DNA of 64,000 nucleotides from an uncultured bacterium (GTDB lineage Bacteria > AUK180), in contig CALMGJ010000029.1 in the NCBI GenBank assembly GCA_937863565.1, positions 10,991-74,990 on the forward strand, in the 5' to 3' direction. This document shows positions 1 through 64,000 of the stretch, one piece after another. The notes below the pieces were generated by a model. The model searched no databases. It had not been told where the DNA came from and saw only the letters and a program-made list of their open reading frames with translations. Numbering within the stretch: position 1 is the stretch's first letter; the number at the start of each line of letters is the position of its first letter. A program made the position numbers and the translations under genes.

Positions 1-277
1 TGGATATGTCGAGCGCAAAGACTATATTGCCGCCCTCACTCCATTCCTTCAGAGTTTTATCCGTCGTAAGTGGGCCTGCAAGCGAGACCACCGCAAGGAT
101 GAAAGCGGCAGTCTTTAAAGCAAGAACGATAACCGATCTTGCAGAGATCCGGAAATTGAAATTCCCCCTTAGAGAAGGTGCGGAATATTTTTTTAGAAGT
201 TCAATTACTTTTATGAAAACCGGAACAATGAAAACAAGAAAAGCAAGGAAAAGAAAATAAGCCTTCTGTTCTATCAT
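1..277 (-). CDS. batB: BatB-like von Willebrand factor A (VWA) membrane protein, N-terminal part only (gene runs off the window start)
   Basis: Minus-strand translation from ATG 277..275: MIEQKAYFLFLAFLVFIVPVFIKVIELLKKYSAPSLRGNFNFRISARSVIVLALKTAAFILAVVSLAGPLTTDKTLKEWSEGGNIVFALDIS... This gives two TM helices followed by the start of a VWA/MIDAS region (IVFALDIS), which is the BatB layout. Its ATG overlaps the batA stop (ATGA). It is absent from the ORF track because the window edge truncates it. Confidence 0.6.
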   Translation of the reverse strand, partial: MIEQKAYFLFLAFLVFIVPVFIKVIELLKKYSAPSLRGNFNFRISARSVIVLALKTAAFILAVVSLAGPLTTDKTLKEWSEGGNIVFALDIS

Positions 278-1226
278 AGGCATATGGCATAACGCCTTCG
301 GATCAGAATGAATTCAAGCATGAGAAGGAGGATTAAAACTATGTTTAGGAGCCGGTATTTCGGGTAGAACACCCTGTGTTTAAGTGTTTTCACTTTTTCC
401 TTTTCTAAAGCGGCGATCTCCGCATAGGCCTTTTTAAGGGCATCGGCATTATCACCGTAATAATATTTCCCTCCGGTCGCTCCCGCAATGTTCCGGAGCA
501 GCTCTTCATTGAGTTTCGTTGACTGCGTATGAATGCGGCCGAACAGATCCTTCTGACGGAAAATATAGCCCTCCGGAGTTCCCATGCCGATCGTATATAT
601 TCTTATGCCTTCCTTTTTCGCGATACCGGCAACCGAGGAGGGATCGGCTCCCCTGTTATTTTCGCCGTCGGTAAGAAGGACAATGATCTTTGAACGGTTC
701 TCGGAGCGTTCGAGGTCGTTCAATGCGACTGCCAGCGCATCTCCGATAGCGGTTCCGTCAATGCGCACCATTCCCGTATATGCGTCTGCCAGCATATTTT
801 TCGGTATTTCATGATCGAATGTAAGAGGAGACTGCGTGAAGGCGAAACCCGAGAACATGACAAGAGCCATCCGGTTGCCTCTCATGTTCTCGATGAACTC
901 CAGAACCACTTTTTTTGCCGCTTCAAGCCTGTTCGGTTCGAAATCATTGGCTTCCATGCTTCCCGAGACATCGAAGCAGATCACGGTATCTGTCGAAAGT
1001 TTGATCTCTTTCTTTTCTTCCCATTCATATCCGGGAAGAGCGAGTATGAGAATATAGAGAGAAAGAACCGCCGGGATCAGAATGCCGAAATAGACATCCC
1101 TTTTTTTTTAGATCCTGCGGTAAGATCGTAACTGAACGATTTTTTTACAAAAATGAGCGCTGAAAAAAGGAATAATAAGAACGGAACAACAAGAGCAAAA
1201 AGCCAGATGCCGTTTTTAAAGATCAT
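274..1226 (-). CDS. batA: BatA-like VWA-domain membrane protein with its reading frame broken in an A9 homopolymer: N-terminal 49 codons (1226..1080) are out of frame with the VWA body (tracked ORF 984..274, open upstream to 1107)
   Basis: The tracked ORF 274..984 (GTG start) encodes ICFDVSGSM...LTDGENN...TIGMG (VWA MIDAS motifs) and a C-terminal TM helix. The same frame stays open upstream to 1107 and reads KKRDVYFGILIPAVLSLYILILALPGYEWEEKKEIKLSTDTVICFDVS. A second frame starts at ATG 1226..1224 and reads [42 protein letters not shown] before stopping just after the A9 run (plus-strand T9 at 1101..1109). A10 instead of A9 would fuse both parts into one ~330-aa BatA-like protein. Confidence 0.75.
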
Positions 1227-1480
1227 TATTCCTTGGGATTTACATTAGCGAATTTTCCGAACCTGTTCTTTGTATATTTTACGATCCCGTTCGTTAAAGC
1301 GAAAAGTGTATCGTCGTCGCCCTGGCCGACATTCTTGCCGGGTTTGATCTTAGTGCCTCTCTGGCGAACAAGTATCGAACCTGCGGTAACGAGCTGCCCG
1401 TCAAAAATCTTAACGCCGAGCCTTTTCCCGGCCGTATCCCTTCCGTTCCTCGATGAACCCTGTCCTTTATGATGTGCCAT
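1226..1480 (-). CDS. rpmA: 50S ribosomal protein L27
   Basis: [36 protein letters not shown] matches the conserved L27 N-terminus. The stop TAA (1228..1226) overlaps the batA ATG (TAATG). Confidence 0.95.
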
Positions 1481-1490
1481 AGCGTTCTCC

Positions 1491-1793
1491 TTATCCTAAT
1501 TTGATCTCTTTTATCTTCACTTGAGATAAAAGCTGCCTGTGACCTTTCGTGAGATGATAGTTCTTTCTCCTTTTGAATTTAAAGGCGATGACCTTCTTAT
1601 CCTTGAAATTTTTCACTACTTCTCCTTTAACCGTCACTTTACCGGGGTCGATTATCTTCTGATCGTTATCGATGGCGAATTTCACTTCGAAATTCACTTC
1701 TTCGCCTTCTTTCTTTTTCAGATACTCGACATCGATCACGTTGCCCTGTTCGACCTTGTACTGTTTGCCGCCGCTGCCTATTACAACGAACAT
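1491..1793 (-). CDS. rplU: 50S ribosomal protein L21
   Basis: [17 protein letters not shown]...[17 protein letters not shown] matches the L21 family. The tracked ORF begins 10 codons upstream. The ATG at 1793 sits 5 nt after a GGAGG Shine-Dalgarno, so it is the likelier start. Confidence 0.9.
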
Positions 1794-1812
1794 ATGCACC
1801 TCCAAAAAGAAC

Positions 1813-1840
1813 ATTATACACAAATAAGAAAAAAAATCAA
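1813..1840 (-). promoter_or_regulatory. Candidate sigma70-type promoter for the rplU-rpmA-batAB transcript
   Basis: The minus strand reads TTGATT, 16 nt, TATAAT. The -35 is at 1840..1835 and the -10 at 1818..1813, immediately upstream of the GGAGG plus ATG of rplU. Consensus hexamers can arise by chance in AT-rich DNA. Confidence 0.35.
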
Positions 1841-1898
1841 GTAGAAAGTAAAAATATTTGAGTTTTGCCGGTTTTTAAGGGGGTATAACCCGGGTTTT

Positions 1899-2420
1899 CT
1901 ACTTTTTGATCATCCTCTCATAGATCAAGCTGAAAATACTTTTAATATCGAATCCTGCTTCTTTCAGCTTTTCTTCATACTCGGTTTTGTCCTCAACCGA
2001 GAAGTAATTCACGAGGATCTGCAGAAATGCGCGGATATTCTCAATGAAATTGATATATTCCGTATCGATGCCGCACTGTACGATCATTTCCTTGTTCTGA
2101 TGGACAAATTCCTGAAGCGCTCCGGATACCCTTTCCGAATCTTCGACAACATGTTTTTTAAGAAGCTCAAGTTCCTGGGGCGTGAATTCAGTTTTTGCCA
2201 CATAGGAGTATTTTTTAAGCTCCGGGAACTTCTTCTCGAGTTCGAACTTGAAGGCCCTGTGTATATCCGAAAGATAGTCCTCGAAACAATTCCCTTCCAG
2301 TTCTTTCCAGGAAAAGTGTTCAAGGTATTTAATTTTCTTGAGGATTTCTATGCCGGCGTTCTGTTCCTGTTTCGAAGTACTGTCGCCACCCTTGGCGCCG
2401 TTCGTATTCTTCTCCATCAT
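1899..2420 (-). CDS. Hypothetical protein (173 aa, acidic, no recognisable motif)
   Basis: It is a long ORF in the same orientation as its neighbours. Its ATG overlaps the stop of the upstream small ORF (ATGA). Confidence 0.6.
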   Translation of the reverse strand: MMEKNTNGAKGGDSTSKQEQNAGIEILKKIKYLEHFSWKELEGNCFEDYLSDIHRAFKFELEKKFPELKKYSYVAKTEFTPQELELLKKHVVEDSERVSGALQEFVHQNKEMIVQCGIDTEYINFIENIRAFLQILVNYFSVEDKTEYEEKLKEAGFDIKSIFSLIYERMIKK

Positions 2421-2587
2421 TTCACCAAGAGGAATACCAGTATATAGAAGACCGCCGTGATCACTATTGCAATGATCAAAGGTTTTTTATAGAAAGTAAA
2501 ATCGGGTTCATCTATTTTTTCCTCGATAGGCTGAATACTCTCTTCCTGTTTTCTTTCCGCTTGCATTTCTTTTTTTCTTTTTTTCAT
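2417..2587 (-). CDS. Small membrane protein (56 aa), missing from the ORF track
   Basis: The ORF runs from ATG 2587..2585 to TGA 2419..2417 and encodes MKKRKKEMQAERKQEESIQPIEEKIDEPDFTFYKKPLIIAIVITAVFYILVFLLVK. That is a basic/acidic N-terminus followed by one C-terminal TM helix. It overlaps the PPIase stop (ATGA) and the next gene start (ATGA), and it fills an otherwise empty 160-nt gap exactly. Confidence 0.5.
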   Translation of the reverse strand: MKKRKKEMQAERKQEESIQPIEEKIDEPDFTFYKKPLIIAIVITAVFYILVFLLVK

Positions 2588-3915
2588 TTTATCCTGTAAC
2601 CTCCCTTCTCCGAATATGCTCCGTCGTAATCCTTCACATATATTTTGATCTTCGACCGAGATACAATATCCTTGATAACTTCTTTCTCCTTGAAAGTGAT
2701 GACATTCTCGCGATAATCTTTCACTACCTTATCTTTTATATTCTCGAATTTCTCGATCTCCTGGGGTTTTTTATATTCGCAGTAGATCAGCTCCCATCCG
2801 AATTCCTCGTGCCATAACGGACGCGGAGCGATCTCTCCGTCCTTGAGGGCGAAAACCTCCTTAGCGAAATCAGCCGGAAGTGCCGCTTCGGGAACCTCGC
2901 CCAGATCGCCGGCGTTCTCCTGAAGATATTCGGGACCCCTGGCATATTCCTTCGCTTTCTTCAGGAATTCCTTCTTCGGGTTCTTCGACTTCAATATCCC
3001 TTTGAGCACTTCTTCCGCCTTTTCCTTCTGATCCTTATCGAAAAGGATGTACCTGAGTTTCGCCCTTTTAGGGTATGTATAGTATTTATCAAGGTTCTCA
3101 TCATAGAACTTGCGAACGTTCTCTTCCGTGACGGGATAGAGTTCGAACAGGTAATTCCGCTTCATATAAGCGTACATATGCACTCTTTTCATCTGTTCAA
3201 TATCCTTTTTCATTTCGGGAGAATCGATATACTTAGCGCTCTCAAACCAGATGATCACGCGAGCGATCAGCCTTGAAAGCGCATCATTCAAGGTTGCAGA
3301 GGGATCCTCCCTGATGAGGCGGCCGTATTCTTTTGAAAGTTCATTGTTCGTTATCTTTTTTTCGTTGTTCACAACTGCAACTACCAAAGAGGTCATTTTA
3401 GGGTCGTATTTCTCGAAATCAAGGTATTCAACCTTGATCTCAACAGGATATTTCTTTTTAAGGTCCGAGGCTATCTCAAGTATCTTCTTTTCAAGGCGGA
3501 CCCTCTCGATATCCTTTTTCACCATTGTTTTATGGGATTCGAAATCGTTCTTATTATTTTTCGGATCTTTATTGAATTCGGCCCGGGCCTCTTCATCGGT
3601 AATGATGATTGTCTTTTTTAAGTCCCTTATGTACATCTCATATGCGGCATAGGGTTTCCTTTTTTCAATATTATCCAGGATCTCTTTCGTGTCCCATTTC
3701 CCGAGCCTTTTCGATTCCTGGATCAGAAGCTCCGTTTCAATGGCCTGTGAAATATCGCTGATCCTGTGCTTGTTCTCTTTATTTTCAAGGATCTTCCGGA
3801 TCATGAATACCTTTACCCCGTTGACCCTGGCAATAACAGCGTCTTCGCTTTTTTTGCACGCGGCCATGATGAACAGCGCAGTGATAAATAGCGCCATTGT
3901 TAATTTTCTTTTCAT
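2584..3915 (-). CDS. Parvulin-type peptidyl-prolyl cis-trans isomerase lipoprotein (SurA/PrsA-like)
   Basis: The C-terminal PpiC-type PPIase motif is present (…LWHEEFGWELIYCEY…). The likely start is MKRKLTMALFITALFIMAAC, a lipoprotein signal with a lipobox Cys, at 3915 rather than the tracked 4071. Confidence 0.75.
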   Translation of the reverse strand: MKRKLTMALFITALFIMAACKKSEDAVIARVNGVKVFMIRKILENKENKHRISDISQAIETELLIQESKRLGKWDTKEILDNIEKRKPYAAYEMYIRDLKKTIIITDEEARAEFNKDPKNNKNDFESHKTMVKKDIERVRLEKKILEIASDLKKKYPVEIKVEYLDFEKYDPKMTSLVVAVVNNEKKITNNELSKEYGRLIREDPSATLNDALSRLIARVIIWFESAKYIDSPEMKKDIEQMKRVHMYAYMKRNYLFELYPVTEENVRKFYDENLDKYYTYPKRAKLRYILFDKDQKEKAEEVLKGILKSKNPKKEFLKKAKEYARGPEYLQENAGDLGEVPEAALPADFAKEVFALKDGEIAPRPLWHEEFGWELIYCEYKKPQEIEKFENIKDKVVKDYRENVITFKEKEVIKDIVSRSKIKIYVKDYDGAYSEKGGYRIK

Positions 3916-4045
3916 TGACAACCTCGGTATTTTGTATTTATAGCAGAAAACGCATTTTTTTTCAATGGAGAAGGACGAGATGACATCATATCTTAATGGG
4001 AAGCCATTTTTTGCTTTTTTAATTTTTTTTTGATACAATAATATT

Positions 4046-6184
4046 ATGAATCGAAAGAATATCGACTTCAATGACCTGGTAAGGCTTTTTCTGAAGAACT
4101 ACGTATATATCATTATCTCTGTTGTTCTTTTTACTTCCGCAGCTTTTTTGGCGGCGTTCAGGGCTAAAAAGATATACCGTGTCGAAAGCACTGTGATGCT
4201 GAACATGAATTCTCAGTCGAGCCAACTAACCAATGCCTACTTCCCGTATCTCTGGAACCCCAATATCATACAGAATCAGATCTATATAATCAAATCCTAT
4301 TCTCTGATGCGCAATATTTACAGCAATGCCGGACCTGATATCATCGAGAGGATCTGCCGTTATGCCAGGAACGAACTTGCGGGTGAACCGGAAAGAATGA
4401 AGTTCTTTATGGATTTTCTGCTCGGGTCCATTGTCATCAAACCGGTCGAGGACTCTGATATCATTGTGATATCCTTCGATCTGGACGATCCCGGGCTGGC
4501 GGTGCAGGTACTGGACCTGATCGTTTCAAATTACCGCGATTTTGACCTGGCCATACAAAAAGAAGAGACCGATATGATCAAAAAATTCCTCGAGCAGGAG
4601 ACCGAGCATTACAGGGATCTTCTTCAGGAATCCGAGAACCGTTTGAAATCGATGAAACTTGATATGAAATCGAATTATCTGGGCAATGAAGCTAAGGAGA
4701 TACTCGAGAAATACGGAAAATTCCAGGAAGATTATTATAAGAACGAGGTCCTGCTTGCCGAGAACAGGAATCACCATGCTTTTCTCTCGAAAAGGATAGA
4801 GGATTTTAAAAATACACTCGGTAAGAACATTCCTCTCTCCAATGAGAGGATCAATATACTCATCAGTAAGATTTCGGCATTGGAATCGGATAAGATCTCG
4901 CTCTCTTCATCGGGCTACGGTGAAGAGAACGAGAAATACAAGGAGATCACGGCCAAGCTCGATGTCCTATACAAGGACCTGAGGACGGAGATCAATTCAT
5001 TCATAGAATCTAATATGACCAATAAGATCTTCTCTATCTATCAAGATGACCTTGTCAAGATCCTGAATCTCGAACGCGATATCAAGGTCCTCGAGGCAAA
5101 GGAAAAAGCTTATAAGGGGATATTGAAGGACTACGAGGGGGAACTCGCCACATTGCCTCAGAAACAGTTGGAATTCTCGCGGATCTACAGGGAAGTGGAG
5201 CTGAACGAAAAGATCTTCAATATGCTGAAGGAAAAACTGGAAGAAGCAAAGATACAGAATGAAGGCGTGATAAGTAAAGTCCAGATCATCGACAGGCCCG
5301 TGAAGCCGAGCGGTCATATAAGACCTCACAGACGGAACATTATTCTCATGGGGATGATATTCGGCATATTCTTCGGTGTGTTTTTCATTCTTCTCAAATC
5401 TTACCTTTTCGCTTCAGCCGATGCAGAGGAATTAAAAAGAAAGTATTCCATCGCCAATAAGATGGACATTCCCAATTTCATGAAGGACCCTGATTTCCAC
5501 AACGCCGTTTCGGGTTCTTTCAAGGGCACATCCGGAAAGACCCGTTTCGGAGAATTCCTTCATCTTCTCAAATTGAATTTCGGGACCTACGAAAAGAACT
5601 GCCCCGGAAAGAAAACCGTTCTCGTAACCTCTCCGATGCCGGCAACTGGCAAATCGACCTTTGTTTACCTTTTATCCCTGGCCCTGACGGAGAAAAGCGG
5701 CAGGCAAGTGCTTGTTTTAGATACCGATCTTCGTAAACCGATACTTCATAAATTGTTCGGTATTGAGCGCGAAAAAGGTATTACGGATATCTATACGGAT
5801 AAAGAGAGCAGGATAGAGGGCCTTATAAGGACCGTGGGAGAAGGCATCCACTTCATCAGCGCTGGACCCTCATCCAATATCTCTCCAATAGAAGTTTTAA
5901 CCTCTCAGCGCTTCAAAGACCTTCTCACCTATGCCAATGAACATTACGATCTTGTTCTCCTCGACTCGCCGCCCATTCTGAATCTTCCGGATGCGATCTC
6001 CATGAGCTCTTCAACGGATTGCGTGATGCTCGTGATATCAGAGACGAAGACATCGGCTGTGCACGCGGAGAACGCGATCAGGGAAATACAGGATCACGGG
6101 GCTGAGATCTCGGTTCTGATCAATAATCTTTCCTTCAAGAAAAGCATGGAATACAGATACGGCTATTATTCGTATAATGAGTGA
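4046..6184 (+). CDS. Polysaccharide co-polymerase / tyrosine autokinase (Wzc/ExoP/GumC-like BY-kinase)
   Basis: The protein has an N-terminal TM, a long coiled-coil periplasmic region, a second TM, and then a cytoplasmic P-loop ATPase (VTSPMPATGKST...VLVLDTDLRKP...LVLLDSPPILN). It ends in a Tyr-rich tail, YRYGYYSYNE. Confidence 0.8.
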   Translation: MNRKNIDFNDLVRLFLKNYVYIIISVVLFTSAAFLAAFRAKKIYRVESTVMLNMNSQSSQLTNAYFPYLWNPNIIQNQIYIIKSYSLMRNIYSNAGPDIIERICRYARNELAGEPERMKFFMDFLLGSIVIKPVEDSDIIVISFDLDDPGLAVQVLDLIVSNYRDFDLAIQKEETDMIKKFLEQETEHYRDLLQESENRLKSMKLDMKSNYLGNEAKEILEKYGKFQEDYYKNEVLLAENRNHHAFLSKRIEDFKNTLGKNIPLSNERINILISKISALESDKISLSSSGYGEENEKYKEITAKLDVLYKDLRTEINSFIESNMTNKIFSIYQDDLVKILNLERDIKVLEAKEKAYKGILKDYEGELATLPQKQLEFSRIYREVELNEKIFNMLKEKLEEAKIQNEGVISKVQIIDRPVKPSGHIRPHRRNIILMGMIFGIFFGVFFILLKSYLFASADAEELKRKYSIANKMDIPNFMKDPDFHNAVSGSFKGTSGKTRFGEFLHLLKLNFGTYEKNCPGKKTVLVTSPMPATGKSTFVYLLSLALTEKSGRQVLVLDTDLRKPILHKLFGIEREKGITDIYTDKESRIEGLIRTVGEGIHFISAGPSSNISPIEVLTSQRFKDLLTYANEHYDLVLLDSPPILNLPDAISMSSSTDCVMLVISETKTSAVHAENAIREIQDHGAEISVLINNLSFKKSMEYRYGYYSYNE

Positions 6185-7424
6185 GTTAAGGAAGAATATT
6201 TTCGGCCTCTTCGGATTTTCACTTCTTGACAGGATCGTGTCGGGATTTCTGCAGTTGATCATTTTCACTATCGTGATCAGGCATCTTGCTCCCGAGGATG
6301 TCGGGCTTCTTGGGATATTCGGCGGTATAGCCGTCTTTTTCAACCTTGCCAATATCTCTCCGTCCTCGATCATGATCAGGGATTATCCGAAGATCGGGAA
6401 CGAACTCGACCTCCATCTGGGAAACTATATCATCTTTTCTTATGTCAAGATGTTCTTTTTCCTCGTGGCAGGCTTTTTTTTCGCCATTTTTCTTCTTCCA
6501 AAATACGGGAACCCTGCATTCACTTTCCTATTATACATTCTTTTCTTCTCCTTTCAGAATTTCATAACGGTACCGGAGGAAGCCCTCTATGTATCATTCA
6601 AGAACAATATCGTTTTTTTCTCCAACCTTGTTTTCAATCTTTTCCAGCTCGGTTTTTTTATCGTCCTTTTTAAATTCACGGGAGCGCTTCTCCACTATAT
6701 TCTTGCCGTATTCCTTTTGAATGCGTTTTTCTTCTTCATTATGCTGTTCGTGATAGAAAGAACGCTTAATATCCGTATACGGTACAGAATGGACATCAAA
6801 GATTTCTGGAAGCATAATATCCTTCATTTCACCGTGTGGAACCACCTCAACGGCGCGATCACATATCTTATATACCGCATAGATACTTTTGTCCTCTCTT
6901 TCTTTTCGGACCTGCGAACGATCGCTTCCTATACGGTAGCCCTCACCGTCTCCAATTATTTCTTCATTATCCCCATGATAGGGGAAAAAGCATTAAAAGT
7001 AGGTTATTCCCGCCTCTTGGAAGAACCGGACAAGGAGGCCGGGGTTTTCCGATACGGAACCGCAGTGCTGAATGCAATCTCTATTTTTCAGTATGCTGTT
7101 TTCCTTATTTTCGGAAAATGGTTCATTTGTTTTCTTTTTCCTGAAGTGCAGAATAAGGAAAGCATCTTTTTATTTTCTTCGATCATTATCGCCGGGGTGA
7201 CGATCCTGAATCTATCGAGACCGCTCACCGCCTACATCTTCAATAAAAGCTCGCTCAGATCGATGTTCTTGTCCATATATCTGCCCGGAGGGCTTTTTTC
7301 CCTTGCCGTATATTTCACTGCCGGGCATCTTTTCGGGCCCATAGGGGTTGCCTGGGGCAATGTCGTCAATTACGGATTTTTGGCCGTACTCGTTCTGATG
7401 TTTTTCCTGAGGTCAAGACGATGA
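6177..7424 (+). CDS. Polysaccharide biosynthesis protein, Wzx-type flippase (MOP superfamily)
   Basis: The 415-aa protein is very hydrophobic with about 12 predicted TM segments. It lies in a polysaccharide locus immediately after the Wzc-like gene. Confidence 0.6.
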   Translation: MSELRKNIFGLFGFSLLDRIVSGFLQLIIFTIVIRHLAPEDVGLLGIFGGIAVFFNLANISPSSIMIRDYPKIGNELDLHLGNYIIFSYVKMFFFLVAGFFFAIFLLPKYGNPAFTFLLYILFFSFQNFITVPEEALYVSFKNNIVFFSNLVFNLFQLGFFIVLFKFTGALLHYILAVFLLNAFFFFIMLFVIERTLNIRIRYRMDIKDFWKHNILHFTVWNHLNGAITYLIYRIDTFVLSFFSDLRTIASYTVALTVSNYFFIIPMIGEKALKVGYSRLLEEPDKEAGVFRYGTAVLNAISIFQYAVFLIFGKWFICFLFPEVQNKESIFLFSSIIIAGVTILNLSRPLTAYIFNKSSLRSMFLSIYLPGGLFSLAVYFTAGHLFGPIGVAWGNVVNYGFLAVLVLMFFLRSRR

Positions 7425-8653
7425 ATTCTTTTAACGCATATATGGGCGAATTGATGCGCAATATCCTCACCTTTATAGACGATAACGGACGCGTTCATGG
7501 AATAACAGCAACATACTGGGAGCAGAGATTCGAAAGCCCGTCCAATATCATGAACGCTTATCCGCTCCTGCTGGCATTCTGCAGGATATTGAAGAAATAT
7601 CCTGACGGGGAGCTTGAAGCCGTTGCCGCCAAGCTCGCTGAGGGGATATTGAAAGAAGCCCGGGATGACGGTTCTTACGGAAATTCATTCGGAGATATCC
7701 GAAACACACCTGCGCCGCCGATCATACAGATAGCCGCATCCATTGCCCTTCTTGATTACGCTCACCGCGACGGGAACAGGAAGACGCTTGAAGCCGTGGA
7801 AAGGAATTGCCGTTTCATCCGCGGGAATTACATGAAGGACGGGCTTCTTAAGAACAGGGTCGTTAATCAGAATGCCATGCTCCTGGAGCTCTATTTCAAA
7901 CTCAGGGAGAACGGGATGGATTCCGGGTGGATCGATACCGGGAAAGTGCTGTCTTTCATACTCGGATATTTTCATCCGCGTACAGGAGGGTTCTTTCACG
8001 CCCATCATCTTCCGGATATGCTGTCTTTTTACAATGCCAAGATTCTCAATGCGCTTCTTACATGTATCGAGAACGGTCTGCAGAACGAAGAGACCGAGAA
8101 TGCCGTTTACAAGAACGCTTTTTTTCTAAAGGGACTTTATTCGGATGAGCGGAGGGCTTTTGCTGCAGGTTATTTCCCGAAGGAGAGTTTTCTGGATAAA
8201 CTGAGAAAGCGCCTCCGCCGCTATAATTCGCCGGCTGAATATTTTTCGGGACTTGAATTCTTCCGGAGGGAAAAACCGCTTTTCATTGCAAGAAGCGCAA
8301 ATTCATTCATACCCCTTCTGAGGTACGCTTCGATATTCAAACAGGAAGTGATCCCGGAAGGATCTATCCTGGATTTCTTCGGATATCATATACGGAAGAA
8401 CGGGAGCATGCCTAATGCCGAAGGACTTTCAAGGAGATCCGGGGATGATTGGATGGATCTGGCGACCGTCACGAGATGGCAGGGATACTGCGTACTGCTT
8501 CTTTCATTTCTTTCCGAAGGAAGCGTAAGACCCGCACCTGGTACCGACGATTGCCTTGTGTCGCGCGGGAACACGGTCTATATGGAGCATAAAAGAACGA
8601 TCTCATATTCTTTCGGAACGGACGCAAGGAGTTTGGACAAATGGCAAAAGTAG
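7421..8653 (+). CDS. Hypothetical protein, possibly the alpha-helical N-terminal half of a heparinase II/III or alginate-lyase-like enzyme
   Basis: It is a 410-aa soluble protein with no signal peptide, in the EPS locus. The family guess is from memory of the fold and locus context and is weak. Confidence 0.35.
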   Translation: MNSFNAYMGELMRNILTFIDDNGRVHGITATYWEQRFESPSNIMNAYPLLLAFCRILKKYPDGELEAVAAKLAEGILKEARDDGSYGNSFGDIRNTPAPPIIQIAASIALLDYAHRDGNRKTLEAVERNCRFIRGNYMKDGLLKNRVVNQNAMLLELYFKLRENGMDSGWIDTGKVLSFILGYFHPRTGGFFHAHHLPDMLSFYNAKILNALLTCIENGLQNEETENAVYKNAFFLKGLYSDERRAFAAGYFPKESFLDKLRKRLRRYNSPAEYFSGLEFFRREKPLFIARSANSFIPLLRYASIFKQEVIPEGSILDFFGYHIRKNGSMPNAEGLSRRSGDDWMDLATVTRWQGYCVLLLSFLSEGSVRPAPGTDDCLVSRGNTVYMEHKRTISYSFGTDARSLDKWQK

Positions 8654-9708
8654 TCATTATTTCTCACTGGTATTACCCCGCACTGGGCGCAGCGCCCTTC
8701 AGGGCAGGCAATTTCATCAAACTGTTCATGTCCCGGGGACATCAGGTCCTTCTCATTACGGGACAGAAGGAGGCAGGTTTTACCGATGATCTGCCTATTG
8801 TGAAAATGGACCTTAAAAATGAGGCGGCTCTCACTAAAAAGATACTTTCCTTCAAGCCGGACCTCATTCTTTTCACGGTCCCCCCCACCTTCGGCATCAA
8901 TGCTATCAAGAACCTTGCTCTCAAGGGGCATAAAGTGATACTCGATATAAGGGACCCTTTGTTCTATACATACAATAGCGGCAATATCATTAAGAAAAAG
9001 CTCCTCAGGATAGTGGAAAAGACGCTGATAGAGCATTCGAAGATCGCCGTGATAAACTCGGTAGGGATCAAAGAGATCTACGAGGATGACGATGTGGAGA
9101 AGATCTTTTATTATCTTCCCAACGGGTACGATGCAATGCTTTTCGACGGCCATGCGGAGTTTACAAGGAAGATACTCTATTTCGGCGCTTTTAATGTAAT
9201 GCACTCGATCCCCAATTTCAAAAAATTCTTCGCTTTGTACGAGAAGGACATCGTAAAGCGCGAATACCTGTTTGACTTCTACTGCTTCCCTTCACCTGAA
9301 TTGAACGAGATAAGAAAGATCTCTTTGGAGAACGGCTGGAAATTCCTCCGTTTCTTCGAACCCATAACATCCGAAAGATTCAAAGACAAACTGAAGGACT
9401 ATTCACTCGGTTTGACAATAGTGAAAACGATCTATAACTATTCGATGCCTTCAAAATTCTACACATATCTTGCTCTCGGGATACCCACAATGAACATCTC
9501 TTTCGGAAGGAGCATCATTTCCAGGATCTCCCGCGATATGCATCTCGGTTTCGATGTTAATCCGGAGGTCTACAGCCCGGATTTTTTCGATAATCTCGAA
9601 AATAACTTCAAGGCCTATTCACGCGATGTGCTGAAGAGCCGAGGGATTTTCCTTTGGGAAAAACTCGCAGATGATTTCTATGAATCGGAGATCAAATGCC
9701 TGTTGTAA
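8641..9708 (+). CDS. Glycosyltransferase, GT4-like
   Basis: The N-terminus MAKVVIISHWYYPALGAAPFRAGNFIKL matches the GT4 N-terminal subdomain. Size and locus context fit. Confidence 0.6.
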   Translation: MAKVVIISHWYYPALGAAPFRAGNFIKLFMSRGHQVLLITGQKEAGFTDDLPIVKMDLKNEAALTKKILSFKPDLILFTVPPTFGINAIKNLALKGHKVILDIRDPLFYTYNSGNIIKKKLLRIVEKTLIEHSKIAVINSVGIKEIYEDDDVEKIFYYLPNGYDAMLFDGHAEFTRKILYFGAFNVMHSIPNFKKFFALYEKDIVKREYLFDFYCFPSPELNEIRKISLENGWKFLRFFEPITSERFKDKLKDYSLGLTIVKTIYNYSMPSKFYTYLALGIPTMNISFGRSIISRISRDMHLGFDVNPEVYSPDFFDNLENNFKAYSRDVLKSRGIFLWEKLADDFYESEIKCLL

Positions 9709-10457
9709 ATTCTTTCTCGATGAACGGTCCGGATTCATTCACCGTAGAATTATCGAACGGGCGTAAAATCCTTTTCGGCGATTGGGGTTTCGAACTCGGC
9801 AACTGGTATTCATTCTTTTCCCTCCGGACCGGAAGAGGGTTGAACTCTTCTTTAAAGGATCATGATTCCCTTCAGAGCGTGAACATGCGGACCGAAAGGG
9901 GCATTATTGAACTCCTGAACGCAGAATTTTCCTTTACGTACTGCGACAGCATTGAAAGCGGTACTCTCAAAAGATCGATCGAACTGATACCCGTTCGGGA
10001 TTCTTTTCTCGGAGATGTGGCCTTGAGAGCATCTTTCCCCTCTTCCTGCGCATTCAAACTGAACGGGAAAAGTATTCATCATAGAGGGTCTAATCTGTAT
10101 CGGACCTTTCCCGAGAGGTCGATATTCGAGATTGACGGGGTCCGTTTCACGGAAAAGTTCACAGGTGCGGGCGAAGAGTTCTTACGGCGCTCGTATATCC
10201 GCGATGAACGCACGGGAAAATTCATCTTTCATTCTAGGATCGTAGCAGCGCGCGAAGATGAGCTCTTTATCAAGATCATAAAGAACAATAAGATCATAAG
10301 AAAAAGCATTCTGCTCCAAGTATCATTTCTTAAATACTTTTTTTATTATGCGCGGGAACGGTTCTGGGCGGGAGCGTGTTTCCAGATCTGTTCAAACTCC
10401 TTTTTAAAAAAAGGCGAAACATTGCAGTTCGGCGCGGAGTATGTCTTTGACGATTGA
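9696..10457 (+). CDS. Hypothetical protein, possibly a heparinase II/III C-terminal-like beta domain
   Basis: The 253-aa protein is predicted beta-rich and lies in the EPS locus two genes after 7421..8653. The assignment is weak. Confidence 0.3.
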   Translation: MPVVNSFSMNGPDSFTVELSNGRKILFGDWGFELGNWYSFFSLRTGRGLNSSLKDHDSLQSVNMRTERGIIELLNAEFSFTYCDSIESGTLKRSIELIPVRDSFLGDVALRASFPSSCAFKLNGKSIHHRGSNLYRTFPERSIFEIDGVRFTEKFTGAGEEFLRRSYIRDERTGKFIFHSRIVAAREDELFIKIIKNNKIIRKSILLQVSFLKYFFYYARERFWAGACFQICSNSFLKKGETLQFGAEYVFDD

Positions 10458-11433
10458 AAATATCAAACCTCTTATTATCTCTCAACTTCCCCTGAAGAAT
10501 AGAACAGGAGGAGTTGAGGTCTGGACCGGACAATTGAAGCGCTTTTTCAAAAATGCCGTTATCGTAGGACCGCCCGAAGGCATGCCCTTGTCCAGATTCG
10601 AACATATCAATGCACAAAGGACAGTCAAGGCCGCCATCGAGAATTATGAACCCCGGGATTTCGACCTCGTGATCACATCCGGCATGGGAGGACATACTTT
10701 ATCGGACATCAAATTGAAGCGGGTGAATTTCTTTCACGGCAACTGGATGGGGTTCCGCGATCATTGTTATAGGATATTCGACCGCAGGTATATTTCCATT
10801 TCCGTTCTGAAGATCCCGTATGAGATTAAAAGTGCAAAGAACGCCTTGAACATCCCTGTTTCGAAATTTGTGGCAGATTGCTTGAACAAAGAAAGGATAG
10901 GAAGGCAGGTCCTGATCTATAATACTGTATTTACGGAATACATAAAGAGTACACCGGAATATGCGCTTTTCGTGGGGAGGCCGACAGCGGAGAAGGGCTT
11001 CGGTATTTTCCTTCACATATGCAGGCGGAACCCCCGGGACAGGTTCACCGCCGTTATCCCCTCAGGCAGGAAACTTGCCGGGATCCCTGAGAATCTTGAA
11101 ATACTCTATGATATCCCGAACAGTGACATGAGAGCCGTATACGGCAAAGCCTCGATGCTTATCATGCCTTCTCTTTTCGAGGGCAATTCCTTCGTGATCC
11201 TCGAAGCGCTGGCCTGCGATGTTCCCGTCATAGGGAGCAATGTGGGATTATTATGGGAACTGGATGATATCCCCGGACGGATAGTGAATGGTTTCGAGCT
11301 TGAAGAATGGAGCAGGGCCTATCGCGACATGAAGGATCTTGGACACGGGACTTCTCCGAAAAAATTCTTTTTAGATCATTATTCCCCTTCTGCTATAAAC
11401 GAGCAATGGGAAAGAGCACTGGAGATGCTATGA
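10441..11433 (+). CDS. Glycosyltransferase family 4 (RfaG-like)
   Basis: The C-terminal GT4 signature is present: ...MPSLFEGNSFVILEALACDVPVIGSNVG... Confidence 0.8.
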   Translation: MSLTIENIKPLIISQLPLKNRTGGVEVWTGQLKRFFKNAVIVGPPEGMPLSRFEHINAQRTVKAAIENYEPRDFDLVITSGMGGHTLSDIKLKRVNFFHGNWMGFRDHCYRIFDRRYISISVLKIPYEIKSAKNALNIPVSKFVADCLNKERIGRQVLIYNTVFTEYIKSTPEYALFVGRPTAEKGFGIFLHICRRNPRDRFTAVIPSGRKLAGIPENLEILYDIPNSDMRAVYGKASMLIMPSLFEGNSFVILEALACDVPVIGSNVGLLWELDDIPGRIVNGFELEEWSRAYRDMKDLGHGTSPKKFFLDHYSPSAINEQWERALEML

Positions 11434-12239
11434 TGCTCAGCGTGATCATCTGTACTTCAGGAAAAAGGGAAAGGGAGCTTGGCCTTCTTATGGAGGATAT
11501 TAAAACCCAGAACTTTCCGGATCACGAAGTGGTTCTTATCAAAGGCGTTTTCCCTGTTGGCAGGGCGCGGAATCTTGGGATCAGAAAAGCCATGGCGGAC
11601 ATCGTTCTTTTTCTTGACGATGATGCGCGTATAGACGATCCTGCCCTTTTCAGGAAATTCTTCAACGCATGTTCGCGCGATCAATATTCTGTATTCGGTG
11701 CGGGTCGGCTCGGAGGGAACAGGCTCAACTTTTTTCAGAGACTTATATTGACTTTTATCCCGAGGGAGCTCATCCCTCCCGTTACCGCAGATACTCCAAG
11801 CGATCTTATCGCAACGATGTGCATGGGAGGACAAAAGAGGATATTTGAAGGAACTCCTTTTGATGAACGCATAACTGCCGGAGAGGATACGAAATTCCGT
11901 TCTGCTATCAGAAAGAAGGGTTTCACGACGGTACTGCTTGCAAATTCGTACATTTGCCACCCTCCGCGCAAGAACATAGAAGACCTCATCATTCAGAGGA
12001 TATGGTACGGCAGAGGCATTTCGCAATTGCGTTTTAGAGGGAAAAAAGCCCCCCTCCCCGTCAAGATCGGCCTGATCTTCTATCTTGCCCTGAGATTTTT
12101 TTTCATGCCCGTTCATTCCTTTCTGCCCAACCTGAATTCATTTATCAGAAAAGAAGAACCGCTGAAGCCCCGATTTAATCCGTTCTATGCCTTTTTTGAC
12201 CTTTTCTATGCCTATGGGTATGTGAGTAATGCGGTCTGA
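11430..12239 (+). CDS. Glycosyltransferase family 2
   Basis: The true start is probably the ATG at 11430, overlapping the upstream stop (ATGA). It reads MMLSVIICTSGKRERELGLLMEDIKTQNFPDHEVVLIKG...LFLDDDARID, a GT-A DxD fold. The tracked ORF begins 41 codons earlier inside the previous gene. Confidence 0.75.
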   Translation: MMLSVIICTSGKRERELGLLMEDIKTQNFPDHEVVLIKGVFPVGRARNLGIRKAMADIVLFLDDDARIDDPALFRKFFNACSRDQYSVFGAGRLGGNRLNFFQRLILTFIPRELIPPVTADTPSDLIATMCMGGQKRIFEGTPFDERITAGEDTKFRSAIRKKGFTTVLLANSYICHPPRKNIEDLIIQRIWYGRGISQLRFRGKKAPLPVKIGLIFYLALRFFFMPVHSFLPNLNSFIRKEEPLKPRFNPFYAFFDLFYAYGYVSNAV

Positions 12240-13617
12240 AACCGGCAGAATATTCCTTATCCTGGCCGTCGCTTTCAGCATTTTCTTCTTTTTTGCGCCG
12301 AAGATCGCTCTTCTCGTTTTCTTTATGATCTGCTCCATTATCCTTGCGCTCTATGAAAAGAAAGCTTTCTTCTATACCTTCATCGTTCTTCTTCCGGTTT
12401 CCTTCAGCGTTGATCTTAATCTGTTCGGGATACAGGATATTTTTATTGCCGACCTTTTCTTCCTCTGCATTTTCATCGCGTTCCTTCTCGAAAAAGTGCT
12501 CCGTGAACCGCCTAAGATAGAGATGTCCCTGCTCGTGTACCTTCTTTTGATCTTTTGTTTTATCTCCGTTCTTTCGATCATCTATGCCAAGATCCGACTT
12601 GACCAGAACGAACTGTACAGGATCAATTCGATCCTACATATCAAATATGCCATATTGAACAAACAGACCCTGCGCCCTCCGGTGGTAGGGAATATCGTTC
12701 TTTTCTTCAGGACGGTCTATCCGTTCTTCCTTTATTATTACGTTCGTTCGGAGATATCGACGGAGGAGAAGGAGATCAAACTTCTTCTGAAGTTCATTCT
12801 TGTTGCCGGAGTTCTTGTTTCCATTTTCGGGTGGCTTACTAAACTTGATATCATTCCGGGAAGAATAATGGATCTGTACACCGGCTCTCCTGTACGGGGT
12901 CACATAATGCGTATTAGTTCCACTTTTGATAATCCTCAGGCCTTCGGTGCATTTCTCTCCATTCCCCTTTCAGTGTGTTATTATTACATCCTTCAAAGGG
13001 AGAAGAATGTTCTGTTGTGGTTTCTTTTCGTTTTCATGCTATCCATTTTTGTCTTCACTTATTCCCTGGGGGCCTTTGCTGCGTTTTTGTGCTCGCTGCT
13101 TTTAATAACGTTCACGTCAAAGCGCTCATCTTTCTCCAGACTAATCCTATTCGGGCTGATCGCATTTTTTGTGGCGTTTTTCTTTCTGAAGAACGATATC
13201 ATATTGGCGAAGATACGCGGCTCCGTTCAATATGTGAATCCCCGTAAGATATTCCCCTCCACGACACAGGCGCGTTTGATCCAATGGGGACGATGGCTCG
13301 AGATCATGAGAAAGCATGTGTTGCTCGGATTGGGATACCCCCTTGTCTGGACGGATAACAATTACCTGAAGATGTTCGTCAATGCCGGGATCCTGGGATT
13401 TTTAACATTCTGGACAATAGTGATCCATATGACATTGAAAGGCATTGCAGTCCTCCGAAAAGGAAAAAATGCCGCTGCGACGATCTTCCTTTCCATTGCA
13501 ATGGTCTATTTCATCCACAGTTTTTCCTATGATCTTTCGGCTGTTTTTAAAATGAACGCTTATTTCTTCATCTTTGCCGCGATCATATCGAGGCTCCATG
13601 AAAATGAAAATAATTGA
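12229..13617 (+). CDS. O-antigen ligase / polymerase-like (Wzy_C family) integral membrane protein
   Basis: The 462-aa protein has more than 10 predicted TM helices with a larger loop near the C-terminal third. It sits in the EPS locus. Confidence 0.55.
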   Translation: MRSETGRIFLILAVAFSIFFFFAPKIALLVFFMICSIILALYEKKAFFYTFIVLLPVSFSVDLNLFGIQDIFIADLFFLCIFIAFLLEKVLREPPKIEMSLLVYLLLIFCFISVLSIIYAKIRLDQNELYRINSILHIKYAILNKQTLRPPVVGNIVLFFRTVYPFFLYYYVRSEISTEEKEIKLLLKFILVAGVLVSIFGWLTKLDIIPGRIMDLYTGSPVRGHIMRISSTFDNPQAFGAFLSIPLSVCYYYILQREKNVLLWFLFVFMLSIFVFTYSLGAFAAFLCSLLLITFTSKRSSFSRLILFGLIAFFVAFFFLKNDIILAKIRGSVQYVNPRKIFPSTTQARLIQWGRWLEIMRKHVLLGLGYPLVWTDNNYLKMFVNAGILGFLTFWTIVIHMTLKGIAVLRKGKNAAATIFLSIAMVYFIHSFSYDLSAVFKMNAYFFIFAAIISRLHENENN

Positions 13618-14626
13618 CGCGACGATCCTTTCGCGCAGAGATACCGGCGTTGCCAGAGGCATTAGGCAGATCATTATATCAAGGTCCGGCAGGAAGGATT
13701 ACATCATGCTTGTCAATAAGCATTTTAATATCCCCGGCATCTACCGCAAAGTAATGCTTCCGTTCTCCCATATCGGCCCCGTGCGCTTCATTTATCAGAT
13801 CTTCCTCATGCCTTTCATTCTGGCGTATTTTAAAGCGGAATGGTATGTCTCCCCTACTCACATCCTTCCGCTTTTCAAGTATGGCAAGTATCTGGCCGTA
13901 GCTCACGATATGATGCTCTACAGGGTAAAAGGAAAATACCCTTTTTTCAAGTCTCTGCTCTATCATTTCTACTATCTTCTTACATATTCTAACGCGGACG
14001 TGCTGGTAACATCCTCGGAAAACTCGCGCAATGAGATCGCAGCCTTTTCCAAAAAGAGGGTTTTCATTGTCCGCTTGAAAGTCCAACTCGACCTGGATGT
14101 CAATAAACCCTTATATGCCCTTCTTGGGAAGAAATTCATACTTACGGTGGGGTCTCTCGAGAAGGGGAAGAATATAGGGCTTCTCGTTAAGGCTTATGCG
14201 CTTCTCCCCGAAGCGCTGAGAAGGGAGTACGAACTCGTTATTACGGGAAAGAACGTGAACTCTTCGGATGAGCTCACGAAGCTGGTTCGAAGTGCCGGGA
14301 TCGGCAACAGTACGTCTTTTACGGGATTTGTGACCGATCCGGAACTTATCTGGCTTTACAGGAACTGTTCTCTTTTTGTGTTCCCGTCATTATATGAGGG
14401 CTTTGGTTTCCCGGTCATAGAGGCCCTTGCATGCGGAGCAAAGGTCATTGCCTCCGATACTTCCTCTATTCCTGAAATTCTCCGGAACCCCGCTTACAGG
14501 TTCTCTCCCTATGTTCCGGAAGATCTTTCATCTCTAATGCGTAGAATGTTGACGGACAGGGAATTCTCATCGGATTACACACGCTGGCTCGGAGAAGAAA
14601 AGGAATTTTTAAAAAAGTACTTCTGA
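13598..14626 (+). CDS. Glycosyltransferase family 4
   Basis: The likely start is MKMKIIDATI at 13598. The GT4 motif is present: ...FVFPSLYEGFGFPVIEALACGAKVIASDTSSIPEI. Confidence 0.8.
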   Translation: MKMKIIDATILSRRDTGVARGIRQIIISRSGRKDYIMLVNKHFNIPGIYRKVMLPFSHIGPVRFIYQIFLMPFILAYFKAEWYVSPTHILPLFKYGKYLAVAHDMMLYRVKGKYPFFKSLLYHFYYLLTYSNADVLVTSSENSRNEIAAFSKKRVFIVRLKVQLDLDVNKPLYALLGKKFILTVGSLEKGKNIGLLVKAYALLPEALRREYELVITGKNVNSSDELTKLVRSAGIGNSTSFTGFVTDPELIWLYRNCSLFVFPSLYEGFGFPVIEALACGAKVIASDTSSIPEILRNPAYRFSPYVPEDLSSLMRRMLTDREFSSDYTRWLGEEKEFLKKYF

Positions 14627-14663
14627 TTTCGATAATAGAGCTTTTTTTGTTATAATTATAGCT

Positions 14664-16493
14664 ATGAGACGGCTGCTTTCATATATCCTCATTCTCCTTG
14701 CAGCGCGCATATTCGCCGCGGATATTGTCCTTGACCGCAGAGGCATGATCTTCAGTTCCGAAAATAACCGATACACCCCTCTCATACGGCTTCCGGATGA
14801 ACTGGGTGTGCCCAAGGATATTTTTTATATTGCGGATGACCGTTTCTGGGCTCTCTGCGAAAAAGGCCTGGCGATCAGCAGAGACCGCTTCAGATCGATA
14901 GATATCATCACAGTGAATGATATTAACGAGATGTTCCCCGGAAAGGACGGGATACCTGCGCCGCGTTTCCCATTTATCAACGATGTGTATTTTAATAACG
15001 ACGAAGTACTCGTGGTTTCGGATTCCCGCGTTTTCTATAAGGGCCGTGATGAGACCTCTTTCCGGAAGGCGAAACTCAACGGGGATTATCTTTTTTGCGG
15101 AATATTCAACGGAGATTCGATCTATATCGGGACTTCTCAGAACGGCGTGATATGCACATCAAAGGATTTCTCGGAGATAAAGAGGCAATACGGAGGTTTT
15201 GCCGAGAATATCTATACGGCGGAAACGAATTATTTCGAGGAGATCGCCGCATTGGAGTTCATTGGCGGAGAACTCTTTTCTTTCATGAATTTCGGGTACA
15301 ATATTTTCATCCACAGGGAAGGCAAATGGCAGAAACAGATCAATTTCTACAATTTCGAAAATATCGAGTGCGTAATGTGCTGCGGCAATTACATTACTTT
15401 GAATTTCGGGAAAAGGAATGACATCCTGCTTAAAAACGGAGTGCTTCTTCATTCCGTTGACGGGTATATTGACAAGGACGACATCATCGCCGGCATATTT
15501 TTCGAAAACGGATATGTCTATAAGAAAAAGGAAAGGACTTCGCCGGTCACGGGCAGACCTTTGAGAGCTGTGCATATCCCCACCCACCGTCTCAAGCATT
15601 TCATTGAGAATATGGGAGAATACAGGAAGATGGGGTTCAATGCGGTGGTCATTCCTTTTAAGGATGATGACGGCCATATCATCATCAAACCGGAAAACCG
15701 TCTGTTCGTTGATGCGGGAGCTGCTTTCTATAACTGGAACATGAAAAGCATCATCGAGAAGATCAAGAATGGCGGTTTCACGGTCATTGCCCGGGTAGTA
15801 TGTTTCAAGGATGAGATCCTTTTCAACTATAAAGGCGGTGAATTCGCTTTCTGGGATAAGAACCTCAGCACGCCCTGGAAAGGGAAAAAAGGAGAACGCT
15901 GGGTCGACCCCTACAGTTCTTTTGTGCGCGATTATCTCATTCTTTTCATCAAGGAGCTGCAACGTTTCGATATCGATGAAATTCAGCTCGATTATATAAG
16001 ATTCCCGACCGACGGGCTTACGGATAATATCATTTCCCGATACAGACAGAACGATGTTTCCAAAGAGAGCATGCTTGAACGCTTCCTTGCCGATGTAAGG
16101 GAGAACTGCAAAGTGACACTTTCGCTTGATGTATACGGGCTGATGGGATGGAATAATTACGGCGGTAATCCGGGCCAGGTCATTAAGCGTTTCGCCCCCT
16201 ATGCCGATGTGCTGTGTCCCATGCTCTATCCTTCGCATTTCGATGACCGATTCCTCGGCCAGTATGAGGATATGGACCGGGCATACAATATTATTTTCTA
16301 CGGTGTAAAAAGGAACATGGAAAAATATAAGACTCTTTATATCAGGCCGTATATCCAGGCCTTCAATTACAGGATCAGGGGATATTCCAATGAATATATC
16401 ATGACCCAGATACGGGCTTTGAAGGATGCGGGAACCGAGCAATTCACTCTCTGGGGATTGCAGTTCAATAACCTCGACCTTGAGAATGAATAA
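14664..16493 (+). CDS. Secreted putative polysaccharide glycoside hydrolase (TIM-barrel, GH114/DUF4015-like)
   Basis: It has a signal peptide (MRRLLSYILILLAARIFAADIV). The central region (...GFNAVVIPFKDDDG...VDPYS...DEIQLDYIRFPTDG...) resembles the TIM-barrel GH-like proteins found in EPS loci. Confidence 0.5.
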   Translation: MRRLLSYILILLAARIFAADIVLDRRGMIFSSENNRYTPLIRLPDELGVPKDIFYIADDRFWALCEKGLAISRDRFRSIDIITVNDINEMFPGKDGIPAPRFPFINDVYFNNDEVLVVSDSRVFYKGRDETSFRKAKLNGDYLFCGIFNGDSIYIGTSQNGVICTSKDFSEIKRQYGGFAENIYTAETNYFEEIAALEFIGGELFSFMNFGYNIFIHREGKWQKQINFYNFENIECVMCCGNYITLNFGKRNDILLKNGVLLHSVDGYIDKDDIIAGIFFENGYVYKKKERTSPVTGRPLRAVHIPTHRLKHFIENMGEYRKMGFNAVVIPFKDDDGHIIIKPENRLFVDAGAAFYNWNMKSIIEKIKNGGFTVIARVVCFKDEILFNYKGGEFAFWDKNLSTPWKGKKGERWVDPYSSFVRDYLILFIKELQRFDIDEIQLDYIRFPTDGLTDNIISRYRQNDVSKESMLERFLADVRENCKVTLSLDVYGLMGWNNYGGNPGQVIKRFAPYADVLCPMLYPSHFDDRFLGQYEDMDRAYNIIFYGVKRNMEKYKTLYIRPYIQAFNYRIRGYSNEYIMTQIRALKDAGTEQFTLWGLQFNNLDLENE

Positions 16494-17049
16494 TATCACC
16501 GAGATCGTACTTATCGCATTCGGTCTTTCAATGGATTCTCTGGCAGTTTCATTGACCGGAGGATGTTTTCTTAAAAAATTCCGCGTAAGGAAAGCACTGC
16601 TGCTGGCTTTCTCGTTCGGTTTTTTCCAGGGGATCATGCCGATTCTCGGATGGCTGGCAGGAAGTTTTTTTTCGTCAAAGTTCGCGAACTTCGATCATTG
16701 GATCGCTTTTATAATACTGCTTTTTCTCGGTATCAAGATGATCGCCGATTCGGGTAGAAAAGAAGAGAACAAAGGAGATTTCTTTTCCCCCGGCGCCCTC
16801 GTGCTAATGGGGATCGCTACAAGTATCGATGCATTCGGCGTAGGAATCACTTTCGCCTTCCTCGGTTTCAATATCCTTGCCGCAGTTCTGATCATTGCCG
16901 CGGTCACGGCCCTGATCTCATTCGGCGGGGTTTTTGTAGGATGCCGGTTCAATAGTCTGCTACCCGGGAGACTCGAGATAGCCGGAGGCGCAGTTATCAT
17001 CTTTATCGGAATGAAGATCCTTATTGAACACCTTTCATCAGGAGGATGA
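16486..17049 (+). CDS. mntP: Manganese efflux pump MntP
   Basis: MNNITEIVLIAFGLSMDSLAVSLTGG... is the MntP N-terminus, and the protein has about 6 TM segments. The start is internal to the tracked ORF at 16426. Confidence 0.8.
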   Translation: MNNITEIVLIAFGLSMDSLAVSLTGGCFLKKFRVRKALLLAFSFGFFQGIMPILGWLAGSFFSSKFANFDHWIAFIILLFLGIKMIADSGRKEENKGDFFSPGALVLMGIATSIDAFGVGITFAFLGFNILAAVLIIAAVTALISFGGVFVGCRFNSLLPGRLEIAGGAVIIFIGMKILIEHLSSGG

Positions 17050-17050
17050 T

Positions 17051-17944
17051 ATGAGAAAAGCTCTTCTTATGCTTTCGTTTTTTATATTGAGCCCGGTCTT
17101 CAGCGATATCTTCATAGTGAGGGAAAATACTCCCGAACAAGCGAAGCTCAGCGCTGCGATCGTTTCCCGTTTCAAGGAAGTCCTCCCCAAGACCGTTCTT
17201 TTAGAGATAAATATTCTTCCCGACGGTACGCTCGACAGGAAGCCGGCAGCAGATAGTCCTTTTATCATCGTTCTCAGCAAGAAAGCTCTGGATATCATAA
17301 ACGGATTCTTTCCGGGGACACCTGTTATTGCAGCGGGTTTGGAATCAGCTTCAGGAACTTCGAGCGAAGGTGCGAATGTATCTTTCGTCTTCTCGCTTCC
17401 GGGAGCATCTTCATTCCTGAGCCTCGCCCGGAAGTTCAAGGGGGACCTCTCTCTCATCGGGACAATTTACTTGTCGGACGAATACGATGCATACACTGAA
17501 TACCTGGGGAAGGAATTTGCATGGGCAGGTATTGAATTCATTCCCGTAAAGCTTCATTCCAAGAGTGAGATTTTCACCGCTTTGAACGAACTTTTGAAGA
17601 GGAAACCCGATCTTGTATTCATTATTCCCGATTTCTCGCTTTTCGACGTTAATTCGCTGAGATTGGTCCATTTGAATGCCGTAAAAGCATTTACTATGAC
17701 GGCAGGGACATCGCGGGCGTTCACCCAGGGAGGCATTCTGTTCTCTGTTGACATCGGATATGAGCAGATCGCCGATCAGACAGTCCGGTTGGCCGCAGAT
17801 GTCATGCGGAAATGGAAAAAACAGATAGTGTATCTTGAATGTCTTAAATACTTCATTAATACAAATACCGCTTCTAAGATCGGGATTGAGATCCCGGAAA
17901 ATGTACTTGAGGGGGCGGTCGAAAGGATATCAGTCGTTAATTGA
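17051..17944 (+). CDS. Periplasmic substrate-binding protein of the ABC_sub_bind family (orphan)
   Basis: The start ATG at 17051 follows a GGAGG 5 nt upstream. A signal peptide (MRKALLMLSFFILSPVFS) is present. The overall pattern (PVIAAGL...G.NV...IPV...KPDLVFIIPD...ASKIGIEIPENVL) matches PF04392-type binding proteins. No permease or ATPase gene is adjacent. Confidence 0.5.
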   Translation: MRKALLMLSFFILSPVFSDIFIVRENTPEQAKLSAAIVSRFKEVLPKTVLLEINILPDGTLDRKPAADSPFIIVLSKKALDIINGFFPGTPVIAAGLESASGTSSEGANVSFVFSLPGASSFLSLARKFKGDLSLIGTIYLSDEYDAYTEYLGKEFAWAGIEFIPVKLHSKSEIFTALNELLKRKPDLVFIIPDFSLFDVNSLRLVHLNAVKAFTMTAGTSRAFTQGGILFSVDIGYEQIADQTVRLAADVMRKWKKQIVYLECLKYFINTNTASKIGIEIPENVLEGAVERISVVN

Positions 17945-19180
17945 TTCGGAGACTTCCTTACAGAAGTTTCTTGCATTGTGGAATATCTCGCTTATCGAAA
18001 GGTATTCCCAAGCCGATGATCGGCCGAAGAAGAAAACACCGGAATTTTTCATGCTGTTCTGGAATTCTTTTATTCTTCCGTATGAACTGTCGTAAACAGG
18101 ATATGCATAAGGGATCATCCTTTCATCCCGGACGATTATATCGGATGCTTTCAAAATGCCCAATGATTCCAGCGCCTCTATCACAACACTGCTTTGGGGA
18201 GGAGAATCACTGAAACTCGTTTCCACGTACAGGCTCTGCTTACCCGGGGGACAGAGCGAAGCAGAGATATTGGAGAATGAACCTATCCTGTAGAAAGGGA
18301 TCTCGGGAGACGGGTAATAAGCCCAATGAAAAGGGAACTCAGCCGCATTCAGACCCAGGTTGAGATCGTGAACGTTCACATATGCCGGTTTAAGGTCCAT
18401 TTGCGAACCGGACAACAGAAGGAATTCCGGAAAAGGAATGGTCGTGATCAGGGCATCGAATCCTATTTTCTCTCCGTCTGCATGAAGGATCTTCTTCGAA
18501 ATATCTACGGCCGAGACCTTGATGCCGGTCCTGATATTCTCACCGTACGCTTTCGCAAAATTATCTATGATGGCCTGTATCCCCCCGGCCGCAGGATATC
18601 GGAACTCTGCATTGTATCCTGCACCCGCTCCGCCGGTTTTCAGAGAGGCGATCATCTCCAGTTTATCCGGTGCGGGAAGGTATTTGGAAAAATAGGAAGC
18701 CTTGATCCGCGATAGCGGCATCCTGTAGAGTTTTTCATTGTACGGTTTGAAAAAATTCTCGTATAATCCGTCCCCGAATCTCTTCTTCACCCACGTATCG
18801 AAATCCGTGTTTTCCGAGAAAGGTTCCGGCTGGCTTTTCAAGATCTGATCTATTACCTCGTTCCGAAGCCGCGGGGAAAGGTGTCTGATATTCAATTGGA
18901 CCGGGTAAGGGATATATTTGTTCTCGATGTATACGGCGGCATTACGGACAGTCTTCTTCAACTCTATTCCGTAATGTTCCGTGAAAGAAGAAAGCGAAGG
19001 GTTCATCGAATGCAGGAGATGACCGGTCCTGTCGAACAGGAATCCCCCGCTGCGGAATGTCCTGAGAAGCCCTCCCGGTTCATTCTCCTTCTCCAGCACT
19101 GTAACTTCATTGTCCCTTGAAAGCCTGGCAAGGCAATTCAGGCCGGCAATGCCTCCGCCGAGAATAACGATCCTTTTCAT
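17930..19180 (-). CDS. FAD-dependent oxidoreductase (amine-oxidase / protoporphyrinogen-oxidase / UDP-galactopyranose-mutase-like)
   Basis: The N-terminal Rossmann dinucleotide motif is present: MKRIVILGGGIAGLNCLARLSRDNEVTVLEKENEPGGLLRT. Confidence 0.7.
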   Translation of the reverse strand: MKRIVILGGGIAGLNCLARLSRDNEVTVLEKENEPGGLLRTFRSGGFLFDRTGHLLHSMNPSLSSFTEHYGIELKKTVRNAAVYIENKYIPYPVQLNIRHLSPRLRNEVIDQILKSQPEPFSENTDFDTWVKKRFGDGLYENFFKPYNEKLYRMPLSRIKASYFSKYLPAPDKLEMIASLKTGGAGAGYNAEFRYPAAGGIQAIIDNFAKAYGENIRTGIKVSAVDISKKILHADGEKIGFDALITTIPFPEFLLLSGSQMDLKPAYVNVHDLNLGLNAAEFPFHWAYYPSPEIPFYRIGSFSNISASLCPPGKQSLYVETSFSDSPPQSSVVIEALESLGILKASDIIVRDERMIPYAYPVYDSSYGRIKEFQNSMKNSGVFFFGRSSAWEYLSISEIFHNARNFCKEVSESIND

Positions 19181-20184
19181 CGTCCTATTTTCCGGAAAAC
19201 GGATATCGTTAAGAACACCCCTGCCGCACCTATTGCGGAAACGGCGAGCGGCGCCAGGCCTTTCATTGTAAGCATTGCGGCTCCGGCTACAGATGCTGCG
19301 GAGGATATAAGAAGAACAAAAGCGACGATCCTGATGTCCTGAACACCCGCCTTCTTCATTCTCACGGGGATATGGTGCGGAGAACCGCGGAACGGGGAAA
19401 TGCCTGCCGATATCCTTGATATAACGACGAGGCCCATTTCACATATCAGATAGAAATGGAAAAGAAGAGGGGCCGGAAGCGCGAACTTGTTAAAGGCCGT
19501 GTATCGAAGTCCTATTGCGATATATCCGGCCATGAAACCGAAGAAAAGGGAACCGCTGTCCCCTGCAAATATCTTCGCCTTAGGCATATTGAAGACCCAG
19601 AAGCTCAGCACGGCGCCGAAAAGAGGAAGGATCAGATACATGATCTCGGTATCAGATGTAATGAAGGCAACATAGTATGATGAAGCAAGAAAAACCAGGA
19701 ACACAGAGGATGAAACGCCGTCGGAAACATCCGCGATATTGAATGCGTTCATAGTGAACAGAAGCCACAGCACCGTTAGGGCTTTATTCGCCCATTCCGG
19801 AAGGAACATGAATTCGATCCCTGTTCCGTAAGACAGAAGAACGATAGCAACGATGATCTGGCCGGCCAGCTTCACTCCCCAGCCGATGCGGTAAATATCG
19901 TCCACAAGGCCGATGAAAAGTATCAGAAGCGAGCATACAAGAAGACCTTTGTATATCGGCATAACGGCATATCTGACAAGATACCATTCTATAAGAAGGC
20001 CGCAAATGAATGCCAGAAATACGAGCACGCCGCCGAAATACGGCTGGGGTTCTCCATGTTTTTTCAATACGCCGTCCGGTACATCGGTTATCTTCAATTT
20101 CAATGCAAGGGTTCTCACGGGGATAAAGAGGATGAGGCCGGCAAGGAAAGAGAAAAGACTAATCAGCATTGTAGAGTCGCTCAA
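19177..20184 (-). CDS. Polyprenol-phosphate sugar-1-phosphate transferase, MraY/WecA family
   Basis: It is a multi-TM protein with the family signatures NAFNIADVSDGV and FAGDSGSLFFGF. Confidence 0.8.
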   Translation of the reverse strand: MSDSTMLISLFSFLAGLILFIPVRTLALKLKITDVPDGVLKKHGEPQPYFGGVLVFLAFICGLLIEWYLVRYAVMPIYKGLLVCSLLILFIGLVDDIYRIGWGVKLAGQIIVAIVLLSYGTGIEFMFLPEWANKALTVLWLLFTMNAFNIADVSDGVSSSVFLVFLASSYYVAFITSDTEIMYLILPLFGAVLSFWVFNMPKAKIFAGDSGSLFFGFMAGYIAIGLRYTAFNKFALPAPLLFHFYLICEMGLVVISRISAGISPFRGSPHHIPVRMKKAGVQDIRIVAFVLLISSAASVAGAAMLTMKGLAPLAVSAIGAAGVFLTISVFRKIGR

Positions 20185-21292
20185 GCCCTTCCAGCATGGC
20201 TTCGAGGGAGAATTCCCTGTCTATGCTCTTCATAGCGGCTTTAGACATATTTTCGAACACATCATTGTCTTCGCAGAGCAGAAGGAGTTTCTGTACAGCT
20301 TCTCCGGCTTCGGAGTGCTTGAACAGGAACCCGTTCTTGCCGTCCTTTATGATCTCCTTTACGCCCCCTATCTCCGAAGCTACTACCGGTTTCCCAAGAA
20401 GCAGGGCTTCGATCAGAGTGCGCGGCATGCCTTCCCATAACGATGTGGACAGGTAAATATCGGAAGCGGCAAGCCATTTATACGGAGACCTTTTAAATCC
20501 CGGCATCAATACGCGGCCTGAAAGGCCGCTTTTCTCCACGATGTGTTCCAATGCCGAACGGGATTCCCCGTCCCCGATGATAAGCGCGGTGATATCATCT
20601 TTTTTTTCCGCAACGCCCTTTATGATCTCAATGAAAAGCGGGAGATTCTTCTGCCTTTTGAACGGGGCTATATTGATTATGATCTTTTTATCCTCCGGCA
20701 ACCCGAGTTCTTTTCTCAACGCCGCACGATCCCCTTTGAATGAACATACTTTCTCGAAATCTATCCCTACCCTGAGCAGCTCATACTGCTCCTTTCTCCC
20801 TATGCAAAGAGCCCTTGCGGTTTCCATATCGTCGCCGGATACGAATATCAGCTTGTGACAGTTCCGTGCCGCGGAACGCTCTCCCATTATTGCGAGTCTT
20901 TTCATTATCCCGTTACGGAAATAATGAAAACCGAAACCGTGAACGGTATGTACGATCAAGGGCACTCGGGCAGACCTAGCCGCTTTACGGCCGAGGATCC
21001 CCGCTTTGGACGAGTGTGTATGCACGATATCCGGACGCTCTTTTTTCATTATTGACTTTAAAGCCTTGAGTGCTTTAATATCCGAATTCAGGTCCAACTC
21101 CCTCTTCAGAGGCGCCAGAAAATATTTTTTATATGAAGGGTCCCCTGCAGACTCCGCGGTCAGTATCCCCCTGTTATTTGATACGAGGACGACCTCATAT
21201 CCTTTCCCGGCGAAATACCGGGCGCTGGCCAGCACCATTAATTGGGCACCTCCCAGCTCGAGCTGGGTTATCACATACATGATCTTCTTCAT
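20159..21292 (-). CDS. Glycosyltransferase family 4
   Basis: The N-terminus YVITQLELGGAQ and the C-terminal EGMPRTLIEALLLGKPVVASEIGGVKEII are GT4 signatures. Confidence 0.8.
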   Translation of the reverse strand: MKKIMYVITQLELGGAQLMVLASARYFAGKGYEVVLVSNNRGILTAESAGDPSYKKYFLAPLKRELDLNSDIKALKALKSIMKKERPDIVHTHSSKAGILGRKAARSARVPLIVHTVHGFGFHYFRNGIMKRLAIMGERSAARNCHKLIFVSGDDMETARALCIGRKEQYELLRVGIDFEKVCSFKGDRAALRKELGLPEDKKIIINIAPFKRQKNLPLFIEIIKGVAEKKDDITALIIGDGESRSALEHIVEKSGLSGRVLMPGFKRSPYKWLAASDIYLSTSLWEGMPRTLIEALLLGKPVVASEIGGVKEIIKDGKNGFLFKHSEAGEAVQKLLLLCEDNDVFENMSKAAMKSIDREFSLEAMLEGLERLYNAD

Positions 21293-21293
21293 C

Positions 21294-22241
21294 TCAGAAA
21301 CCGATCACTTGCTGAGTACCGTTATCTATGATGTAGAGCTTCTCACCTTGATCGATGAAGATCCTGAACGGCCGTATGAACGGCTGAGCTGCGCCAAAGG
21401 ATGTCCATGAAGCCAAAAGATCGCCTGTCAGGCTGAAGAACAGGACCTTCCCGCCGGCAGGGTCCGTAACAACGAGATACTTCGAGAACCAGAATTCCAT
21501 ATCGGAAATATTGGATATGCTCTTTGTGTACTTCAAAGGAAAGGAGAAGATGTATTCTCCTCTCGGGGAGAATACCTTGATCTTATTGCCTGCGCCGACA
21601 TAATAGTTCCCCGATTCATCGACGGCCACCGCCTGAGGATACTCGAAGGAACCGTCCTGCGTGGTTGTGCCCTCGATAGTCATGAGCACATTCTCTCCGG
21701 AATCCGTTTCAAGCAATCGATGGTTGTACGTATCGATCATGATAAAAAAACCGCTCGTTTGATTGTATTTGAAACTGGACGGGTAGAAAGGATTTTCCTC
21801 GTCGTCGTAAGAAAAATCGTAAAGGGTGTTCAGGAATTTACCGTCGGGAGAGAAAATGTGTACCTTACGCGCCATAGAATCGAGGATGTACAGCACATTG
21901 TTCGAAACGGAATAGAACATGTCCGACGGGAATTTAAATGCCTCTTTCTCGCCTGATTCAGCGGGGGTGGACCCTACCGAGATGAGATAGTTCCCAAGAC
22001 CGTCGAAAAGGTTCAGTCTTTTCTTGCTTCCGCCTTCGAGAGTGAAATAGTATTTTCCGCTGAAAGCGAAATCTCTCAGGTCCATAGGTTTCCCGATCTC
22101 TTCAGTATCGAGGATCACTTCCGCTCCTTCCTTATTTTTCGCCTTCAGGTATTTCGAGTCCTCCCCGGCTTTCAAGTTAGTCATTATGGCGCACCCGCCA
22201 AAGATGACACATATAACGGCAATGATCATCTTCCTCATCAT
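21294..22241 (-). CDS. NHL-repeat beta-propeller lipoprotein
   Basis: A lipoprotein signal is present (VICVIFGGCA). Repeated NHL-like blades follow (...YILDSMARKVHIFSPDGKF..., ...YVGAGNKIKVFSPRGEY...). Confidence 0.6.
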   Translation of the reverse strand: MMRKMIIAVICVIFGGCAIMTNLKAGEDSKYLKAKNKEGAEVILDTEEIGKPMDLRDFAFSGKYYFTLEGGSKKRLNLFDGLGNYLISVGSTPAESGEKEAFKFPSDMFYSVSNNVLYILDSMARKVHIFSPDGKFLNTLYDFSYDDEENPFYPSSFKYNQTSGFFIMIDTYNHRLLETDSGENVLMTIEGTTTQDGSFEYPQAVAVDESGNYYVGAGNKIKVFSPRGEYIFSFPLKYTKSISNISDMEFWFSKYLVVTDPAGGKVLFFSLTGDLLASWTSFGAAQPFIRPFRIFIDQGEKLYIIDNGTQQVIGF

Positions 22242-23845
22242 TCGCTCCTAACAAGAGATTTTAAATATTTCAGCTGCAATTTAGCTTCATTGGAAAAGGG
22301 ATCTATCTTCAGTATATCGGAGAACGCTTTAAAAGAATTTGCGAATTCCCTCATATAGAGATACGACCATCCTAGAAATTCCAGAGCTTCGATATTCTCT
22401 TTCTGGAATTTCAGGAAAGTCCGGAAATACTCCGCGGCGTTCTTCATCAGATAATCACGCCGTCTCAGGTCAGCAAGCGTCAATTCGGAACTGATATCAC
22501 CCAGAGTAAGGCCCTTTAGAAAATAAATTTTTCCGGCTGTAAGATAGATATCGGCAGCATTAAGGCAATTTTTCTCCATGTTCTCTACTGCCATCATGAT
22601 CTCGTCAACAGCCTCGTCTAGCCCGGTGGCCATCTCTTCCTTTGTATAATATTTTTCTAAGGATACTTCGTAGAGGAATTTTGAATATTCAAAATGCGCC
22701 TGGTATTTCGACGGAGGCAATTTTTTTATCTCTCCCAACAGTTCTACAGGATAACTTTCATCTTTTCTTGCAGTGTAGTACTTGGCCATGAGCAGGTAGC
22801 CCATGAACTCATCGGGGTGGACGCGCAGAAGTTCGTTGATGAACCTGTATGCAGTGGGAAGGTCAGTTTCGAGCGCATACTGGGAAAACAGGATAAGGTT
22901 TTCCGCAGGTATCTTCTTGATCTTCCTTTCAGTTATTCTTTTCAGGAGTTCCAGCACTTTCTCCTTTATATCCAGAAGATAGTAGACCCTGAGAGAGAGT
23001 GTGTAATATTTCAGATAGTCCATTTCGTCAAGTTTCCTGATATCATCCTTCGAAATCCTGTCAAGGTTCGTCTTGGCATCGATGATCCGCCCGAGATTGA
23101 AATCGGTTTCCGCGTTCAATATCAGGTATTTCGACTGCACTTCCTTAAGGGCGACGGCATCTTCTCTTCCGAACTTTAAAAGGTAAATACTCAGAAGAAG
23201 GCTCAGCGATTCATTGTACCTGATCTTTCTGTAGATCTCGGTCAGTTCTTCATAAAGTTTTTTATCGTCGGGGAATTTAAGGATAAGTTTTTCATATTCC
23301 ATTCCGAGTGAATCGTATTTACGGATCTTCGCATAATGTTCGAGTAATTTCCGGTGATAGTATTCGTAGTCTATCTCCCTGGAAGGGTCCAGCCTGTCCA
23401 CATTAGCGATCATGTCGAGCACACGCTTCCTGATCGCGACCTTATCCCTGTCTATACTGACGCCGTTGGAGAGTCTGATGCCCTCGTTAAGAGAAGCATT
23501 CTTCAGATAGTGCATACCTTTCCGTTCATTTCCGGTTTGGATGTAAATCAGTCCCATTAGGACATTGAAACCGATCTTACGCGGCGAGATCTTCAGGATA
23601 TCCTCGCATATGATCTGGGCTTGTTCGTACTCCTTTAATTTATAGAGGGCCAGAGCCTGATAATACTTGATCAATGCCCGGGATTGCGGGTCCTCTGTTT
23701 CAAATTCAGGCGTAAGGATGAGTTTATCGTAATATTCGGCGGCTTCCGCGAATTTTTTTGAAGCGATCAGTTCCTGGCCCGCATTGTGATCCAAAGCGGC
23801 AATAGCCGCTCCGAAAAGCATTAAGAAAACGGCCAATCTCTTCAT
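22238..23845 (-). CDS. Secreted TPR-repeat protein
   Basis: TPR-like repeats run throughout the protein. The likely start is MKRLAVFLMLFGAAIAA at 23845, overlapping the PBP1A stop (ATGA). The tracked ORF extends to a GTG at 23878. Confidence 0.65.
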   Translation of the reverse strand: MKRLAVFLMLFGAAIAALDHNAGQELIASKKFAEAAEYYDKLILTPEFETEDPQSRALIKYYQALALYKLKEYEQAQIICEDILKISPRKIGFNVLMGLIYIQTGNERKGMHYLKNASLNEGIRLSNGVSIDRDKVAIRKRVLDMIANVDRLDPSREIDYEYYHRKLLEHYAKIRKYDSLGMEYEKLILKFPDDKKLYEELTEIYRKIRYNESLSLLLSIYLLKFGREDAVALKEVQSKYLILNAETDFNLGRIIDAKTNLDRISKDDIRKLDEMDYLKYYTLSLRVYYLLDIKEKVLELLKRITERKIKKIPAENLILFSQYALETDLPTAYRFINELLRVHPDEFMGYLLMAKYYTARKDESYPVELLGEIKKLPPSKYQAHFEYSKFLYEVSLEKYYTKEEMATGLDEAVDEIMMAVENMEKNCLNAADIYLTAGKIYFLKGLTLGDISSELTLADLRRRDYLMKNAAEYFRTFLKFQKENIEALEFLGWSYLYMREFANSFKAFSDILKIDPFSNEAKLQLKYLKSLVRSE

Positions 23846-25845
23846 TCCAGCCATTTTACGTCCTTTAAGCTGTCCCACAGAATATCATTCTCTTTCCTCG
23901 GGGATTTTTTAGTGACTTCAGTCCCTTCGATGAAAGGCAGGAAGATTCTTCTTTCTGAATAAGGGCTGGCAAGCAACCCTGTGTCCCTGTCAATTTCCAG
24001 GAATTTTATCCCTGAGGGCATACGGAAATCAACCGGGACCTCTTTTTTTAGGATGGGGGCCATCGCACGGTTCCAGACAGGCGCTGCCACTGCGCCGCCT
24101 GTCATATCTTTCCCGAGGCTCTTCTGGGGATCGTCGTTGCCTATATAGACCGCAGTGACATAGTTCGGAGTATAACCGATGAACCAAGCGTCGGTATAAG
24201 AATTGGTAGTACCGGTTTTCCCGGCTACGGGATAGCCTTTCACACGGGCGGCCATTCCCGTTCCGTGCGCTACGGCCATCTTCAGAACCCAATTCATGAG
24301 AAATACCGTTTGATCATCAATGATCTTCTTCCTTGAAATGTCCGCTTGTTCAAGGACCCGTCCTTTCTGGTCCTCAATCCTCTCGATGAAATACGGTTCG
24401 ATCCGGAAACCGCCGTTGGCAAGAACGCTGAAAGCCCCTGCAATCTCAAGAGGTGTAACTTCATTGGAGCCAAGAGGCAGTGATGCTATAGGGGCAAGAT
24501 ATGACTTGATACCCATTTCCCTTGCAGTCTTCAGAAGTTCGTTCACCCCGATACGGAGCAGGACTTTAAGAGCTACGATATTGATCGATCTTATTATCGC
24601 GTCATAAACCGTTACGGGGCCGAGAAATTCCGAATAATTCTTTGGAGCCCATCCGATAAGATCCTCCTGTTCGGGATCTTCGCTCTGTTTTTTTTCAAGT
24701 TCGGGAAAATGGATCGGACCGTCGACCCATAGATCGGCCAGGGTTCCTATTCTGTGCTTGAAGTATGTGGTGTAGAGAAATACTTTGAATGCAGATCCGC
24801 ATTGCCGTGGTGCTTGAGTTGTCCTGTTGAACTTGCTTTCATTATAGTCCCTGCCGCCGACCATTCCGAGTATTCCTCCGGTCAAAGGGTCGAGCGTGAT
24901 CACGCCTCCCTGCCGGCCGCTGTCCTTCAAAGCGTCTTCAAGGGAAGTCTGAACATCGTTGCGCAGTGTCGTATATACTTTAAGCCCTCCGTTGAAGGTT
25001 ACAGCATAACCGTACTTATTCACAAGGTAAGTTACGACATAATCGCGGAAATACGCCGCGAAATCGTGTTCTCTCTTTCCTTCGACGATCTCTATCTTCT
25101 CCTTCACAGCATCGTCGAACTCCCGTCTGGTGATGAACCCATGCTCGAGCATTTTTTCAAGGATGACCTTCTGCCTTTTCAATGCTCTGTTCAGATGACG
25201 AACGGGATAGAAATAACTGGGCCGCTGGGGCACCGCTGCAAGAAGGGCCGCTTCGCCTAGCGTGAGATCCGAAGGTTTTTTATTGAAATAAGAAAGAGAC
25301 GCCAGAGAGACGCCGAAATTGCCGTGACCGTAATTGATCAGGTTTAAATAGAGTTCCAGGATCTGGGATTTGGAATATTCCATCTCTATCTTCAATGCGA
25401 AAAGCGCTTCCTTGATCTTCCTTACAAGCTTTTTCTCGGCTCGGTTAGTCATGTTCTTGGCAAGCTGTTGGGTGATCGTGCTTCCGCCCCCCTTTTTGCC
25501 CATGAAAACGATGGCTCTGATAAGCGGTTTAAAGCGCAAACCCTTATGCGAAAAGAAGAAAGGGTCCTCTATGGCCAAGGTAGAATTGATCACATACTCG
25601 TTCATCTCGTCAAGCGGGATGATCTCCCTTTTCTCCGCGAAAAGGGGACAGATCAGCTCTCCGCCGCGGTCGAACATCTGTGTTTGTTCCTTGGGCTGGT
25701 AAATATCCAGATCGATCGGGAATTTCATTAGCGAGACATAGACAATGAGAAGGAGTGAAAGAAAGAGCCCTCCGAGGAACGGAATGAGCGCAAAAAGGTA
25801 GTATCGCGCAAAGAACGAGGATATACCCTTGAACGCCTTTCTCAT
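23842..25845 (-). CDS. Class A penicillin-binding protein (bifunctional glycosyltransferase/transpeptidase, PBP1A)
   Basis: GT51 motifs are present (EDPFFFSHKG, GGSTITQQLAKN). Transpeptidase motifs are present too (SAFK, KTGT). A single N-terminal TM anchors it. Confidence 0.9.
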   Translation of the reverse strand: MRKAFKGISSFFARYYLFALIPFLGGLFLSLLLIVYVSLMKFPIDLDIYQPKEQTQMFDRGGELICPLFAEKREIIPLDEMNEYVINSTLAIEDPFFFSHKGLRFKPLIRAIVFMGKKGGGSTITQQLAKNMTNRAEKKLVRKIKEALFALKIEMEYSKSQILELYLNLINYGHGNFGVSLASLSYFNKKPSDLTLGEAALLAAVPQRPSYFYPVRHLNRALKRQKVILEKMLEHGFITRREFDDAVKEKIEIVEGKREHDFAAYFRDYVVTYLVNKYGYAVTFNGGLKVYTTLRNDVQTSLEDALKDSGRQGGVITLDPLTGGILGMVGGRDYNESKFNRTTQAPRQCGSAFKVFLYTTYFKHRIGTLADLWVDGPIHFPELEKKQSEDPEQEDLIGWAPKNYSEFLGPVTVYDAIIRSINIVALKVLLRIGVNELLKTAREMGIKSYLAPIASLPLGSNEVTPLEIAGAFSVLANGGFRIEPYFIERIEDQKGRVLEQADISRKKIIDDQTVFLMNWVLKMAVAHGTGMAARVKGYPVAGKTGTTNSYTDAWFIGYTPNYVTAVYIGNDDPQKSLGKDMTGGAVAAPVWNRAMAPILKKEVPVDFRMPSGIKFLEIDRDTGLLASPYSERRIFLPFIEGTEVTKKSPRKENDILWDSLKDVKWLE

Positions 25846-26804
25846 CTGCTGTACTCCTTCGAATCCACAAGTTCCCCGTTCAGATATACTTCTACGGATG
25901 CAGTTTTTATAAACTTGATGATCTTGGATATCTTGTAGCCGCCCATGATCCTTTCATTGAGGAAGGTCAATTTCACACCATCCTCGATCAGGACCGCTTT
26001 CAGCCTTTTTCTTCCCGGGAAATTCCCGAACTCGTATTCGTAGGTCTCGTACCTGTATTCGTCAGCCGAAGTATCCTTTATCTTCGTGGGTGTGTATGAA
26101 GATGTGTCCGCGCCGGTGATATCTGTCACTTCGAATTCGATCGCGGAACCGATCCTGACCATCGTTCCGGGAAAGATCGACTGATAAACGATGTCGCCTT
26201 TCGTTTTCGGATTGATCTCTTTAAGCCCCATGTCCTTAATGACCTTTCTTACGAATTCATAATCGTTCTTCATCAGATACGGAACGATAACATAGTCCTT
26301 AACCATCCCGTCATTCACTGTTACATCGATACGGGACCCCTGCTCTGCCTTCGTACCGGCCGGAGGGTCCTGGTAAACGATCTGATTCTTGAGGTTGATC
26401 TTACCCTTGGCCGTCTTCACACGCCCAAGGAGCAGCCTGCTATCCCTAAGAACGCTCCCTGCGTTCTCTATGTCAAGCCCACTAAGATCGGGAACACTGA
26501 TACGGTAATCGTTTTTCGCCACATAGATCTCGACCGGATAATTTTTCAGAATGACCCGGCCCCTCTTGGGATACTGGTAATAAACGATATCGTTATCATA
26601 TTCCTTGGTCTCCTGATCGATCACTCTGAAATGCACCCTTTCCTTTCTTAGGATGGCCCTGGCTTCTTTCTCGGTAAGGCCGATAACGGACGGAACGATC
26701 ACTTCCTTCTTAACAATGAATATATCGAGCCCGAGGAAGAACGAAAGGGCCAGAACGACAAGGGCTGCCGAAGTATAGATGATGAAAAGGATATTTTTTC
26801 TCAT
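25842..26804 (-). CDS. Membrane-anchored protein with three PASTA domains and an uncharacterised C-terminal domain
   Basis: It has an N-terminal TM followed by three PASTA-like units of about 65 aa. The units begin VIVPSVIGLTEKEARAIL..., ISVPDLSGLDIENAGSVL... and VIVPYLMKNDYEFVRKVI.... No kinase or transpeptidase domain is attached. Confidence 0.7.
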   Translation of the reverse strand: MRKNILFIIYTSAALVVLALSFFLGLDIFIVKKEVIVPSVIGLTEKEARAILRKERVHFRVIDQETKEYDNDIVYYQYPKRGRVILKNYPVEIYVAKNDYRISVPDLSGLDIENAGSVLRDSRLLLGRVKTAKGKINLKNQIVYQDPPAGTKAEQGSRIDVTVNDGMVKDYVIVPYLMKNDYEFVRKVIKDMGLKEINPKTKGDIVYQSIFPGTMVRIGSAIEFEVTDITGADTSSYTPTKIKDTSADEYRYETYEYEFGNFPGRKRLKAVLIEDGVKLTFLNERIMGGYKISKIIKFIKTASVEVYLNGELVDSKEYSR

Positions 26805-26854
26805 AATTTAGTATTATATTAAATTTCGCCGATTTTTGCAAAACATGTCTCGAT

Positions 26855-29800
26855 TCACGAATTCAGTATGTCCTTGATCTGGCGATAAAGCCCGCTTTCT
26901 CGGTCGATCTTCTCCTTGAGCACATTCAAGCGGGCGCGGTACTCGCTTCTGCCCTCAAGTTTGTAAAGGAATATATTCAATTCAGCCTTGTCTTTGCAGC
27001 TTCTGGATATCTTCCTCGTCTCTTTCAGAGCAGATATCTTCTTTTCCTGTTCTCCCTTCAAGAACGCCAGTTTGATCTTGACCTGGAGCAGATTGCGGAG
27101 TTCTGTTATTTCTCCGTATTTTTTCGCGATCTCCATGTATTCGTCAATGTGGCCTTCGATCAGATCATATCTCCCGATCTCGATGGCGGCTACCATAAGA
27201 GCTTTGTATCCGCTCAGGAGAATATGATCATTGTTCATTTTCTTCAGGCTTTCAATGCTTTCCAGAGCAAGTTCGAAAGCCCTCTGATTGTTGTTCTCCA
27301 GATTTTCGATCAGCGCCAGATTTGAAAGGTCAATGCCGATCCCGCGCGGGTCGTTCAGGTTTCTGTTGATCTCCAGCGAACGTGTGAATTCCTTTCTGGC
27401 CGTGATATAATCTCCGAAATAAGCACAGATGCTGGCATGGTTGCCTAGTATCATCGCTTCCTTTCTCAGATCACCGTTTTTTCTGGAAAGTTCCAGACCG
27501 CGCAGGAGGTATTCCGATGCTTGATTGAACTCGGAAAGATAATAATATGCTGCGCCGATGTTCAGGTGCAGCGCCGCCAGAGATTTATAATCCCCTATCT
27601 TCCTTGATTCGGTCAAGGCCTTCAGGTAATATTTGAGCGCAGTCCTGAACCTGTTCCTGTAGAGGCAGATATTGGCGCGGTTTATCATATTGTACATTGA
27701 ATGTGCGAGCATTTTATCGTGTTTAAGGAACGATGCCGCTTTTTTATTGTATTCCCATGCTTTATCGAGGTCGCCCATTTGTTGATAGACAAGGCCCGTA
27801 TTGTCATAGACTTTCGAGTATTCGATATCTGTGCGGCCTTTCATTCTCAGAACGCGGTTGTAGTGCTCGAGGGCCTTGGGATTGTTCCTTCTGAAATAAT
27901 AGAGGCGGCCGTAAGCAAGATTGACCCCGTAGCTGTCTTTTGTGATCTTTTCATATTTATTCAGCAATTCCAGGGCCTCGTCGAGCCTGTATGTCGTCAG
28001 ATATGTTTCTATAAGAGAAGAATACACGAACTGAATGTTCCTTTTGCCTTCATAAAAGGAGCGGCACTCCTCAATGTTTTTATAGTAGTTCTTATAATCT
28101 CCGAGCGAAGATAAACAATTTGAATAATCTATTTTCACTTTATAGAGTTTGGCCGGCATGTCGCGGAAAACCTCCATTGAACGCTCGAAAAGCGTCAGGG
28201 CTTTCTTGAATTGCATTCTTGAAAATTCGAAACGTCCGAGTTCCTTGTATAAGTTCCCTGCTTTTGAAAGGTCTCCGCCGTTCTCGTAATGATATGCGAT
28301 AAGCTCTTTTTTACCGGGATGGAGTATTTCCGTATTAACAGCATGTCTTTTATGCATGGCGGAAGCATCTCTTCTCAACTGTATACCGTAGATCAATTCT
28401 CTAATGATATTATGCTTGAATACATACTGCACACCCGCCGCATGTTCTAAAATGTCGTTCTCTATGCAGGTGTTCAGCATTTCAGGCGAGATCTCCGTTT
28501 TCAAACTTTTATCTACTACATCCTTGAAGAAGATCTTTCCGAAAACGGCAGCGGACCGCAGGAAATTCCTGACATTATTCTCCATGCGGTCGAAATTCGC
28601 GATCACGGCCGCTTCGAGCTCCAGGGGTATCTCATTGATGTCCTTTCCCGAACGCAGCAGCCCCGCCACAGTGAACAAGTAGAAAGGCACGCCTTCCGTT
28701 CTCTTTCTGATATTCACGATCATATCCTCATCTGCATCGATATTCAAAGCGGTAAGGAATGTCTTTATCTCCGCTTCATCGAACGGGATGAGTTTCAATG
28801 ATATTTTCCGACCGGCGAGTTCGGGGATATCTGCCTTCTCGCCTTTTACTGTCCCCAGCACCTTCAAATTCCTGCATTCGTTCAGTAATTTCCCGAGGAG
28901 ATCACCGAAAGCGGCATCTATATAATTGATATCATCGATAAAGAAGACAGGGATCTCTTTCATCCCGTTCAGTGCATATACGATGCCGTCGGAAAGCATC
29001 TTGCTCTTTATGCTTGCCGGAAGGCCGTCAAGGTCCGGGCGGCCGGATAAACCGGTAAGGAAATAACGGTACGACTCCCTTGTGATCTCGTCATCTACAC
29101 TTGAAGAAAGAAGATCCGCAATATCGAATCGCTCTTTGAGCGCATTGAGCAATAACCCTATGAAATCATCAATATCCGGGCTTGCCTTGTTCAAAAGGTA
29201 TACAAAGGGGAAATACGAGGCATCAAGATCGCCGAGGATCTTTCTTGCCAGAAATGTTTTCCCTATGCCGGCATCGCCGTAAAGAATTATCCGCGCGCTT
29301 CCGTTCTCTGTGAGCGAGCGTTTTATCTCATCCGCTTCTGTTTTCCTTCCTATAAAGATGCCGGAGCGGTCCTTTTTGATCAGGGCGTTTATACGGTGCA
29401 CCGATATCCCGGTCTTCTTGCCCTTGACTTGAAATGACCCTATCGGAGAACTGTCCGCATTCACGCATTCAGCCGTAATGCTGTCCGTAAGAAGAGCTTT
29501 TTCCTCAAGCGACATCAACCGGGCAGCAGTATTGACCCTGTCCCCTATAGCAGTATACTGAGTGAAGTGAGCCCCGCCCAGGAATCCGCACCAGGCTTTC
29601 CCTACGGTAAGGGCAACCCTCACATCCGCTTTGATCTGTTTTGATATTTCAAGGATCTCCAGCCCGGCGGCGGCGGCTTCATCGGCAAAATTCTCCTTTA
29701 ATTTCGGGATCCCCCAGAAAGCGGGCAGCACAAATCCCTTATCTGCATATTCCAACTGATTGAATAGCCCTCCCCCGGAGATTATCCGTGACAGTATTTT

Positions 29801-30424
29801 CATCAGAAGTGCTTCATTTTCGTATGTGCTCTCGTCCAGTGAAATGAAAAGCGATGCTACGGTCCGGAACTCGTTATTCGCTTCTTCTACGGCTTTATCG
29901 GAATATGACGTGAAATGCCTGCTGTAGGTCTTACGGAAATCGCCGGCGGGAGGCCTGCTGAACGTAGAAAGCGAAGCAGCTTCCTTAACGGGATCTCCGT
30001 GCAGGCAGAAAATATCCCGGCCCGGGCAGGCGAACCTGTCCAACAGAACCTTGCCCGAGGAATATCCGGTCTTCAGCGACAATGTAAATCCGGTTCCGGG
30101 AAGTATGCTCCCTCTTCTCTGAACGATAAGCGCTTCAAGTTCTTTTTTGACCTTTTCAACAGGGAAATCCCAGAAAAATGCCGCCATGAAGGCGTCACCC
30201 GAATAATTGTAGATATACCCCCCGTTATCTCTGATGATATTATCTGCCGGTTCGTACACGCCGTTGATTATTCCGGTAAGTTTTTCAAGGCCGGTCTTCC
30301 CCTCATTGAGCAGATGCTCGGTTATCCTGGTAAATCCTACAAGATCCCCCCAGAAGATACCTGCCGAGGCTTCAGTTCTTCCTTCTTTGATGTTCTTTAG
30401 GAAATCCGGGCTTAACTTTCTCAT
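26855..30424 (-). CDS. Multidomain signalling protein: two class-III nucleotidyl cyclase homology domains, a NB-ARC/AAA-type ATPase and C-terminal TPR repeats
   Basis: The first cyclase homology domain (CHD) is ...FWGDLVGFTRI...SGDAFMAAFF. The second is ...ALTVGKAWCGFLGGAHFTQYTAIGDRVNTAARL. A P-loop follows (ILYGDAGIGKTFLARKILG), and the last ~450 aa are TPR-rich. This mirrors the AC-ATPase-TPR arrangement of actinobacterial LuxR-type cyclases, but without an HTH. Confidence 0.75.
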   Translation of the reverse strand: MRKLSPDFLKNIKEGRTEASAGIFWGDLVGFTRITEHLLNEGKTGLEKLTGIINGVYEPADNIIRDNGGYIYNYSGDAFMAAFFWDFPVEKVKKELEALIVQRRGSILPGTGFTLSLKTGYSSGKVLLDRFACPGRDIFCLHGDPVKEAASLSTFSRPPAGDFRKTYSRHFTSYSDKAVEEANNEFRTVASLFISLDESTYENEALLMKILSRIISGGGLFNQLEYADKGFVLPAFWGIPKLKENFADEAAAAGLEILEISKQIKADVRVALTVGKAWCGFLGGAHFTQYTAIGDRVNTAARLMSLEEKALLTDSITAECVNADSSPIGSFQVKGKKTGISVHRINALIKKDRSGIFIGRKTEADEIKRSLTENGSARIILYGDAGIGKTFLARKILGDLDASYFPFVYLLNKASPDIDDFIGLLLNALKERFDIADLLSSSVDDEITRESYRYFLTGLSGRPDLDGLPASIKSKMLSDGIVYALNGMKEIPVFFIDDINYIDAAFGDLLGKLLNECRNLKVLGTVKGEKADIPELAGRKISLKLIPFDEAEIKTFLTALNIDADEDMIVNIRKRTEGVPFYLFTVAGLLRSGKDINEIPLELEAAVIANFDRMENNVRNFLRSAAVFGKIFFKDVVDKSLKTEISPEMLNTCIENDILEHAAGVQYVFKHNIIRELIYGIQLRRDASAMHKRHAVNTEILHPGKKELIAYHYENGGDLSKAGNLYKELGRFEFSRMQFKKALTLFERSMEVFRDMPAKLYKVKIDYSNCLSSLGDYKNYYKNIEECRSFYEGKRNIQFVYSSLIETYLTTYRLDEALELLNKYEKITKDSYGVNLAYGRLYYFRRNNPKALEHYNRVLRMKGRTDIEYSKVYDNTGLVYQQMGDLDKAWEYNKKAASFLKHDKMLAHSMYNMINRANICLYRNRFRTALKYYLKALTESRKIGDYKSLAALHLNIGAAYYYLSEFNQASEYLLRGLELSRKNGDLRKEAMILGNHASICAYFGDYITARKEFTRSLEINRNLNDPRGIGIDLSNLALIENLENNNQRAFELALESIESLKKMNNDHILLSGYKALMVAAIEIGRYDLIEGHIDEYMEIAKKYGEITELRNLLQVKIKLAFLKGEQEKKISALKETRKISRSCKDKAELNIFLYKLEGRSEYRARLNVLKEKIDRESGLYRQIKDILNS

Positions 30425-30465
30425 ATAGGATTATATCAAAAAATCCGGGAACAGACAAACGGGGA

Positions 30466-31557
30466 TCACATCCCGGAGAGAAAGACCTCTACGCCGTTGT
30501 TCTCAATGTATTTCACTGCTCTGAGAAGCGCTTTACGGGGAGCCGGGCCCCATTCCTGCGGGACCCTTGAAGGCACGATTAGCGTACTTCCTCTTTTCGC
30601 CTTTTTGAAAATATCCCCGTACATGATGTCCTGACAGACCGCCAGCGCAATAGTATGCCCTTTCCAAGCCAACCCGGTTTTTCCAGATTTTTCGCGGCAT
30701 GAACGCTCAAGGAAAATCACAGGATGTTTTTTAAGGACAAAGACGCTTTTTTCCAGTCCGACCAACCCTGCAGCGCTGCAGCCGTTCTTGGTATAACCGA
30801 AGGCAAGCAAGCCGTTCCGGGCGAAATACTCCCTGAAAATATCCCTGAACGAGGCAATGTCCTCCTCAATATCCCTGTTAAAAGCATACTCGTTGAGTAT
30901 CAGGATATCGATCCCCCTGTATCGCGAGACCTTGTCCAGAAGCGTTACAGAACCCGACAGGTCGGGTGCGGCCACTTTGAGCCCGGTTTCAGGCATTTCC
31001 TTCCAAGAAGGAAGGAAGAGAACGATGAAGAGAAGGATAACAGCACATATCCTTCTTCTTCCGAGAAGGAAAAGAACGGAGGCCAGAGTGAGCGGAAATA
31101 TAGAGGGCGGACATGCACCGGGGAAATTGAACAATTCAATGGCCGGATGGGAGAGCAGGGCTCCGGGAAAAAGGCGGATAACCGTTTCAAGGAATATTTC
31201 CCCTAAAGGGAAAAGGAGGATAAACAGGAGATTAACGGCCTTTATTTCAGCGGAAAGCGTCAGGAATACCCCGCCATATACTGCTGAAGCGGTCAGAATG
31301 AGAAATAACGCTTTATAACCAACGGCTCTGAATGTCCAGAGATTCGCAGACAGAAGCAGGATGAAAAAGAACACGGTATTCCTGGAAAAGTCCGCTTTTC
31401 CCGACAAAAGCAGATAGATGCCGCCATAAAGAAAAATAAAATACAGGACGGCATTCCTGTAGAAGAAATATCCTGCCGCCAGAGAAAACAGCGGTATTAT
31501 TAGCCGTATCGGAGGATCTTTACTTCCTTTTGCTCTCTTCATTAATGATATTATCAA
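30466..31557 (-). CDS. Membrane-anchored carbon-nitrogen hydrolase family protein (apolipoprotein N-acyltransferase-like, short form)
   Basis: The N-terminal ~170 aa are multi-TM. The C-terminal nitrilase-like domain carries an E-K-C triad (LILNEYAF / KKHPVIF / ALAVCQD). At 363 aa it is shorter than a canonical Lnt. Confidence 0.55.
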   Translation of the reverse strand: MIISLMKRAKGSKDPPIRLIIPLFSLAAGYFFYRNAVLYFIFLYGGIYLLLSGKADFSRNTVFFFILLLSANLWTFRAVGYKALFLILTASAVYGGVFLTLSAEIKAVNLLFILLFPLGEIFLETVIRLFPGALLSHPAIELFNFPGACPPSIFPLTLASVLFLLGRRRICAVILLFIVLFLPSWKEMPETGLKVAAPDLSGSVTLLDKVSRYRGIDILILNEYAFNRDIEEDIASFRDIFREYFARNGLLAFGYTKNGCSAAGLVGLEKSVFVLKKHPVIFLERSCREKSGKTGLAWKGHTIALAVCQDIMYGDIFKKAKRGSTLIVPSRVPQEWGPAPRKALLRAVKYIENNGVEVFLSGM

Positions 31558-32488
31558 GGTTCATGATCGTCGACTGATCGGACACGATCACCTTGATATT
31601 ACCGGCAAGTTTCTCCACATACAGGTATTTTATATAGTTGGGTGATTTTCTGAGGGCCGTTTCGATGCTGTTTATCTTTGTAGCCTCGCCGTCCGCCTCG
31701 ATCTTTTTCCTCTCGGCCTCTTTCCTTTCTTTCTCGAGAACATAGTCCATTTTCTGGGCTTGCTGTTCCGCTATCTGCTTTTCCTCGATCGATCTCTCGA
31801 ACTCCTTGGGAAAGATGATATCCCGCAAAAGAAGTTTCTCCACGATGAAACCTATGGACTTCAGATCGTCAGTGATATTGTTTAAAAGCACGGATTGGAC
31901 CTCGTTCCTTTTAAGAGAATAGAGTTCCATGACCTTATACTGAGAAACAACGTTCCTGATGAGAGATCTTATCGAAGGGCGGATGATTTTTTCTTCAAAT
32001 TCCTTGCCAAGGGTTTTATGAATATCGGCAAGTTTATCTGGATCGATCCTATACCAGACGGTCACGTCCACGCCGACCTGAAGACCTTCGCTCGTGGGCG
32101 ACCATACGGAATCGTCGCCCGTCTTTCTTCCTTCATTGGCGGCGATCGACATCGTATATTCCTGGATCCTCACATCGTATTTGTCCAGTTTGTATATGAA
32201 CGGCACGATGATCTTAAATCCCTGCGACAGTGTGGAAAGATTCCCCTGAGGAGAGAACCGGTTGAACTTCACCGTCATCTCTCCCGGATGGACGATCACT
32301 ACTGCCTGGGGAATGATCACGATAAGAAGAACGATCACTATGATTATTGTGATATTCGCCGGACTGAAGGTCTTTCTGGCCTTTACGGAGAACTGGTCAC
32401 GCCATGCTCTTCCCGCAGGTGTTGAGAGATAGATCAAAAGAAAAATGAAAGCAATGAACAGCAAAAAAAAGAAAAAACCCATATGCAC
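31520..32488 (-). CDS. SPFH/band-7/prohibitin family membrane protein
   Basis: It has an N-terminal TM, a PHB-like domain (...VIVHPGEMTVKFNRFS...VGVDVTVWYRIDP...) and a coiled-coil tail. Confidence 0.8.
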   Translation of the reverse strand: MHMGFFFFLLFIAFIFLLIYLSTPAGRAWRDQFSVKARKTFSPANITIIIVIVLLIVIIPQAVVIVHPGEMTVKFNRFSPQGNLSTLSQGFKIIVPFIYKLDKYDVRIQEYTMSIAANEGRKTGDDSVWSPTSEGLQVGVDVTVWYRIDPDKLADIHKTLGKEFEEKIIRPSIRSLIRNVVSQYKVMELYSLKRNEVQSVLLNNITDDLKSIGFIVEKLLLRDIIFPKEFERSIEEKQIAEQQAQKMDYVLEKERKEAERKKIEADGEATKINSIETALRKSPNYIKYLYVEKLAGNIKVIVSDQSTIMNLDNIINEESKRK

Positions 32489-32491
32489 CTC

Positions 32492-33136
32492 CTATCTTTT
32501 TATCGTTTCGAATACAAGCTCATTCCCGTCAAGGCCGTTAAGGCCCATATAAGCGGCATAATATCCTTCGCGGGAAAATGCATTGATCTCCGTATAAAGT
32601 AAAGCGTTCTTCAGAATGAATATTGCGGGAAGCCCGTTCTCGCCTTCCATCGAGACCGGAATGGCAGAAACCGTTTTCGAAATGCTCACAGGAGTGATGA
32701 CAATGATGCCTTTCGCCAGTGCACCGGGAATGAATGATACGGTGCCGCCCGTCGGCGAGCCTATGTAGATGCCCGCTGAGCCGTCGGGCAATATCATATT
32801 AGCCCCTTTAAGGAAAAGATCACCGGGCCCCATCTTCGCAAGTGCTCCTTCTATCGTACATTCCTCGGGTTTTCCCTTGCGGATCAAAAGGAGCGGATGC
32901 CTTTTCTCGGCAGGCGTTACCGAGAACTTGCCGCCGGAGACTTTCCCTGCCGTATATGATGATGGGTCTATCCCGCAACCCAATTCATTAAGAATATAAG
33001 CGTTCGTCGAACCGTAGTTCACGAGAATATTCCCATCGCCGAGAGCTTTCCGGAAGAACGGTTCCGCAATAAGGTTTTTTGCTATTTTCCCTTTTGCCTC
33101 GGCAGGAGAAAGGATCAGAAGATCTCTTATGCTCAT
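32492..33136 (-). CDS. Hypothetical protein (214 aa, Gly-rich, no recognised motif)
   Basis: It is a long ORF co-oriented with its neighbours and overlaps the HD-GYP gene stop (ATGA). Confidence 0.55.
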   Translation of the reverse strand: MSIRDLLILSPAEAKGKIAKNLIAEPFFRKALGDGNILVNYGSTNAYILNELGCGIDPSSYTAGKVSGGKFSVTPAEKRHPLLLIRKGKPEECTIEGALAKMGPGDLFLKGANMILPDGSAGIYIGSPTGGTVSFIPGALAKGIIVITPVSISKTVSAIPVSMEGENGLPAIFILKNALLYTEINAFSREGYYAAYMGLNGLDGNELVFETIKR

Positions 33137-34962
33137 ATGCCGAAACGCCCCAGGTTCTTCTCGAATATTTTGAGGTAGTTCTCCTGAAGAGCCGCTTTCT
33201 GGAGTTCATCACCCTCTCTGTACCAGAGCATAAGTTCGCGCCTCATCTCTACTTCCCTGTTCACTATTCTGCATTCCTGCGCCATCGCGACAGCCTCCTC
33301 CAGCAGGGTCAGCGCGGAAGGAATATCGTTCTCAAGCTGTTTAATGCAAGCTTCGTAATACTTAATCTCAACCTTATTCCTGTAGTCCTTGAGCCTAAGT
33401 GTAGAAAGCTCTTTTAAAGATGCTTTGGATTTCCGTATTTTTTTCTCCTTGATGAAAAGTTCTGTTGCGGCGATGTAGTAATTCTCTTCGAGCCTGTTCT
33501 CCCTTTCGTATTTCTTCAGTATCCTGTTGGCCGTGCCTAATTGCCCCAGTTTCGTGCAGTTCCGCACCAATTCCAGTTCGGCAAGCTGAATGCCGATCCT
33601 GATATTGAGTTTCCTGGATATTCTCAGGGCTTGTTCGAAGTCATTCTCTGCTTTCTTGAACTCGCCCATGGAAGTGTATACTTTTCCCCTCCCTCCGTAT
33701 GAGAGCGACATCCCGTAAACATCGGACATGTCCATTTTTATCTCCAAAGATTGTTCAAAGAGGGAAAGCGACTTTTTAAAATTCCCGAGTTCATATTGTA
33801 TCCTCGCATGCGAATCGTACAGTTTGGAAAGACTGATATTGATCTCCTCGAATGCCATATTGTCTTTCTCTATCTCGTCAAAGTAGATAAGGTTCGCATC
33901 GGATTTCTTGATGCGCAGCTCGACTATCATCTCCTTATAGATCTCCTCGGCATTGGACATCTCTATCATAGCAGATTCTTTTTTATTGCTCTTCCAGAGG
34001 CTCATGGCAAGATGCCTGTATGCTCGGGCTTTCTCCATTCTGTTTATTTTCGGATCGGAAAGGATCATCTCGCAGATATTTACAGTCGTTCCGTAATCAT
34101 GCAGGTAGTAGAAATAGAGGCCCTGTTCATTAAGGAATTTATCATTGATCGGGATCAAGTACCCGCTTGACAGATTCTCAAGTCTCTTTATGCTCCGCCT
34201 TGATTTTTCGAGCAGCTTCATTTTATTGAACGTCTCTAGTACTTTCAGTTCCGCTTCAAATTTCCTCACGGGATCCTCAAATCTCTTTTCCGCCTCTCTT
34301 AGAAAAAGTACTCCTTTCTCCCAGGCATTATCTATGTAGCCGCTCAGATAGTGAACTCCTGCGGCATACTCGATGGATCCGTCTTCGAAGAGCGATTTAA
34401 AACACTTTACACAGCCCGCATCGTAAAGGATGCCGCTTCCTTCCTCCAGTTCTTTCACGGCCTCCGGAAAAGTATGCTTCTTGGAATACTCCCTGAAGGA
34501 TGTCATCGCGTCAAAAGAATCGCAAACGGCGATGAGCCTCGATTCAAACGGGATATCATCTCCCCTCAGACCTTCCGGATAGCCTGAACCGTCAATGCGT
34601 TCATGGTGATACCTGATGATCTTGTTTATCTGCTTCAGGGCGGGATGATGACCCAGTACGGTCTGGGCATATATCACGTGTTTTCTCATTTCGATGCTCT
34701 CCATCTGCGTGAGAGTGCTCTTTTTCTTTAAAATGGCCTCCGAGACCCTTGCTTTCCCGATATCGTGGAGCTGCGATGCAAGGAAGATCGAGGACATCTT
34801 GTCTTTGGGCAGCATCATCCTTTCAGCAAGAAGCAGGGAGTACAGGCGGACCCTGTCGGAATGCCCCATGGTGTATTTATCTTTTGCGTCTATCGTTCTT
34901 GTAAGGAATTTGATCGCTATCAGAAAAAGGTCGTTAACATTGATCTCCAGAAGATTATCCAT
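33133..34962 (-). CDS. HD-GYP domain phosphodiesterase fused to C-terminal TPR repeats
   Basis: The HD motif (QLHDIGK) and HHERIDGSGYP are present in the first ~200 aa, which indicates a c-di-GMP phosphodiesterase class. The remaining ~400 aa are TPR-like. Confidence 0.8.
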   Translation of the reverse strand: MDNLLEINVNDLFLIAIKFLTRTIDAKDKYTMGHSDRVRLYSLLLAERMMLPKDKMSSIFLASQLHDIGKARVSEAILKKKSTLTQMESIEMRKHVIYAQTVLGHHPALKQINKIIRYHHERIDGSGYPEGLRGDDIPFESRLIAVCDSFDAMTSFREYSKKHTFPEAVKELEEGSGILYDAGCVKCFKSLFEDGSIEYAAGVHYLSGYIDNAWEKGVLFLREAEKRFEDPVRKFEAELKVLETFNKMKLLEKSRRSIKRLENLSSGYLIPINDKFLNEQGLYFYYLHDYGTTVNICEMILSDPKINRMEKARAYRHLAMSLWKSNKKESAMIEMSNAEEIYKEMIVELRIKKSDANLIYFDEIEKDNMAFEEINISLSKLYDSHARIQYELGNFKKSLSLFEQSLEIKMDMSDVYGMSLSYGGRGKVYTSMGEFKKAENDFEQALRISRKLNIRIGIQLAELELVRNCTKLGQLGTANRILKKYERENRLEENYYIAATELFIKEKKIRKSKASLKELSTLRLKDYRNKVEIKYYEACIKQLENDIPSALTLLEEAVAMAQECRIVNREVEMRRELMLWYREGDELQKAALQENYLKIFEKNLGRFGI

Positions 34963-35022
34963 GTTATATTATAGTAAAAAACAGGAAAATATTCAATAAA
35001 ATTCTTGCCGGAAGGCGGCAGG

Positions 35023-37221
35023 TCATTCGATCTCGTACAGAGCTGCCGAACCGTACCTGTACACTTCCTTCAGGTGCTTCCTCCAGAAATCTAGAAAGAC
35101 GGTCATCTCATTCTGATCCCAGTAAAGGATCTTGAAGAACTTCTCGAGCCTCCTCAATTCAGCGTCATTGTACAGCAGATGAGTGTATCCTTCCTTTTTA
35201 AGAATGTCCCGCAAATAATCGGCACTCTTCGATAAACGCACCGCCTCGATGACCGGGTTCTTATCATAAACGGAGCATGTCGTGAAGCGCCTTCGAATAT
35301 AGAAACTCCTGCATTCTCCGAACATGAGGATCCTCGAGTTCTCCGGCAGATTGGCGTTTATGTATCCGGCCGTTCTGTAATACGGGGACGGATATGAAAG
35401 ACGAGGTTCGGAAAGATATTCATCCGCGTTCATACTTCCCAGGGAAACACGCCAGCCGTCATTGATGTAGAGGACAAAAATGCTCCAGAAGATGCCGGTG
35501 AAAAGCAGTAGCCCGATAGAAGCCTTTGAGATGAGCTTCACTATGCGTTCTCCCCGGAATTCAAGGAGTTGGTCCAGAGCGGATATGCATAAAAGAGGCA
35601 TCACGGGCATGAAAAATCTCAACATTTTTGTGGAGAGCATCCAGAAGATCCAGAAGAAGAGAACGAACAGGGCAACAGCTCTTTTCTCATGTGAACCCTT
35701 TCTGAAGAACATCACAGGAAATAAAGACAGGAGCAGAGGACCTACGAAGGATGACGCGTTGTTTCCCTTCATGGTAAGGGCCCACGGATGGACTATAATC
35801 TCTGAAACGCGTCCATAATACTCTCTGGTGATCTTTATGAAATGAAGAAGACCGGGATCCCGGAATACCAGACCTGAAATATACGGGAAAAGCGGGTCTC
35901 CCGTGGTCAGAACGTTCTTAACCGACCAGGGGAAAAAGTAAATGCATACTCCCGCTGCAAACAAAAGAATATTTCCTGCCCTTTTCCCTGTACTTCCCTT
36001 TCCGAAAAGGATGAGAAGCGCTGCGAAACCAGCGATCGAGAACATTGAAGTATATTTCATACCGAGAAGTATGCCGGCGAAAAGACCGGATAAAAGAACA
36101 GGAAAACCGTGATTCAGGGTAAGCATGACTGCATGTAGAGCGATCACGGTGAAGAAAGTCAGGGCTCCGTCATTTCCTGCGCAAGTGAAATTCATGAAGA
36201 CCATAGGGACCGAAAAGAAAGCCGCCGTAGAGATAAGGCCGGCCCTTTGGGAATAGAAGCGCTTCGCAAATGATAATATGGAGAAGGCCAGAAGAACCGC
36301 AAAAAGGAAGTGAATGTATTTGGCCGCAGCGGGGCCGTCAAGCTGCAGAGCGGGAAGATACAGCATGCCCGTGACGGACGGCAGATTCCCGTGCAGTGTA
36401 TACGGCACTGCTGAAATGCGCCCTTCGTTTATAAAGTAGTTCGGCGCGCCGAGGTGGTATACCATCGCGTCATAGAAGGTCTCCGGAGATGAAGCTCCGA
36501 TAATGTACGCTAAAGCAAGGAATCCAAGAATGGCGCCGATAATTATGCCGTAACCGTGACCTCTTTTCTCCGGCGGATCTCTTTCTTCCGCATACTGTTT
36601 GAGAAGTTCGCGAAAGAAGAACAAAGATAGAAAGGACAGCACCGTGAAAACGGCCGTATAGAAAAGCATGGATATAAATCCGAGCGCACCAGAGGCAAGA
36701 ACAAATATGGAAAGGGCTCCTACTCCCAGTGCAGTAGAGAATATGAACGCCTCTCCCCTATTCAAGCATTTCAATGTGTGAGCGGATTTCAGTATCAGAT
36801 ATCCCGGCGCAAAACAGGAGAACAGCATCCAGACCGCTATTGAGAATGATCTCAATGAAGTGAATGCGGCGGAAGATGCTTTCACGGATGAGAACATATC
36901 CCCAAGCCAGCTCAGACCCTCTGATAGAGGCATCCCGAAACGGGTCATGAAAGCCCGGAGCACAAAGGTAGACCAAATAATGAACAGAATGCCCGGAAGA
37001 TTTCTTACAATTATTTCACGGAAAGAATTCCCGGATAATGCGGAACCGCCTTCATTACATTCCCGCAGTGAGCTGCTCTCATTTTTTCCCGTACCGTTCA
37101 TTTGAATGATTTTAGCATTTTTCCCGCGACTTTTCAAACGGCAGAACGCTCGCGCTGAATTGTTCACCGGAAGAACCTGCGGGATATTTGAAAAAAAACG
37201 GAAAAATGTTAAAATGATCAT
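35023..37221 (-). CDS. Large polytopic membrane protein, GT-C-like (ArnT/PMT-family-like) glycosyltransferase candidate, with a C-terminal soluble domain
   Basis: It has more than 12 predicted TM helices followed by a ~150-aa hydrophilic C-terminus. The true start is probably internal (MNGTGK... at about 37101), because the tracked N-terminus looks non-coding. Confidence 0.4.
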   Translation of the reverse strand: MIILTFFRFFSNIPQVLPVNNSARAFCRLKSRGKNAKIIQMNGTGKNESSSLRECNEGGSALSGNSFREIIVRNLPGILFIIWSTFVLRAFMTRFGMPLSEGLSWLGDMFSSVKASSAAFTSLRSFSIAVWMLFSCFAPGYLILKSAHTLKCLNRGEAFIFSTALGVGALSIFVLASGALGFISMLFYTAVFTVLSFLSLFFFRELLKQYAEERDPPEKRGHGYGIIIGAILGFLALAYIIGASSPETFYDAMVYHLGAPNYFINEGRISAVPYTLHGNLPSVTGMLYLPALQLDGPAAAKYIHFLFAVLLAFSILSFAKRFYSQRAGLISTAAFFSVPMVFMNFTCAGNDGALTFFTVIALHAVMLTLNHGFPVLLSGLFAGILLGMKYTSMFSIAGFAALLILFGKGSTGKRAGNILLFAAGVCIYFFPWSVKNVLTTGDPLFPYISGLVFRDPGLLHFIKITREYYGRVSEIIVHPWALTMKGNNASSFVGPLLLSLFPVMFFRKGSHEKRAVALFVLFFWIFWMLSTKMLRFFMPVMPLLCISALDQLLEFRGERIVKLISKASIGLLLFTGIFWSIFVLYINDGWRVSLGSMNADEYLSEPRLSYPSPYYRTAGYINANLPENSRILMFGECRSFYIRRRFTTCSVYDKNPVIEAVRLSKSADYLRDILKKEGYTHLLYNDAELRRLEKFFKILYWDQNEMTVFLDFWRKHLKEVYRYGSAALYEIE

Positions 37222-37614
37222 ATGGATAAGAAAATAATTGAAGAATTGCTTGCGGCTGCACGGGATACGGCGGACAAGAGCTATTCGCCGTATTCAAAAT
37301 TCCCGGTAGGGGCCGCACTGCTCGGGAAAAGCGGGAAGATCTATACAGGCACAAATATCGAGAACGCCTCATACGGTCTAACTAATTGCGCCGAGAGGAC
37401 CGCTGTTTTTTCAGCCGTTACAGCCGGGGAAAGGGAATTCGACGCCATCCTCATTTACACACCTACTGAAAAGTTCACTACTCCGTGCGGTGCATGCCGT
37501 CAGGTACTGGCAGAATTCTCACCCGAAATGACCGTTATTCTCGCAAAAGAGGACGGCGGAACGATGATCACTAAGCTATCCGATATTTTCCCTTGGAATT
37601 TCAATCTGAAATAA
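37222..37614 (+). CDS. cdd: Cytidine deaminase
   Basis: The zinc-binding motifs CAERTA and PCGACRQ are present, and the size is 130 aa. Confidence 0.9.
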   Translation: MDKKIIEELLAAARDTADKSYSPYSKFPVGAALLGKSGKIYTGTNIENASYGLTNCAERTAVFSAVTAGEREFDAILIYTPTEKFTTPCGACRQVLAEFSPEMTVILAKEDGGTMITKLSDIFPWNFNLK

Positions 37615-38684
37615 AAGGGTTGTACATACATTTTCCTTTCTGCAGAACGCGATGCCCGTACTGCGATTTTTTCTCTGTCCCTCTCAATAAAGCATATCCG
37701 ATAAAAGAACTCCTCAAAAACGAACTCGCTCTGTATCGCGAAACCGGAGAGCTGACCGGCGTTCAGAATATCTATTTTGGAGGCGGAACGCCGTCACTTG
37801 CGGATCTGAGCTTTTTTGCCGATATCATCGGAGGGTTCGCTTCACCCGAAGAGATCACCGTTGAAGTGAACCCTGAAGATGCGGACCGAGATTTATTGAA
37901 CGGCCTCAAAGCCTCCGGCGTCAACAGGATATCCCTGGGCGTACAAACGCTGAATGATGATGCTCTCACCAGGATGGGCAGGCATTATAGCGGTAAGAGA
38001 GCATTGAGAACACTTGAACAGGCCGGCCTCATCTTCGGGAATGTATCCGCCGACAGGCTGATAGGTTTCCCCGGCGATTCGGAGACTTTATTGGAAACGG
38101 ATTATCAAGCTTTCCTCAACGCCGGGCCGGTGCATATTTCTGCTTATCAGCTGACATTGAACGGAACGCAAAAAAAATACTTCGACTTCGACCCAGACAA
38201 TGAACACACGGCGGAACTCTATTTTCTAACATGTGAGATCCTTGAAAAGAACGGCTTCAGGCATTATGAAATATCGAATTTCGCAAAACACGGGTATGAA
38301 GCGAAGTATAATTCCGCACTTTGGAGGGGCGAGGATTATATCGGCATCGGCCCGGGAGCTTGGGGTACTGTAAGATCCCGGAGATATTCCAACCACTGCT
38401 CGCTTATAAGATACGAGAAAAGCATCACTGCAGGAAGATTGCCGATATCGTCAGAGGAAATACTCGCGCCGGAAACGATCATGTTCGAGAAATTCATGCT
38501 CGGGCTGCGGACTGATGACGGGATCGACGCCGGGATATTCACTCCGCTTCTTAACTTGAATGCTGCGCAAGCGGCCGTATCAGAGGGATTGGCCTTTGTC
38601 TCAGACGGCAGAGTCCGTCTGACATGTAAAGGAATGTCCGTTTATAATGAAATGGTCTGTTATTTAAGCGGTCCAAGCGAGTAG
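37593..38684 (+). CDS. hemW: Radical SAM heme chaperone HemW (oxygen-independent coproporphyrinogen-III oxidase-like)
   Basis: LYIHFPFCRTRCPYCDF contains the CxxxCxxC radical SAM motif. The HemN-like C-terminal domain is present. Confidence 0.85.
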   Translation: MEFQSEIKGLYIHFPFCRTRCPYCDFFSVPLNKAYPIKELLKNELALYRETGELTGVQNIYFGGGTPSLADLSFFADIIGGFASPEEITVEVNPEDADRDLLNGLKASGVNRISLGVQTLNDDALTRMGRHYSGKRALRTLEQAGLIFGNVSADRLIGFPGDSETLLETDYQAFLNAGPVHISAYQLTLNGTQKKYFDFDPDNEHTAELYFLTCEILEKNGFRHYEISNFAKHGYEAKYNSALWRGEDYIGIGPGAWGTVRSRRYSNHCSLIRYEKSITAGRLPISSEEILAPETIMFEKFMLGLRTDDGIDAGIFTPLLNLNAAQAAVSEGLAFVSDGRVRLTCKGMSVYNEMVCYLSGPSE

Positions 38685-39784
38685 CGGCTGAGGTACTTCG
38701 CCAGTTCCTCGAGGTCTTCTTTGGACACCTTAGTGAAATCAACGCCTATCTCAAAGACCTTTTCGCTGAGTTTTTCGATCCTTACTACCCTGCCTTCGCC
38801 ATTTATCATGTAATCGGAATGCGGGATCCTGAAAGTGAACTTCATATTGGTCTCGACAGCGATAGGCATTTCATTCATGAACAGAAGTCCGTTCTCGGAG
38901 ATATTGCGGCCCTCGGAAAACAGGTAATCCGTTTCGTTAGGCAGCAGATAGAGGAATTCGAATGCTGCGGGAAGGCGGAAATACCGCCTTCTGTCCTTGA
39001 GAAATGTCGAGATCTGACCCTTACCGCTGTTCTTCGCGTCGTAAAGTGCGAAATCGGCATGTTCCAGTATCTCTTTTTCTGTAAAACTGTCTATCTTGAA
39101 AGATGATATTCCGGTCGAGAATGTAAGTTTCAATCTCTTTTTAATCCCGGGAGCGAGGCGTTCTATCAGAAGGATGCTGCCATTCAGATCGGTCTGGGGA
39201 AGCAGAACAGCAAATTCGTCCCCTCCGAAACGGAACAGGAAATCGCTCTCCCTGATGCCTTTTTTCAGTTCTTCGGCAAAAGCACATAAGGTTTTATCTC
39301 CCGCAAGATGGCCCTTTTTGTCATTGATCTCCTTGAAATTATCCAGATCAATCATAATGAGCGAAAGGTAGCTTTTATATCTCTGCGCACGCTCGGTTTC
39401 GATCCTGAGGATATTGTGAAAGAAACTCCTGTTGAAGACGCCGGTCAGAAAGTCATATATGGCGTTCTTGCGCAGATTATCGTAAGCGATGTATTCCATT
39501 ACAAAAGGATGCAGCACTGTTTTTCTTACTTCCATGAAATAGTAAAGGACTATCAGGGAAATATTCATCTTCAGGCTGTTGAATAATCCGTCCTTCATGG
39601 CAATGATCTGTTTCCAAGCGCTTCGCGCCTCTTCCGGAGTAAGATCGATATTAATGAAAAGATTCAGTGCTTCGGGATAGAATTTCTTATCGCTGACCGC
39701 CGTCAACGATTTGAGGAACAGCTCGCTTATGGATTTATCACATTTCAAAGCTTCGATCACTTTTTCCCTGAATTCCATATTCAC
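38660..39784 (-). CDS. Diguanylate cyclase (GGDEF with I-site) fused to a C-terminal PilZ domain
   Basis: The GGDEF region reads RESDFLFRFGGDEF, with the RxxD I-site 5 residues before GGDEF. The PilZ motifs are RRRYFR, about 28 aa, then NISENG. The N-terminal ~120 aa are an unknown domain. Confidence 0.8.
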   Translation of the reverse strand: MNMEFREKVIEALKCDKSISELFLKSLTAVSDKKFYPEALNLFINIDLTPEEARSAWKQIIAMKDGLFNSLKMNISLIVLYYFMEVRKTVLHPFVMEYIAYDNLRKNAIYDFLTGVFNRSFFHNILRIETERAQRYKSYLSLIMIDLDNFKEINDKKGHLAGDKTLCAFAEELKKGIRESDFLFRFGGDEFAVLLPQTDLNGSILLIERLAPGIKKRLKLTFSTGISSFKIDSFTEKEILEHADFALYDAKNSGKGQISTFLKDRRRYFRLPAAFEFLYLLPNETDYLFSEGRNISENGLLFMNEMPIAVETNMKFTFRIPHSDYMINGEGRVVRIEKLSEKVFEIGVDFTKVSKEDLEELAKYLSRYSLGPLK

Positions 39785-40647
39785 CTCTTAAAAGCCGCAG
39801 TATATCTGACAGCATAACTCTTTAAAAGCGGGATGTTTTTTAAAAGACCGTCCATGAACAGAAGAGCGCTCAAGCGCTCCGGGACGAACCCCGAATAATA
39901 CACTCCGCAGCGGTTCAATCCGAAGGGAGCGGTCAATTTCCCGAGATCCGATGCCGTAAGCATCCTTTCATTCGCCTGGACCACTTCCCTTTTCTCTACG
40001 GGGTCCATATATTTACGGGGATTAAGGTAGATCCCGTTCTCTTTGTAGTCATCCGGGTTCAGATCCTTTTCCCTATATCGTTGCAGACGTTCGGCATATA
40101 CCATTTTCCTCAAAAGAGGATTGAGAACGTTCGATTCCGAGATAAAGAGCCGGCCCGAGCTTTTCAGAAAGGACGGAAGAAGCCGGAAAAGACTCTCCAG
40201 AGGATGGATATGGGATATGGCCTCCTTGATCCATATGATGTCGAAATAATCCCTGCAACGGTCCTTGGAATTCTCCAGAAAGGAGAACACATCCCTTAAT
40301 TCGATATCTATTCGCGCCTTAACACCGAGTTCGGAGGCAAGTTTTCCGAAGATCTCCATTCTTTCCGGAGAGATATCCACGGCTACAACTTTTTCCGCAT
40401 AGGATGCAAAAAGACAAGCATCCAGACCGAGGCCGCAGCCGAGTTCGAGAACATTGACCGGGCGGGGCATCTTTTGCATTGCCCTGACCACGGGAGAGAT
40501 CCTCTCCGTATAAGAATGAGCGGCGAACCCGGGGTCTTTTTTCGTGAAGTGCCTTCTGAAATCGGGATCAGGGATCTTCGTCCGCGATATTTCATCCAAA
40601 CGCATCCAGTAATCTTTTATCTCTCTTCCGCTCATGTTCCCGCGCAC
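39781..40647 (-). CDS. Class I SAM-dependent methyltransferase
   Basis: VLELGCGLGLD is methyltransferase motif I. Its stop overlaps the GGDEF-PilZ start (ATGA). Confidence 0.75.
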   Translation of the reverse strand: MRGNMSGREIKDYWMRLDEISRTKIPDPDFRRHFTKKDPGFAAHSYTERISPVVRAMQKMPRPVNVLELGCGLGLDACLFASYAEKVVAVDISPERMEIFGKLASELGVKARIDIELRDVFSFLENSKDRCRDYFDIIWIKEAISHIHPLESLFRLLPSFLKSSGRLFISESNVLNPLLRKMVYAERLQRYREKDLNPDDYKENGIYLNPRKYMDPVEKREVVQANERMLTASDLGKLTAPFGLNRCGVYYSGFVPERLSALLFMDGLLKNIPLLKSYAVRYTAAFKR

Positions 40648-40837
40648 GGTTCTCCTGCTCCCGGAACAGAATCGCCATTGCCTGAACGCGCTCTGTCAAT
40701 AAAAATATTGCTTTTTTTCGTTCTCATCCTAATGACACTAATGGCATTTTAACAAAATAGCCCTTTTTTTTCAAACACAGTTGCTTTATTTTTTTCCTGG
40801 GGATTTTCCTGCGGCCGGTGCACGTACAGGAGACCTT

Positions 40838-41269
40838 TTAAACGGGTTCACCGTTGAGGTGGATCTCATACTCCACCTTCGCTGTTTTAGAAAGTACGGC
40901 GTTCACCGAGCAATATTTATCCATAGAGAGCTCCACCGCTCGTCTGGCCGACTGGGGTTTGATCTCTCCGGAAATCCGGAAGACGATCTTGATCCTCGTG
41001 TATACGCGGGGATGCTCTTCAGCTCTTTCCGTTTCGAGTACCTCCGCCTCGAAATGTTCCAGCTTTTCCCTTTTTTTCTCTATTATGGAGATTATATCGA
41101 TGCCGGAACACCCCATCACGGCAAAGAGCAGCAGTTCCATCGGTGTAGGGGCTACCCCGTTTTTTGTATCCATGACTACCGCCTGTTTTCTGTCATTCTC
41201 GGCAATGAACGAATAGCCTTTTCCGGTCCATTGGACTTTTGATATCATTCTCAACTCCTTTTTTCCCAT
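40838..41269 (-). CDS. OsmC/Ohr family protein
   Basis: MGCSG...DKYCSV shows the paired OsmC cysteines, and the size is 143 aa. Confidence 0.8.
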   Translation of the reverse strand: MGKKELRMISKVQWTGKGYSFIAENDRKQAVVMDTKNGVAPTPMELLLFAVMGCSGIDIISIIEKKREKLEHFEAEVLETERAEEHPRVYTRIKIVFRISGEIKPQSARRAVELSMDKYCSVNAVLSKTAKVEYEIHLNGEPV

Positions 41270-42438
41270 TGAGATACCAGATCCCTCCCGTACCTTGAAA
41301 AAGGTTCCAGAACGGAGACTGATTCACTATCATCTGAAGCTTTTCCCATATCTATGGGTATATCCTTCAGTTTTTCCGCGAATTCCGCGTAATATTCGTG
41401 TTCGCTGAAATACTTCCCGATCTTTTTATCCTCTCCCCTTATCCGGTCGAGCGATAGACCGCTTTTAAGGAGATGCAGAACGCGGCTCAATATATGCGGC
41501 GACATCTTTTTAAACATATCGGCCCTTTTCAGAACATCAGCCTCCGAAAGCCGTTCCGCTCTTCCTTGAATAACTTTTCCCGATATCCGGTCAGAGGGCA
41601 TTTCATATGAAGAGACCTTCTCGGAGATCTCGCACGTATTGAGATAATACTCATCCGGGAATCCCAGAGAGAACATCTCTTCGGACGTTTTCAGATAGAA
41701 GCCGCTGTTGGGGAACCTGAATCCGGAGAAACTCCCGAAACGCGTGGATATAAGAAGTTCATGAACCAGTGCGTCCTCTTTATCCAGGTAATGAGCGTCT
41801 TGGGCGGCAATGACCTTTTTATTGTATTTTTTACCAAGCTCAACAAGAAGAGAAAAGGCCCTATCCTCTTCAGGCACATTGTGCCTGGCAACCTCCAGAT
41901 AGAAATCGTCACCGAACATTTGTTGGTATATATCGAAATATTTACCTGCTGTGTTGTCTTTACCAATATACAACATATACGGAATTATTCCGTAATAACA
42001 AGCACTTGTGATAATTATATTATCTTTATACTTATCCAATAGTTTGATATCCAATAATCCGCGGCCTAGATTCGCTCGTTTCGAAAAGTAGTAATTGAAT
42101 TCATGCGAATCATTATGCATGCGCACCAGGTTCTTAAGACCATCGCTGTTTTTTGCAATGACGATCAGATGATACCGCGTATTATCTCCACGGGCTATGC
42201 TCTCCGCCGCATCTTCGACAAAGTAGAACTCGCTGCCGAATATCGCCTTTACTCCCGTGACCGCTGCCGCCTTGATCGCGGCAGGTATTGAATACAATGA
42301 ATCATGATCGGTGAGGCATACGGCTTTTTGTCCGGTATTCGAGACCTTTTTAAAAAGAGGGTCCGGTTTAATGATGCCGTCCGAAAAAGAACCTTCCGTA
42401 TGAGTATGGATATGAACAAAATCCGCTTTCCCGGGCAT
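41251..42438 (-). CDS. PHP-domain phosphoesterase (Pol III alpha-type PHP) with a ~150-aa C-terminal extension
   Basis: FVHIHTHTEGSFSDGI is the PHP HxH...D motif. Further conserved His/Asp follow (DHDSL..., ...AQDAHY). Confidence 0.65.
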   Translation of the reverse strand: MPGKADFVHIHTHTEGSFSDGIIKPDPLFKKVSNTGQKAVCLTDHDSLYSIPAAIKAAAVTGVKAIFGSEFYFVEDAAESIARGDNTRYHLIVIAKNSDGLKNLVRMHNDSHEFNYYFSKRANLGRGLLDIKLLDKYKDNIIITSACYYGIIPYMLYIGKDNTAGKYFDIYQQMFGDDFYLEVARHNVPEEDRAFSLLVELGKKYNKKVIAAQDAHYLDKEDALVHELLISTRFGSFSGFRFPNSGFYLKTSEEMFSLGFPDEYYLNTCEISEKVSSYEMPSDRISGKVIQGRAERLSEADVLKRADMFKKMSPHILSRVLHLLKSGLSLDRIRGEDKKIGKYFSEHEYYAEFAEKLKDIPIDMGKASDDSESVSVLEPFSRYGRDLVSQWEKRS

Positions 42439-42764
42439 TACAGCGAAATAAACACCGCTTCCGGCGGCAATTCCTTCAAGATCCCGTACACCTCGTCCGC
42501 GGCAAGTGCGGCTTTTTTCTTCTTGAACTGGATGATGATGACATACTTATTGGCTGAGATCTCCTTTATTTCCAGTTGAACTGGATTGATCAACGGATAT
42601 GAGATCTCATTTATCTCGATGATGCCTGTGAACAGTTTCTTCTGCCCGGGATAAGGCAGTACCGTTTCCGGATACCTGAAAACATTGAACACGGAAGCAG
42701 GTTCAAGCGCGAATTTCGTGTTCTCTATCGAGAACACCATATAGTTTTTATCATCCGACGCCAT
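42438..42764 (-). CDS. Short CheW-like domain protein
   Basis: The pattern F.I....FALE...V..V......LPYPGQ...F.GIIEI...SYPLINP ... VIIIQFKKKKAALAADEVYGI follows the CheW consensus (compare VIVV..GGR.VGLLVDEV.EV). It overlaps the pilT stop by 14 nt. Confidence 0.55.
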   Translation of the reverse strand: MASDDKNYMVFSIENTKFALEPASVFNVFRYPETVLPYPGQKKLFTGIIEINEISYPLINPVQLEIKEISANKYVIIIQFKKKKAALAADEVYGILKELPPEAVFISL

Positions 42765-44001
42765 AGTGCTTGAACAGTTCCCTCAGTTCGTCTTTGTTCA
42801 TAGTATTCGCTAATGCCTCACTTTTTGTGATCTTTCCTGCCTTTACCGACACGGCAAGACACTCGTTCATGGTTTGCATCTTGAACTGTTTACCCGTCTG
42901 CATCGAGGAATATATCTGGTGCAGCTTATCCTCTCTTATCATTGCCCTTACCGCTGCATTCGGCACAAGAACTTCGGCTACGAGCACGCGTCCGGTCCCG
43001 GAAGCTTTGGGCAGCAGCATCTGGGTCATAACACCCTGGAGAACGAAGGAGAGCTGTGTTCTGATCTGGGACTGCTGATGGGCGGGGAAAACGTCGATCA
43101 TTCTGTTTATTGATTCGATCGCGCTGTTCGTGTGCAGGGTTGCAAAAACAAGGTGGCCGGTTTCAGCGATTGTGATAGCCGCGCCTATCGTCTCGAGGTC
43201 TCTCATTTCACCGATCATTATAACGTCAGGGTCTTCTCTGAGCACATATTTCAGGGCTGTAGGAAAACTGTCCGTATCCTCGCCTATCTGCCTTTGATTA
43301 ATGATGGATAACCTATGATTGTGGATGTATTCGATCGGGTCTTCTATGGTGATGATATGGTGCGGTTTGTGTTTGTTTATGTAATCGATCATGGATGCAA
43401 GGGTCGTTGACTTGCCGGAACCCGTAGGGCCTGTGACGAGAACGAGACCTTTCGGGAGCTCGACGAAATCATCCACGGCAGGAGGAAGGGCAAGTTTCTT
43501 GAAATCCAGGATATCGTACGGGATCGTTCTCATCGCGCACGCGATAGCCCCGCGCTGTTTGAACATATTTGCCCTGAACCTCGAAAGCCCCTTTATACCG
43601 AAAGAGAAATCCAACTCGTTATTCTGCTCGAAATCTTTCTTTTGCTTGTCCTTAAGAACGGAATAGGTCAGCTGCTGCACCTTATCCGCAGTGAGGGGCA
43701 AATACTGGTACATCCTGAACACTTTACCGTCCAGCCTGGCGCACGGCTGAGAGCCGACCGTCAAATGAAGGTCCGAAGAGCCGCTGTGGAACATCTCAGA
43801 CAGAAGTTTTTTCAAACTCATATTGTTCGTATTCCTCTGAAGGTCCTCCGGAGAAAGCGATACTTTATTCTGGTCTCTGATAAAATAGATCTTCCTTTCC
43901 CCTACTGTTTCATAAGCTATGATCTCACCGCCGCCGGCCTGCTGGCCGCCTTCTTCCTTGACCGGTGCTTCTTCTTTTTGGAACTCATCGAAAATTCCCA
44001 T
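42751..44001 (-). CDS. pilT: Type IV pilus retraction ATPase PilT (with a ~70-aa N-terminal extension)
   Basis: The Walker A is LVLVTGPTGSGKSTT. PilT-type motifs are present (IEDPIEY..., VIMIGEMRDLETI, ATGHLVFATLHTNSA). Confidence 0.85.
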   Translation of the reverse strand: MGIFDEFQKEEAPVKEEGGQQAGGGEIIAYETVGERKIYFIRDQNKVSLSPEDLQRNTNNMSLKKLLSEMFHSGSSDLHLTVGSQPCARLDGKVFRMYQYLPLTADKVQQLTYSVLKDKQKKDFEQNNELDFSFGIKGLSRFRANMFKQRGAIACAMRTIPYDILDFKKLALPPAVDDFVELPKGLVLVTGPTGSGKSTTLASMIDYINKHKPHHIITIEDPIEYIHNHRLSIINQRQIGEDTDSFPTALKYVLREDPDVIMIGEMRDLETIGAAITIAETGHLVFATLHTNSAIESINRMIDVFPAHQQSQIRTQLSFVLQGVMTQMLLPKASGTGRVLVAEVLVPNAAVRAMIREDKLHQIYSSMQTGKQFKMQTMNECLAVSVKAGKITKSEALANTMNKDELRELFKHYGVG

Positions 44002-44004
44002 GTG

Positions 44005-44829
44005 TCACTCCTTTTTAAGTTTATATATCTTGTCCCTGTTGGAGACTATCTCGAACTTGGTCTTACCGTCCGTAAAGATCGTCTCCACTCTTCCCAGAAC
44101 AAGGAACCCGTCCGGTTTTATAAAGCGGGCGAGCATGTCGAGCATTTTGTTCTGAAGGGCTCTGTCAAAATAGATGAAGACATTCCTGCACAGGATGATG
44201 TCGAACTTGAAATCCCAGTTCGCATCGTGAAGGTTCTCAACTTTGAAGCGCGTAACTCTTTGCATCTTGTCCATTATCCTGTAGATATTCTTGCCTTTCT
44301 CCGTGTAGAGTTCGAAGATCTGTCTGAAGAACGCGGGGGTATTGAAAAGTGATTTTGGAGTATATGCCCCCTCCTGGGCGGTCTGTATCGATCTTCTGTC
44401 TATATCCGTCCCGTAAACGGTAAAATTATACCTGCACTTGTTGGCTTCCTTATAGTAATCGAGCATCATTGAGACGGAATACGCCTCTTCTCCGCTGGCG
44501 CACGCCGCCGACCATACTTTGATGTCCGGCACATGCCGGATAGCGGGGATAATCTTATTAAAGATATAGTCGAACGTATTCTCGTCCCTGAAGAATTTCG
44601 TCACATTTATCGTGACCGTATCGAACAAGTCCCGCCTTTCATTTTCGTTCTTTTTTAAAAAATCGATATAGTTCCTGATATCAGCGCTCCGCGAGAGCAG
44701 CATTCTTCTTTTTATCCTTCTTTCAAGGCAGGATAATTTATAATCGGAGAAATCAGCCCTGAAATGCTCTCTCAGGATAGAGAATATCTCTTCGATCTCG
44801 GATTTCGAGATGTCTTCAATCATGATCAT
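44005..44829 (-). CDS. cheR: Chemotaxis protein methyltransferase CheR
   Basis: TKFFRD and VWSAACASGEEAYS are present, together with the SAM-binding C-terminal domain. Confidence 0.9.
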   Translation of the reverse strand: MIMIEDISKSEIEEIFSILREHFRADFSDYKLSCLERRIKRRMLLSRSADIRNYIDFLKKNENERRDLFDTVTINVTKFFRDENTFDYIFNKIIPAIRHVPDIKVWSAACASGEEAYSVSMMLDYYKEANKCRYNFTVYGTDIDRRSIQTAQEGAYTPKSLFNTPAFFRQIFELYTEKGKNIYRIMDKMQRVTRFKVENLHDANWDFKFDIILCRNVFIYFDRALQNKMLDMLARFIKPDGFLVLGRVETIFTDGKTKFEIVSNRDKIYKLKKE

Positions 44830-46127
44830 TCCTTAATCGACTCAAGGTTTCTCTTGGCGATATTGTTGCCGGGTTCGATCTCCAGGGTTTTTTGCCACGC
44901 CTCCCTTGCAAGGGTTTTATTTCCTTCCTTCAGGTATATCGCACCCAATTTCAGATAGACGGCAGTATCCCGGGGATCGATCTCAAGGACCTTCTTATAA
45001 GTCTCCTGGGCATTTTTCATATCGCGCTGCCGGTAATGGTAACTGGCTTTCTCAAGAAGAAGGAGTGTATTTCGAGGTGACCGTTTAAGGCCTTCATCTA
45101 TATATTTAAGCGCATTATCGTCCTTTTTTATCCTGAACAGGATCCTTGAAAGGAGCAAATAATTGAAGGCTTCGGAAGGCTCTTCTTCAAGAAGCTTTTT
45201 TACGATATCAAGGGCTTCTTTAAGCTGCGCAAGGTAAATATGGCATACTGCTATATAATAGAATATTACTTTCCTGTCTGAGAAAAGGGCAAGCGTCTTC
45301 TTGAACTCCTCAAGGGCCTGAGTATAGAGGTGTTCCTTGAGGTAGTTGTATCCCTCCTTGAAATGTTCGCTGTCGCCTATAAGGGCTTCGACCTCCTGGG
45401 GGAATTCCTTCTTCAGTTCATCGTAATTTTCAGTTGTTTCCTGGAAGGCGATTGCGCCTTTCTTCTCGAGAGATTCGACTGTCTTCAGGGTGTTGAGAAG
45501 AGTATATTTGGCCTTTTTCAGAATATCGGCCATTTTTGAGCCTTCCTTGATCTCGGACAGAACTGTATATTCCGCATAATTGACAGGAATATGATCGTCC
45601 TTCTTTGTTACGGAACTGCGCAGATTATATCTTTTCAGGAACTCGTTCAATGCTTCGGAATACGAGATGGAATCCATAAGGAGGGCCTGGACATCGAGTT
45701 TGATCTTCATATGCTCGCTCATCTCCTTTTCTTCCAGCCGCTTGTAAATGAACTGTCCTTTCTCCACTCCCGATATCTCAAGGGCCAGCAGTTTCAACCT
45801 TTCTTTATGCATCTTCGCAAGATCTTCCTGTGTGATAACTTTCTTCTCGATATAGAATTTCAGAATATCTTCGTGCTTTTTATCCGAATTTATGATCTCC
45901 TTTATCTTCTCGAACGGTAGATTCCTGCCTATCAGAAGCAATTCGAGATCCGAATCATTGATGAAGTTCGTGCTTATGTCGGCAATATAGCCGTTCTGGA
46001 AATAGATGAAGTATTTCATCTGATCTAAATCTACTTCCAGAAGACCGCTTTTATTCGAGAAATAGAACAATTGATATATGGTCGGCAGATGTATAGTTGT
46101 AATGCTGCCTTGAAAAACCATTGTCAC
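44826..46127 (-). CDS. DUF4388-like N-terminal domain fused to C-terminal TPR repeats
   Basis: The N-terminus (GSITTIHLPTIYQLFYFSNKSGLLEVDLDQMKYFIYFQNGYIADIS) fits the DUF4388 pattern from memory. The C-terminal ~170 aa carry at least 4 TPR units. Confidence 0.5.
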   Translation of the reverse strand: MTMVFQGSITTIHLPTIYQLFYFSNKSGLLEVDLDQMKYFIYFQNGYIADISTNFINDSDLELLLIGRNLPFEKIKEIINSDKKHEDILKFYIEKKVITQEDLAKMHKERLKLLALEISGVEKGQFIYKRLEEKEMSEHMKIKLDVQALLMDSISYSEALNEFLKRYNLRSSVTKKDDHIPVNYAEYTVLSEIKEGSKMADILKKAKYTLLNTLKTVESLEKKGAIAFQETTENYDELKKEFPQEVEALIGDSEHFKEGYNYLKEHLYTQALEEFKKTLALFSDRKVIFYYIAVCHIYLAQLKEALDIVKKLLEEEPSEAFNYLLLSRILFRIKKDDNALKYIDEGLKRSPRNTLLLLEKASYHYRQRDMKNAQETYKKVLEIDPRDTAVYLKLGAIYLKEGNKTLAREAWQKTLEIEPGNNIAKRNLESIKE

Positions 46128-48040
46128 CTCCCCGTGGACCCTTCCAGACGTTTCACCCAGTCGCTGGCTTCCTTTATTCCCTTCTGGGCTTCTTTGATCT
46201 TGCCCTTATCGGTGCTGACTTTAATATACTCGTTCCACAATTCTATAGAATCCTTATACCATGATTTGTTGAAGAACACCTTTGCCAGATAGAACTTGGC
46301 ATCGAGGAAATCCTTGTTGAGTTCAAGCGTTTTCTTGTATTCCCATGCAGCCTCATCCCACCAGCCGAGATATGCGTAGACGCTGGCCAGATTGAAATGC
46401 GATACGGGATCATTGGCATCGAGTTGAATAGCCTTCGTGAACATCTTGATGGCGCTCTTGGGTTCCTTGTTCATCTGATAAAGCGCGCCGAGATTGACGA
46501 AGATCTCCTTTTCTTTATTTTCCTTTGAAAGAAGATCCTCGTAAATCTTGATGGCGTCCCGGATATTGCTTTCCTTCACAAATACATTGGCGAGTTTCAC
46601 TCGGTAGTTCTTATTAGAAGGATCTATGCTGATCGCTTCAAGAAGCAGTTTCTTGGCTTTTTCGTTATTGTTGAGTTGGCTGTACATCAATGCGAGCTCA
46701 AGATACAATTCCGGATTCTTCGGTTCGCTCTTCAATGCCTCCTGAAGGATATTCTGCGCCTCTGTCAGGTTTCCGCTGAGCCTGTATGCCTTGCCGAGTT
46801 TGATCTTGATGCCCTTCCTGTTAGGGTTCTTTTTGAGTATGTTAAGAAAAAGCTCTATCGTCCTTTTGTAATCGAACTCATCCATCAGGGCATCTGCGTA
46901 ATTCTCTATGCCCTCGAGGAACTGATTGTTAATCTTGAGCGCTTTTTCAAGAAGGCTCTTGCCCCTTTCCCTCTGGTTCTTCTTGAAAAGGATCAGACCT
47001 ATGAAGGAGATGGCATAGAAGTTCTCCGGTTCGATCTTGATGATATCTTCGAACATCTCAAGAGCTTTATCGAAACTCCCCTCCTCGAACTCTATTTTGG
47101 CCAGGTTCAGTTTGGCGTCTGCGTAATCCGGTTTGATCGCAGAGGCTTTCACAAGATATTCTTTCGCCCGGTCATCCTGCTTCAGGGCGTGATAGAGCAC
47201 GCCGAGATTATTAAGAATCGTTTCATTTTCCGGCTCCAGTTCCATTGCCTTCTCAAGATTCTCAATGGCAAGATTGAACTGTTTCTCCTTTATATATATT
47301 TTACCGAGGTTCAGATACGGTTCTGAAAAATCGGGGTCCAGGCTTATCGCCTCATGCAGTTTATCAACGGCTTCCTTGATCTTGTTGGTTGAAAGGAACA
47401 CATGCGCCATCGTATTGGCGACCTTCGCTTTTTCGGGATCCCTTTTCTGCTTGAGTACCTCTGCGTCCTCTTCATACATCTGCATGGCCTTCTCGTCGAT
47501 CGTGATCCTTTTAGTTTCGGCGAAGTTCGGATTTATTTGAATGGCGGTATTGTACTCTTCCTGTGCTTTATCGAAGAAACCTTTCTCTCCGTAAAGGAAA
47601 CTGAGATTATAGTGGGCAAGAGCGTTCTTGGGGTTCAGTTCTATGGCTTTTCTGAAGAGTTTCAGGGCATTGTCGTACATTCCCTGATGGTAGTATATCT
47701 CGCCAAGTGAATTAAAGGCGTCGTCCATGGAAGGGTTCTGTTTGACGACTTTCTTGAAATAGGATATCGCTTCCTCATAGGAGAAATTGTATTTCCCCCC
47801 TGATTCCTTGGCGAAGTCATAGCCGTCCTCCATTCCCTTTTTTATTACCTGGGCAAGGTTCTTCATTGCGAGCATATAATTAGGTTCAAGCTCCAATGCC
47901 TTCTGAAAAGAACCTATCGCGTCGATAAGAAGGCCCTTTCCGTAAAAGAATGCGCCGAGATTATTGAGGGAGGCCGGGGACGATTCATCTACCTTTTTTG
48001 CGATCTTTTTAAAAAATTCCTGTTTTTTGGAATCGTTCAT
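46124..48040 (-). CDS. TPR-repeat protein (more than 15 tandem TPR units), cytoplasmic
   Basis: A regular 34-aa A/Y/L-pattern periodicity runs throughout (..AISYFKKVVKQNPSMDDAFNSLGEIYYHQGMYDNALKLFRKAIELNPKN..). There is no signal peptide. Confidence 0.8.
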   Translation of the reverse strand: MNDSKKQEFFKKIAKKVDESSPASLNNLGAFFYGKGLLIDAIGSFQKALELEPNYMLAMKNLAQVIKKGMEDGYDFAKESGGKYNFSYEEAISYFKKVVKQNPSMDDAFNSLGEIYYHQGMYDNALKLFRKAIELNPKNALAHYNLSFLYGEKGFFDKAQEEYNTAIQINPNFAETKRITIDEKAMQMYEEDAEVLKQKRDPEKAKVANTMAHVFLSTNKIKEAVDKLHEAISLDPDFSEPYLNLGKIYIKEKQFNLAIENLEKAMELEPENETILNNLGVLYHALKQDDRAKEYLVKASAIKPDYADAKLNLAKIEFEEGSFDKALEMFEDIIKIEPENFYAISFIGLILFKKNQRERGKSLLEKALKINNQFLEGIENYADALMDEFDYKRTIELFLNILKKNPNRKGIKIKLGKAYRLSGNLTEAQNILQEALKSEPKNPELYLELALMYSQLNNNEKAKKLLLEAISIDPSNKNYRVKLANVFVKESNIRDAIKIYEDLLSKENKEKEIFVNLGALYQMNKEPKSAIKMFTKAIQLDANDPVSHFNLASVYAYLGWWDEAAWEYKKTLELNKDFLDAKFYLAKVFFNKSWYKDSIELWNEYIKVSTDKGKIKEAQKGIKEASDWVKRLEGSTGR

Positions 48041-48450
48041 CAGAAATCCAGTATCTTCTCCACGCTCAATATCATGATGGGGAAATCATTGATCTTGGAA
48101 AGTCCCAGTACAAAATCCTCCTCTATCTTGAATATGTTCTTGTTCTCGCTCTCTATATCCGGATCGTTGAAATTCACAACTTCCATCACCTCGTCGATGA
48201 AGAGGCCAAAGCGTTCCCCCCTTTGGGCGATGATGATGATATCATTATGCGGAGCCGGATTCTCCTTTATATTGAGGCGTTTTTTCAGGTCCAGAACGGT
48301 TATGATCTCCCCGCGCAGGTTCATCATCCCTTTTATAATCGGGCTTACGCCCGGGATGGTTCTGATCTTATATTCCTTCACGACTTCGATCACTTTCATT
48401 ATATCAAAACCGAAAAGTTGCCCGTTGAGTTTAAAGGATACGCATTTCAT
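48040..48450 (-). CDS. cheW: Chemotaxis coupling protein CheW
   Basis: A CheW domain is present in a 136-aa protein (...FGFDIMKVIEVV...IPGVSPIIKGMMNLRGEIITVLDL...). Confidence 0.85.
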   Translation of the reverse strand: MKCVSFKLNGQLFGFDIMKVIEVVKEYKIRTIPGVSPIIKGMMNLRGEIITVLDLKKRLNIKENPAPHNDIIIIAQRGERFGLFIDEVMEVVNFNDPDIESENKNIFKIEEDFVLGLSKINDFPIMILSVEKILDF

Positions 48451-48453
48451 TTC

Positions 48454-49053
48454 CTATACCAATCCCAGTTTATTGAAGATCATATTCATTCCGTTCTCGA
48501 ACGGGACGAGCATGAAGAACGGATTGAATTCCATTTTTGCGTCAACCAGATTTGTCTTTATTATAAGGATCTCCTCGGAGCTCTGCGGGTCTTTCTCGAT
48601 GGAGTTCCTAATGATCTCATCCGTTTTCCCCGAATACAAAGACGGAACGGATGGTATCATGAGCAAATTCAGCATATCACCCATTGAACCCAGATAATTG
48701 GCCGTTAAGATATTGCCTACTTCCTGAAGGGTGGAGATCACAGTATCGTTGAGCTCAGCCGTGGGACTATCGGCCCTTCCCATTATCCTGTCAACCAGGC
48801 GGAAGCCCTCCTGCATCTCAATGAAGAACAGGTTCTTTCCCGTGATCTCTCCAAGTATCATGAACTCGACGGCAATGAAATCGGCTTTGGAGGGAAAGGA
48901 ACTTATTATCTGTTCTTTCTTGACCACGCAGGATACGGGCACTTGAATGTGTATTTCACGTTTTATCAATTGCGAAAGAGCAGTGGCGGCGTGACCGGCA
49001 CCGATATTCCCGAGTTCCTTCAAGGCATCCAGCTGAATATTGTTAAGTTTCAT
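48454..49053 (-). CDS. cheC: CheY-P phosphatase CheC
   Basis: DALKELGNIGAGHAATALSQL is the CheC/FliY signature. Confidence 0.8.
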   Translation of the reverse strand: MKLNNIQLDALKELGNIGAGHAATALSQLIKREIHIQVPVSCVVKKEQIISSFPSKADFIAVEFMILGEITGKNLFFIEMQEGFRLVDRIMGRADSPTAELNDTVISTLQEVGNILTANYLGSMGDMLNLLMIPSVPSLYSGKTDEIIRNSIEKDPQSSEEILIIKTNLVDAKMEFNPFFMLVPFENGMNMIFNKLGLV

Positions 49054-49057
49054 CCTT

Positions 49058-51025
49058 TTACTCCAGTATCGAGGCGATGTCGATTATAAGAGCGGGGTCT
49101 CCGTTGGAGAGCAGCCCTTTGCCTGAATATATCTTGTTCTTCTTTAATATGGAATCAAGGCTTTTAATGACCGTTTGCTGCTTGGAATGGAGTTCGTCGA
49201 AGACCAGACCCGCTTTCTTCTCTCCAAGTTCTACGAAAACGACCGGAAAAACAGGAGCGGTTCTCCTGGGCAGGCCCAAGACCTCGTTCATTCGTATGAG
49301 CGGAACGACTTCCTCGTCCCGGAGGAAGATCACCTCCCTGTTCTTCACGATCTTGATCTTTTCCTCGGTCATCTCCATTGTTTCCTGGATATTCGCGATC
49401 GGAATGAGGAATTTATTATCCCCTATCGAAACGATGAGGGTCTGGATGATGGCCAGCGTCATGGGAAGGATCATCGAGAAAACAGAACCCCGGCCGTCGT
49501 CCGATTCTATGTTCAGAACACCATTGAGAGAATCTATCTTGGTCTTCACCACGTCCATGCCTACACCGCGGCCCGAGACATCGGTAACGTTCTCTGAAGT
49601 GGAGAATCCGGGTTTGCAGATGAGCATAAGAATGTCAGAGCGGCCCAATGTTCCGAGTTTCTCCTTGGTAACAATATCCATCTTAAGGGCCTTGGATTTG
49701 ATCTTCTCTATGTTGAGCCCCTTGCCGTCATCCTTGACCTCTATGATAACGCGGTTCTTTTCTCTTTTTGCGTTCAGCTCTATGGTACCTGTTTCCGGTT
49801 TACCCGCTTTCTTCCTCTCTTCGGGACTCTCAACGCCGTGATCCACGGAGTTCCTGAGAAGATGTATGAGCGGCTGATCGATCTCATCCAGGATCACGCG
49901 GTCAAGTTCGATCTCCGAACCGGAGATCATGAAATTGATCTTTTTATTGAGTTTCCTGGACAGGTCGCGGACTATCCTGGGATATTTATTGAATATCTGC
50001 CCTACCGGCACCATTCTCGCAAGGAGGATACGGTCCTGAAGCGATGAGGTGATCCTCTGGAAATTCACGATCTCGTCCTTAAGAGGTTTGATCTCGTATT
50101 CCATGCCGATGCCTTCAAGGCGTATCGTGTTGATGATAAGTTCTCCTATCAGATTAACCAGAATGTCCAGATGGGAGATCTTGACCTTGATGGTGGGTTC
50201 GATCACGGTCTCTGTCGCAGCGGCTTTACCTTGGGGCTCCGCAATATCCGGAACAGGGACCGGAGTATCGTATTTTACTTCATATTTGAACGGATGCATC
50301 GTGACCTTGTCGATCTCCCTTAAAGAAGAGATGACCTGCAGAATGCTGTTGGGATCTTCTTTGGCGATGATGAATACGAAGAATTCCCTGAGCGTATCAT
50401 CCTCCTCTAATCTGGAATGTTCGGGAAGAGTCGTGACTATCTCTCCGGCCTCCCTGAATTTCTGAAGAACCTGAAAAGCTCTGACGGAAGGCATCGGGGC
50501 TGCTTCGGAGATTCTTATATGGAACACATGGGGTTGACGGCCGTCTTTCAAAGCCTGGCCTAAACGCGCTTCATCCGCTTCCCCTAGAACGAGTTTGGGA
50601 CCGGCCGCTTTCTTTGAGGGTTCCGTAGAGCCGCCGCCTTTGGAAAGAGAGATGAGGAATTCCCTTATATGGTCTGCCGTTGCGGTTTTTTTCGATGTCT
50701 CTTTCCCTTTTGAAGCGACCTCGTCTATCCTGCTTTTCAGTTCGTCGATCCATTTGTAAACACGGTCATAGCCCTCTAGGTCCAGCATTGCTTCGCCTTT
50801 TTTGATCTTATTGAATACATCTTCCAGAGCATGAGAGAGTTCGGAGATATTCGTGAAATTCATAGCAGCTGCCATACCTTTAAGCGTATGCATGTTCCTG
50901 AATATCATTTCAACGCTTTCATTGATATCTTTTCCGTTCTCTATATTCAGAAGGCAATTATTGATGCCTTCAAGATATTCATAGGCCTCGTTTAAGAACA
51001 TCTCAAGATATTTTTTGTCTTCCAT
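49058..51025 (-). CDS. cheA: Chemotaxis histidine kinase CheA
   Basis: The Hpt domain carries HTLKG. The dimerisation and HATPase_c domains are present (HLLRNSVDHG...GRGVGMDVV), as is the C-terminal CheW-like domain. Confidence 0.9.
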   Translation of the reverse strand: MEDKKYLEMFLNEAYEYLEGINNCLLNIENGKDINESVEMIFRNMHTLKGMAAAMNFTNISELSHALEDVFNKIKKGEAMLDLEGYDRVYKWIDELKSRIDEVASKGKETSKKTATADHIREFLISLSKGGGSTEPSKKAAGPKLVLGEADEARLGQALKDGRQPHVFHIRISEAAPMPSVRAFQVLQKFREAGEIVTTLPEHSRLEEDDTLREFFVFIIAKEDPNSILQVISSLREIDKVTMHPFKYEVKYDTPVPVPDIAEPQGKAAATETVIEPTIKVKISHLDILVNLIGELIINTIRLEGIGMEYEIKPLKDEIVNFQRITSSLQDRILLARMVPVGQIFNKYPRIVRDLSRKLNKKINFMISGSEIELDRVILDEIDQPLIHLLRNSVDHGVESPEERKKAGKPETGTIELNAKREKNRVIIEVKDDGKGLNIEKIKSKALKMDIVTKEKLGTLGRSDILMLICKPGFSTSENVTDVSGRGVGMDVVKTKIDSLNGVLNIESDDGRGSVFSMILPMTLAIIQTLIVSIGDNKFLIPIANIQETMEMTEEKIKIVKNREVIFLRDEEVVPLIRMNEVLGLPRRTAPVFPVVFVELGEKKAGLVFDELHSKQQTVIKSLDSILKKNKIYSGKGLLSNGDPALIIDIASILE

Positions 51026-51027
51026 AA

Positions 51028-52059
51028 TTATCTTCTGAAGAAATCCTCGATGACGCCGGGCATCTCCTCAAGCGGAAGTTGCCAATCATAATGCCCCGCA
51101 TTGAAAATGGAACCCGGCATACCCCAAATAAAAGCGGATTCCTTGCTTTGAATGATGATCTTGCCGCCGGCACGTCTTATAAAGGCAGCTCCCTGAGTTC
51201 CGTCCCTTCCCATGCCTGTCAGAACGAGCCCTAGCGTATTTTCCTTGAATACCTGGGCAACGCTGTCGAAAAGGTAATCGGCGGCAGGACGCACTCCCCA
51301 CAGAGGCGGATCCTTGGAAAGCGAGGCATATGGCTGACCGCCTTTGCTTTTTACTTTGAAATGGAGGTCCCCTTTCCCGATATACACCGTGGAGGGACTT
51401 AATCTTTCATCCTGCTCCACTTCCTTAACTGGCAGATCGGAGAGTTTATCCATTCTGAGCGCAAAGCTTTTGGTGAAAGTCTGAGGCATATGCTGAACGA
51501 TGAATACGAACCCCCCGAGTTTTGCCGGTAAGGCCGGAATGAGCTTTTCAAGGGCTTTCGGGCCTCCTGTTGAAGAGGCTATCGCAATACACTTCCCGCT
51601 GACGCTTTCTATGTTCTCGATCTTCCTTATCTTGTTCTCGTTAACTTTCTTTATCGTATCGACTGAGATCTTTGATATCTCCTTCAGTTTCTCAACTATC
51701 TCGAATTTTATAAGCCTGATATTCGGGGAGATCACACCCGAAGGTTTCTGCAGGAAATCAACAGCCCCGTTCTTAAGTGCCTGAAGCGTCGGTGTTGCAT
51801 CATCAGAAGCAAATGCGCTTAAGATGACTATTTTGGAAGGATTCTTCTCCATGATAAGATGGGTTGCTTCAATGCCGTCCAAAATAGGCATCTCTATGTC
51901 CATGGTCACGATGTCCGGCCTGAGAAGGTCATTTAGCTCGACCGCCTCCTTGCCGTTTTTAGCAGTTCCGACAACAGAAAAATCGGGATCCGATTCAATG
52001 ATCTCCTTAATAATGTTCCTCATTAAGGCGGAATCGTCGACCACAAGTACTTTTATCAT
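51028..52059 (-). CDS. cheB: Chemotaxis response regulator protein-glutamate methylesterase CheB
   Basis: An N-terminal REC domain (VLVVDDSALMR...MDIEMP) precedes the methylesterase domain (ASSTGGPKAL...). Confidence 0.9.
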   Translation of the reverse strand: MIKVLVVDDSALMRNIIKEIIESDPDFSVVGTAKNGKEAVELNDLLRPDIVTMDIEMPILDGIEATHLIMEKNPSKIVILSAFASDDATPTLQALKNGAVDFLQKPSGVISPNIRLIKFEIVEKLKEISKISVDTIKKVNENKIRKIENIESVSGKCIAIASSTGGPKALEKLIPALPAKLGGFVFIVQHMPQTFTKSFALRMDKLSDLPVKEVEQDERLSPSTVYIGKGDLHFKVKSKGGQPYASLSKDPPLWGVRPAADYLFDSVAQVFKENTLGLVLTGMGRDGTQGAAFIRRAGGKIIIQSKESAFIWGMPGSIFNAGHYDWQLPLEEMPGVIEDFFRR

Positions 52060-52547
52060 AGGATCACAATGGGCTTATTTATGCTTATCACCTTGACTTT
52101 TCCGGAGGATACTTCGAATTCGATCGTCCTTCCGTAGTCCTCGCCGACCATCTCCCCGAGAAGAGGTATGCGCTGCTTTTTAAGTTCATCCTTCACTGCG
52201 GCAATATTCCTTTTTCCAATATCCATCCCCTCCTTTTCGGTCTCAAAAGAGAACATCTTGGCGCCGCCGAAGATCTTTGCCTGGAAATTGATGATATCGC
52301 CGCCGGCCATGATAAGTTGAGAGATCATCTCGCGGATGGCCGTATCCGCGTATTTCCCCTTCTTAATATCCTTGCTTTTTGATACTTCAGCAGTAGGGAG
52401 CATGACATGAGCGAGGCCGCCGAGTTTCTTCTCGGGATCGTAGATCGTAACGCCTACACACGATCCCAAACCGTAAGTGACAAGGGTCATGTTCTCGGGA
52501 CCGATGGCGAATTCGCCCATCCCTACCTTGACCTTGTTCTTATCCAA
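52056..52547 (-). CDS. cheD: Chemoreceptor glutamine deamidase CheD
   Basis: GLGSCVGVTIYDP is the CheD catalytic Cys motif, and the size is 163 aa. Confidence 0.85.
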   Translation of the reverse strand: MDKNKVKVGMGEFAIGPENMTLVTYGLGSCVGVTIYDPEKKLGGLAHVMLPTAEVSKSKDIKKGKYADTAIREMISQLIMAGGDIINFQAKIFGGAKMFSFETEKEGMDIGKRNIAAVKDELKKQRIPLLGEMVGEDYGRTIEFEVSSGKVKVISINKPIVIL

Positions 52548-52548
52548 A

Positions 52549-53175
52549 TCAGCTTTCTCCCTTAATATGAGCGAAGATGTTCTTCAGCGAGATCTCGTCC
52601 GGTATGAAGATAATGTCGAAAAGGATCTCATTGCCATGGCTGAGAAATTTATTCTTCAGAAGAAGCAGTTCGTTAGAACCCTCTGCGGATTCTATGCAGA
52701 ATTCATCTATTATGCTCTCAAGGATATCGTGCTTGATCTGCGGCGGAGATTGGAGCAGGGAAGCGTTTATCATCATGCTCATAGCGTTAACATAAGATGA
52801 AATGATTATATTCCCTATCTCCATCAGCATGGATTTAAATATCTCCTGTTCCGGGGAATCGAAATCTATTTTATCGACCTTAGATGAGATCAGCGTCTTG
52901 GCGATCTTCATGGACTCCTCTTCGGAGAAGATGATGAGGAATTTCGCAGGAAAAGCACCCGAAAGATATGAGAATATGACTACTTTGGAGGATTCAGGCT
53001 CGCCCAGATTCTCCGGCATCTCCTCAGGCAGGATTACATCAAGAGATGGAACAAGTATGCTTATCGTCGTCTTTAGGATCGCCGAGAGCGATGTAGCCGC
53101 ATTACCTGTCCCTATCGTACAGAGTTCCTTCAGAAGGTCCTTGTCAAAAGGGGTCAGGTCCTTGTAAAAACCCAT
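52549..53175 (-). CDS. Second CheC-like (CheC/CheX family) phosphatase
   Basis: LKELCTIGTGNAATSLSAIL is a CheC-type motif, and the size is 208 aa. Confidence 0.7.
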   Translation of the reverse strand: MGFYKDLTPFDKDLLKELCTIGTGNAATSLSAILKTTISILVPSLDVILPEEMPENLGEPESSKVVIFSYLSGAFPAKFLIIFSEEESMKIAKTLISSKVDKIDFDSPEQEIFKSMLMEIGNIIISSYVNAMSMMINASLLQSPPQIKHDILESIIDEFCIESAEGSNELLLLKNKFLSHGNEILFDIIFIPDEISLKNIFAHIKGES

Positions 53176-53177
53176 TC

Positions 53178-53555
53178 CTAACCCTCAAGTATCCTTGAGA
53201 TCGCCTCTATGACGGCCGATGGTTGGAAAGGTTTAACGACGAAATCTTTTGCACCGGCCTGTATCGCCTCTATGACCAGAGCCTTCTGGCCCATCGCAGA
53301 ACACATCAATATCTTGGCATTCGGATCCGTTTTCACAATGGCTTTAACGGCTTCGATGCCCCCCATTTCCGGCATCACTATATCCATCGTGATCAGGTCC
53401 GGTTTAAGCCTCTGGAACTTTTCCACAGCCTCTTTTCCCGTTCCGGCTTCACCAACGACTTCGAAGCCGTTCTTTTCAAGAATGTCCCTGATCATCGTGC
53501 GCATGAATATAGCATCATCCGCAATCAGCACCTTAATCTTCTTGTCATTATCCAT
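53178..53555 (-). CDS. cheY: Single-domain response regulator CheY
   Basis: The REC domain has the DD pair, the phospho-Asp (ITMDIVMP), T/S and K (VVKPF). Confidence 0.9.
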   Translation of the reverse strand: MDNDKKIKVLIADDAIFMRTMIRDILEKNGFEVVGEAGTGKEAVEKFQRLKPDLITMDIVMPEMGGIEAVKAIVKTDPNAKILMCSAMGQKALVIEAIQAGAKDFVVKPFQPSAVIEAISRILEG

Positions 53556-53568
53556 ACCGTAACCTCCC

Positions 53569-54312
53569 TTATTCCGTTATGTTTACAAAAGACAACTTCT
53601 CCTCTTCCGAGAAAAGGTTGTCCAGATTAATTATCGAGATAATACGCTCATCGCCGTTTTTAACGAATTTTATTATCTTGTACAGGTAATCGTTAAGCCC
53701 GGTTATCATTATCGGAGGATCGAACAATTTTAGCTTGCTCAGATAGACGACCTCCATGATCTTTTTCGTTAAAATGCAGACCTTGCGCCCTTCAAGCATT
53801 GTGATCAACCCGAAATGCTTGGCGATCTCATCCGCAAGGCCGAGTTTCCTTTCGATATTTATTACGGGAAGCATCTCCCCTCTGAGATTGTATATTCCTT
53901 CAACATAATCCTCGGCATTCGATATGGGATTAATCTTTTCCACGATCACGATCTCAATGATATTCAGGATATTAATGGCGAACTCCTTGTCCGCTATTAA
54001 GAACGATATCACTTCCTCTATACCGGTCTTACGCTCCTCCTGAGGCATCTCCCGCGAAACCGTCTCAGAAGACTCTTCCTTTATTGTTATTTGCGAGGCC
54101 GTTTCCTTCGCCGTATTTTGCGAAGCCGCTTCCTTCGCCGTATTTTGCGAAGCCGCTTCCTTCGTGTCTATCTGGTAAGCAATTTCTTTCTTCTCTTCTT
54201 TTGGCTCTTCTTTAAGAGTTAAGGGAACGGCGCCCGTTTCGGGGGCGGGTACTTTGATCTGTTTTTTCCCGTCCTTTTTTATCTTGAAGAAATTGTACTT
54301 CTTCTTATTCAT
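53569..54312 (-). CDS. CheW-like protein with a low-complexity N-terminal region containing 9-aa tandem repeats
   Basis: A C-terminal CheW domain is present (FLIADKEFAINILNIIEIV...GIYNLRGEMLPVINI...). The N-terminal ~90 aa are K/E-rich and contain KEAASQNTA repeated three times. Confidence 0.75.
   Translation of the reverse strand: MNKKKYNFFKIKKDGKKQIKVPAPETGAVPLTLKEEPKEEKKEIAYQIDTKEAASQNTAKEAASQNTAKETASQITIKEESSETVSREMPQEERKTGIEEVISFLIADKEFAINILNIIEIVIVEKINPISNAEDYVEGIYNLRGEMLPVINIERKLGLADEIAKHFGLITMLEGRKVCILTKKIMEVVYLSKLKLFDPPIMITGLNDYLYKIIKFVKNGDERIISIINLDNLFSEEEKLSFVNITE
54091..54171. repeat. In-frame 27-bp tandem repeat (3 copies) inside the CheW-like gene
   Basis: The plus-strand units are ttgcgaggccgtttccttcgccgtatt, ttgcgaagccgcttccttcgccgtatt and ttgcgaagccgcttccttcgtgtctat. 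They encode the QNTAKEAAS repeats on the minus strand. Confidence 0.85.
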
Positions 54313-54757
54313 TGGCTTCCAGCTTGATCAGCTTGTCGTTCATCGTTTTCAGCCTTTCGCTCAATTTTTTAGTGATATTAAGGAGTATCTTTAAAGCGAT
54401 CCCGGGTTCCTTTGTGATTATATCATTGAAGACCTTCCTTGTGATCAGAAGAAGGTTGGAATCTATGCTGATCTTAGCCGTAGCGGAACGGTAGTCATCG
54501 TCTATAAGAGATAATTCCCCCATATAGTCGCCCTTTGAGATGGATATAAGGAAAGTATCCTCGCCTGCCTTGTTTTTTTTGTAAAGATCTATCTTCCCGT
54601 CAAGGATAACATAGAGAATACCTCCCTGCATACCCTCGAAAAATAGTGTAAACCCTTTTTTATATTCTTTCGTAAAGGCAAGCTGGAGAACTTTTTCCAG
54701 GTCTCCCTGGGAAAGATTTTTAAAAAGTGGGACTTGCATTAATGTTTTATAATCCAT
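54305..54757 (-). CDS. Cyclic-nucleotide-binding domain protein (CAP-family cNMP-binding domain only, no HTH)
   Basis: The 150-aa protein has the cNMP-binding fold pattern FFEGMQGGILYVILDGKIDLY...GDYMGELSLID.... Confidence 0.75.
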   Translation of the reverse strand: MDYKTLMQVPLFKNLSQGDLEKVLQLAFTKEYKKGFTLFFEGMQGGILYVILDGKIDLYKKNKAGEDTFLISISKGDYMGELSLIDDDYRSATAKISIDSNLLLITRKVFNDIITKEPGIALKILLNITKKLSERLKTMNDKLIKLEANE

Positions 54758-54814
54758 TTGTTAATCCATCTATTTATTTTACTAAATTTTATAGGTTTTT
54801 TCAAGCGAAACCCG

Positions 54815-55918
54815 CTATATTTCAATGATTTCGTATTTTCTGCTCCCAAGGCCTATCGTTTGCCCGTGCTGTAACTGGATCTCGCCTCGGAGTTCTTCCC
54901 TCAGAGCTTTGAATTTATCCGTTCCTTTGCCAATATTTCCTGGAAGGGATGAAGCCGGATTGCCTGGAGCATCGTTAACCATGTCCAAAGAGGCCGAATC
55001 CAAGGCGACCGGGTCATTTGAAGCCAGAAAACCGATATCGTGAACGATCGGGACATCGCTCCAGCCGGCACAATCGCAGTCCGGGCTAATATTCACAAGA
55101 AAGTTCATATATGAGGCTTTGGCCGCCTTATCTTTTACGGCGCCGAGGGCGTATTCGGCAAGACGTTCACAGAAATCGCCGGGGTCCGTTCTCCAGTCCA
55201 TATATATTGCAGAAGCCGGACATACGGTCATGCACTCGCCGCAGCCGGTGCAAAGGTCCTGCTTAATAACCGCCTTTCCGTCTCCGATTAAAGATACCGC
55301 TCCTTCCGGGCAATGACGTACACATTCGCCGCACCCTGCGCACTTTGATTCTTTCACCTTGGCTTTTGTGCCATGCTGGTCCTTTTTGCCGGCCGCGGGG
55401 CTGCAACCCATCGACAGGTTTTTAATGGCACCGCCGAAACCCGCAAGCATGTGGCCTTTGAAGTGCGAGAGGGTTATCATAGCGTCCGCATCGAGGATGT
55501 CTCCCGCGATCTTGACTTTCTTAAAATGTTTCTTCCCTATCTCCACTTCCCTGAAATTTCTGCTTCTGACACCGTCCGCGATGATAACAGGCGCGCGCAC
55601 TACGGAATAAGTGAATCCGTGTTCGATCGCGGTTACGATATGTTCCGGCGAATTATGCCTTTTGCCGCTATACAGAGTGTTGGTATCGCAGATGAAAGGA
55701 ATGCCGCCCTGGGCGATGACCTCATCTACCACGGCCCTTACTAAAATGGGGCTTATAAAAGTATCGTTCCCGTATTCCCCGAAATGCAGTTTGATCGCAA
55801 CAAGATCACCCTTCTCTATAGACGGTGAGCATACTTTTTGATAAAGCCTTTTGATCTTCTGGATCTTATTGTCCTTCGCTCCATGTGAGCGTACGTTTGA
55901 AAAATACACTTTGCTCAT
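54815..55918 (-). CDS. DUF362-type iron-sulfur protein with two 4Fe-4S ferredoxin motifs
   Basis: CAGCGECVRHCP and CTGCGECMTVCP are the ferredoxin motifs. The flanking sequence is DUF362-like. Confidence 0.7.
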   Translation of the reverse strand: MSKVYFSNVRSHGAKDNKIQKIKRLYQKVCSPSIEKGDLVAIKLHFGEYGNDTFISPILVRAVVDEVIAQGGIPFICDTNTLYSGKRHNSPEHIVTAIEHGFTYSVVRAPVIIADGVRSRNFREVEIGKKHFKKVKIAGDILDADAMITLSHFKGHMLAGFGGAIKNLSMGCSPAAGKKDQHGTKAKVKESKCAGCGECVRHCPEGAVSLIGDGKAVIKQDLCTGCGECMTVCPASAIYMDWRTDPGDFCERLAEYALGAVKDKAAKASYMNFLVNISPDCDCAGWSDVPIVHDIGFLASNDPVALDSASLDMVNDAPGNPASSLPGNIGKGTDKFKALREELRGEIQLQHGQTIGLGSRKYEIIEI

Positions 55919-55973
55919 TGTGCCGTGTCCTCCGAGTATTTTATTATTTTATCTTCAATATTTCAACTATTTA

Positions 55974-56002
55974 TTGATTTTTCAAGTTTTTTCGCATATA
56001 AT
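55974..56002 (+). promoter_or_regulatory. Candidate sigma70 promoter in the divergent intergenic region upstream of the cyclase-like gene
   Basis: TTGATT at 55974-55979 is followed by a 17-nt spacer and TATAAT at 55997-56002. This sits only about 5 nt before the ATG at 56008. It would imply a leaderless or near-leaderless mRNA, or be a chance match in AT-rich DNA. Confidence 0.3.
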
Positions 56003-56007
56003 ACTAC

Positions 56008-56604
56008 ATGAAGAAAGAATACGGTAAACTTCTCAGAATGCTCCGGAAAAGGAATGCCGGGAATGCCGAAAGGACCGATGCCGCCATAAAGCGGAGATAT
56101 CAGGGGCAATATGCCGTTATGATAACGGATTCTTCCCATTTCACCGCAAAAACGAAGAAATACGGGATCATACATTGCCTGAGCCTTCTTGTCAACAACT
56201 ACGATACTCTAAATGCGATCATAAAAAGACATTCCGGTATCGTCGTCAAAGAGTGGGCAGACGATATTTTCGCTGTCTTTCCGGATTGTGACAAAGCTCT
56301 TGAATGCGGAATAGAAATGAGGGAGACTCTAAAAAAAATCTGCTCGGGGAACGAGGCCGATCATTTTTCAATTTGCATGGGGATCACTTTCGGTGAGATC
56401 CTGTTCCTGGGCGACGAGATCTTCGGTGATCCGGTGAATACCGCATCCAAACTCGGGGAGGATATCGCTTCGGGCGATGAGATCCTGATAGATGCGAATG
56501 TGTACGAAAGACTGCGTTCTGACGAACTCCGGGCAAAATTCACCGAGCCGGGTACAGTAGAATTATCGGATACTTCAGTCACATATTACAGGTTTAAAGG
56601 ATAA
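56008..56604 (+). CDS. Standalone class-III nucleotidyl cyclase homology domain protein (198 aa)
   Basis: ...AVMITDSSHFTAK...IFAVFPDCDKALECGIEMRETL...ICMGITFGEILFLGDEIFGDPVNTASKLGE follows the CHD pattern (GIH.G.V..G......D..GD.VN.ASRLE). Several canonical catalytic residues cannot be confirmed by eye. Confidence 0.55.
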   Translation: MKKEYGKLLRMLRKRNAGNAERTDAAIKRRYQGQYAVMITDSSHFTAKTKKYGIIHCLSLLVNNYDTLNAIIKRHSGIVVKEWADDIFAVFPDCDKALECGIEMRETLKKICSGNEADHFSICMGITFGEILFLGDEIFGDPVNTASKLGEDIASGDEILIDANVYERLRSDELRAKFTEPGTVELSDTSVTYYRFKG

Positions 56605-56637
56605 AATGCCCGATCAAAAGAAGGACGGGGGGAAATA

Positions 56638-57006
56638 ATGGTGAAATGTCCGTACTGCCGGGAGCGCCCTTTCCCGATCGCCAAACTTTTCCGCCGAAAA
56701 CAGCAACATAAATTCACTGTGTGCTCGAACTGCGGGGCCTATCTTCTTTTCAATTCTTCTCCCGGGTGCGGATGCTGCCTTGCCGTTCCTCTTTTCTGGG
56801 GTTTCATCGGAACTGCCATAGTCAAAGGAGATTATTTCATCCGGGAATTCTTCGGGGGGAATGCAAGGCTGTACTTTCTCTCCTGCATTTTGATCTCTTT
56901 GCTCCTTTCAGGCGGCATCTTCCTTCTTTCAGTCCTTTCCACAGGAGTGAGGAAGACCGATTTCAGACCGAAAGAACTCTCAGATTACGATCAGATACTG
57001 GAATAA
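56638..57006 (+). CDS. Small membrane protein with an N-terminal zinc-ribbon (CPYC...CSNC)
   Basis: MVKCPYCRERPF...TVCSNCGAY is followed by two hydrophobic helices. A GGGGG Shine-Dalgarno lies 6 nt upstream of the ATG. It is preferred over the overlapping out-of-frame N-terminus of the tracked 56721..58511 ORF. Confidence 0.55.
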   Translation: MVKCPYCRERPFPIAKLFRRKQQHKFTVCSNCGAYLLFNSSPGCGCCLAVPLFWGFIGTAIVKGDYFIREFFGGNARLYFLSCILISLLLSGGIFLLSVLSTGVRKTDFRPKELSDYDQILE

Positions 57007-57035
57007 TTCCTTTTTCTGTAAATTTATTCACATAC

Positions 57036-58511
57036 ATGCGTTTTTTCGCGTTTTTTTTCCTTATAATATATTGGATGAAAATAAGATTCGGTCTGAAGCA
57101 TTATTTTTTCCGTGCCGTTTTAAGTTTCACAGCTGTATATTTAGGATTCATCATCTCGATCTTCATACTGTTCAATTGGGGTTTCATGCCTCAGATGGCG
57201 GAGCACTTCGATTTCCGCGGAATGAAATACAGTTTTGAAAGGTCAGTGGAGAAACTTTCGCCGGCTAAGGACCTTTCCGAAGCAGATTTTAACCTGGAAG
57301 CGGAAAGATTCTTATCGAATTTTAATATCATACGCAATATCATCATTGCCGAACCCGGCAACAGGATCATCTGGGAATACAGGGCCGATCCAGAATGGCG
57401 TGAAAAGGTAATGAGCGTAGAGACGAGCAGATATTTCCCGAAAGAGAGATTGATTATTGCGAGGCAGCTGATCATCCGGAAGGAGAACGGCATCGATTGG
57501 GACGTCTTTTTTATATGTGATTTCAGCTCATTCGTAAGAGGCTGCGGCATCCATATCACATTCGTTCTTGCGATCTGCTTCATTGCCTTACTGATCCTGA
57601 TGCTCTTCTGGTTCAACGGTTTTTCTCTTTTGCTCCATCCGATCATCGAACTTTCAAAACGGAAAGCGAAGGATCTGGACGGAACTGAGGACGAGGTGTT
57701 TAAAAACGAGATCGATTACTGCGTTCAAATGATCACACGTTCCCGCGGCATTATCGAAGAGAACCTCCGGCAGATGGAGGAGATGAAGAACCTGCTCATC
57801 GGCGAGAATGCCAAGGTCAACCGCATTATCGAGGACCGCAGTGCGATCAACCAGATGATGTATCACGATCTCCAGACCCCTCTTACAGTAATAAAGGGCT
57901 ACTTTGAGAAATATAAAAAGGACCCTGATACGAGGGATAAATTCGTTCATTATCTTGAAAAGAACCTTGCCAAGATCGATGTGCTGCTGGGATATATTCT
58001 GAAGATGCATAAATTCGAAAGCTCTTCATATAATATCGTAAAAGAAAAAGTGGTCCTGAACGATATTATGAAGGATATCTATGCCGATTTCAAACCTTCC
58101 ATGGATTTGAGGAAGATCGAATTCACGCTTTCGGTTCCGGATGAACCTTTTGAGGTGGAAGCGGATATCGAATCCCTCTGCGCTGCCTTTGAGAACCTGC
58201 TTCACAATGCGCAGAAATATACACCTGAAGGGAAGGCTGTCAGCCTCTATCTCCGGAAGGAGGGCTCAGGCATCAGGGCAGGGGTCAAGGATTCGGGACA
58301 CGGCATAGAAGAGGATATCCGGCAGAAGCTGTTCGAACCATTTTTCCGCGGTGAAAAAACATCAACCGGAGTAGGTCTCGGATTGAACATTGTAAAAAAG
58401 ATCGCTGAGATGAACGGCATCAAGATCGGACTTGAAACGGGTACGGATTTTGGCGCGGATTTCTTTTTTATTTTCGGATCCGACAACGGATCAAAGAGGA
58501 TCGGCCTTTAA
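57036..58511 (+). CDS. Orphan sensor histidine kinase (two TM helices flanking a ~150-aa periplasmic domain, then HisKA and HATPase_c)
   Basis: The H-box is MMYHDLQTPLTVI. The N/G boxes are LLHNAQKYTP, VKDSGHGIEEDIRQKLFEPFFRG and GVGLGLNIVKKI. The likely start is MRFFAFFFLIIY at 57036, because the first 105 codons of the tracked ORF are out-of-frame junk overlapping the previous gene. No response regulator is adjacent. Confidence 0.75.
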   Translation: MRFFAFFFLIIYWMKIRFGLKHYFFRAVLSFTAVYLGFIISIFILFNWGFMPQMAEHFDFRGMKYSFERSVEKLSPAKDLSEADFNLEAERFLSNFNIIRNIIIAEPGNRIIWEYRADPEWREKVMSVETSRYFPKERLIIARQLIIRKENGIDWDVFFICDFSSFVRGCGIHITFVLAICFIALLILMLFWFNGFSLLLHPIIELSKRKAKDLDGTEDEVFKNEIDYCVQMITRSRGIIEENLRQMEEMKNLLIGENAKVNRIIEDRSAINQMMYHDLQTPLTVIKGYFEKYKKDPDTRDKFVHYLEKNLAKIDVLLGYILKMHKFESSSYNIVKEKVVLNDIMKDIYADFKPSMDLRKIEFTLSVPDEPFEVEADIESLCAAFENLLHNAQKYTPEGKAVSLYLRKEGSGIRAGVKDSGHGIEEDIRQKLFEPFFRGEKTSTGVGLGLNIVKKIAEMNGIKIGLETGTDFGADFFFIFGSDNGSKRIGL

Positions 58512-59212
58512 ACCTTCGTGGCGCGGGAAATATAGACCTTATGTCCGAGTTCATGAGAGAACTCCGGCGTACAGCTCCCCTGTCCGATCTTATCAAGAAG
58601 CACACTATCGTATTTATCGAAAAGCATGCCGTGGATAACCGTAATATTGGGCAGAAAGAAAAAGATCGGATCTAAAGTTGATGAAGGTCCCAACAGGTGA
58701 ATATCGGCTTTCACCGCCGAATTCACTATATCTGAAAAGCTTCCGTTGCTAATCGTGGTCGATGAAAGGATCAGAAGGTCCGCGTCTTTCAAGACTTCAG
58801 GCATTGATTCCTGCGGTTTGATGACGTTCTCTGTTCTGGCTTTATCAAAGACGGCCATTTCTATTCCAAGTTTTAAGGCTCTCTCTACAAGAGGCCGGAA
58901 AAATCCCACCATAACGATCCTTCGGCCTTTATTGTCACTTATAAGATCCAGAATATTTCCGTCTGTAGAAGTATGTCCGCGGTAATTCAGAAGGGCATTC
59001 AGATATGCATTGTAAAGAACGCGAAATCCGGTATCCGATATGTCTTCCGGAATATTTTCCGCAACAGCACTGTCCATATCGTTCCCGCAGATGCCGATCG
59101 AACCGTCATTCAGCATGACCGCTGTATATTTCTCGCCCTTGACGATCTGTGTGATAAGGCCGGGTTTGTAACCGTACTCGGCATATAATATGTTGAGAGG
59201 GTCCCCGTTCAT
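58508..59212 (-). CDS. DUF364/DUF4213-like Rossmann-type protein (putative metal-chelation domain family)
   Basis: The 234-aa protein has the ...RIVMVGFFRPLVERA...ADLLILSSTTISNG... pattern typical of this family. The family assignment is from memory. Confidence 0.45.
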   Translation of the reverse strand: MNGDPLNILYAEYGYKPGLITQIVKGEKYTAVMLNDGSIGICGNDMDSAVAENIPEDISDTGFRVLYNAYLNALLNYRGHTSTDGNILDLISDNKGRRIVMVGFFRPLVERALKLGIEMAVFDKARTENVIKPQESMPEVLKDADLLILSSTTISNGSFSDIVNSAVKADIHLLGPSSTLDPIFFFLPNITVIHGMLFDKYDSVLLDKIGQGSCTPEFSHELGHKVYISRATKV

Positions 59213-59781
59213 TTCCCGTACTTGTTAAAGAACACGAAATCAGGTATTTCCTTCCTGTTTGAACTGCGTGCGACGATCTTCGAAGAAATGAAACCGAGCA
59301 GGCTATTTTTATCCGAAGGATACCCGAGCGGGGTTATCGCAACGATCTTCAAATGCCCTGGAATACCCAGATATTTTGCCAGAGGTTTTTCAGAAAACCA
59401 GGCCATCCAGCACGTTCCCAGGCCTAAGGATGCGGCGGCGAGTACGAGATGCTCCATAGCGATCGCGAAATCGATCAGATAAAGATCGATCCCGTTCAAT
59501 CTGATGTTCTTCCTTTTATCCGCCAAACCGATCACGAGCACCGGTGCGTCTTTCAGAAAAGAGATATTTGTATTGAAGCCGAGATGTTTCAGGGTTTCCT
59601 GCTTCTTTCCAGGGTCTGTAACGATAATGAACTCCCAGGGCTGTTTGTTCTGCGCAGATGGCGACCAGCGCACAGCTTCCATTATAATATCTATCTTTTC
59701 TTTCTCCACAGGTTCATCGGAATATGAGCGGATGCTCTTCCGCTTCATGAAAATATCCAGTGTTCTTTCCTTGTCATTCAT
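59209..59781 (-). CDS. Nitroreductase family protein
   Basis: MKRKSIRSYSDEPVEKEKIDIIMEAVRWSPSAQNKQPWEFIIV is the nitroreductase N-terminal signature. Confidence 0.8.
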   Translation of the reverse strand: MNDKERTLDIFMKRKSIRSYSDEPVEKEKIDIIMEAVRWSPSAQNKQPWEFIIVTDPGKKQETLKHLGFNTNISFLKDAPVLVIGLADKRKNIRLNGIDLYLIDFAIAMEHLVLAAASLGLGTCWMAWFSEKPLAKYLGIPGHLKIVAITPLGYPSDKNSLLGFISSKIVARSSNRKEIPDFVFFNKYGK

Positions 59782-61498
59782 CTGTTACGCTCTTATTTGA
59801 AAGGATATATCTCAGTTCGGGACCCGGGGACTTCTCTTTAAGAAAACCTTTCAAGATCAGTTCCGCCTTATAGGATGCATTTGAGCTGTTAAGGAAATGG
59901 GCCAATCGGAGGGCCGCTGGATTCCCGGTGCGTTTATAAAAAAGATACCAGCCGCGGTGATCGTAGGGATAGCGGGAAATGAAGGAATTAAGCGGATGAT
60001 CTCCGTTCAACGTTCTGATAAAAAGCATATCCGGGGTCCGCCGGAATTCTGCGGCACGTTTTTTTATCCCGTTCAGATAGAAGGGTTCATTGAAAAAGTA
60101 TTCGAAGAAAAGGACCATATTTATACTTCCGGGATCACGGTACGCTGTGGTCAATTTCTCGAGATATCCGCGTATCATGCTTTTCCTTTCGGCACTGCCT
60201 TCTTTCGAACTCAGCATCTTCTGGATGAAATAGGGCTCGTAATACTTCACTCCCTTCAAGTTCGGCGAACGGTCAAACACTATGTACTTACCGTCCAGAT
60301 AGGTTAGAAGCCAATTATCCGTACTGAGCAAGGAATAAACGACGGAGTTCCTGTCATACAGCATGTTCGCAGGTAAAATGATGACTCCCGTCTCTCCCGG
60401 ATTGAATTCCGTAAGGTCGTGTTTGAATATGAAAGCCTCATCATTCTTGAACGGAACGGAACTTTTAGCGTACAGAGCGTGATTGGCAGCGACATTCGGG
60501 AAAAAAGAGGCGGAAATCGTATACCCGTCGGGTGGAACATTGAAGATGCTCCCGAAATGAGGCATCCTTCTCACGTCCAGGAAATAATCGTATATCCGCG
60601 TAATCCGGTTCTCACGAAGAAGCACTTTCCCGTTCCCGAGCGGAATACCCTTGGCGAAAAGGAGTATTAGGATGAAGGGAACGAACACCGAAGAGGGTGC
60701 CGCATCAGTCCTTCTCGCGGATAAAGCGGAGAATACCACAAGAAAAGGCAAAGCCTCCCATTCGATTGCCGTGAACGTGGCAAGGATGAGAAAAACCGGC
60801 AGGATCCTTCTTTGCATTCTGAAAAGGAAGTAAAGCGAGGTGAGAACGATATATGCCTCCAAAAAGGGGGCGTGCTTTTGAAGGGTGAGAAAAGCAGGCA
60901 GATAGTAAACCTTGCCGGCAGGGATCAGAAAAAGATTGATCGGCACAGCGAGCAATAGCAGCGGGGATCTGATCCCGGACAAGACCATCACGGCAAGCAC
61001 GAAAGGAGAAGAGGGCGGACTGAGATTGACGGTGATGAATGCGAGCGCACAACGCACCGGTACGGGCAGATCCTTCTTTCTGAAGAAAAGCAGCAGTGCG
61101 AAAAGAAGTATAGCGATGAAATTCAGGTTTTCGCAAAAAAAATATTTGGAAAGACCTACAAATAATGGCAAAAGAGCGATCGTCAGCGCATCCCTTACCA
61201 TAAAAAAAAGGAATGCCAGTAGCATGAGTGCGCAAATGAATGCCCAAGTTCCGATATGCTTTATGAAATGTTCCGCAAGAGCGGAAGAAATGAGACCGAA
61301 TTGGGATGGGATCCCGTGGACTCCTGTGGTAATATGATAGTCCTTCGAAAGAAGGGCTTTCCAGGAGACGATGTTCCCGAAGAACTTATCGTCATCCGAA
61401 AGCATTCCCGTGAACAGAAAAGTCGAGATTATAAAAAGCAGGATGAACGCCGTTCTCATCCGGCCCCGGGAGCGCTCTGTTAGTAATGCTTTATTCAT
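59774..61498 (-). CDS. Large polytopic membrane protein with a C-terminal soluble domain (uncharacterised, possibly GT-C-like)
   Basis: It is 574 aa. The N-terminal ~300 aa carry about 9 TM helices, and the C-terminal ~270 aa are hydrophilic. Confidence 0.5.
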   Translation of the reverse strand: MNKALLTERSRGRMRTAFILLFIISTFLFTGMLSDDDKFFGNIVSWKALLSKDYHITTGVHGIPSQFGLISSALAEHFIKHIGTWAFICALMLLAFLFFMVRDALTIALLPLFVGLSKYFFCENLNFIAILLFALLLFFRKKDLPVPVRCALAFITVNLSPPSSPFVLAVMVLSGIRSPLLLLAVPINLFLIPAGKVYYLPAFLTLQKHAPFLEAYIVLTSLYFLFRMQRRILPVFLILATFTAIEWEALPFLVVFSALSARRTDAAPSSVFVPFILILLFAKGIPLGNGKVLLRENRITRIYDYFLDVRRMPHFGSIFNVPPDGYTISASFFPNVAANHALYAKSSVPFKNDEAFIFKHDLTEFNPGETGVIILPANMLYDRNSVVYSLLSTDNWLLTYLDGKYIVFDRSPNLKGVKYYEPYFIQKMLSSKEGSAERKSMIRGYLEKLTTAYRDPGSINMVLFFEYFFNEPFYLNGIKKRAAEFRRTPDMLFIRTLNGDHPLNSFISRYPYDHRGWYLFYKRTGNPAALRLAHFLNSSNASYKAELILKGFLKEKSPGPELRYILSNKSVTDE

Positions 61499-61536
61499 TC
61501 CATTGGTCCAGCGCTCCGGATTTTTTTTCCCACCCG

Positions 61537-61603
61537 GAATATTTATTCAACTCTGAATATCTATTCAATTCTGAATATCTATTCAATTCTGAATATCTCA
61601 TTG
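61537..61603. repeat. 18-bp direct tandem repeat (3 full copies plus a degenerate copy) spanning the 3' end of gene 61579..62688 and the intergenic region upstream of gene 59774..61498
   Basis: The full copies are ctctgaatatctattcaa (61551-61568), ttctgaatatctattcaa (61569-61586) and ttctgaatatctcattg (61587-61603). A degenerate copy ggaatatttattcaa precedes them. The last copy encodes the C-terminal EIFRIE of the lipoprotein. Confidence 0.8.
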
Positions 61604-62688
61604 TTTGTTACGGCAAAAAGGACTCCACTCCTGATAAGGATCTTCAGGACCGTATATCCCGGAAGAAGTAATGAAGTCCTTGAAGATGATGGGTCGTATA
61701 CGGTAAGACCGTTTGGAGTAGCAACGAACACATTGTCCTTGTATCCTTCTATTCCGATATATCCCCTGCCGGCAGTGTCGGTACTTTCGAAAAGCTTCCG
61801 GAATATCTCGCTTGCCATATCCATGGAAAGGATCATGCCGGAAGTACAGAAATAGGCATAACCCGACAGAAAGGTCATCCCTATGAACGCTTCGTTCTGT
61901 GTAAATTCCTCCTCCTCAAAAAGAGTCCACTTCTTGAACATGGGCTCATATCGGGAGATACCCCCGTAAGTTGAAAAGAAAACGTTGTCCCCGACTCCTT
62001 TTATTTCAGAAATAAAAGCACCGTGGAGATATTCGTCTTTGGGAAATTCTTCAAAATAATCCCGGTTCCAATCGTATATCGTCACATAGTTCTGACTGAC
62101 CAGATAAATGGATCCTCCTATGATCTTGACACTGAGGATGTCCCTCTCTTTGATGGGACAATTTTCGGGATCGAGAGTGAACCACCCCGCGATCGTCCTT
62201 GAACCCCTGTATTTCTCGAAAAGGATGTTCAGGGAATTATTGAATGTTCTTATCGTAAGGCCTTCCCGGGTTCCGGCAGCAAGCAGATCATCGCAGATAT
62301 CGATGGAATTCACGAAATCCGATGAAAGGCATTCGTTCGAGCTGTAATATGCGTTCAGGTCACTGCCATCCTTTTTGACTGAATAGAGCCCGTTCTGGGA
62401 ATAAATATAAAAATGGTCCCGGCTCGCTGCCAGGCCGCGGATCTGTTCAGCAAGCGCATTGATGTATGTTCCTAAATCTGTCTTCACTCCGTTATTGATA
62501 AGGTAGATACTGTCCGAGATAAGCAAGCAGGATCCGTTCATTTCCGCATCGATAATGGGAAATGGATTTTTAACGACAGGGATGCATCTGAAATTTCTTA
62601 CCGGTGTATCTACCACGCCGTTCTTATTCATGCAGGAAAGAGAAAAACACAGAAGGCTAAGTATTACAAGAGCCTTTGAACCTTTCAA
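61579..62688 (-). CDS. Lipoprotein with beta-propeller-like repeats (two-component-regulator-propeller-like)
   Basis: A lipoprotein signal is present (MKGSKALVILSLLCFSLSC). Repeated G/Y-rich blades follow (...IYLINNGVKTDLGTY..., ...FVATPNGLTVYDPSS...). Confidence 0.55.
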   Translation of the reverse strand: MKGSKALVILSLLCFSLSCMNKNGVVDTPVRNFRCIPVVKNPFPIIDAEMNGSCLLISDSIYLINNGVKTDLGTYINALAEQIRGLAASRDHFYIYSQNGLYSVKKDGSDLNAYYSSNECLSSDFVNSIDICDDLLAAGTREGLTIRTFNNSLNILFEKYRGSRTIAGWFTLDPENCPIKERDILSVKIIGGSIYLVSQNYVTIYDWNRDYFEEFPKDEYLHGAFISEIKGVGDNVFFSTYGGISRYEPMFKKWTLFEEEEFTQNEAFIGMTFLSGYAYFCTSGMILSMDMASEIFRKLFESTDTAGRGYIGIEGYKDNVFVATPNGLTVYDPSSSRTSLLLPGYTVLKILIRSGVLFAVTNNEIFRIE

Positions 62689-63127
62689 TCGTTACTCCCG
62701 CTTCCCTGAAGAAAGCTGCGGTGATGTTCTCGCGGTCAGGGTACTCCTCATAATACACGATGCGCGTGATCCCGGCGCTTATCAGAAGTTTGGCACAGAT
62801 GATACACGGATGATGCGTGATGTAGCATGTAGAGTCGTCGGTAGAGATGCCGAATTTGGCTGCCTGAATCAAAGCATTCTGTTCCGCATGAAGACCGCGG
62901 CACATTTCAAGATTGCTTCCGGAAGGGATCTTCAGCTCGTCGCGGAGGCATTTCCCGAATTCAAGACAGTCCTTCATCTTGCTGGGAGATCCGTTGTATC
63001 CCGTTGCTATGATACGGTTCTCCCTGGTTATAACAGCCCCTACTTTTCTTCTGAAACATGTTGCTCTTTTTGATATTTCAAGCGTGATCTGCATGAAATA
63101 TTCGTCCCATGTCGGTCGATTGTTCAT
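62657..63127 (-). CDS. dCMP deaminase (ComEB-type deoxycytidylate deaminase)
   Basis: HAEQNAL and PCIICAK are the zinc-binding motifs, and the N-terminal region is typical of dCMP deaminase. Confidence 0.85.
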   Translation of the reverse strand: MNNRPTWDEYFMQITLEISKRATCFRRKVGAVITRENRIIATGYNGSPSKMKDCLEFGKCLRDELKIPSGSNLEMCRGLHAEQNALIQAAKFGISTDDSTCYITHHPCIICAKLLISAGITRIVYYEEYPDRENITAAFFREAGVTIERFKGSCNT

Positions 63128-63135
63128 ATATGCTC

Positions 63136-63969
63136 CTACATCGGCAATGGTTCTTTAACACCCATCACATTTATCACGTCATTTATAAGATCGGTCTCGA
63201 TCTTCATATCGCTTTCCTTTAGCTTCCCAATAGCTACGGAAAAGAGGAATTTATTCAATGAGTCCGTCCCGCCCGTACTGTGATTCTGGTAAGAGGCTTT
63301 GATGATGAAACAGTGCAGGTTCATTAGAAGTTCTACCTCCTTCTTGGTGAAACGCGCTCCGAATTCCCCGTAATAATTGTAACTCAAATTACCTTTTAAT
63401 GTCAAGAGCTTTTTTTGCCATCCCAGACTGAAGGTTTGAGTGAATTGTTCATAGTAGTTCAGACGCGTAGAGTAATAGAGGTCCTTAGTGATATGCCCGG
63501 AATGATCGGCTGTGAAAGCCGTTATCCTGCCGGCCGTGAGATCGCAGGATGCGATCATGTTCAATTTGATAGGATACACCGATGCCGAGATGCCGGCGGA
63601 AGGGATCTTCCCGATCGCGAAATCATATGGGAAGTTTATCCGGATATTCGCATAATTTCCCGTCCGCTCTTCCTTTTTGTAAGTGAACGTATTATTCAGA
63701 ACAAAGTTCAATGAGCGCTTTGGTGACGAGAAGCAGGATAATGAACCCGGAGAAAGAAGATTGGCCGTATTCGCGGTATTGAACGAATGCGCATAGGAAA
63801 AGGATATCGAAGGGCTGAACACATGTTTGATCTTCATCCCTTTCATTTCAAACACCCTGTACATGGAACTCCCGAAGGCGACCGCGACTGGTAAGTAAAG
63901 GAAATACTCCGGGTCTCCGTTCACGGTCGAAAATGTGAAGTTGGCCGTTGGCGTCACGTTCATATTCAC
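63136..63969 (-). CDS. Hypothetical beta-rich protein, possibly an outer-membrane beta-barrel; the N-terminus may lie beyond the window end
   Basis: It shows alternating hydrophobic/polar beta-strand-like segments. The minus-strand frame stays open towards 64000, so the listed Met may be internal. Confidence 0.4.
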   Translation of the reverse strand: MNMNVTPTANFTFSTVNGDPEYFLYLPVAVAFGSSMYRVFEMKGMKIKHVFSPSISFSYAHSFNTANTANLLSPGSLSCFSSPKRSLNFVLNNTFTYKKEERTGNYANIRINFPYDFAIGKIPSAGISASVYPIKLNMIASCDLTAGRITAFTADHSGHITKDLYYSTRLNYYEQFTQTFSLGWQKKLLTLKGNLSYNYYGEFGARFTKKEVELLMNLHCFIIKASYQNHSTGGTDSLNKFLFSVAIGKLKESDMKIETDLINDVINVMGVKEPLPM

Positions 63970-64000
63970 TGTGAAGAAAGGTGCCCGGACCGATGAGGGC

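Follow-up and report, generated by a model that had tools for sequence, protein, structure and literature searches.

The beginning of the 64-kb window (here, the whole stretch of DNA that was analyzed) raises the question of why a batA-like VWA gene on the minus strand is distributed between two reading frames that meet at a run of nine A, and whether and how a full-length protein is made from it. The initial annotation of this DNA offered three options, namely a sequencing error, a pseudogene or slippage. We favor the reading, with a probability of roughly 0.6, that the gene is genuine, is kept in the frameshifted state, and would give rise to its full-length product via slippage at the A9 run. 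The features that are relevant for this question are the following, in the direction of transcription.

1840-1813, minus strand: promoter-like site TTGATT-16-TATAAT, identified by a consensus scan alone
1491..1840, minus strand: rplU (L21; TIGR00061, E=8e-20)
1226..1480, minus strand: rpmA (ribosomal protein L27; TIGR00062 L27, E=3.7e-33)
1101..1226, minus strand: batA-like segment 1, frame 0, codons 1-42, with TM1 (approximately residues 6-31) and a cytoplasmic-type loop that ends in SKKK; aligned to the full-length relatives P0002 and P0003
1108..1110, minus strand: TAA stop in the frame of the VWA body (-1), formed by a T and the first two A's of the run
1101..1109, minus strand: slippery A9 run (T9 on the plus strand), Lys codons 40-42 (AAA AAA AAA), with the heptamer A_AAA_AAA in frame 0
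1077..1100, minus strand: frame-0 tail GMSISAF and TGA (1077-1079), the end of the default 49-aa product
274..1101, minus strand: batA-like segment 2, -1 frame, from R43 (AGG, 1101-1099) to L317, followed by TGA (276-274)
982..984, minus strand: GTG, the gene-caller start of a truncated 236-aa product (P0001), without an SD-like sequence, located three codons ahead of the MIDAS motif; the relatives do not share it as a start
1..277, minus strand: 5' part of a batB-like VWA gene that runs off the window; its ATG (277-275) overlaps the batA TGA (ATGA)

The 49-codon N-terminal ORF (MIFKNG...AGSKKKGMSISAF) starts with the ATG at 1226-1224, which is preceded at a distance of 4 nt by an SD-like AAGGA, and ends with the TGA at 1079-1077. 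The VWA body, in the -1 frame, is open from 1107 to the stop at 276-274. The coordinates, the length of the N-terminal ORF and the location of the A9 at the junction are all as originally described. The two batA-like frames overlap by 31 nt (1077-1107), and the A9 run is the sole slip-prone sequence in this overlap. Because the TAA at 1110-1108 closes the body frame immediately upstream, this frame can be entered only at or after the run, and the required change of frame is -1, equivalent to one additional A in the mRNA. Insertion of one A yields a protein of 317 aa, somewhat shorter than the approximately 330 aa that had been proposed, with the arrangement TM-loop(KKK)-TM-VWA-TM. The restored protein aligns without a break to the full-length relatives and to the BatA N-terminal domain; segment 2 encodes TM2 (42-63), a PGYEW motif, the VWA domain, in which the MIDAS motif reads DVSGSM, and, at the C-terminus, TM3 (292-316). 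The tails that follow the run in frame 0 are equally short in the split relatives and show no conservation.

Several lines of evidence indicate that both halves belong to a single BatA-like protein, in agreement with the initial annotation. Residues 80-268 of the restored protein match the Pfam VWA domain (E=4.2e-22), with the DxSxS signature of the MIDAS present as DVSGSM, and the VWA domain also matches the PDB structures of BatB (3ibs) and of an aerotolerance-related protein (4jdu), with E-values of about 1e-28. The best NCBIfam match, which spans the junction, is NF047508 (VWA_BatA_Lepto; E=1e-45, 156 bits), a Leptospira-specific 'exception' model with a cut-off of 380 bits, so that the protein is to be regarded as BatA-like but not as a curated BatA equivalog. 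The N-terminal BatA domain, PF07584, consists of two TM helices with an (A)RPQ-type end. A direct Pfam scan for this domain yielded sub-threshold matches (E 0.017-0.2) in three of five N-termini of the clade and none in the N-terminus from the window, and a profile-profile comparison of the clade with the N-termini of PF07584-bearing homologs gave a probability of 96.3% (E=2e-9), with a colinear match over residues 1-73, that is, across the junction. The TM-TM-VWA-TM architecture, which had been expected to result from one extra A or a -1 slip, is predicted both by the hydropathy peaks (residues 1-32, 43-68 and 286-317) and by an AlphaFold model in which helices 6-31, 42-63 and 292-316 flank the VWA fold, with a loop between the first two and pLDDT values of about 90 or higher over most of the VWA domain. 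By analogy with the topology of BB0173 (PMC5700661), the VWA domain of the product is probably periplasmic.

The protein shares with the BatA/BatB VWA proteins of the aerotolerance operons (Bacteroides, Leptospira, Borrelia BB0173; PDB 3ibs, 4jdu) the MIDAS VWA domain, a two-helix N-terminal domain that is putatively of the BatA type, the C-terminal helix and a BatB-like paralog encoded directly downstream, but differs in that the gene follows rplU-rpmA rather than moxR and a DUF58 gene and in that the score is below the curated BatA cut-off. Whether Bat proteins act in aerotolerance or oxidative stress is a matter of dispute, even for Leptospira (PMC3557215). No report of a frameshift in a bat or VWA gene was found in the literature, including that on the characterized bat genes, and the main text of the GeneTack paper (PMC3711429) contains no VWA cluster.

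The break recurs in other species. Among 5.8 billion proteins, the family forms a clade of six clusters at 90% identity, separated by a gap of at least 120 bits from all other proteins. Four of the six clusters are split at the same KKK codons, namely TCT-A9-GGG in the window, TCT-A10-CTT in L001, ATT-A10-TTC in L004 and TC-A10-GTA in L005. All four require the same -1 correction, one added A restores a protein of 308-317 aa in each, and none contains a second lesion. In the intact members, the run is interrupted: AAA AAA AAG (A8G) in L006 and AAA AAG AAA (A5GA3) in L007, L008 and L009. Homopolymeric A/T runs are subject to slippage from a length of about nine or more (PMC5009743), and, judging from their length, the runs of the two intact members are below this threshold. 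The contrast between split genes with runs of at least nine (four) and intact genes with shorter runs (two) corresponds to a Fisher p of about 0.07, by our own arithmetic on six taxa. The comparison of orthologs suggested in the initial annotation, which envisaged a run either interrupted or 10 nt long in related genes, is borne out in its first part, the intact genes having interrupted or shorter runs, but not in its second, since no intact gene with A10 was seen and the A10 orthologs are themselves split.

Beyond this clade, no broken N-terminal frame and no A-run longer than 8 was detected in the distant batA loci L010-L087 (about 77 loci, one of which ends at a contig end). A scan of GTDB genomes retrieved only the intact species of the P0003 type (L008 and L009) and distant batA genes, which were used as background, and a degenerate pattern scan (GFAFTQSPLT) of JGI metagenomes produced three unrelated or distant matches only and no new member of the clade. 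L001 and L004 are sisters (100% bootstrap, 71% amino acid identity) and have the break in common. The inner topology of the clade is poorly supported (bootstrap 44-67%), so that one old frameshift and three independent ones are indistinguishable.

The recurrence of the break bears directly on the possibility of a sequencing or assembly error, in which case the true genome would contain A10 in an intact gene and one A would have been dropped from the homopolymer. Homopolymers are the classic site of such errors, the sequence comes from a metagenome-assembled contig, each of the split species is represented by a single sample, and the contig of L005 has a coverage of 1.7x. Nevertheless, an error appears extremely unlikely, given that the same one-base deficit recurs in four species, each from a different sample and project, that A10 is not what the intact orthologs contain, their runs being short or interrupted, and that NCBI, Logan and ENA all list the truncated product of the gene in the window. 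Furthermore, L001-L003, which represent one sample assembled three times with three assemblers, agree on A10. Finally, each of the 17 runs of 8 A/T in the window falls within an open reading frame that extends for 120 codons or more, and L001 has an in-frame A9 in the gene that adjoins batA, so the break does not reflect a general homopolymer problem.

A run of nine or more A/T is as such not unusual for the composition of the window, because two were observed in the 64 kb compared with 0.8 to about 2.9 expected. The position of the run is unusual, the 31-nt overlap zone making up 0.05% of the window. The window has a GC content of about 46% and contains no other coding A9. In the set that consists of batA and 24 other long ORFs (AAA:AAG = 510:479), the batA run is the only Lys triplet that is encoded entirely by AAA, with none of the four KKK triplets in the other ORFs being of this type. 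In-frame A9 is tolerated elsewhere in AT-rich relatives, so that runs of at least nine are not strictly avoided.

Comparison of L001 with L004 provides an estimate of the selection that affects the different parts of the gene. Synonymous sites are saturated (pS 0.72-0.82), and pN is 0.33 in the N-terminal part (frame 0), 0.16 in the TM2 segment, which was scored in the -1 frame and precedes every start codon of that frame, and 0.17 in the VWA domain. By this measure, all segments of the gene are under purifying selection (pN/pS 0.2-0.4). The combination of a break shared at saturated synonymous sites with purifying selection argues against both an assembly error and a recent pseudogene. A decaying batA gene whose inactivation had resulted from a deletion in the run, with only batB still of importance, would be compatible with the finding that the Bat genes of Leptospira biflexa are dispensable under laboratory conditions (PMC3557215) and with the fact that homopolymer frameshifts are typical first steps of gene erosion (PMC3017870). 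We consider a pseudogene very unlikely because no further lesions have accumulated in any of the four split genes, because pN remains much lower than pS in each of the three segments, and because P65, G66, Y67 and W69 are still invariant and the rpmA-coupled start is conserved. Thus, the presence of the same break, always in the -1 direction, in three other species with A10 disfavors two of the three options considered originally, error and pseudogene, and favors either the third one, slippage, or phase variation.

The internal starts selected by gene callers in all four split genes, which result in truncated VWA products of 236-252 aa, suggest yet another interpretation, namely that the two parts of the split gene are expressed independently, as a 49-aa membrane peptide and as a VWA protein without an N-terminal anchor that would be initiated at GTG 984; such a body might still be anchored by its C-terminal TM helix. 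This arrangement is hardly credible. The called starts lack SD-like sequences and are not homologous, their distances from the conserved ICFD/LCLD motif, which they precede, being 3, 8, 16 and 24 codons as measured from the called N-termini, and a protein initiated at the GTG in the window would lack the beginning of the Pfam VWA match. In addition, the 22-43 codons between the run and the called starts are open and encode TM2 and the PGYEW motif, the part of the gene under the strongest constraint; the four invariant residues are upstream of the called starts in three of the four split genes.

Under the preferred reading, slippage at the A9 run, translation would begin at the ATG that overlaps the rpmA stop, with a 49-aa single-helix peptide as the default product, and in a fraction of the expression events the run would cause a -1 shift. 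This shift would most likely result from the addition of one non-templated A by RNA polymerase during transcription of the run, and tandem -1 ribosomal slippage on A_AAA_AAA might contribute. The shifted events would yield the 317-aa TM-loop-TM-VWA-TM protein, and the shifted ribosomes would reach the batA stop that overlaps the batB start. As a net effect, BatA, and probably the coupled BatB as well, would be attenuated strongly and to a fixed degree in comparison with the ribosomal-protein genes upstream. In bacteria, A/T runs of at least nine are efficient slippage sites, with insertion of A as the main class of products (PMC5009743, PMC4256274) and +1 A as the most frequent one, so that the need for one added A in all four split genes favors slippage. 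The anatomy of the gene, the recurrence of its break in orthologs, the purifying selection on each of its segments and the lack of a break in distant batA genes are direct results of the analysis; the occurrence of slippage, its level and the dominant step, polymerase or ribosome, are inferences.

With respect to the ribosomal route, the A_AAA_AAA heptamer is in the zero-frame register in all four split genes, followed in the -1 frame by AGG, AAC, AAT or AGT. Folding of 70 nt downstream of the run in the four split genes revealed no conserved RNA structure (z-scores from -0.55 to +0.5; structures not shared), and there is no conserved SD-like element upstream of the run, AGGA being present in the window alone among the four. 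The lack of a conserved frameshift stimulator favors the transcriptional route. The pulling force exerted on the nascent chain by the insertion of TM1 was also considered as a stimulator and was dropped; TM1 ends about 15 residues before the slip site and, as we reasoned, would still be in the exit tunnel.

The main rival to slippage, in our view a rather unlikely one, is phase variation, in which the 5' poly(A) tract would be hypermutable, replication slippage would reversibly toggle batA together with the coupled batB, and the assemblies would capture the OFF majority. The two mechanisms can coexist at one tract, and phase variation predicts much of the same pattern as slippage. The 5' ends of prokaryotic genes show an excess of poly(A) and poly(T) tracts, which cause reversible inactivation at about 1000 times the rate of point mutation (PMC2831843), and the GeneTack paper assigns such poly-AT clusters to phase variation (PMC3711429). 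Here, the tract is in the 5' part of the ORF (codons 40-42 of 317), the product is an envelope protein whose VWA domain is probably periplasmic, the relatives are a mixture of two ON and four OFF states, and periodic selection of ON cells would likewise keep the ORF intact. Conversely, all four OFF alleles are in one phase (ON minus 1) and none is ON plus 1, the two ON species carry interrupted, stable tracts rather than long switchable ones, and the sisters L001 and L004 have the same tract length and state across saturated synonymous divergence. Furthermore, A10 is present in all three assemblies of the sample that yielded L001-L003, and the search of 5.8 billion proteins yielded an in-frame allele for none of the four split species. 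None of these points against phase variation is decisive.

A more far-reaching version of slippage, which we regard as doubtful, is that the frameshift is an ancestral trait of a deep bacterial lineage of which few members have been sampled, and was selected as a recoding device that would set a fixed, low ratio of BatA/BatB to ribosomal proteins and would produce a micro-protein with a function of its own. Under this scenario, placement of the A-run directly behind the highly expressed rplU-rpmA genes, with BatB translationally coupled, would determine the ratio, the micro-protein would be the single-helix membrane product of 47-49 aa, and the two intact species would be secondary reversions in which the frame was fixed by breaking the run.

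There are documented cases in which transcriptional slippage corrects a poly(A) frameshift that has been conserved between species (PMC3017870). In Blochmannia and Buchnera (Tamas 2008 and Wernegreen 2010, via PMC3017870), a single-base frameshift in an A-run of at least nine interrupts an otherwise intact gene, the break is shared between species without further decay, and orthologs with interrupted runs are in frame. Those genomes are extremely AT-rich, with 114-153 coding tracts of at least nine A's (PMC3017870), so that the frameshifts there are a by-product of mutational bias, whereas the GC content here is about 46% and AAA and AAG are used about equally. In Citrobacter rodentium and Yersinia pseudotuberculosis, tssM, another chromosomal gene for an inner-membrane protein, is interrupted at a poly-A tract (A11); RNA polymerase adds A's, short and full-length products are made and, as in the present case, there are no stimulators of ribosomal frameshifting nearby (PMC4256274). 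The run in tssM is located late in the gene and both long products contain functional domains, in contrast to the run at codon 40 and the default 49-aa peptide here, and slippage in tssM has been demonstrated experimentally (PMC4256274) whereas here it is deduced from sequence. The run length of nine is shared with the sites of programmed transcriptional realignment in Shigella flexneri spa13 and mxiE (A/T9) and Thermus thermophilus dnaX (A9), which belong to other gene families and for which efficiencies of 25-50% have been measured (PMC5009743).

The heptamer register and the -1 direction resemble those of ribosomal frameshifting on A_AAA_AAA or A_AAA_AAG in E. coli dnaX and IS elements, where an upstream SD-like element and/or a downstream stem-loop or pseudoknot is present (PMC4066793), without a conserved counterpart in the batA-like genes. 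Listeria monocytogenes inlA (PMC2831843) is similar in that a 5' poly(A) tract in a gene for an envelope protein leads to a very short product when out of frame, but the state of inlA varies among strains of one species, whereas here the out-of-frame state is common to distinct species and the in-frame allele was not found.

Apart from mobile elements, phages and AT-rich endosymbionts, there are, to our knowledge, few chromosomal genes with a conserved dependence on slippage. The present case involves a genome with about 46% GC, an apparently free-living organism and a membrane-protein gene that is probably joined transcriptionally to a ribosomal-protein operon and, if slippage indeed occurs, would be a clean natural case for distinguishing selected attenuators from merely tolerated lesions. 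For annotation, the truncated VWA proteins without a membrane anchor that are called in the four species should give way to a single product of 313-317 aa that involves slippage or a -1 frameshift at the poly-A run, rather than being entered as fragments or pseudogenes. As this case illustrates, whether orthologs are in frame or broken can be used to tell an error from a pseudogene or a recoded gene, even without the reads themselves.

The usual Bat operon has the order moxR, DUF58 gene, batA-batB(-batC/D/E). This context is not found here: rplU and rpmA are located upstream, and of the bat genes only the batA-batB pair is present, followed in the relatives by a recX-like gene and then a histidine-phosphatase gene, with no batC-E. 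The rpmA TAA stop and the batA ATG share one base (TAATG), an overlap that is also found in L001, L004, L006 and L007, in split and intact species alike. The 4-nt batA/batB overlap is conserved in all relatives, and the best match of the L001 ortholog of the downstream gene is BatB; an ATGA stop/start overlap is an arrangement typical of translational coupling. No terminator-like site was found between rpmA and batA, and the rplU-rpmA-batA-batB transcription unit probably starts at the promoter-like site by rplU. Rfam and tRNA scans of the 64-kb window were both empty, and exact-sequence look-ups of the truncated product, L27, the 49-aa ORF and CheA returned no record. The organism looks free-living because CheA, PBP1 and an exopolysaccharide cluster are present. 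CheA has about six relatives at 58-66% identity, all others being at most 42% identical and from mixed phyla, and the labels given to the relatives by their submitters conflict, including 'bacterium', 'Candidatus Calescamantes' and 'Candidatus Atribacteria'.

The batA-like gene lies on the minus strand; its ATG (1226-1224), preceded by an SD-like AAGGA, has one base in common with the rpmA stop (TAATG). With the region read on both strands, the locus is laid out as follows.

rplU (L21) and rpmA (L27), minus strand: directly upstream of the batA-like gene; assigned by family matches
ATG 1226-1224 to TGA 1079-1077, minus strand: 49-codon ORF MIFKNG...AGSKKKGMSISAF
1110-1108, minus strand: TAA closing the body frame, formed by a T and the first two A's of the A9 run
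1109-1101, minus strand: A9 run, codons 40-42 (AAA AAA AAA); T9 on the plus strand
1107 to stop 276-274, minus strand: VWA body, open in the -1 frame

Because the N-terminal frame ends at 1079-1077 and the body frame is closed at 1110-1108, the stretch open in both frames spans just 31 nt, and nothing in it but the A-run is slip-prone, which agrees with the initial annotation in placing the frame junction at this run. One additional A yields a protein of 317 aa rather than the roughly 330 aa anticipated, with the anticipated TM-TM-VWA-TM architecture.

Several independent tests bear out the proposal that the two segments encode one BatA-like protein. The 317-aa product matches the Pfam VWA domain (E=4e-22), the structures 3ibs and 4jdu (BatB and aerotolerance VWA domains, E about 1e-28) and, as its best NCBIfam match, the Leptospira BatA model (E=1e-45, residues 40-308, starting at the frame junction), with BatB ranking behind; the score lies under the curated cut-off of this Leptospira-specific model. 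Across the junction, the reconstruction (SKKK-RDVYF) differs in length by at most one residue from its closest full-length homologs, P0002 (SKKK-IDVYY) and P0003 (SKKK-HRDKYF), and KKK is invariant. A profile of the first 80 residues of the clade is colinear over 1-73 with the N-termini of Pfam BatA-domain homologs (hhalign 96.3%, E=2e-9); direct Pfam matches to PF07584 are sub-threshold only. Hydropathy and the AlphaFold model (mean pLDDT 78.7) delineate a helix (6-31), a disordered K-rich loop (32-41), a second helix (42-63), a confident VWA fold and a C-terminal helix (292-316). By analogy with BB0173 (PMC5700661), the VWA domain probably faces the periplasm, with the K-rich loop on the cytoplasmic side. 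The canonical moxR and DUF58 gene context is absent at this locus. The product behaves like, and is most aptly called, a BatA-like VWA membrane protein, and its neighbour is BatB-like; what Bat proteins do is still under debate (PMC3557215).

Among 5.8 billion proteins, the clade comprises six 90%-identity clusters that score 433-572 bits against the clade profile, with all other proteins at or below 310 bits.

Poly(A) run and state of the batA-like gene in the clade (locus; junction; run; state)
Window; TCT-A9-GGG; A9; split, needs +1 A
L001 (= L002, L003; three assemblies of one sample); TCT-A10-CTT; A10; split, needs +1 A
L004; ATT-A10-TTC; A10; split, needs +1 A
L005; TC-A10-GTA; A10; split, needs +1 A
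L006 (P0002); AAA AAA AAG; A8G; intact
L007, L008, L009 (P0003 cluster, 7 members); AAA AAG AAA; A5GA3; intact

Split genes thus contain at least 9 uninterrupted A's, versus at most 8 in the intact orthologs. The initial annotation had proposed checking whether the run in orthologs is interrupted or 10 nt long: interrupted runs are found in intact genes, and the A10 genes are split. Adding one A (equivalent to a -1 shift) restores 313-317 aa, or 308 aa in L005, the contig of which is cut at the 5' end. The gene calls in the four split members are N-terminal truncations of 236-252 aa, and in L001, L004 and the window the gene callers left about 180-240 nt behind rpmA unassigned. The order rplU-rpmA-batA-batB is kept as far as the contigs reach, and the rpmA stop/batA ATG and batA stop/batB ATG overlaps are conserved. 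In this comparison of six taxa, with each split species drawn from one sample, the break is common to the sister pair L001 and L004 (100% bootstrap, 71% identity), and the tree does not settle the inner branching. The distant batA loci L010-L087 include no broken N-terminal frame (one locus runs off its contig) and no A-run longer than 8 in the N-terminal region, and at least 92 codons are open ahead of the MIDAS motif, compared to 46-59 in split genes.

In the intact L007 (about 553-561) and at the same site in L009, an in-frame T9 (GCC CTT TTT TTT TCA) lies ~30 nt upstream of the KKK codons, and the near-identical genome L008 reads CTG TTT TTT TCA (T7); this is a further homopolymer whose composition varies within the loop-coding region.

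A sequencing or assembly error is very improbable given that the same deficit, always in one direction, recurs in four species, each from a different sample and project. Three assemblers give an identical run for L001-L003; NCBI, Logan and ENA all list the truncated window product; each of the window's 17 A/T runs of 8 falls within an open reading frame of 120 codons or more; and the neighbouring 149-aa gene of L001 holds an in-frame A9 (L001:1781-1789). Decay into a pseudogene is hardly more credible because the sisters L001 and L004 have retained the same break although synonymous sites are saturated (pS 0.72-0.82), with pN of 0.33 in the N-terminal part (frame 0), 0.16 in the TM2 segment (-1 frame) and 0.17 in the VWA domain. 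We likewise give little credence to a split gene with a separately initiated body: the TM2 segment, which lies upstream of every candidate internal start, holds the invariant P65, G66, Y67 and W69, and the called internal starts, none with an SD-like sequence, are not at homologous positions. It follows that the run must be where ribosomes enter the body frame, and the conservation is not explained by independent initiation. In three of the four split genes (window, L001 and L004, with L005 lacking a body-frame TAA ahead of its run), the base before the run and its first two A's form the same TAA, so that entry upstream of the run is impossible.

We consider a maintained frameshift rescued by slippage to be the likeliest reading, with a probability of roughly 60%. 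Runs of 9 A or T are efficient slippage sites for bacterial RNA polymerase (Atkins et al., 2016, PMC5009743), yielding mainly added A's in diminishing proportions (PMC5009743; C. rodentium tssM, PMC4256274), and in Blochmannia, about 30% of transcripts are corrected at poly(A) frameshifts that different species share (PMC3017870). Slippage products are mainly A insertions, and exactly one more A is what each of the four split genes requires. All four also carry the heptamer A_AAA_AAA in the register that tandem -1 ribosomal slippage calls for; the split genes have neither a conserved downstream RNA structure (z between -0.55 and +0.5) nor a conserved upstream SD-like element, and we accordingly assign ribosomal frameshifting a possible, minor share. 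The default product would be a 47-49-aa single-helix peptide, with a minority of events yielding full BatA. Since the batB ATG overlaps the batA stop, batB translation may be throttled too, as described for genes downstream of Shigella slippage sites (PMC5009743). A promoter-like site upstream of rplU (consensus match only) and no terminator-like site ahead of batA in a consensus scan would fit co-transcription with the ribosomal-protein genes.

The main rival is phase variation, a reversible DNA-level switch, which we regard as unlikely. The textbook layout of such switches is, as here, a poly(A) tract in the 5' part of a gene for an envelope protein (PMC2831843; PMC3711429), and preservation of the ORF is equally expected. 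Nevertheless, every OFF allele is in one phase, the ON species have stable interrupted runs instead of long in-frame tracts, run length and state are identical in the sisters L001 and L004, and the protein search found no ON allele of any split species. None of these points is decisive, and slippage and phase variation can share one tract.

Frameshifts in homopolymers rescued by slippage are a known kind of feature, and we found no report of bat or VWA frameshifts in the literature. What is new is the gene family (BatA-like VWA), the recurrence of the break across a lineage, and the setting, an apparently free-living organism of normal GC content in which this is the sole coding A9 in 64 kb. 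The run by itself is within chance (0.8 to about 2.9 A/T runs of at least 9 expected in the window, two observed); its position is beyond chance, the overlap zone being 0.05% of the window. Across 24 long ORFs of the window, AAA and AAG codons number 510 and 479, and none of the four KKK triplets is all-AAA.

The other homopolymer of at least 9, with no further one in the window, is a T9 (plus strand, 4023-4031) between divergent genes. It precedes ATG 4046 of a Wzc-like tyrosine-kinase/chain-length gene (plus) by 15 nt and lies ~110 nt upstream of ATG 3915, a probable lipoprotein start (MKRKLTMALFITALFIMAAC) of a PpiC-type rotamase gene (minus). Lying in a divergent promoter or 5'-UTR region, it could affect expression of either gene.

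Other genes of the window bear on the nature of the organism.

49058-51025, minus strand: CheA (family match)
4046-17000, plus strand: exopolysaccharide-type cluster (NCBIfam), opened at 4046 by a 712-aa Wzc/EpsF-EpsG-like chain-length determinant and tyrosine autokinase
14664-16493, within the cluster: DUF4015 putative glycosyl hydrolase
26855-30424, minus strand: 1189-aa protein with an adenylate/guanylate-cyclase domain, AAA_16/NACHT (STAND) ATPase and TPR repeats
46124-48040, 22238-23878 and 33133-34962: TPR-rich proteins, the last with HD-domain (HD_5) and TPR matches

Several 350-415-aa ORFs of the cluster (6177-9708) have no NCBIfam match. Together with a class-A PBP also encoded here, CheA, the cyclase/STAND/TPR protein and the exopolysaccharide cluster argue against a reduced symbiont. 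CheA has about six relatives at 58-66% identity, followed by at most 42% across mixed phyla and archaea; like BatA, it thus has a handful of relatives and then a sharp drop, which indicates a deep, poorly sampled lineage. Exact database look-ups of the window's own proteins gave no match, and submitters' labels for the relatives are in conflict.

The interval from the rotamase gene to rplU holds two small conserved ORFs with no family match, both in the window (1899-2587, minus; 173 and 56 aa) and in L001 (1465-2108; 149 and 64 aa). The rotamase gene is intact in L001 (156-1481, ENA assembly), whereas in L002 (1-1481, NCBI MAG) this 441-aa gene is called in fragments (94 aa and an antisense 128 aa), which points to a local difference in assembly or strain between the two records.

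Follow-up and report, generated by a model that had tools for sequence, protein, structure and literature searches.

The gene at 26855 to 30424 of the window (the whole stretch of DNA that was analysed, 64,000 nucleotides long) probably encodes a cyclase related to the 'soluble' adenylyl cyclase (sAC), has a predicted promoter of its own, and adjoins a conserved envelope operon of seven genes; the operon is probably a separate unit, and its proximity to the cyclase gene is lineage-specific. The 1189-residue frame proposed in the first-pass annotation occurs with exactly these coordinates in the ORF list, and an alignment with the orthologue from genome L014 confirms its start codon. The claim that the gene heads a minus-strand operon is not confirmed, since genes on the same strand continue upstream as far as 37221. 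The features of the locus are collected in Table 1.

Table 1. Positions of the features discussed, in window coordinates.
Feature	Positions	Strand	Evidence
FAD/amine oxidoreductase, last gene of the envelope block	17930..19180	minus	Pfam
Glycos_transf_4 (WecA-type) protein of the envelope block	19177..20184	minus	Pfam
GT4 of the envelope block	20159..21292	minus	Pfam
NHL/beta-propeller protein of the envelope block	21294..22241	minus	Pfam
TPR protein of the envelope block	22238..23878	minus	Pfam
Envelope block past PBP1A, five genes	17930..23878	minus	Pfam; same order in L005-L013
Class A PBP (PBP1A) gene, 667 aa	23842..25845	minus	Pfam; TIGR02074
PASTA protein gene, 320 aa	25842..26804	minus	ORF list, Pfam, NCBIfam, AF2/Foldseek
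Promoter-like site of the PASTA-PBP1A operon, TTGCAA-N17-TATAAT, in the 50-nt gap	26813..26841	minus	Promoter scan, 10/12
sAC-like (ADCY10-like) cyclase gene, 1189 aa	26855..30424	minus	ORF list, Pfam, PDB sequence and fold matches to human sAC
TPR array, ~aa 700-1140, presumed sensor/interaction arm	27005..28327	minus	Pfam; PDB TPR matches
STAND P-loop NTPase module, ~aa 357-620	28565..29356	minus	Pfam; sequence motifs
Cyclase homology domain 2 (CHD2), C2-like, ~aa 183-348	29381..29878	minus	Pfam, PDB sequence match, alignment
Cyclase homology domain 1 (CHD1), C1-like, ~aa 15-155	29960..30382	minus	phmmer vs PDB, 149-sequence alignment, AF2 secondary structure
Promoter-like site of the cyclase gene, TTGTCT-N17-TATAAT, TG before -10	30430..30458	minus	Promoter scan, 10/12
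Hairpin (30444..30477) and U-run (30437..30442) at the end of the upstream gene	30437..30477	minus	RNA fold
Stand-alone cNMP-binding protein, 150 aa, head of the che cluster	54305..54757	minus	Pfam cNMP_binding, 1.6e-16

The N-terminal part of the protein consists of two class III cyclase domains in tandem, in agreement with the first-pass annotation. The second is recognized by Pfam (Guanylate_cyc at residues 238-338, 3e-8); its best sequence match in the PDB is the C2 domain of sAC (1e-7), with which it has a 'DKG' insertion in common. CHD1 is not detected by Pfam; a phmmer search of the PDB nevertheless aligns residues 23-157 to class III cyclases (4e-5) and establishes it as a genuine domain, with sAC C1 aligned over residues 44-110. 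In the same type of search, residues 24-90 and 209-321 are collinear with C1 and C2 of human sAC. The AF2 model of residues 1-350 is a confident unit (pLDDT 87.3, pTM 0.87), and the top 24 matches to it in a Foldseek search of the PDB all represent the sAC catalytic core, with E-values down to 8e-24 and a TMq of 0.79, followed by the C1-C2 domains of AC9/AC8. According to this model, the two domains of the single chain associate as a C1-C2 pseudo-heterodimer; this arrangement, already suggested from the letters of the sequence, is further supported by the complementary residues of the two domains.

These residues were surveyed in an alignment of sAC with 149 of the best listed family members. 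CHD1 retains both metal-binding aspartates (D27 and D77) and lacks the Asn/Arg pair, which is replaced by K147 and S151, while CHD2 has S195 and A227 at the positions of the aspartates and retains T291, N298 and R302. The protein has a single composite catalytic site, with D27/D77 contributed by C1 and Thr291/Asn298/Arg302 by C2, and the symmetry-related site is degenerate. The same division of roles between C1 and C2 is found in sAC and in the transmembrane cyclases. Across the 149 sequences, D47, D99, N412 and R416 (sAC numbering) are almost invariant, T405 occurs in 122, and the window cyclase has the equivalents of all five. The L014 orthologue likewise keeps the two metal aspartates, the threonine and the transition-state Asn/Arg pair; the P0002 orthologue keeps every catalytic residue that is covered by its 5'-truncated contig, which leaves out the first metal aspartate.

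The purine-binding Lys334 of sAC is replaced by Gln223 in the window protein and by Glu in both orthologues, so that the identity of the cyclic nucleotide product is uncertain, and activity and product are, judging from the sequence, only putative. This replacement, together with N73 and A150 in place of K95 and R176, the bicarbonate residues of sAC, and the failure of Pfam to find CHD1, would fit a tandem that no longer catalyses and serves a STAND protein as a nucleotide-binding or scaffold module. Such a loss of function is unlikely, because the metal Asp pair, Thr, Asn and Arg are conserved in the window protein and L014, and in P0002 as far as it is covered, and because the Lys position is variable family-wide (K in 60, R in 28, G in 15 and E in 11 of the 149 sequences). 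Moreover, Rv0386 of Mycobacterium tuberculosis is reportedly active with Gln-Asn at its substrate-defining positions (Castro et al. 2005, FEBS J).

The catalytic unit is followed by a P-loop ATPase of the STAND type, as annotated at first. Pfam matches to AAA_16 (34.0 bits, cut-off 32.6) and NACHT (29.7 bits, cut-off 26.7) cover residues 357-558, and the module displays an intact Walker A (GDAGIGKT, 383-390), Walker B (FFIDD, 494-498) and GxP motif (GVP, 578-580), all three of which are kept in alignments A2/A3. The label NB-ARC is not confirmed, as this Pfam model scores 18.3 bits, below its cut-off of 23.5, and covers the P-loop alone; 'STAND NTPase' is the correct designation because AAA_16 and NACHT exceed their cut-offs. 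The C-terminal region of about 440 residues is a TPR array with matches to TPR_12 (1.4e-24) and TPR_MalT (838-1133) within approximately residues 800-1133, and to TPR structures in the PDB. No DNA-binding domain was found by Pfam in the 1189 residues, which bears out the earlier description.

This architecture is common and already known, and identifies the protein as a bacterial relative of sAC. Full-length mammalian sAC (ADCY10) has the same N-terminal C1-C2 tandem, which assembles into an intramolecular pseudo-heterodimer with a single active site, and the same succession of a P-loop NTPase and a TPR-like region behind it. In human sAC, C1-C2 precedes a P-loop and putative TPRs (PMC3475452); a STAND NTPase domain, also putative, has been described (PMC6023465). 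The two proteins are only ~17% identical, and the window protein is shorter (1189 against about 1610 residues), with a shorter C1-C2 linker (D27 to N298, compared with D47 to N412 in sAC), the altered bicarbonate site noted above and no identifiable haem-domain region. Bacterial sAC-like cyclases exist, for example in Chloroflexus aurantiacus (Kobayashi, Buck & Levin 2004, as cited in PMC11006738). Members of this CHD-CHD-AAA_16-TPR family share domain order and length class with the window protein, but just 20-25% identity over their full length. An exhaustive HMMER search with a cut-off of E<=1e-10 matched 2351 cluster representatives, and most of the best 150 listed are 1200-1450 residues long with two matched stretches. 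The window cyclase and two MAG proteins constitute a small subclade within the family, characterized by 31-33% identity, a compact linker and Gln or Glu in place of Lys.

The mycobacterial proteins Rv0386, Rv1358 and Rv2488c combine a CHD, a STAND ATPase, TPRs and a LuxR domain; each contains one CHD and is an obligate homodimer. They resemble the window protein in the fusion of a class III cyclase to a STAND NTPase and TPRs, and differ from it in their single CHD and C-terminal LuxR HTH, as opposed to two CHDs and no DNA-binding domain. The sAC homologue SgcA (sGC) of Dictyostelium makes cGMP and has a C-terminal AAA-type ATPase domain, indicating that an sAC-type architecture can yield cGMP and serve chemotaxis (PMC8684759). 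By description, SgcA shares the sAC topology with the window protein, although it is eukaryotic and much larger.

If the protein works like STAND proteins and sAC, its TPR arm would bind a ligand or partner and the NTPase would act as a nucleotide-dependent switch that sets the output of the cyclase, presumably a cyclic nucleotide. Both further cNMP-related genes of the window reported earlier are present, a lone CHD protein at 56008 and a stand-alone cNMP-binding protein; the latter, followed downstream by CheW, CheY, CheC, CheD, CheB and CheA, might serve as a receptor for the cyclase product. The STAND-TPR architecture could also be read as an anti-phage system of the Avs or Pycsar kind, in which a phage protein recognized by the TPRs would trigger a cNMP alarm signal from the cyclase. 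Partial PADLOC matches to PycC (1.2e-12, residues 247-303) and to a TPR model, a HepT toxin gene adjoining the L014 orthologue and a Band_7 gene (Pfam) two genes upstream of the window cyclase point in this direction. However, the PADLOC matches span only generic CHD and TPR segments, no Avs model was matched, no conserved effector gene adjoins the cyclase, and the neighbours differ in all three genomes. The very large family, uniform in architecture, looks instead like a housekeeping signalling family, and a role in phage defence is most unlikely.

The cyclase and PASTA genes appear to be separate transcription units, each with a strong predicted promoter-like site directly before its ATG, contrary to the co-operonic arrangement proposed initially. 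The -10 element of the cyclase site ends 5 nt before the ATG with no SD, an arrangement of the leaderless type, and that of the PASTA site ends 8 nt before the ATG, likewise with no SD. A perfect TATAAT at 5-8 nt from a first-in-unit ATG occurs at five sites, the cyclase among them, against 0.22 expected. In L005, L009, L010 and L012/13 the PASTA ATG is preceded at 6-8 nt by a matching -35/-10 pair despite differing upstream genes. The 50-nt gap, for which both a promoter and a terminator had been envisaged as separating elements, contains the predicted promoter, conserved in position, and no terminator-like hairpin, so in this genome transcription that starts at the cyclase promoter may continue into the PASTA operon. 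The hairpin ahead of the cyclase gene is tentatively regarded as a possible terminator of the upstream unit that overlaps the cyclase promoter; a weak terminator-like match is located there (30474..30462), and the overall fold energy is not better than that of shuffles (z = -0.11).

The genes that follow PASTA are PBP1A, a class A PBP with transglycosylase and transpeptidase parts (534.6 bits to TIGR02074, cut-off 508.75), and envelope-glycan genes, as first annotated. The block PASTA-PBP1A-TPR-NHL-GT4-WecA-oxidoreductase is conserved in four related lineages, always with PASTA as the first gene, whereas the gene upstream varies (DUF4015, an FHA protein, Mem_trans or a 126-residue ORF) and is a cyclase in none of the four. 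Two block-bearing genomes, GCA_021162505.1 and GCA_030622125.1, possess a cyclase orthologue that is not adjacent to the PASTA gene, as the two lie on different contigs; the orthologue neighbours dnaN-dciA-gyrB-gyrA in one genome and a gene on the opposite strand in the other.

These observations bear on the pathway proposed at first, in which the PASTA protein in the membrane would detect muropeptides or lipid II and signal, without a kinase, to a co-transcribed cyclase, coupling the cell wall to cNMP. The common strand, the short gap with no terminator-like hairpin and the further cNMP genes within the window are consistent with it. Such coupling is nevertheless very unlikely: adjacency is seen in 0/4 related lineages, and the envelope operon, which carries a conserved predicted promoter of its own, is found in relatives with no cyclase gene ahead of it, so that the pathway is not supported. 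Only ~4 residues of the PASTA protein precede its TM helix on the cytoplasmic side and the cyclase has no membrane segment, so that there is no obvious surface through which a signal could pass. Translational coupling links the PASTA gene to PBP1A and not to the cyclase: the PASTA stop codon overlaps the PBP1A start, by 4 nt in the window, and an overlap is present in all five lineages. Because the relatives are distant (PBP1A 58-59%, cyclase 31-33% identity) and no closer genome was found in the collections searched, a recent, lineage-specific functional coupling may exist.

The 320-residue protein itself is membrane-anchored and comprises an N-terminal TM helix (residues 2-29) and three PASTA domains (residues 34-227; Pfam 1.4e-25 in three stretches), as previously described; its orthologues in relatives are 31-37% identical. 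Residues 5-226 align to the ectodomain portion of PknB_PASTA_kin (NCBIfam), and the AF2 model matches the PASTA ectodomains of PknB and PrkC/Stk1 in Foldseek, with the difference that the kinase is missing here. The PonA2 PASTA domain (2mgv) is also among the structural matches. Since PonA2 is a class A PBP that carries PASTA in cis, the most plausible reading, by comparison, is that the protein supplies PASTA in trans to the adjacent PBP and is not a sensor for the cyclase, PASTA being encoded here by a separate gene that overlaps the PBP1A start. The protein has no PBP domain in its chain either, and it differs from the PASTA kinases and PonA2 also in an additional conserved C-terminal domain of about 80 residues (roughly 240-320).

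The open reading frames of the window cyclase, the triple-PASTA protein and the class A PBP (PBP1A) begin and end exactly where the first-pass annotation had placed them. In the cyclase, Pfam assigns Guanylate_cyc to residues 238-338, AAA_16 and NACHT to residues 357-558, and many TPR families to the remainder, with TPR_MalT at 838-1133; it finds no DNA-binding domain, in agreement with the annotation. Only the second of the two cyclase homology domains (CHDs; C1-like and C2-like) is detected by Pfam. The first is nevertheless real, and residues 23-157 align to class III cyclases in a phmmer search of PDB sequences (4e-5). Among PDB sequences, the whole N-terminus is matched best by human soluble adenylyl cyclase (sAC; ADCY10), whose C1 (44-110) and C2 (320-435) are collinear with residues 24-90 and 209-321 of the window cyclase. 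AlphaFold2 models residues 1-350 confidently as a single unit (pLDDT 87.3, pTM 0.87). A Foldseek search of the PDB with this model returned the catalytic core of sAC, with both domains, as the top 24 matches (E down to 8e-24, TMq 0.79), followed by the soluble C1-C2 parts of AC9 and AC8.

We compared the active-site residues across 149 family representatives aligned with sAC. The metal-binding aspartates of C1 and the transition-state residues of C2 are kept almost throughout, and the active-site threonine in most representatives (see table). At the reciprocal positions, the window cyclase has K147 and S151 in place of Asn and Arg in C1, and in C2 the metal aspartates are replaced by S195 and A227. 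These residues leave one active site complete and the other degenerate. The intramolecular pseudo-heterodimer suggested earlier is correct because one site is complete and the other degenerate: the metal aspartates come from C1 and the Thr, Asn and Arg from C2, and the AlphaFold2 model and the Foldseek matches agree with it. The alternative that the tandem CHD is catalytically inactive, a pseudo-cyclase, is improbable. Unlike sAC, the window cyclase lacks the purine-binding lysine (Gln223, in the context FNQLEYADKG versus INKVFMFDKG in sAC) and the Lys and Arg of the bicarbonate site.

The NTPase motifs of the protein comprise a Walker A (GDAGIGKT, 383-390), a Walker B of the hhhhDD type (FFIDD, 494-498) and a GxP motif (GVP, 578-580). 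The AAA_16 and NACHT profiles pass their cut-offs (34.0 against 32.6 bits and 29.7 against 26.7 bits, respectively), whereas NB-ARC (PF00931) reaches 18.3 bits, below its cut-off of 23.5, and matches over profile positions 2-43 only, which correspond to the P-loop. Of the label NB-ARC/STAND ATPase, the STAND assignment is thus right and the NB-ARC assignment wrong.

This architecture is that of full-length mammalian sAC, in which a P-loop and putative TPRs lie behind C1-C2 (PMC3475452); this region has also been called a putative STAND NTPase domain (PMC6023465). Among bacteria, enzymes of the sAC type have been described already, in Chloroflexus (Kobayashi et al., cited in PMC11006738). A word-indexed search revealed one close homologue of the window cyclase, P0002 (31% identity), together with dozens of 1200-1300-aa proteins annotated as class 3 adenylate cyclase/TPR repeat protein, many of which contain F.DISGFT at about residue 40, GD.VNLAAR at about 365 and a P-loop at about 465. 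An exhaustive HMMER search with residues 1-350 gave 2351 cluster representatives at E<=1e-10, and 8021 with the threshold relaxed to E<=1e-3; most of the best 150 listed matches are 1200-1450 aa long and contain two matched stretches. Because of the sAC architecture and the bacterial enzymes already described, the window cyclase is a divergent addition to a known, very large family; it comes from a poorly sampled lineage, is still recognisable as a bacterial cyclase of the sAC type and is useful mainly as a further data point.

Active-site positions, genes, promoter-like sites and other features of the window and of related loci (L-numbers)
Feature	Location	Strand	Remarks
Metal-binding Asp (C1)	sAC D47, D99; window D27, D77		kept in 148-149 of 149
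Active-site Thr (C2)	sAC T405; window T291		kept in 122 of 149
Transition-state Asn and Arg (C2)	sAC N412, R416; window N298, R302		kept in 146-147 of 149
Purine-binding Lys (C2)	sAC K334; window Gln223		variable in family; Glu in P0002 and L014
Bicarbonate site	sAC K95, R176; window N73, A150		family mostly T/S/N and A
Cyclase gene	26855..30424	-	1189 aa
PASTA gene	25842..26804	-	320 aa
PBP1A gene	23842..25845	-	667 aa
Gene upstream of PASTA	L005-L008	opposite	DUF4015
Gene upstream of PASTA	L009, 2322-3881(+)	same	FHA protein, 519 aa
Gene upstream of PASTA	L010, L011	opposite	Mem_trans
Gene upstream of PASTA	L012	opposite	126-aa ORF
Cyclase orthologue	L014, 1624-5214	+	GCA_030622125.1
TATAAT-to-ATG site	14651-14664	+	perfect TATAAT
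TATAAT-to-ATG site, PASTA gene	26804-26818	-	perfect TATAAT
TATAAT-to-ATG site, cyclase gene	30424-30435	-	perfect TATAAT
TATAAT-to-ATG site, HD_5 + TPR_MalT gene	34962-34973	-	perfect TATAAT
TATAAT-to-ATG site, lone cyclase-domain gene	55997-56008	+	perfect TATAAT
C-terminal domain of PASTA protein	25845-26087	-	aa ~240-320
Hairpin and six-U run	30437-30477	-	
Gene directly upstream of cyclase	30466-31557	-	363 aa
Band_7/SPFH gene	31520..32488	-	
HD_5 + TPR_MalT gene	33133..34962	-	
GGDEF-PilZ gene	38660..39784	-	
cNMP_binding gene	54305..54757		150 aa
Lone cyclase-domain gene	56008-56604	+	198 aa

The cyclase had also been linked to the adjacent PASTA and PBP1A genes, as a kinase-independent route from cell-wall status to cNMP production. 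A gene-neighbourhood survey identified four close PBP1A homologues (58-59% identity) on contigs from five assemblies, all of which keep the seven-gene order PASTA (320-324 aa)-PBP1A-TPR-NHL-GT4-WecA-oxidoreductase, with PASTA first. A cyclase upstream of PASTA is absent in all four related lineages, and a tblastn search of the relatives' contigs with the PASTA block detected no remnant of a CHD or an NTPase. A search of genome contigs with a two-sequence alignment revealed only two cyclase orthologues in the GTDB species set, both in assemblies that also carry the PASTA block, on a separate contig. In GCA_021162505.1, the cyclase contig ends with an opposite-strand gene; in GCA_030622125.1 (MAG CSMAG_2929), the cyclase has a HepT-like toxin gene on one side and dnaN-dciA-gyrB-gyrA-TPR-mutS2 on the other. 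Among metagenome contigs, no locus was found with the two-sequence cyclase alignment and none with the alignment of PASTA orthologues. Synteny of cyclase, PASTA and PBP genes is thus not conserved.

A 464-aa TPR_MalT ORF that precedes PASTA by about 3 kb in three of the related loci (L006-L008) was considered as a remnant of the cyclase gene and rejected, because it shows generic TPR similarity (29%) only, tblastn reveals no trace of a CHD or an NTPase, and the space is occupied by dnaE and DUF4015. In L009, from MAG AUK180, the protein encoded directly upstream of PASTA has a C-terminal FHA domain, a possible trace of phospho-Thr signalling beside the envelope operon.

The 50-nt gap between the cyclase and PASTA genes (26805..26854) contains TTGCAA-N17-TATAAT, the -10 hexamer of which ends 8 nt before the PASTA ATG, with no Shine-Dalgarno. 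In every relative, PASTA is preceded by TTGACT or TTGATT, a 16-17-nt spacer and a TATAAT that ends 6-8 nt before the ATG. Since the upstream gene is divergent in some relatives with the same arrangement, a promoter must precede PASTA there. Of the promoter and terminator that had been considered for the gap, a promoter-like site is present, at a position conserved in the relatives, and no hairpin or other terminator-like structure was found between the two genes (fold z = 0.49). Some transcription of the envelope operon may come from the cyclase promoter by read-through.

The cyclase is preceded by a promoter-like site of its own (TTGTCT-N17-TATAAT, with a TG ahead of the -10), which ends 5 nt from the start codon. 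Five genes of the window, each the first after an intergenic gap, have a perfect TATAAT that ends 5-8 nt ahead of the ATG and is accompanied by a -35-like hexamer but by no Shine-Dalgarno; uniform placement predicts 0.22 such sites. This excess suggests that leaderless-type transcription units are widespread in the lineage, and that the cyclase and PASTA genes each start one. Upstream of the cyclase, a hairpin with a six-U run spans the stop of the preceding gene and extends into the -35 and spacer of the cyclase promoter. This structure is possibly the terminator of the upstream unit, but with an overall fold energy no better than that of shuffled sequence. An Rfam scan of the whole window gave no match.

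The PASTA protein comprises three PASTA stretches (1.4e-25), as annotated, which match the ectodomains of PknB and PrkC in structure. Unlike these PASTA Ser/Thr kinases, it has no cytoplasmic Hanks-type kinase domain, and its match to the NCBIfam model PknB_PASTA_kin covers model positions 333-562 only (94.6 bits versus a cut-off of 450). The N-terminus, MRKN, leads straight into a TM helix (residues 2-29 in the model), such that the chain starts 1-4 residues before the helix. A direct relay to the cyclase is hard to picture, because the PASTA protein is essentially devoid of a cytoplasmic part and the cyclase sequence has no hydrophobic segment. Coupling of PASTA to the cyclase in this single genome, by way of read-through transcripts, is very unlikely: the kinase-independent hypothesis rested on an adjacency that relatives do not keep and on two genes that each have their own promoter-like site, and the functional link is not supported.

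The genes that follow PASTA on the same strand, down to 17930, are as first described: PBP1A (TIGR02074 above cut-off) and five more, which encode a TPR protein, an NHL-like propeller, a GT4, a WecA-type Glycos_transf_4 and an FAD/amine oxidoreductase. In all five lineages, i.e., the window and its four relatives, the stop codon of PASTA and the start of PBP1A overlap. In PonA2, another class A PBP, the PASTA domain (PDB code 2mgv) is present in cis, whereas the PASTA protein of the window is encoded separately. Based on the translational coupling in five lineages and the PonA2 precedent, the PASTA protein is most simply read as an in-trans accessory of the adjacent class A PBP. The operon points to a PASTA cofactor that acts in trans in peptidoglycan synthesis and, together with the leaderless-type promoter evidence, may outweigh the cyclase finding in worth. 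A PASTA-PBP1A pairing beyond the clade was rejected, as no PASTA gene lies upstream of the next-best PBP1A homologues (Atribacterota, Synergistetes).

Behind the three PASTA repeats, the PASTA protein has a C-terminal domain (~80 aa) whose conservation extends to the clade orthologues and the distant P0083. It has no family match, and AlphaFold2 gives a pLDDT <50 for residues 236-320 with a shallow alignment. Distant stand-alone PASTA proteins (258-320 aa; L002, L003 and L004) are encoded beside rpe, in the orders LepA-PASTA-Rpe and RseP-PASTA-Rpe-BamD, and adjoin neither cyclases nor PBPs. A literature search on stand-alone PASTA proteins found nothing relevant.

The window cyclase is a soluble protein with a single class III catalytic site, predicted to be competent, between two domains of one chain, which also contains the STAND NTPase, with intact motifs, and a long TPR arm. 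In the mechanism we propose, the cyclase output would be set by a ligand or partner bound via the TPRs and by the nucleotide state of the NTPase. The product would be a cNMP, the base of which is uncertain because of the change from Lys to Gln or Glu. A candidate receptor is the stand-alone cNMP-binding protein that heads the che cluster, 24 kb away. Gln or Glu at the purine-Lys position is found in a three-member subclade, formed by the window, MAG AUK180 and MAG CSMAG_2929. Tentatively, and with the balance against it, this subclade could represent a cyclase of the sAC type in bacteria whose product is cGMP or a further nucleotide other than cAMP and feeds the cNMP-binding protein of the che cluster, a reading that we rank as likelier than PASTA-to-cyclase coupling. 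The soluble guanylyl cyclase of Dictyostelium (sGC) has the sAC topology and a C-terminal AAA-type ATPase domain, and produces cGMP (PMC8684759); the subclade would, if the reading is true, be a prokaryotic parallel to this enzyme in chemotaxis. A defence role of the Avs or Pycsar type is highly unlikely for the window cyclase: PADLOC yields partial, generic matches only, with PycC matched at residues 247-303 alone and no Avs match, and the cyclase has no conserved effector neighbour.

Both further cNMP-related genes reported for the window exist, namely the cNMP_binding gene and the lone cyclase domain at 56008. In the latter, the Asn and candidate metal Asp residues (ITDSSHFT, WADD) are retained; a Lys replaces the transition-state Arg (GDPVNTASK), and the protein may therefore be weak, inactive or in need of a partner. 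The 363-aa protein encoded directly upstream of the window cyclase has a multi-TM N-terminal half and no Pfam or NCBIfam match; its C-terminal motifs (LNEYAF ... AVCQD) are reminiscent of a carbon-nitrogen hydrolase or an Lnt-like acyltransferase. The neighbourhood of the cyclase (31520-34962(-) and 38660-39784(-)) is rich in signalling genes, which include that of an HD_5 (HD-GYP-type) and TPR_MalT protein with its own leaderless-type promoter, followed by genes for a 214-aa protein without a family match and a Band_7/SPFH protein, and, separately, a GGDEF-PilZ fusion.

Follow-up and report, generated by a model that had tools for sequence, protein, structure and literature searches.

Organization and conservation of the locus

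The window, by which we mean the whole 64-kb stretch of DNA from an uncultured bacterium that was analyzed, contains a minus-strand string of 17 genes at positions 40838-55918. Pfam assigns to all 17 the domains that had been named for them in an initial annotation, including three CheW-type and two CheC-type genes. Neighboring genes are spaced by only -19 to +57 nt, which bears out the annotated single string with start/stop overlaps, and genes of the operon are translationally coupled. A block of 15 genes, running from the cNMP-binding gene through the PHP gene, keeps strict collinearity across five other MAG lineages at the species level (L005/L007, L001/L004, L002/L003, L009 and, partially, L010), so that strict synteny spans at least six species-level lineages at protein identities of 27-90%. 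The relatives are uncultured sediment bacteria. Since this block is collinear while the flanking genes differ, the arrangement is not due to chance.

The two ends of the annotated 17-gene string are less conserved than this core. The first gene of the string, which encodes a DUF362 protein with 2x[4Fe-4S] (54815..55918; PF04015, 181 bits), has no homologue in any related locus, and the one sizeable gap of the string falls between it and the cNMP gene. Within this 57-nt gap lies a promoter-like site, TTGAAA-17-TAAAAT (54776..54804, minus strand; a consensus match only), that is likely the start of the conserved operon and agrees with the synteny beginning at the cNMP gene in every relative. The DUF362 gene, upstream on the same strand, is probably not part of the chemosensory system. 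At the other end, a gene for an OsmC-like protein (40838..41269; PF02566) shares 19 nt with the PHP gene, and L005/L007 is the only lineage in which it is conserved. The 64-kb window is devoid of genes for pilus structure or assembly (pilA/B/C/M-Q), and flagellar genes were found neither among the ORFs scanned in the window nor in any related locus. The neighborhood also holds HD-GYP, cyclase and EPS genes.

Downstream of OsmC, after 190 nt, follow minus-strand genes for a SAM-methyltransferase (39781-40647) and a GGDEF-PilZ protein with intact RESD I-site and GGDEF motif (38660-39784). Among the related lineages both genes are conserved in L005/L007 only, likewise after OsmC, where they are 41-42% and 51% identical, respectively, and they may constitute a c-di-GMP accessory module. 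Their presence raises the alternative that the operon is an ACF-like pathway whose true output is second-messenger or exopolysaccharide control through GGDEF-PilZ, with PilT being secondary; the HD-GYP, cyclase and EPS genes and the association of TPR with CheR that is typical of ACF pathways (PMC3447774) would fit such an output. However, the GGDEF-PilZ protein has no receiver domain, the 190-nt gap has its own promoter-like site, and in L001/L006 the cluster is not followed by this gene. The CheA is additionally neither a hybrid nor a multi-Hpt kinase, and apart from CheB the sole response regulator is a CheY with a single domain, which leaves an ACF-like output highly improbable.

The chemosensory core and the question of its receptor

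The operon encodes a CheA, two CheW, CheY, CheB, CheR, two CheC and CheD, all on the minus strand. CheW1 (53569..54312; 247 aa; PF01584, 82 bits, residues 100-237) starts with a 100-aa N-terminal extension in which, by alignment, the basic motif KxKYN[FY]FKI is conserved and the acidic/Lys-rich linker after it is variable. This linker contains an in-frame tandem repeat of 27 nt x 2.8 (54090..54164, no strand assigned) that encodes KEAASQNTA three times, and the CheW1 homologue of the distant L056 cluster has a long basic/acidic extension too. CheW2 (48040..48450; 136 aa; PF01584, 102 bits) is canonical with an NLRG motif. The single-domain response regulator CheY (53178..53555; PF00072, 110 bits; best NCBIfam model CheY_Halo) has the DD/D/S/K phospho-acceptor residues by motif scan. 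No other protein of the cluster is as conserved: its identity is 84-90% in the clade and 82% in L055, against only 42% for the CheA of that locus. Motif scans further indicate that CheC1 (52549..53175; PF04509; CheC_Thermotogales, 118 bits) retains only the second of two active-site motifs and that CheC2 (48454..49053; PF04509, 78 bits; CheC_Thermotogales, 120 bits), a CheY-P phosphatase, has both, in the form of two D/SxxxExxN(22)P motifs. Catalytic motifs are intact in the receptor deamidase and CheC partner CheD (52056..52547; PF03975, 113 bits; Cys motif GLGSC, His motif HVMLP) and in the receiver-containing methylesterase CheB (51028..52059; PF01339, 188 bits, plus PF00072; triad motifs STGG, QHMP and GMGRDG). 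The CheR methyltransferase (44005..44829; PF01739, 152 bits, plus PF03705) has FFR(D) and SAM-binding motifs, and the first 4 nt of its gene are shared with the PATAN-TPR gene.

In agreement with the initial annotation, no MCP signalling domain was detected in the 64-kb window by Pfam analysis of all large ORFs, or by tblastn with an MCP consensus and with E. coli Tar. Similarly, tblastn and Pfam on gene calls revealed no MCP in 13 related loci (L001-L005, L007, L009, L010, L055-L058 and L062) of the 15-member CheA subclade. The further claim that signalling proceeds without MCPs is unproven, as the catalytic or receptor-binding motifs of CheR, CheB, CheD and both full CheW proteins are intact, which implies a methyl-accepting receptor as substrate. 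To our knowledge MCP signalling domains are the only substrates or partners of CheR, CheB, CheD and CheW, and we know of no precedent for activation of CheA without an MCP; many F1 che operons are also without MCP genes. Because of these intact motifs, and because in the next-nearest clusters (L060 and L061) an MCP gene is located between cheR and cheW, receptors encoded elsewhere are more likely than a receptor-less system. The latter two clusters do lend a weak echo to the annotated idea that the TPR genes occupy the position of a receptor gene, though this likeness is positional only.

It could still be argued that the complex is receptor-independent, with two TPR proteins (TPR638 and PATAN-TPR) serving in place of the MCP as the scaffold, and perhaps also as the substrate of methylation, and with cyclic nucleotide or the state of the pilus motor as input. 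The lack of an MCP in the window and in those 13 loci, the location of both TPR genes between cheW and cheR where the next sister clusters have an MCP, a degree of TPR638 conservation that is unusual for a TPR protein, and a basic CheW1 N-terminus that could hold a complex at the membrane even if no transmembrane receptor were present are all in accord with this possibility. We nevertheless regard it as very unlikely given the retained CheR, CheB, CheD and CheW2 motifs and the fact that MCP genes are normally dispersed (PMC2577667). TPR638 consists of TPR repeats from end to end and therefore leaves no room for a cryptic four-helix MCP bundle of the kind for which the initial annotation had proposed a search. 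Neither is a proposed cNMP input proven, since the cyclic-nucleotide-binding gene is absent from the L056 version and is thus accessory and not a core input.

Pilus-related and accessory proteins

The annotated in-operon pilus retraction ATPase is a genuine PilT-family member (42751..44001; T2SSE ATPase; TIGR01420, 485 bits against a cutoff of 319) with Walker A and AVRAMIRE motifs. Its best PDB matches are PilT retraction ATPases, with Geobacter PilT4 (6ojx) matched at 1e-138 and a solved PilU scoring lower at 278 bits. Alignment also reveals an N-terminal extension of ~55-60 aa in which two short motifs, M[GA][IF]FD and G[KR]x[IV][YF]F, are conserved. The adjacent gene, whose first 14 nt coincide with the end of pilT, encodes CheW3s (42438..42764; PF01584, 31 bits, with orthologues at 22-28 bits), a truncated 108-aa CheW-like protein that covers the first two-thirds of the CheW fold and is without the NLRG motif (hhalign against CheW: 90.6% probability, E 1.3e-6, CheW columns 9-101).

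Two larger cytoplasmic proteins are encoded between cheW2 and cheR. PATAN-TPR (44826..46127; 433 aa, or 431 aa from the ATG at 46121) has a DUF4388 domain at residues 6-154 (PF14332, 62 bits; cutoff 25) and TPRs on its C-terminal side. Its orthologues are 37-48% identical (27% in L055), and its N-terminal half is very divergent, with 27 matches among 1.84e9 representatives, 25 of which match DUF4388. The DUF4388 domain is synonymous with PATAN, whose sole characterized role is in binding the type IV pilus (T4P) motor proteins PilB and PilC; the domain suffices to bind PilB1 and PilC's N-terminal domain and to switch T4P-based phototaxis, and two-hybrid analysis against PilT1 was negative (bioRxiv 10.1101/2021.06.11.447907). 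PATAN-TPR is hence a putative coupler to the pilus motor. TPR638 (46124..48040; 638 aa) has no TM segment, and TPR families span ~residues 85-571 with termini that are TPR-like by alignment. It is 60-67% identical in the clade, on par with CheA and PilT, and 40% identical over its full length in L055. This level of identity, together with that of CheY (82-90%, even where CheA is at 42%), points to constrained protein-protein interfaces in both proteins.

The block begins with a stand-alone cyclic-nucleotide-binding (CNB) protein of 150 aa (54305..54757; PF00027, 60.5 bits) that has an intact phosphate-binding cassette, GELSLIDDDYRSA, and is 61-70% identical in relatives. It ends with a stand-alone PHP phosphoesterase (41251..42438; PF02811, 115 bits; TIGR00594, 181 bits, model positions 1-273), which is homologous to ~275-370 residues at the N-terminus of DnaE and has visible metal-ligand motifs and identities of 43-48% in relatives.

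Kinship of CheA and of more distant clusters

CheA (49058..51025) has the canonical five-domain (P1-P5) Pfam architecture of Hpt, P2, dimerization, HATPase and CheW domains, with a phospho-His motif of HTLKG. It scores 510 bits with the NCBIfam model CheA_Halo as compared to 317 bits with the E. coli model, and the T. maritima P3-P5 core matches it at 317-320 bits as compared to 251 bits for E. coli, placing it nearest to the F1-like CheAs of Thermotoga, Firmicutes and archaea. Judged from its sequence, this CheA is thus a conventional five-domain F1-like kinase with an architecture that is neither of the Tfp nor of the ACF type, the two classes for which the initial annotation had proposed a check. 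It forms a distinct subclade, and its core identity to all CheAs beyond its species group is 42-55%. Neighbor-joining groups it with the L055/L056 CheAs at a bootstrap value of 95/100, and the link to a CheA group that is adjacent to pilMN-pilO-pilQ reaches only 63/100.

In L055/L056 (CheA 42% identical) the order CheW(ext)-CheY-CheC-CheD-CheB-CheA-CheC-CheW-TPR634-PATAN/TPR-CheR is kept. The L055 version has no PilT, and PilT is therefore outside of the ancestral core. In L057, L058 and L062 (the P0023, P0034 group) the che genes are located on the same strand immediately downstream of genes for pilins, PilMN, PilO and the PilQ secretin. Although the initial annotation had named a conventional flagellar-class CheA as counter-evidence to a pilus-directed pathway, the class of CheA is uninformative in this case, given that the genomic context links the F1-like subclade itself to pili.

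These data also bear on the possibility that this is an ordinary F1 operon for a flagellum encoded elsewhere, with PilT, PATAN-TPR, TPR638, CNB and PHP being merely co-located and co-regulated, for instance so that swimming and surface behavior are coordinated, and standing outside of the signalling pathway. Such a reading draws on the CheA architecture, on best matches to flagellar and archaellar F1 systems, and on CheC, CheD and a P2 domain that are typical of the F1 class. We consider it unlikely, however, as the non-che genes are interleaved among the che genes with overlapping or 1-4-nt junctions and occupy fixed places in at least six lineages, whereas the flanks vary. Moreover, TPR638 and PATAN-TPR persist down to a CheA identity of 42%, sister clusters lie behind pilin, pilMN, pilO and pilQ genes, and no flagellar gene occurs in any locus examined.

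A proposed pilus-directed pathway

Speaking against a pilus output, F1-class systems normally drive flagella or archaella, the window is devoid of pilus structural and assembly genes, the characterized PATAN partners are PilB and PilC with a negative two-hybrid result for PilT1, the L055 version has no PilT, and the neighbor-joining link to the group next to pilMN-pilO-pilQ is at only 63/100. With moderate confidence we propose that this one operon encodes a complete chemosensory pathway of F1 ancestry that was rewired to type IV pili instead of a flagellum in a small uncultured clade. The pilus-directed output claimed initially is the best reading of a genuine PilT, a DUF4388 domain that is PATAN, and CheA relatives that reside in TPR/PATAN or pilus-gene clusters; it suggests that rewiring of chemotaxis signalling to type IV pili occurred independently.

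In this pathway, chemoreceptors encoded elsewhere in the genome would form arrays with CheW2 (and CheW1) and CheA, which would phosphorylate CheY. CheR, CheB and CheD would provide receptor adaptation, while CheC1, CheC2 and CheD would end the signal and tie it to the receptor state. Phosphorylated CheY, or the array itself, would then work through the two conserved cytoplasmic adaptors. PATAN-TPR may act as a PatA-type regulator from which the receiver domain has been separated as CheY, and TPR638 may be a large TPR platform with a role comparable to that of Myxococcus SgmX. In the window's clade the in-operon PilT paralogue would be the controlled motor, the motifs in its N-terminus being candidate TPR ligands and the translationally coupled CheW3s a candidate tether of the motor to the signalling complex. 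CNB and PHP were presumably acquired jointly with PilT and CheW3s and most likely contribute modulation by cyclic nucleotides. We infer all protein-protein steps downstream of CheY from gene neighborhood.

Comparison with known systems

The Pil-Chp system of P. aeruginosa (Tfp class) resembles that of the window in being a CheA/CheW/CheY/CheR/CheB-type pathway; it controls type IV pilus function and polarity, with response regulators that act on the extension and retraction ATPases. However, its kinase ChpA has multiple Hpt domains, a C-terminal receiver and no P2, in contrast to the canonical P1-P5 architecture of the window CheA. Pil-Chp also has an in-cluster MCP (PilJ), two CheY-like regulators (PilG and PilH), and no CheC, CheD or PATAN, whereas the window has one CheY, two CheC, CheD, PATAN-TPR, TPR638 and an in-operon pilT. 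In cyanobacterial Tax/Pix systems, PatA-type (PATAN-REC) proteins couple a chemotaxis-like pathway to the T4P motor, with documented PATAN partners being PilB1 and PilC and not PilT (bioRxiv 10.1101/2021.06.11.447907). There PATAN is fused to a receiver, while the PATAN of the window is joined to TPR repeats, with CheY as a separate receiver. Tax1 includes a photoreceptor-MCP gene (PixJ) in the same system as the kinase PixL and its regulators (PMC11181946).

Chemosensory control of T4P through a large cytoplasmic TPR protein is found in Myxococcus xanthus, where Frz acts via MglA and SgmX on PilB. The Frz system has a CheA-receiver hybrid (FrzE) and an in-cluster MCP (FrzCD). Precedents for TPR in T4P control are SgmX (PMC7519303, PMC7668184) and the CheR protein FrzF, which has a TPR domain (PMC3447774). 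The window system differs in that no MglA/MglB GTPase module is seen in it and its TPRs are on separate proteins and not fused to CheR; the likeness of TPR638 to SgmX is one of proposed role.

F1 systems (Thermotoga maritima, Bacillus subtilis and Archaea) share with the window a five-domain CheA with P2, CheC, CheD, CheB and CheR, and Thermotoga, Firmicutes and haloarchaeal models give the best sequence matches to the window CheA, CheY and CheC. These flagellar or archaellar systems are nonetheless without an in-operon PilT, PATAN-TPR, 638-aa TPR protein, CNB or PHP. Finally, the sister loci L057, L058 and L062, with the order pilin-pilMN-pilO-pilQ-cheW-cheR-cheY-cheB-cheA-(712-aa actin-fold protein)-cheC-cheC-cheD-cheY, contain the closest CheA group outside of the TPR/PATAN clusters (~50% core identity). 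They differ from the window in having a CheA without P2, a second CheY and an FtsA/PilM-like protein, and in being without TPR638, PATAN-TPR, PilT, CNB and PHP. Like the window they have two CheC, CheD and no in-cluster MCP, and this sister group is directly linked to T4P genes.

Organization of the chemosensory operon

Seventeen consecutive minus-strand ORFs run from position 55918 down to 40838; neighbors overlap by up to 19 nt or are separated by up to 57 nt. As assigned by Pfam they encode, in order of transcription, a DUF362 protein with a 4Fe-4S domain, a 150-aa cyclic-nucleotide-binding (CNB) protein, a CheW extended by 100 aa at its N-terminus (CheW1), CheY, a CheC-like protein (CheC1), CheD, CheB, CheA, a second CheC (CheC2), CheW2, a 638-aa protein made up of TPR repeats (TPR638), a protein that combines DUF4388 with TPR repeats, CheR, an ATPase of the T2SSE family, a 108-aa weakly CheW-like protein (CheW3s), a PHP protein and OsmC. 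Every domain that the initial annotation had given these genes was found again by Pfam, and none of the 17 products contains a convincing transmembrane segment. A promoter-like site occurs in the gap between the DUF362 gene and the CNB gene, and DUF362 was rejected as a member of the system since its homologue is missing from every relative. A search of the literature returned no account of an operon in which che genes, pilT and a PATAN (DUF4388) gene are combined.

The residues on which function of the Che proteins depends are largely retained. CheY has its phospho-acceptor residues, CheA the phospho-site histidine motif HTLKG, CheB the Ser/His/Asp triad, CheD its Cys and His, and CheR the FFR and SAM motifs. 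CheW2 is intact, CheC2 has both active sites while CheC1 keeps one of the two, and the phosphate-binding cassette of the CNB protein (GELSL...RSA) is also intact. The operon encodes a single-domain CheY as its only response regulator apart from the receiver of CheB. CheR is a 274-aa protein of the prototypal CheR_N plus CheR type and lacks the fused TPRs of ACF-associated CheR-TPR methyltransferases; the TPRs are instead located in the product of the preceding gene, which overlaps cheR by 4 nt. Within the linker of CheW1 there is an in-frame 27-nt tandem repeat (54090-54164; 2.8 copies, 95% identity) that is translated as three copies of KEAASQNTA. This disordered linker differs in sequence and length among species, with the basic N-terminal KxKYN[FY]FKI being conserved.

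Conservation of the operon in related genomes

Related loci were recovered with the closest CheA homologues (58-66% identity) and by scanning genomes with an alignment of TPR638, and all of them belong to unclassified MAGs of marine sediments, seeps or vents. The close relatives are L005 and L007; L001 (= L006) and L004; L002 (= L008) and L003; L009; and the partial locus L010. Besides the source of the window, the MAGs with the cluster are JAGLWT01, JAGLGN01, JAUXGM01, CAYVPX01, JAGGYO01 and DAOVMD01. In all of these a 15-gene block is strictly collinear, reading CNB-CheW1-CheY-CheC1-CheD-CheB-CheA-CheC2-CheW2-TPR638-PATAN/TPR-CheR-PilT-CheW3s-PHP, with flanking genes that vary between loci. 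OsmC, a methyltransferase and a GGDEF-PilZ protein whose GGDEF and I-site are intact follow one another only in the window and L005/L007. Identity of the relatives to the window proteins is 84-90% for CheY, 65-73% for PilT, 60-67% for TPR638, 57-63% for CheA, 43-48% for PHP, 37-48% for the PATAN-TPR protein and 27-33% for CheW3s. The system is conserved, well defined and testable in uncultured bacteria. Generic TPR proteins crowded a word-indexed search with TPR638, in which the orthologues were not recovered, and they were all that the TPR638 alignment found in metagenomes, at less than 45% identity and never near che genes.

Classification of CheA

CheA exhibits the canonical P1-P5 architecture in Pfam searches, with a single Hpt domain, a P2 domain and no receiver, and its gene is accompanied by cheC and cheD as well as cheB and cheR, which is the gene set of F1 systems. 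Outside of its own clade the best matches are CheAs from Firmicutes and Archaea. It scores 510 bits against the CheA_Halo model versus 317 bits against the E. coli model, and its P3-P5 core (the dimerisation, HATPase and CheW domains) scores 320 bits against T. maritima versus 251 bits against E. coli. Identity of this core is 45-50% to CheAs from Firmicutes, Thermotogae and Archaea and 37% to the F7 CheA of E. coli. The best models for CheY and for both CheC proteins are likewise haloarchaeal and Thermotogales ones. Because of its domain architecture, its Firmicutes and archaeal matches and its haloarchaeal and T. maritima scores above those of E. coli, the window CheA appears to be F1-like, a class that is read from best matches and a neighbor-joining (NJ) tree. 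F1 systems have cognate MCPs of the 44H heptad class and drive flagella or archaella.

The initial annotation had raised the Tfp and ACF classes as those to be looked for in a pilus-directed pathway. Tfp-class CheAs combine several Hpt domains with a C-terminal receiver and lack P2 (PMC10782961), so the Tfp architecture of Pil-Chp is not that of the window CheA; a link to pili is instead found in the relatives of this CheA and in its gene context.

Gene neighborhoods of more distant relatives

In an NJ tree of the CheA P3-P5 core (375 columns, bootstrap values out of 100), the window clade is recovered with 100/100, is joined by the related CheAs P0008 and P0009 with 95/100, and then by a group of P2-less 540-aa CheAs with 63/100. 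The P0009 CheA, which is 42% identical to that of the window, is encoded at L055/L056, loci labelled Ca. Dependentiae. There the order is CheW (with a long N-terminal extension)-CheY-CheC-CheD-CheB-CheA-CheC-CheW-TPR634-PATAN/TPR-CheR, with TPR634 being 40% identical to TPR638 over its full length. This cluster (L055, 1-10627; L056, 1-6345) contains no gene for CNB, PilT, CheW3s or PHP. We read the ancestral core of the subclade as an F1-like che set together with TPR638 and the PATAN-TPR protein, and CNB, PilT, CheW3s and PHP as a package that was added later in the window's clade. The Ca. Dependentiae-labelled CheY is 82% identical to that of the window although the corresponding CheA is only 42% identical, a sign of unusually strong constraint on CheY.

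The che genes of three loci with the 540-aa CheAs, L057 (38-13397), L058 and L062 (1-15919), are on the same strand as, and directly 3' of, genes for prepilins, a PilM-PilN fusion, PilO and the PilQ secretin. They are ordered CheW-CheR-CheY-CheB-CheA (no P2)-a 712-aa FtsA/PilM-like actin-fold protein-CheC-CheC-CheD-CheY, and these clusters contain no MCP gene. They are a different type of cluster, found in other MAGs, that is apparently undescribed. The next group out, represented by L060/L061 from Desulfobacteraceae, has a conventional cluster with an MCP gene placed between cheR and cheW.

The ATPase, PATAN-TPR, CheW3s and PHP proteins

The ATPase encoded within the operon scores 485 bits against TIGR01420 (cutoff 319) and falls far under the cutoffs of the PilB, GspE and FlaI models. 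Among solved structures it is closest to PilT retraction ATPases (Geobacter PilT4, 1e-138), with 466 bits to a PilT structure versus 278 bits to the solved PilU. It has the Walker A motif GPTGSGKS and AVRAMIRE at the position of AIRNLIRE-type motifs. Judged by these scores and motifs, the predicted protein is a bona fide PilT within the PilT/PilU family of type IVa pilus ATPases. It also carries an atypical N-terminal extension of ~55-60 aa, in which M[GA][IF]FD and G[KR]x[IV][YF]F are kept among orthologues.

DUF4388 is the PATAN (PatA N-terminal) domain. The N-terminus of the PATAN-TPR protein matches PF14332 with 62 bits (E 7e-17, cutoff 25), its orthologues carry the annotation PatA_N, and its C-terminal half consists of TPR repeats with no Response_reg match in Pfam. 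TPR accompanies the domain in 6, and REC in 2, of the 27 detectable relatives of the PATAN half. A word-indexed homologue search with this half returned only the query itself, no solved structure matched it in sequence, and an AlphaFold2 model of the protein from single-sequence input has a pLDDT of 51. The PATAN domain of Synechocystis on its own binds the N-terminal part of PilB1 as well as PilC's N-terminal domain, is directed to the membrane and reverses phototaxis, and it does not bind PilT1 (bioRxiv 10.1101/2021.06.11.447907).

CheW3s covers columns 9-101 of the 158 CheW columns (hhalign probability 90.6%) and matches positions 2-92 of the 138 of the Pfam model with 22-31 bits. The conserved NLRG motif, with the Arg-Gly involved in receptor binding, is replaced and the two-subdomain CheW fold is incomplete, and by its sequence this 108-aa protein is a truncated CheW. 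The PHP protein (41251-42438, minus strand) matches, as a stand-alone homologue, the N-terminal ~275-370 residues of DnaE (DNA polymerase III alpha), a stretch made up of the PHP domain and the beginning of the palm. Its metal-ligand motifs are visible and apparently intact, and every close relative likewise has this gene at the end of its che-pilT block.

Evidence for a pilus-directed output

The PATAN domain, the in-operon PilT and the sister clusters joined to pilus operons constitute three independent links to the type IV pilus (T4P), and the ORFs scanned in the window and the related loci yielded no flagellar gene. For these reasons a pilus-directed output, as the initial annotation had proposed, is the best-supported reading, and one toward which the evidence tips somewhat. 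It is drawn from the window and the related loci, and within that scope we hold it to be modestly favored. One point against it is that the known partners of PATAN are PilB and PilC and not PilT.

Under a pilus-directed output, receptors encoded elsewhere would signal through CheW and CheA to CheY, and phosphorylated CheY would then act on the pilus motor through PATAN-TPR and TPR638 as adaptors. PilT may be engaged via the peptide motifs at its N-terminus and via the coupled CheW-like protein. We infer this route from CheY to the motor from gene neighborhood and precedents.

Absence of an MCP gene

No MCP signalling domain is encoded in the 64-kb window as judged by Pfam searches of all large ORFs and by tblastn with both an MCP consensus and authentic E. 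coli Tar, and none is encoded in the close-relative loci. The local absence that the initial annotation had noticed is real, and it extends across the 13 loci of the subclade that we looked at, in contrast to the MCP-containing sister clusters L060/L061. This pattern would fit a receptor-less system, in which TPR638 and PATAN-TPR stand in for the chemoreceptor and scaffold CheA and CheW in a cytoplasmic complex. However, MCP genes are normally dispersed in genomes (PMC2577667), and the adaptation enzymes and CheW2 are intact, so the receptor-less reading is unproven and we consider it improbable. In this improbable reading such a complex, perhaps tethered to the membrane by the basic N-terminus of CheW1, would sense either how the pilus motor is loaded or what state it is in, or else the level of cyclic nucleotides. 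CheR, CheB and CheD would in that case modify a non-MCP substrate. Cyclic nucleotides, which had been put forward as a sensory input, lose ground because the CNB gene is outside the ancestral core. Nor can TPR638 conceal an MCP-like signalling bundle, since TPR repeats fill it from one end to the other; with no similarity of the TPR proteins to MCPsignal or Tar, a cryptic MCP in these proteins was ruled out. An invariant Glu-Glu stretch (KAQEEYNTAI) considered as a methylation site is the ordinary consensus of TPR helix B. If the receptor-less reading were nevertheless true, the system would be the first example of a CheA signalling array that works independently of MCPs.

Genes surrounding the operon

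A class A PBP and a PASTA protein encoded in the window indicate that the host is bacterial, and Rfam families and tRNAs were not found within its 64 kb. The surroundings of the operon are dense in second-messenger genes, with several present on the minus strand: a 1189-aa cyclase-STAND (NACHT/AAA_16)-TPR protein (26855-30424), a 609-aa HD-GYP (HD_5)-TPR protein (33133-34962) and a GGDEF-PilZ protein (38660-39784) that retains both GGDEF and the RESD I-site and whose N-terminus had no Pfam support as a hidden receiver. Divergent from DUF362 is a 198-aa class III cyclase-like ORF (56008-56604, plus strand), adjoined by a membrane histidine kinase with HATPase_c and ~3 hydrophobic segments (56721-58511, plus strand). 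The listed GTG start of this kinase is probably too far upstream, and relatives do not keep its gene close to their che clusters. A large locus for exopolysaccharide or capsule (4046-22241) encodes a Wzz/GNVR tyrosine-kinase-type co-polymerase, several GT1, GT2 and GT4 glycosyltransferases, a Wzy_C ligase/polymerase and a DUF4015 glycosyl hydrolase, along with several ORFs that have no Pfam match. For several long ORFs, of 732, 574, 369, 415, 410 and 355 aa, Pfam gives no family at E≤1e-5 (35023-37221, 59774-61498 and 61579-62688 on the minus strand; 6177-9708 on the plus strand).

Comparison with known chemosensory systems

If a pilus-directed output is right, a flagellar/archaellar-type F1 pathway would have been independently recruited to pili, and this recruitment would have brought a PATAN adaptor and a large TPR platform into the operon, joined in one clade by a PilT motor of its own. 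PATAN would then be a general plug for the pilus motor beyond cyanobacteria, with control exerted at the retraction ATPase and not at the extension ATPase. Compact candidate interfaces would be CheY with PATAN-TPR, TPR638 with the N-terminal peptide of PilT, and CheW3s with PilT. Such a system would be a natural example of che modules rewired between motility machines, and a warning that the output cannot always be read from a class assigned on CheA sequence.

Chemosensory control of T4P has one known dedicated evolutionary class, which comprises Pil-Chp and the cyanobacterial Tax systems, with Frz as a further known case. Pil-Chp has an in-cluster PilJ-type MCP and paired PilG/PilH-type regulators, neither of which occurs in the window operon. 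Precedents for the individual parts are SgmX, a TPR activator of T4P (PMC7519303, PMC7668184), and FrzF, a CheR with a TPR domain (PMC3447774). PatA-type regulators are a further precedent that share an N-terminal PATAN domain with PATAN-TPR, although their fused C-terminal receiver is absent from it. We infer that the system described here represents chemosensory T4P control of the F1 lineage, which would operate through PATAN-TPR and TPR adaptors and a PilT of its own.
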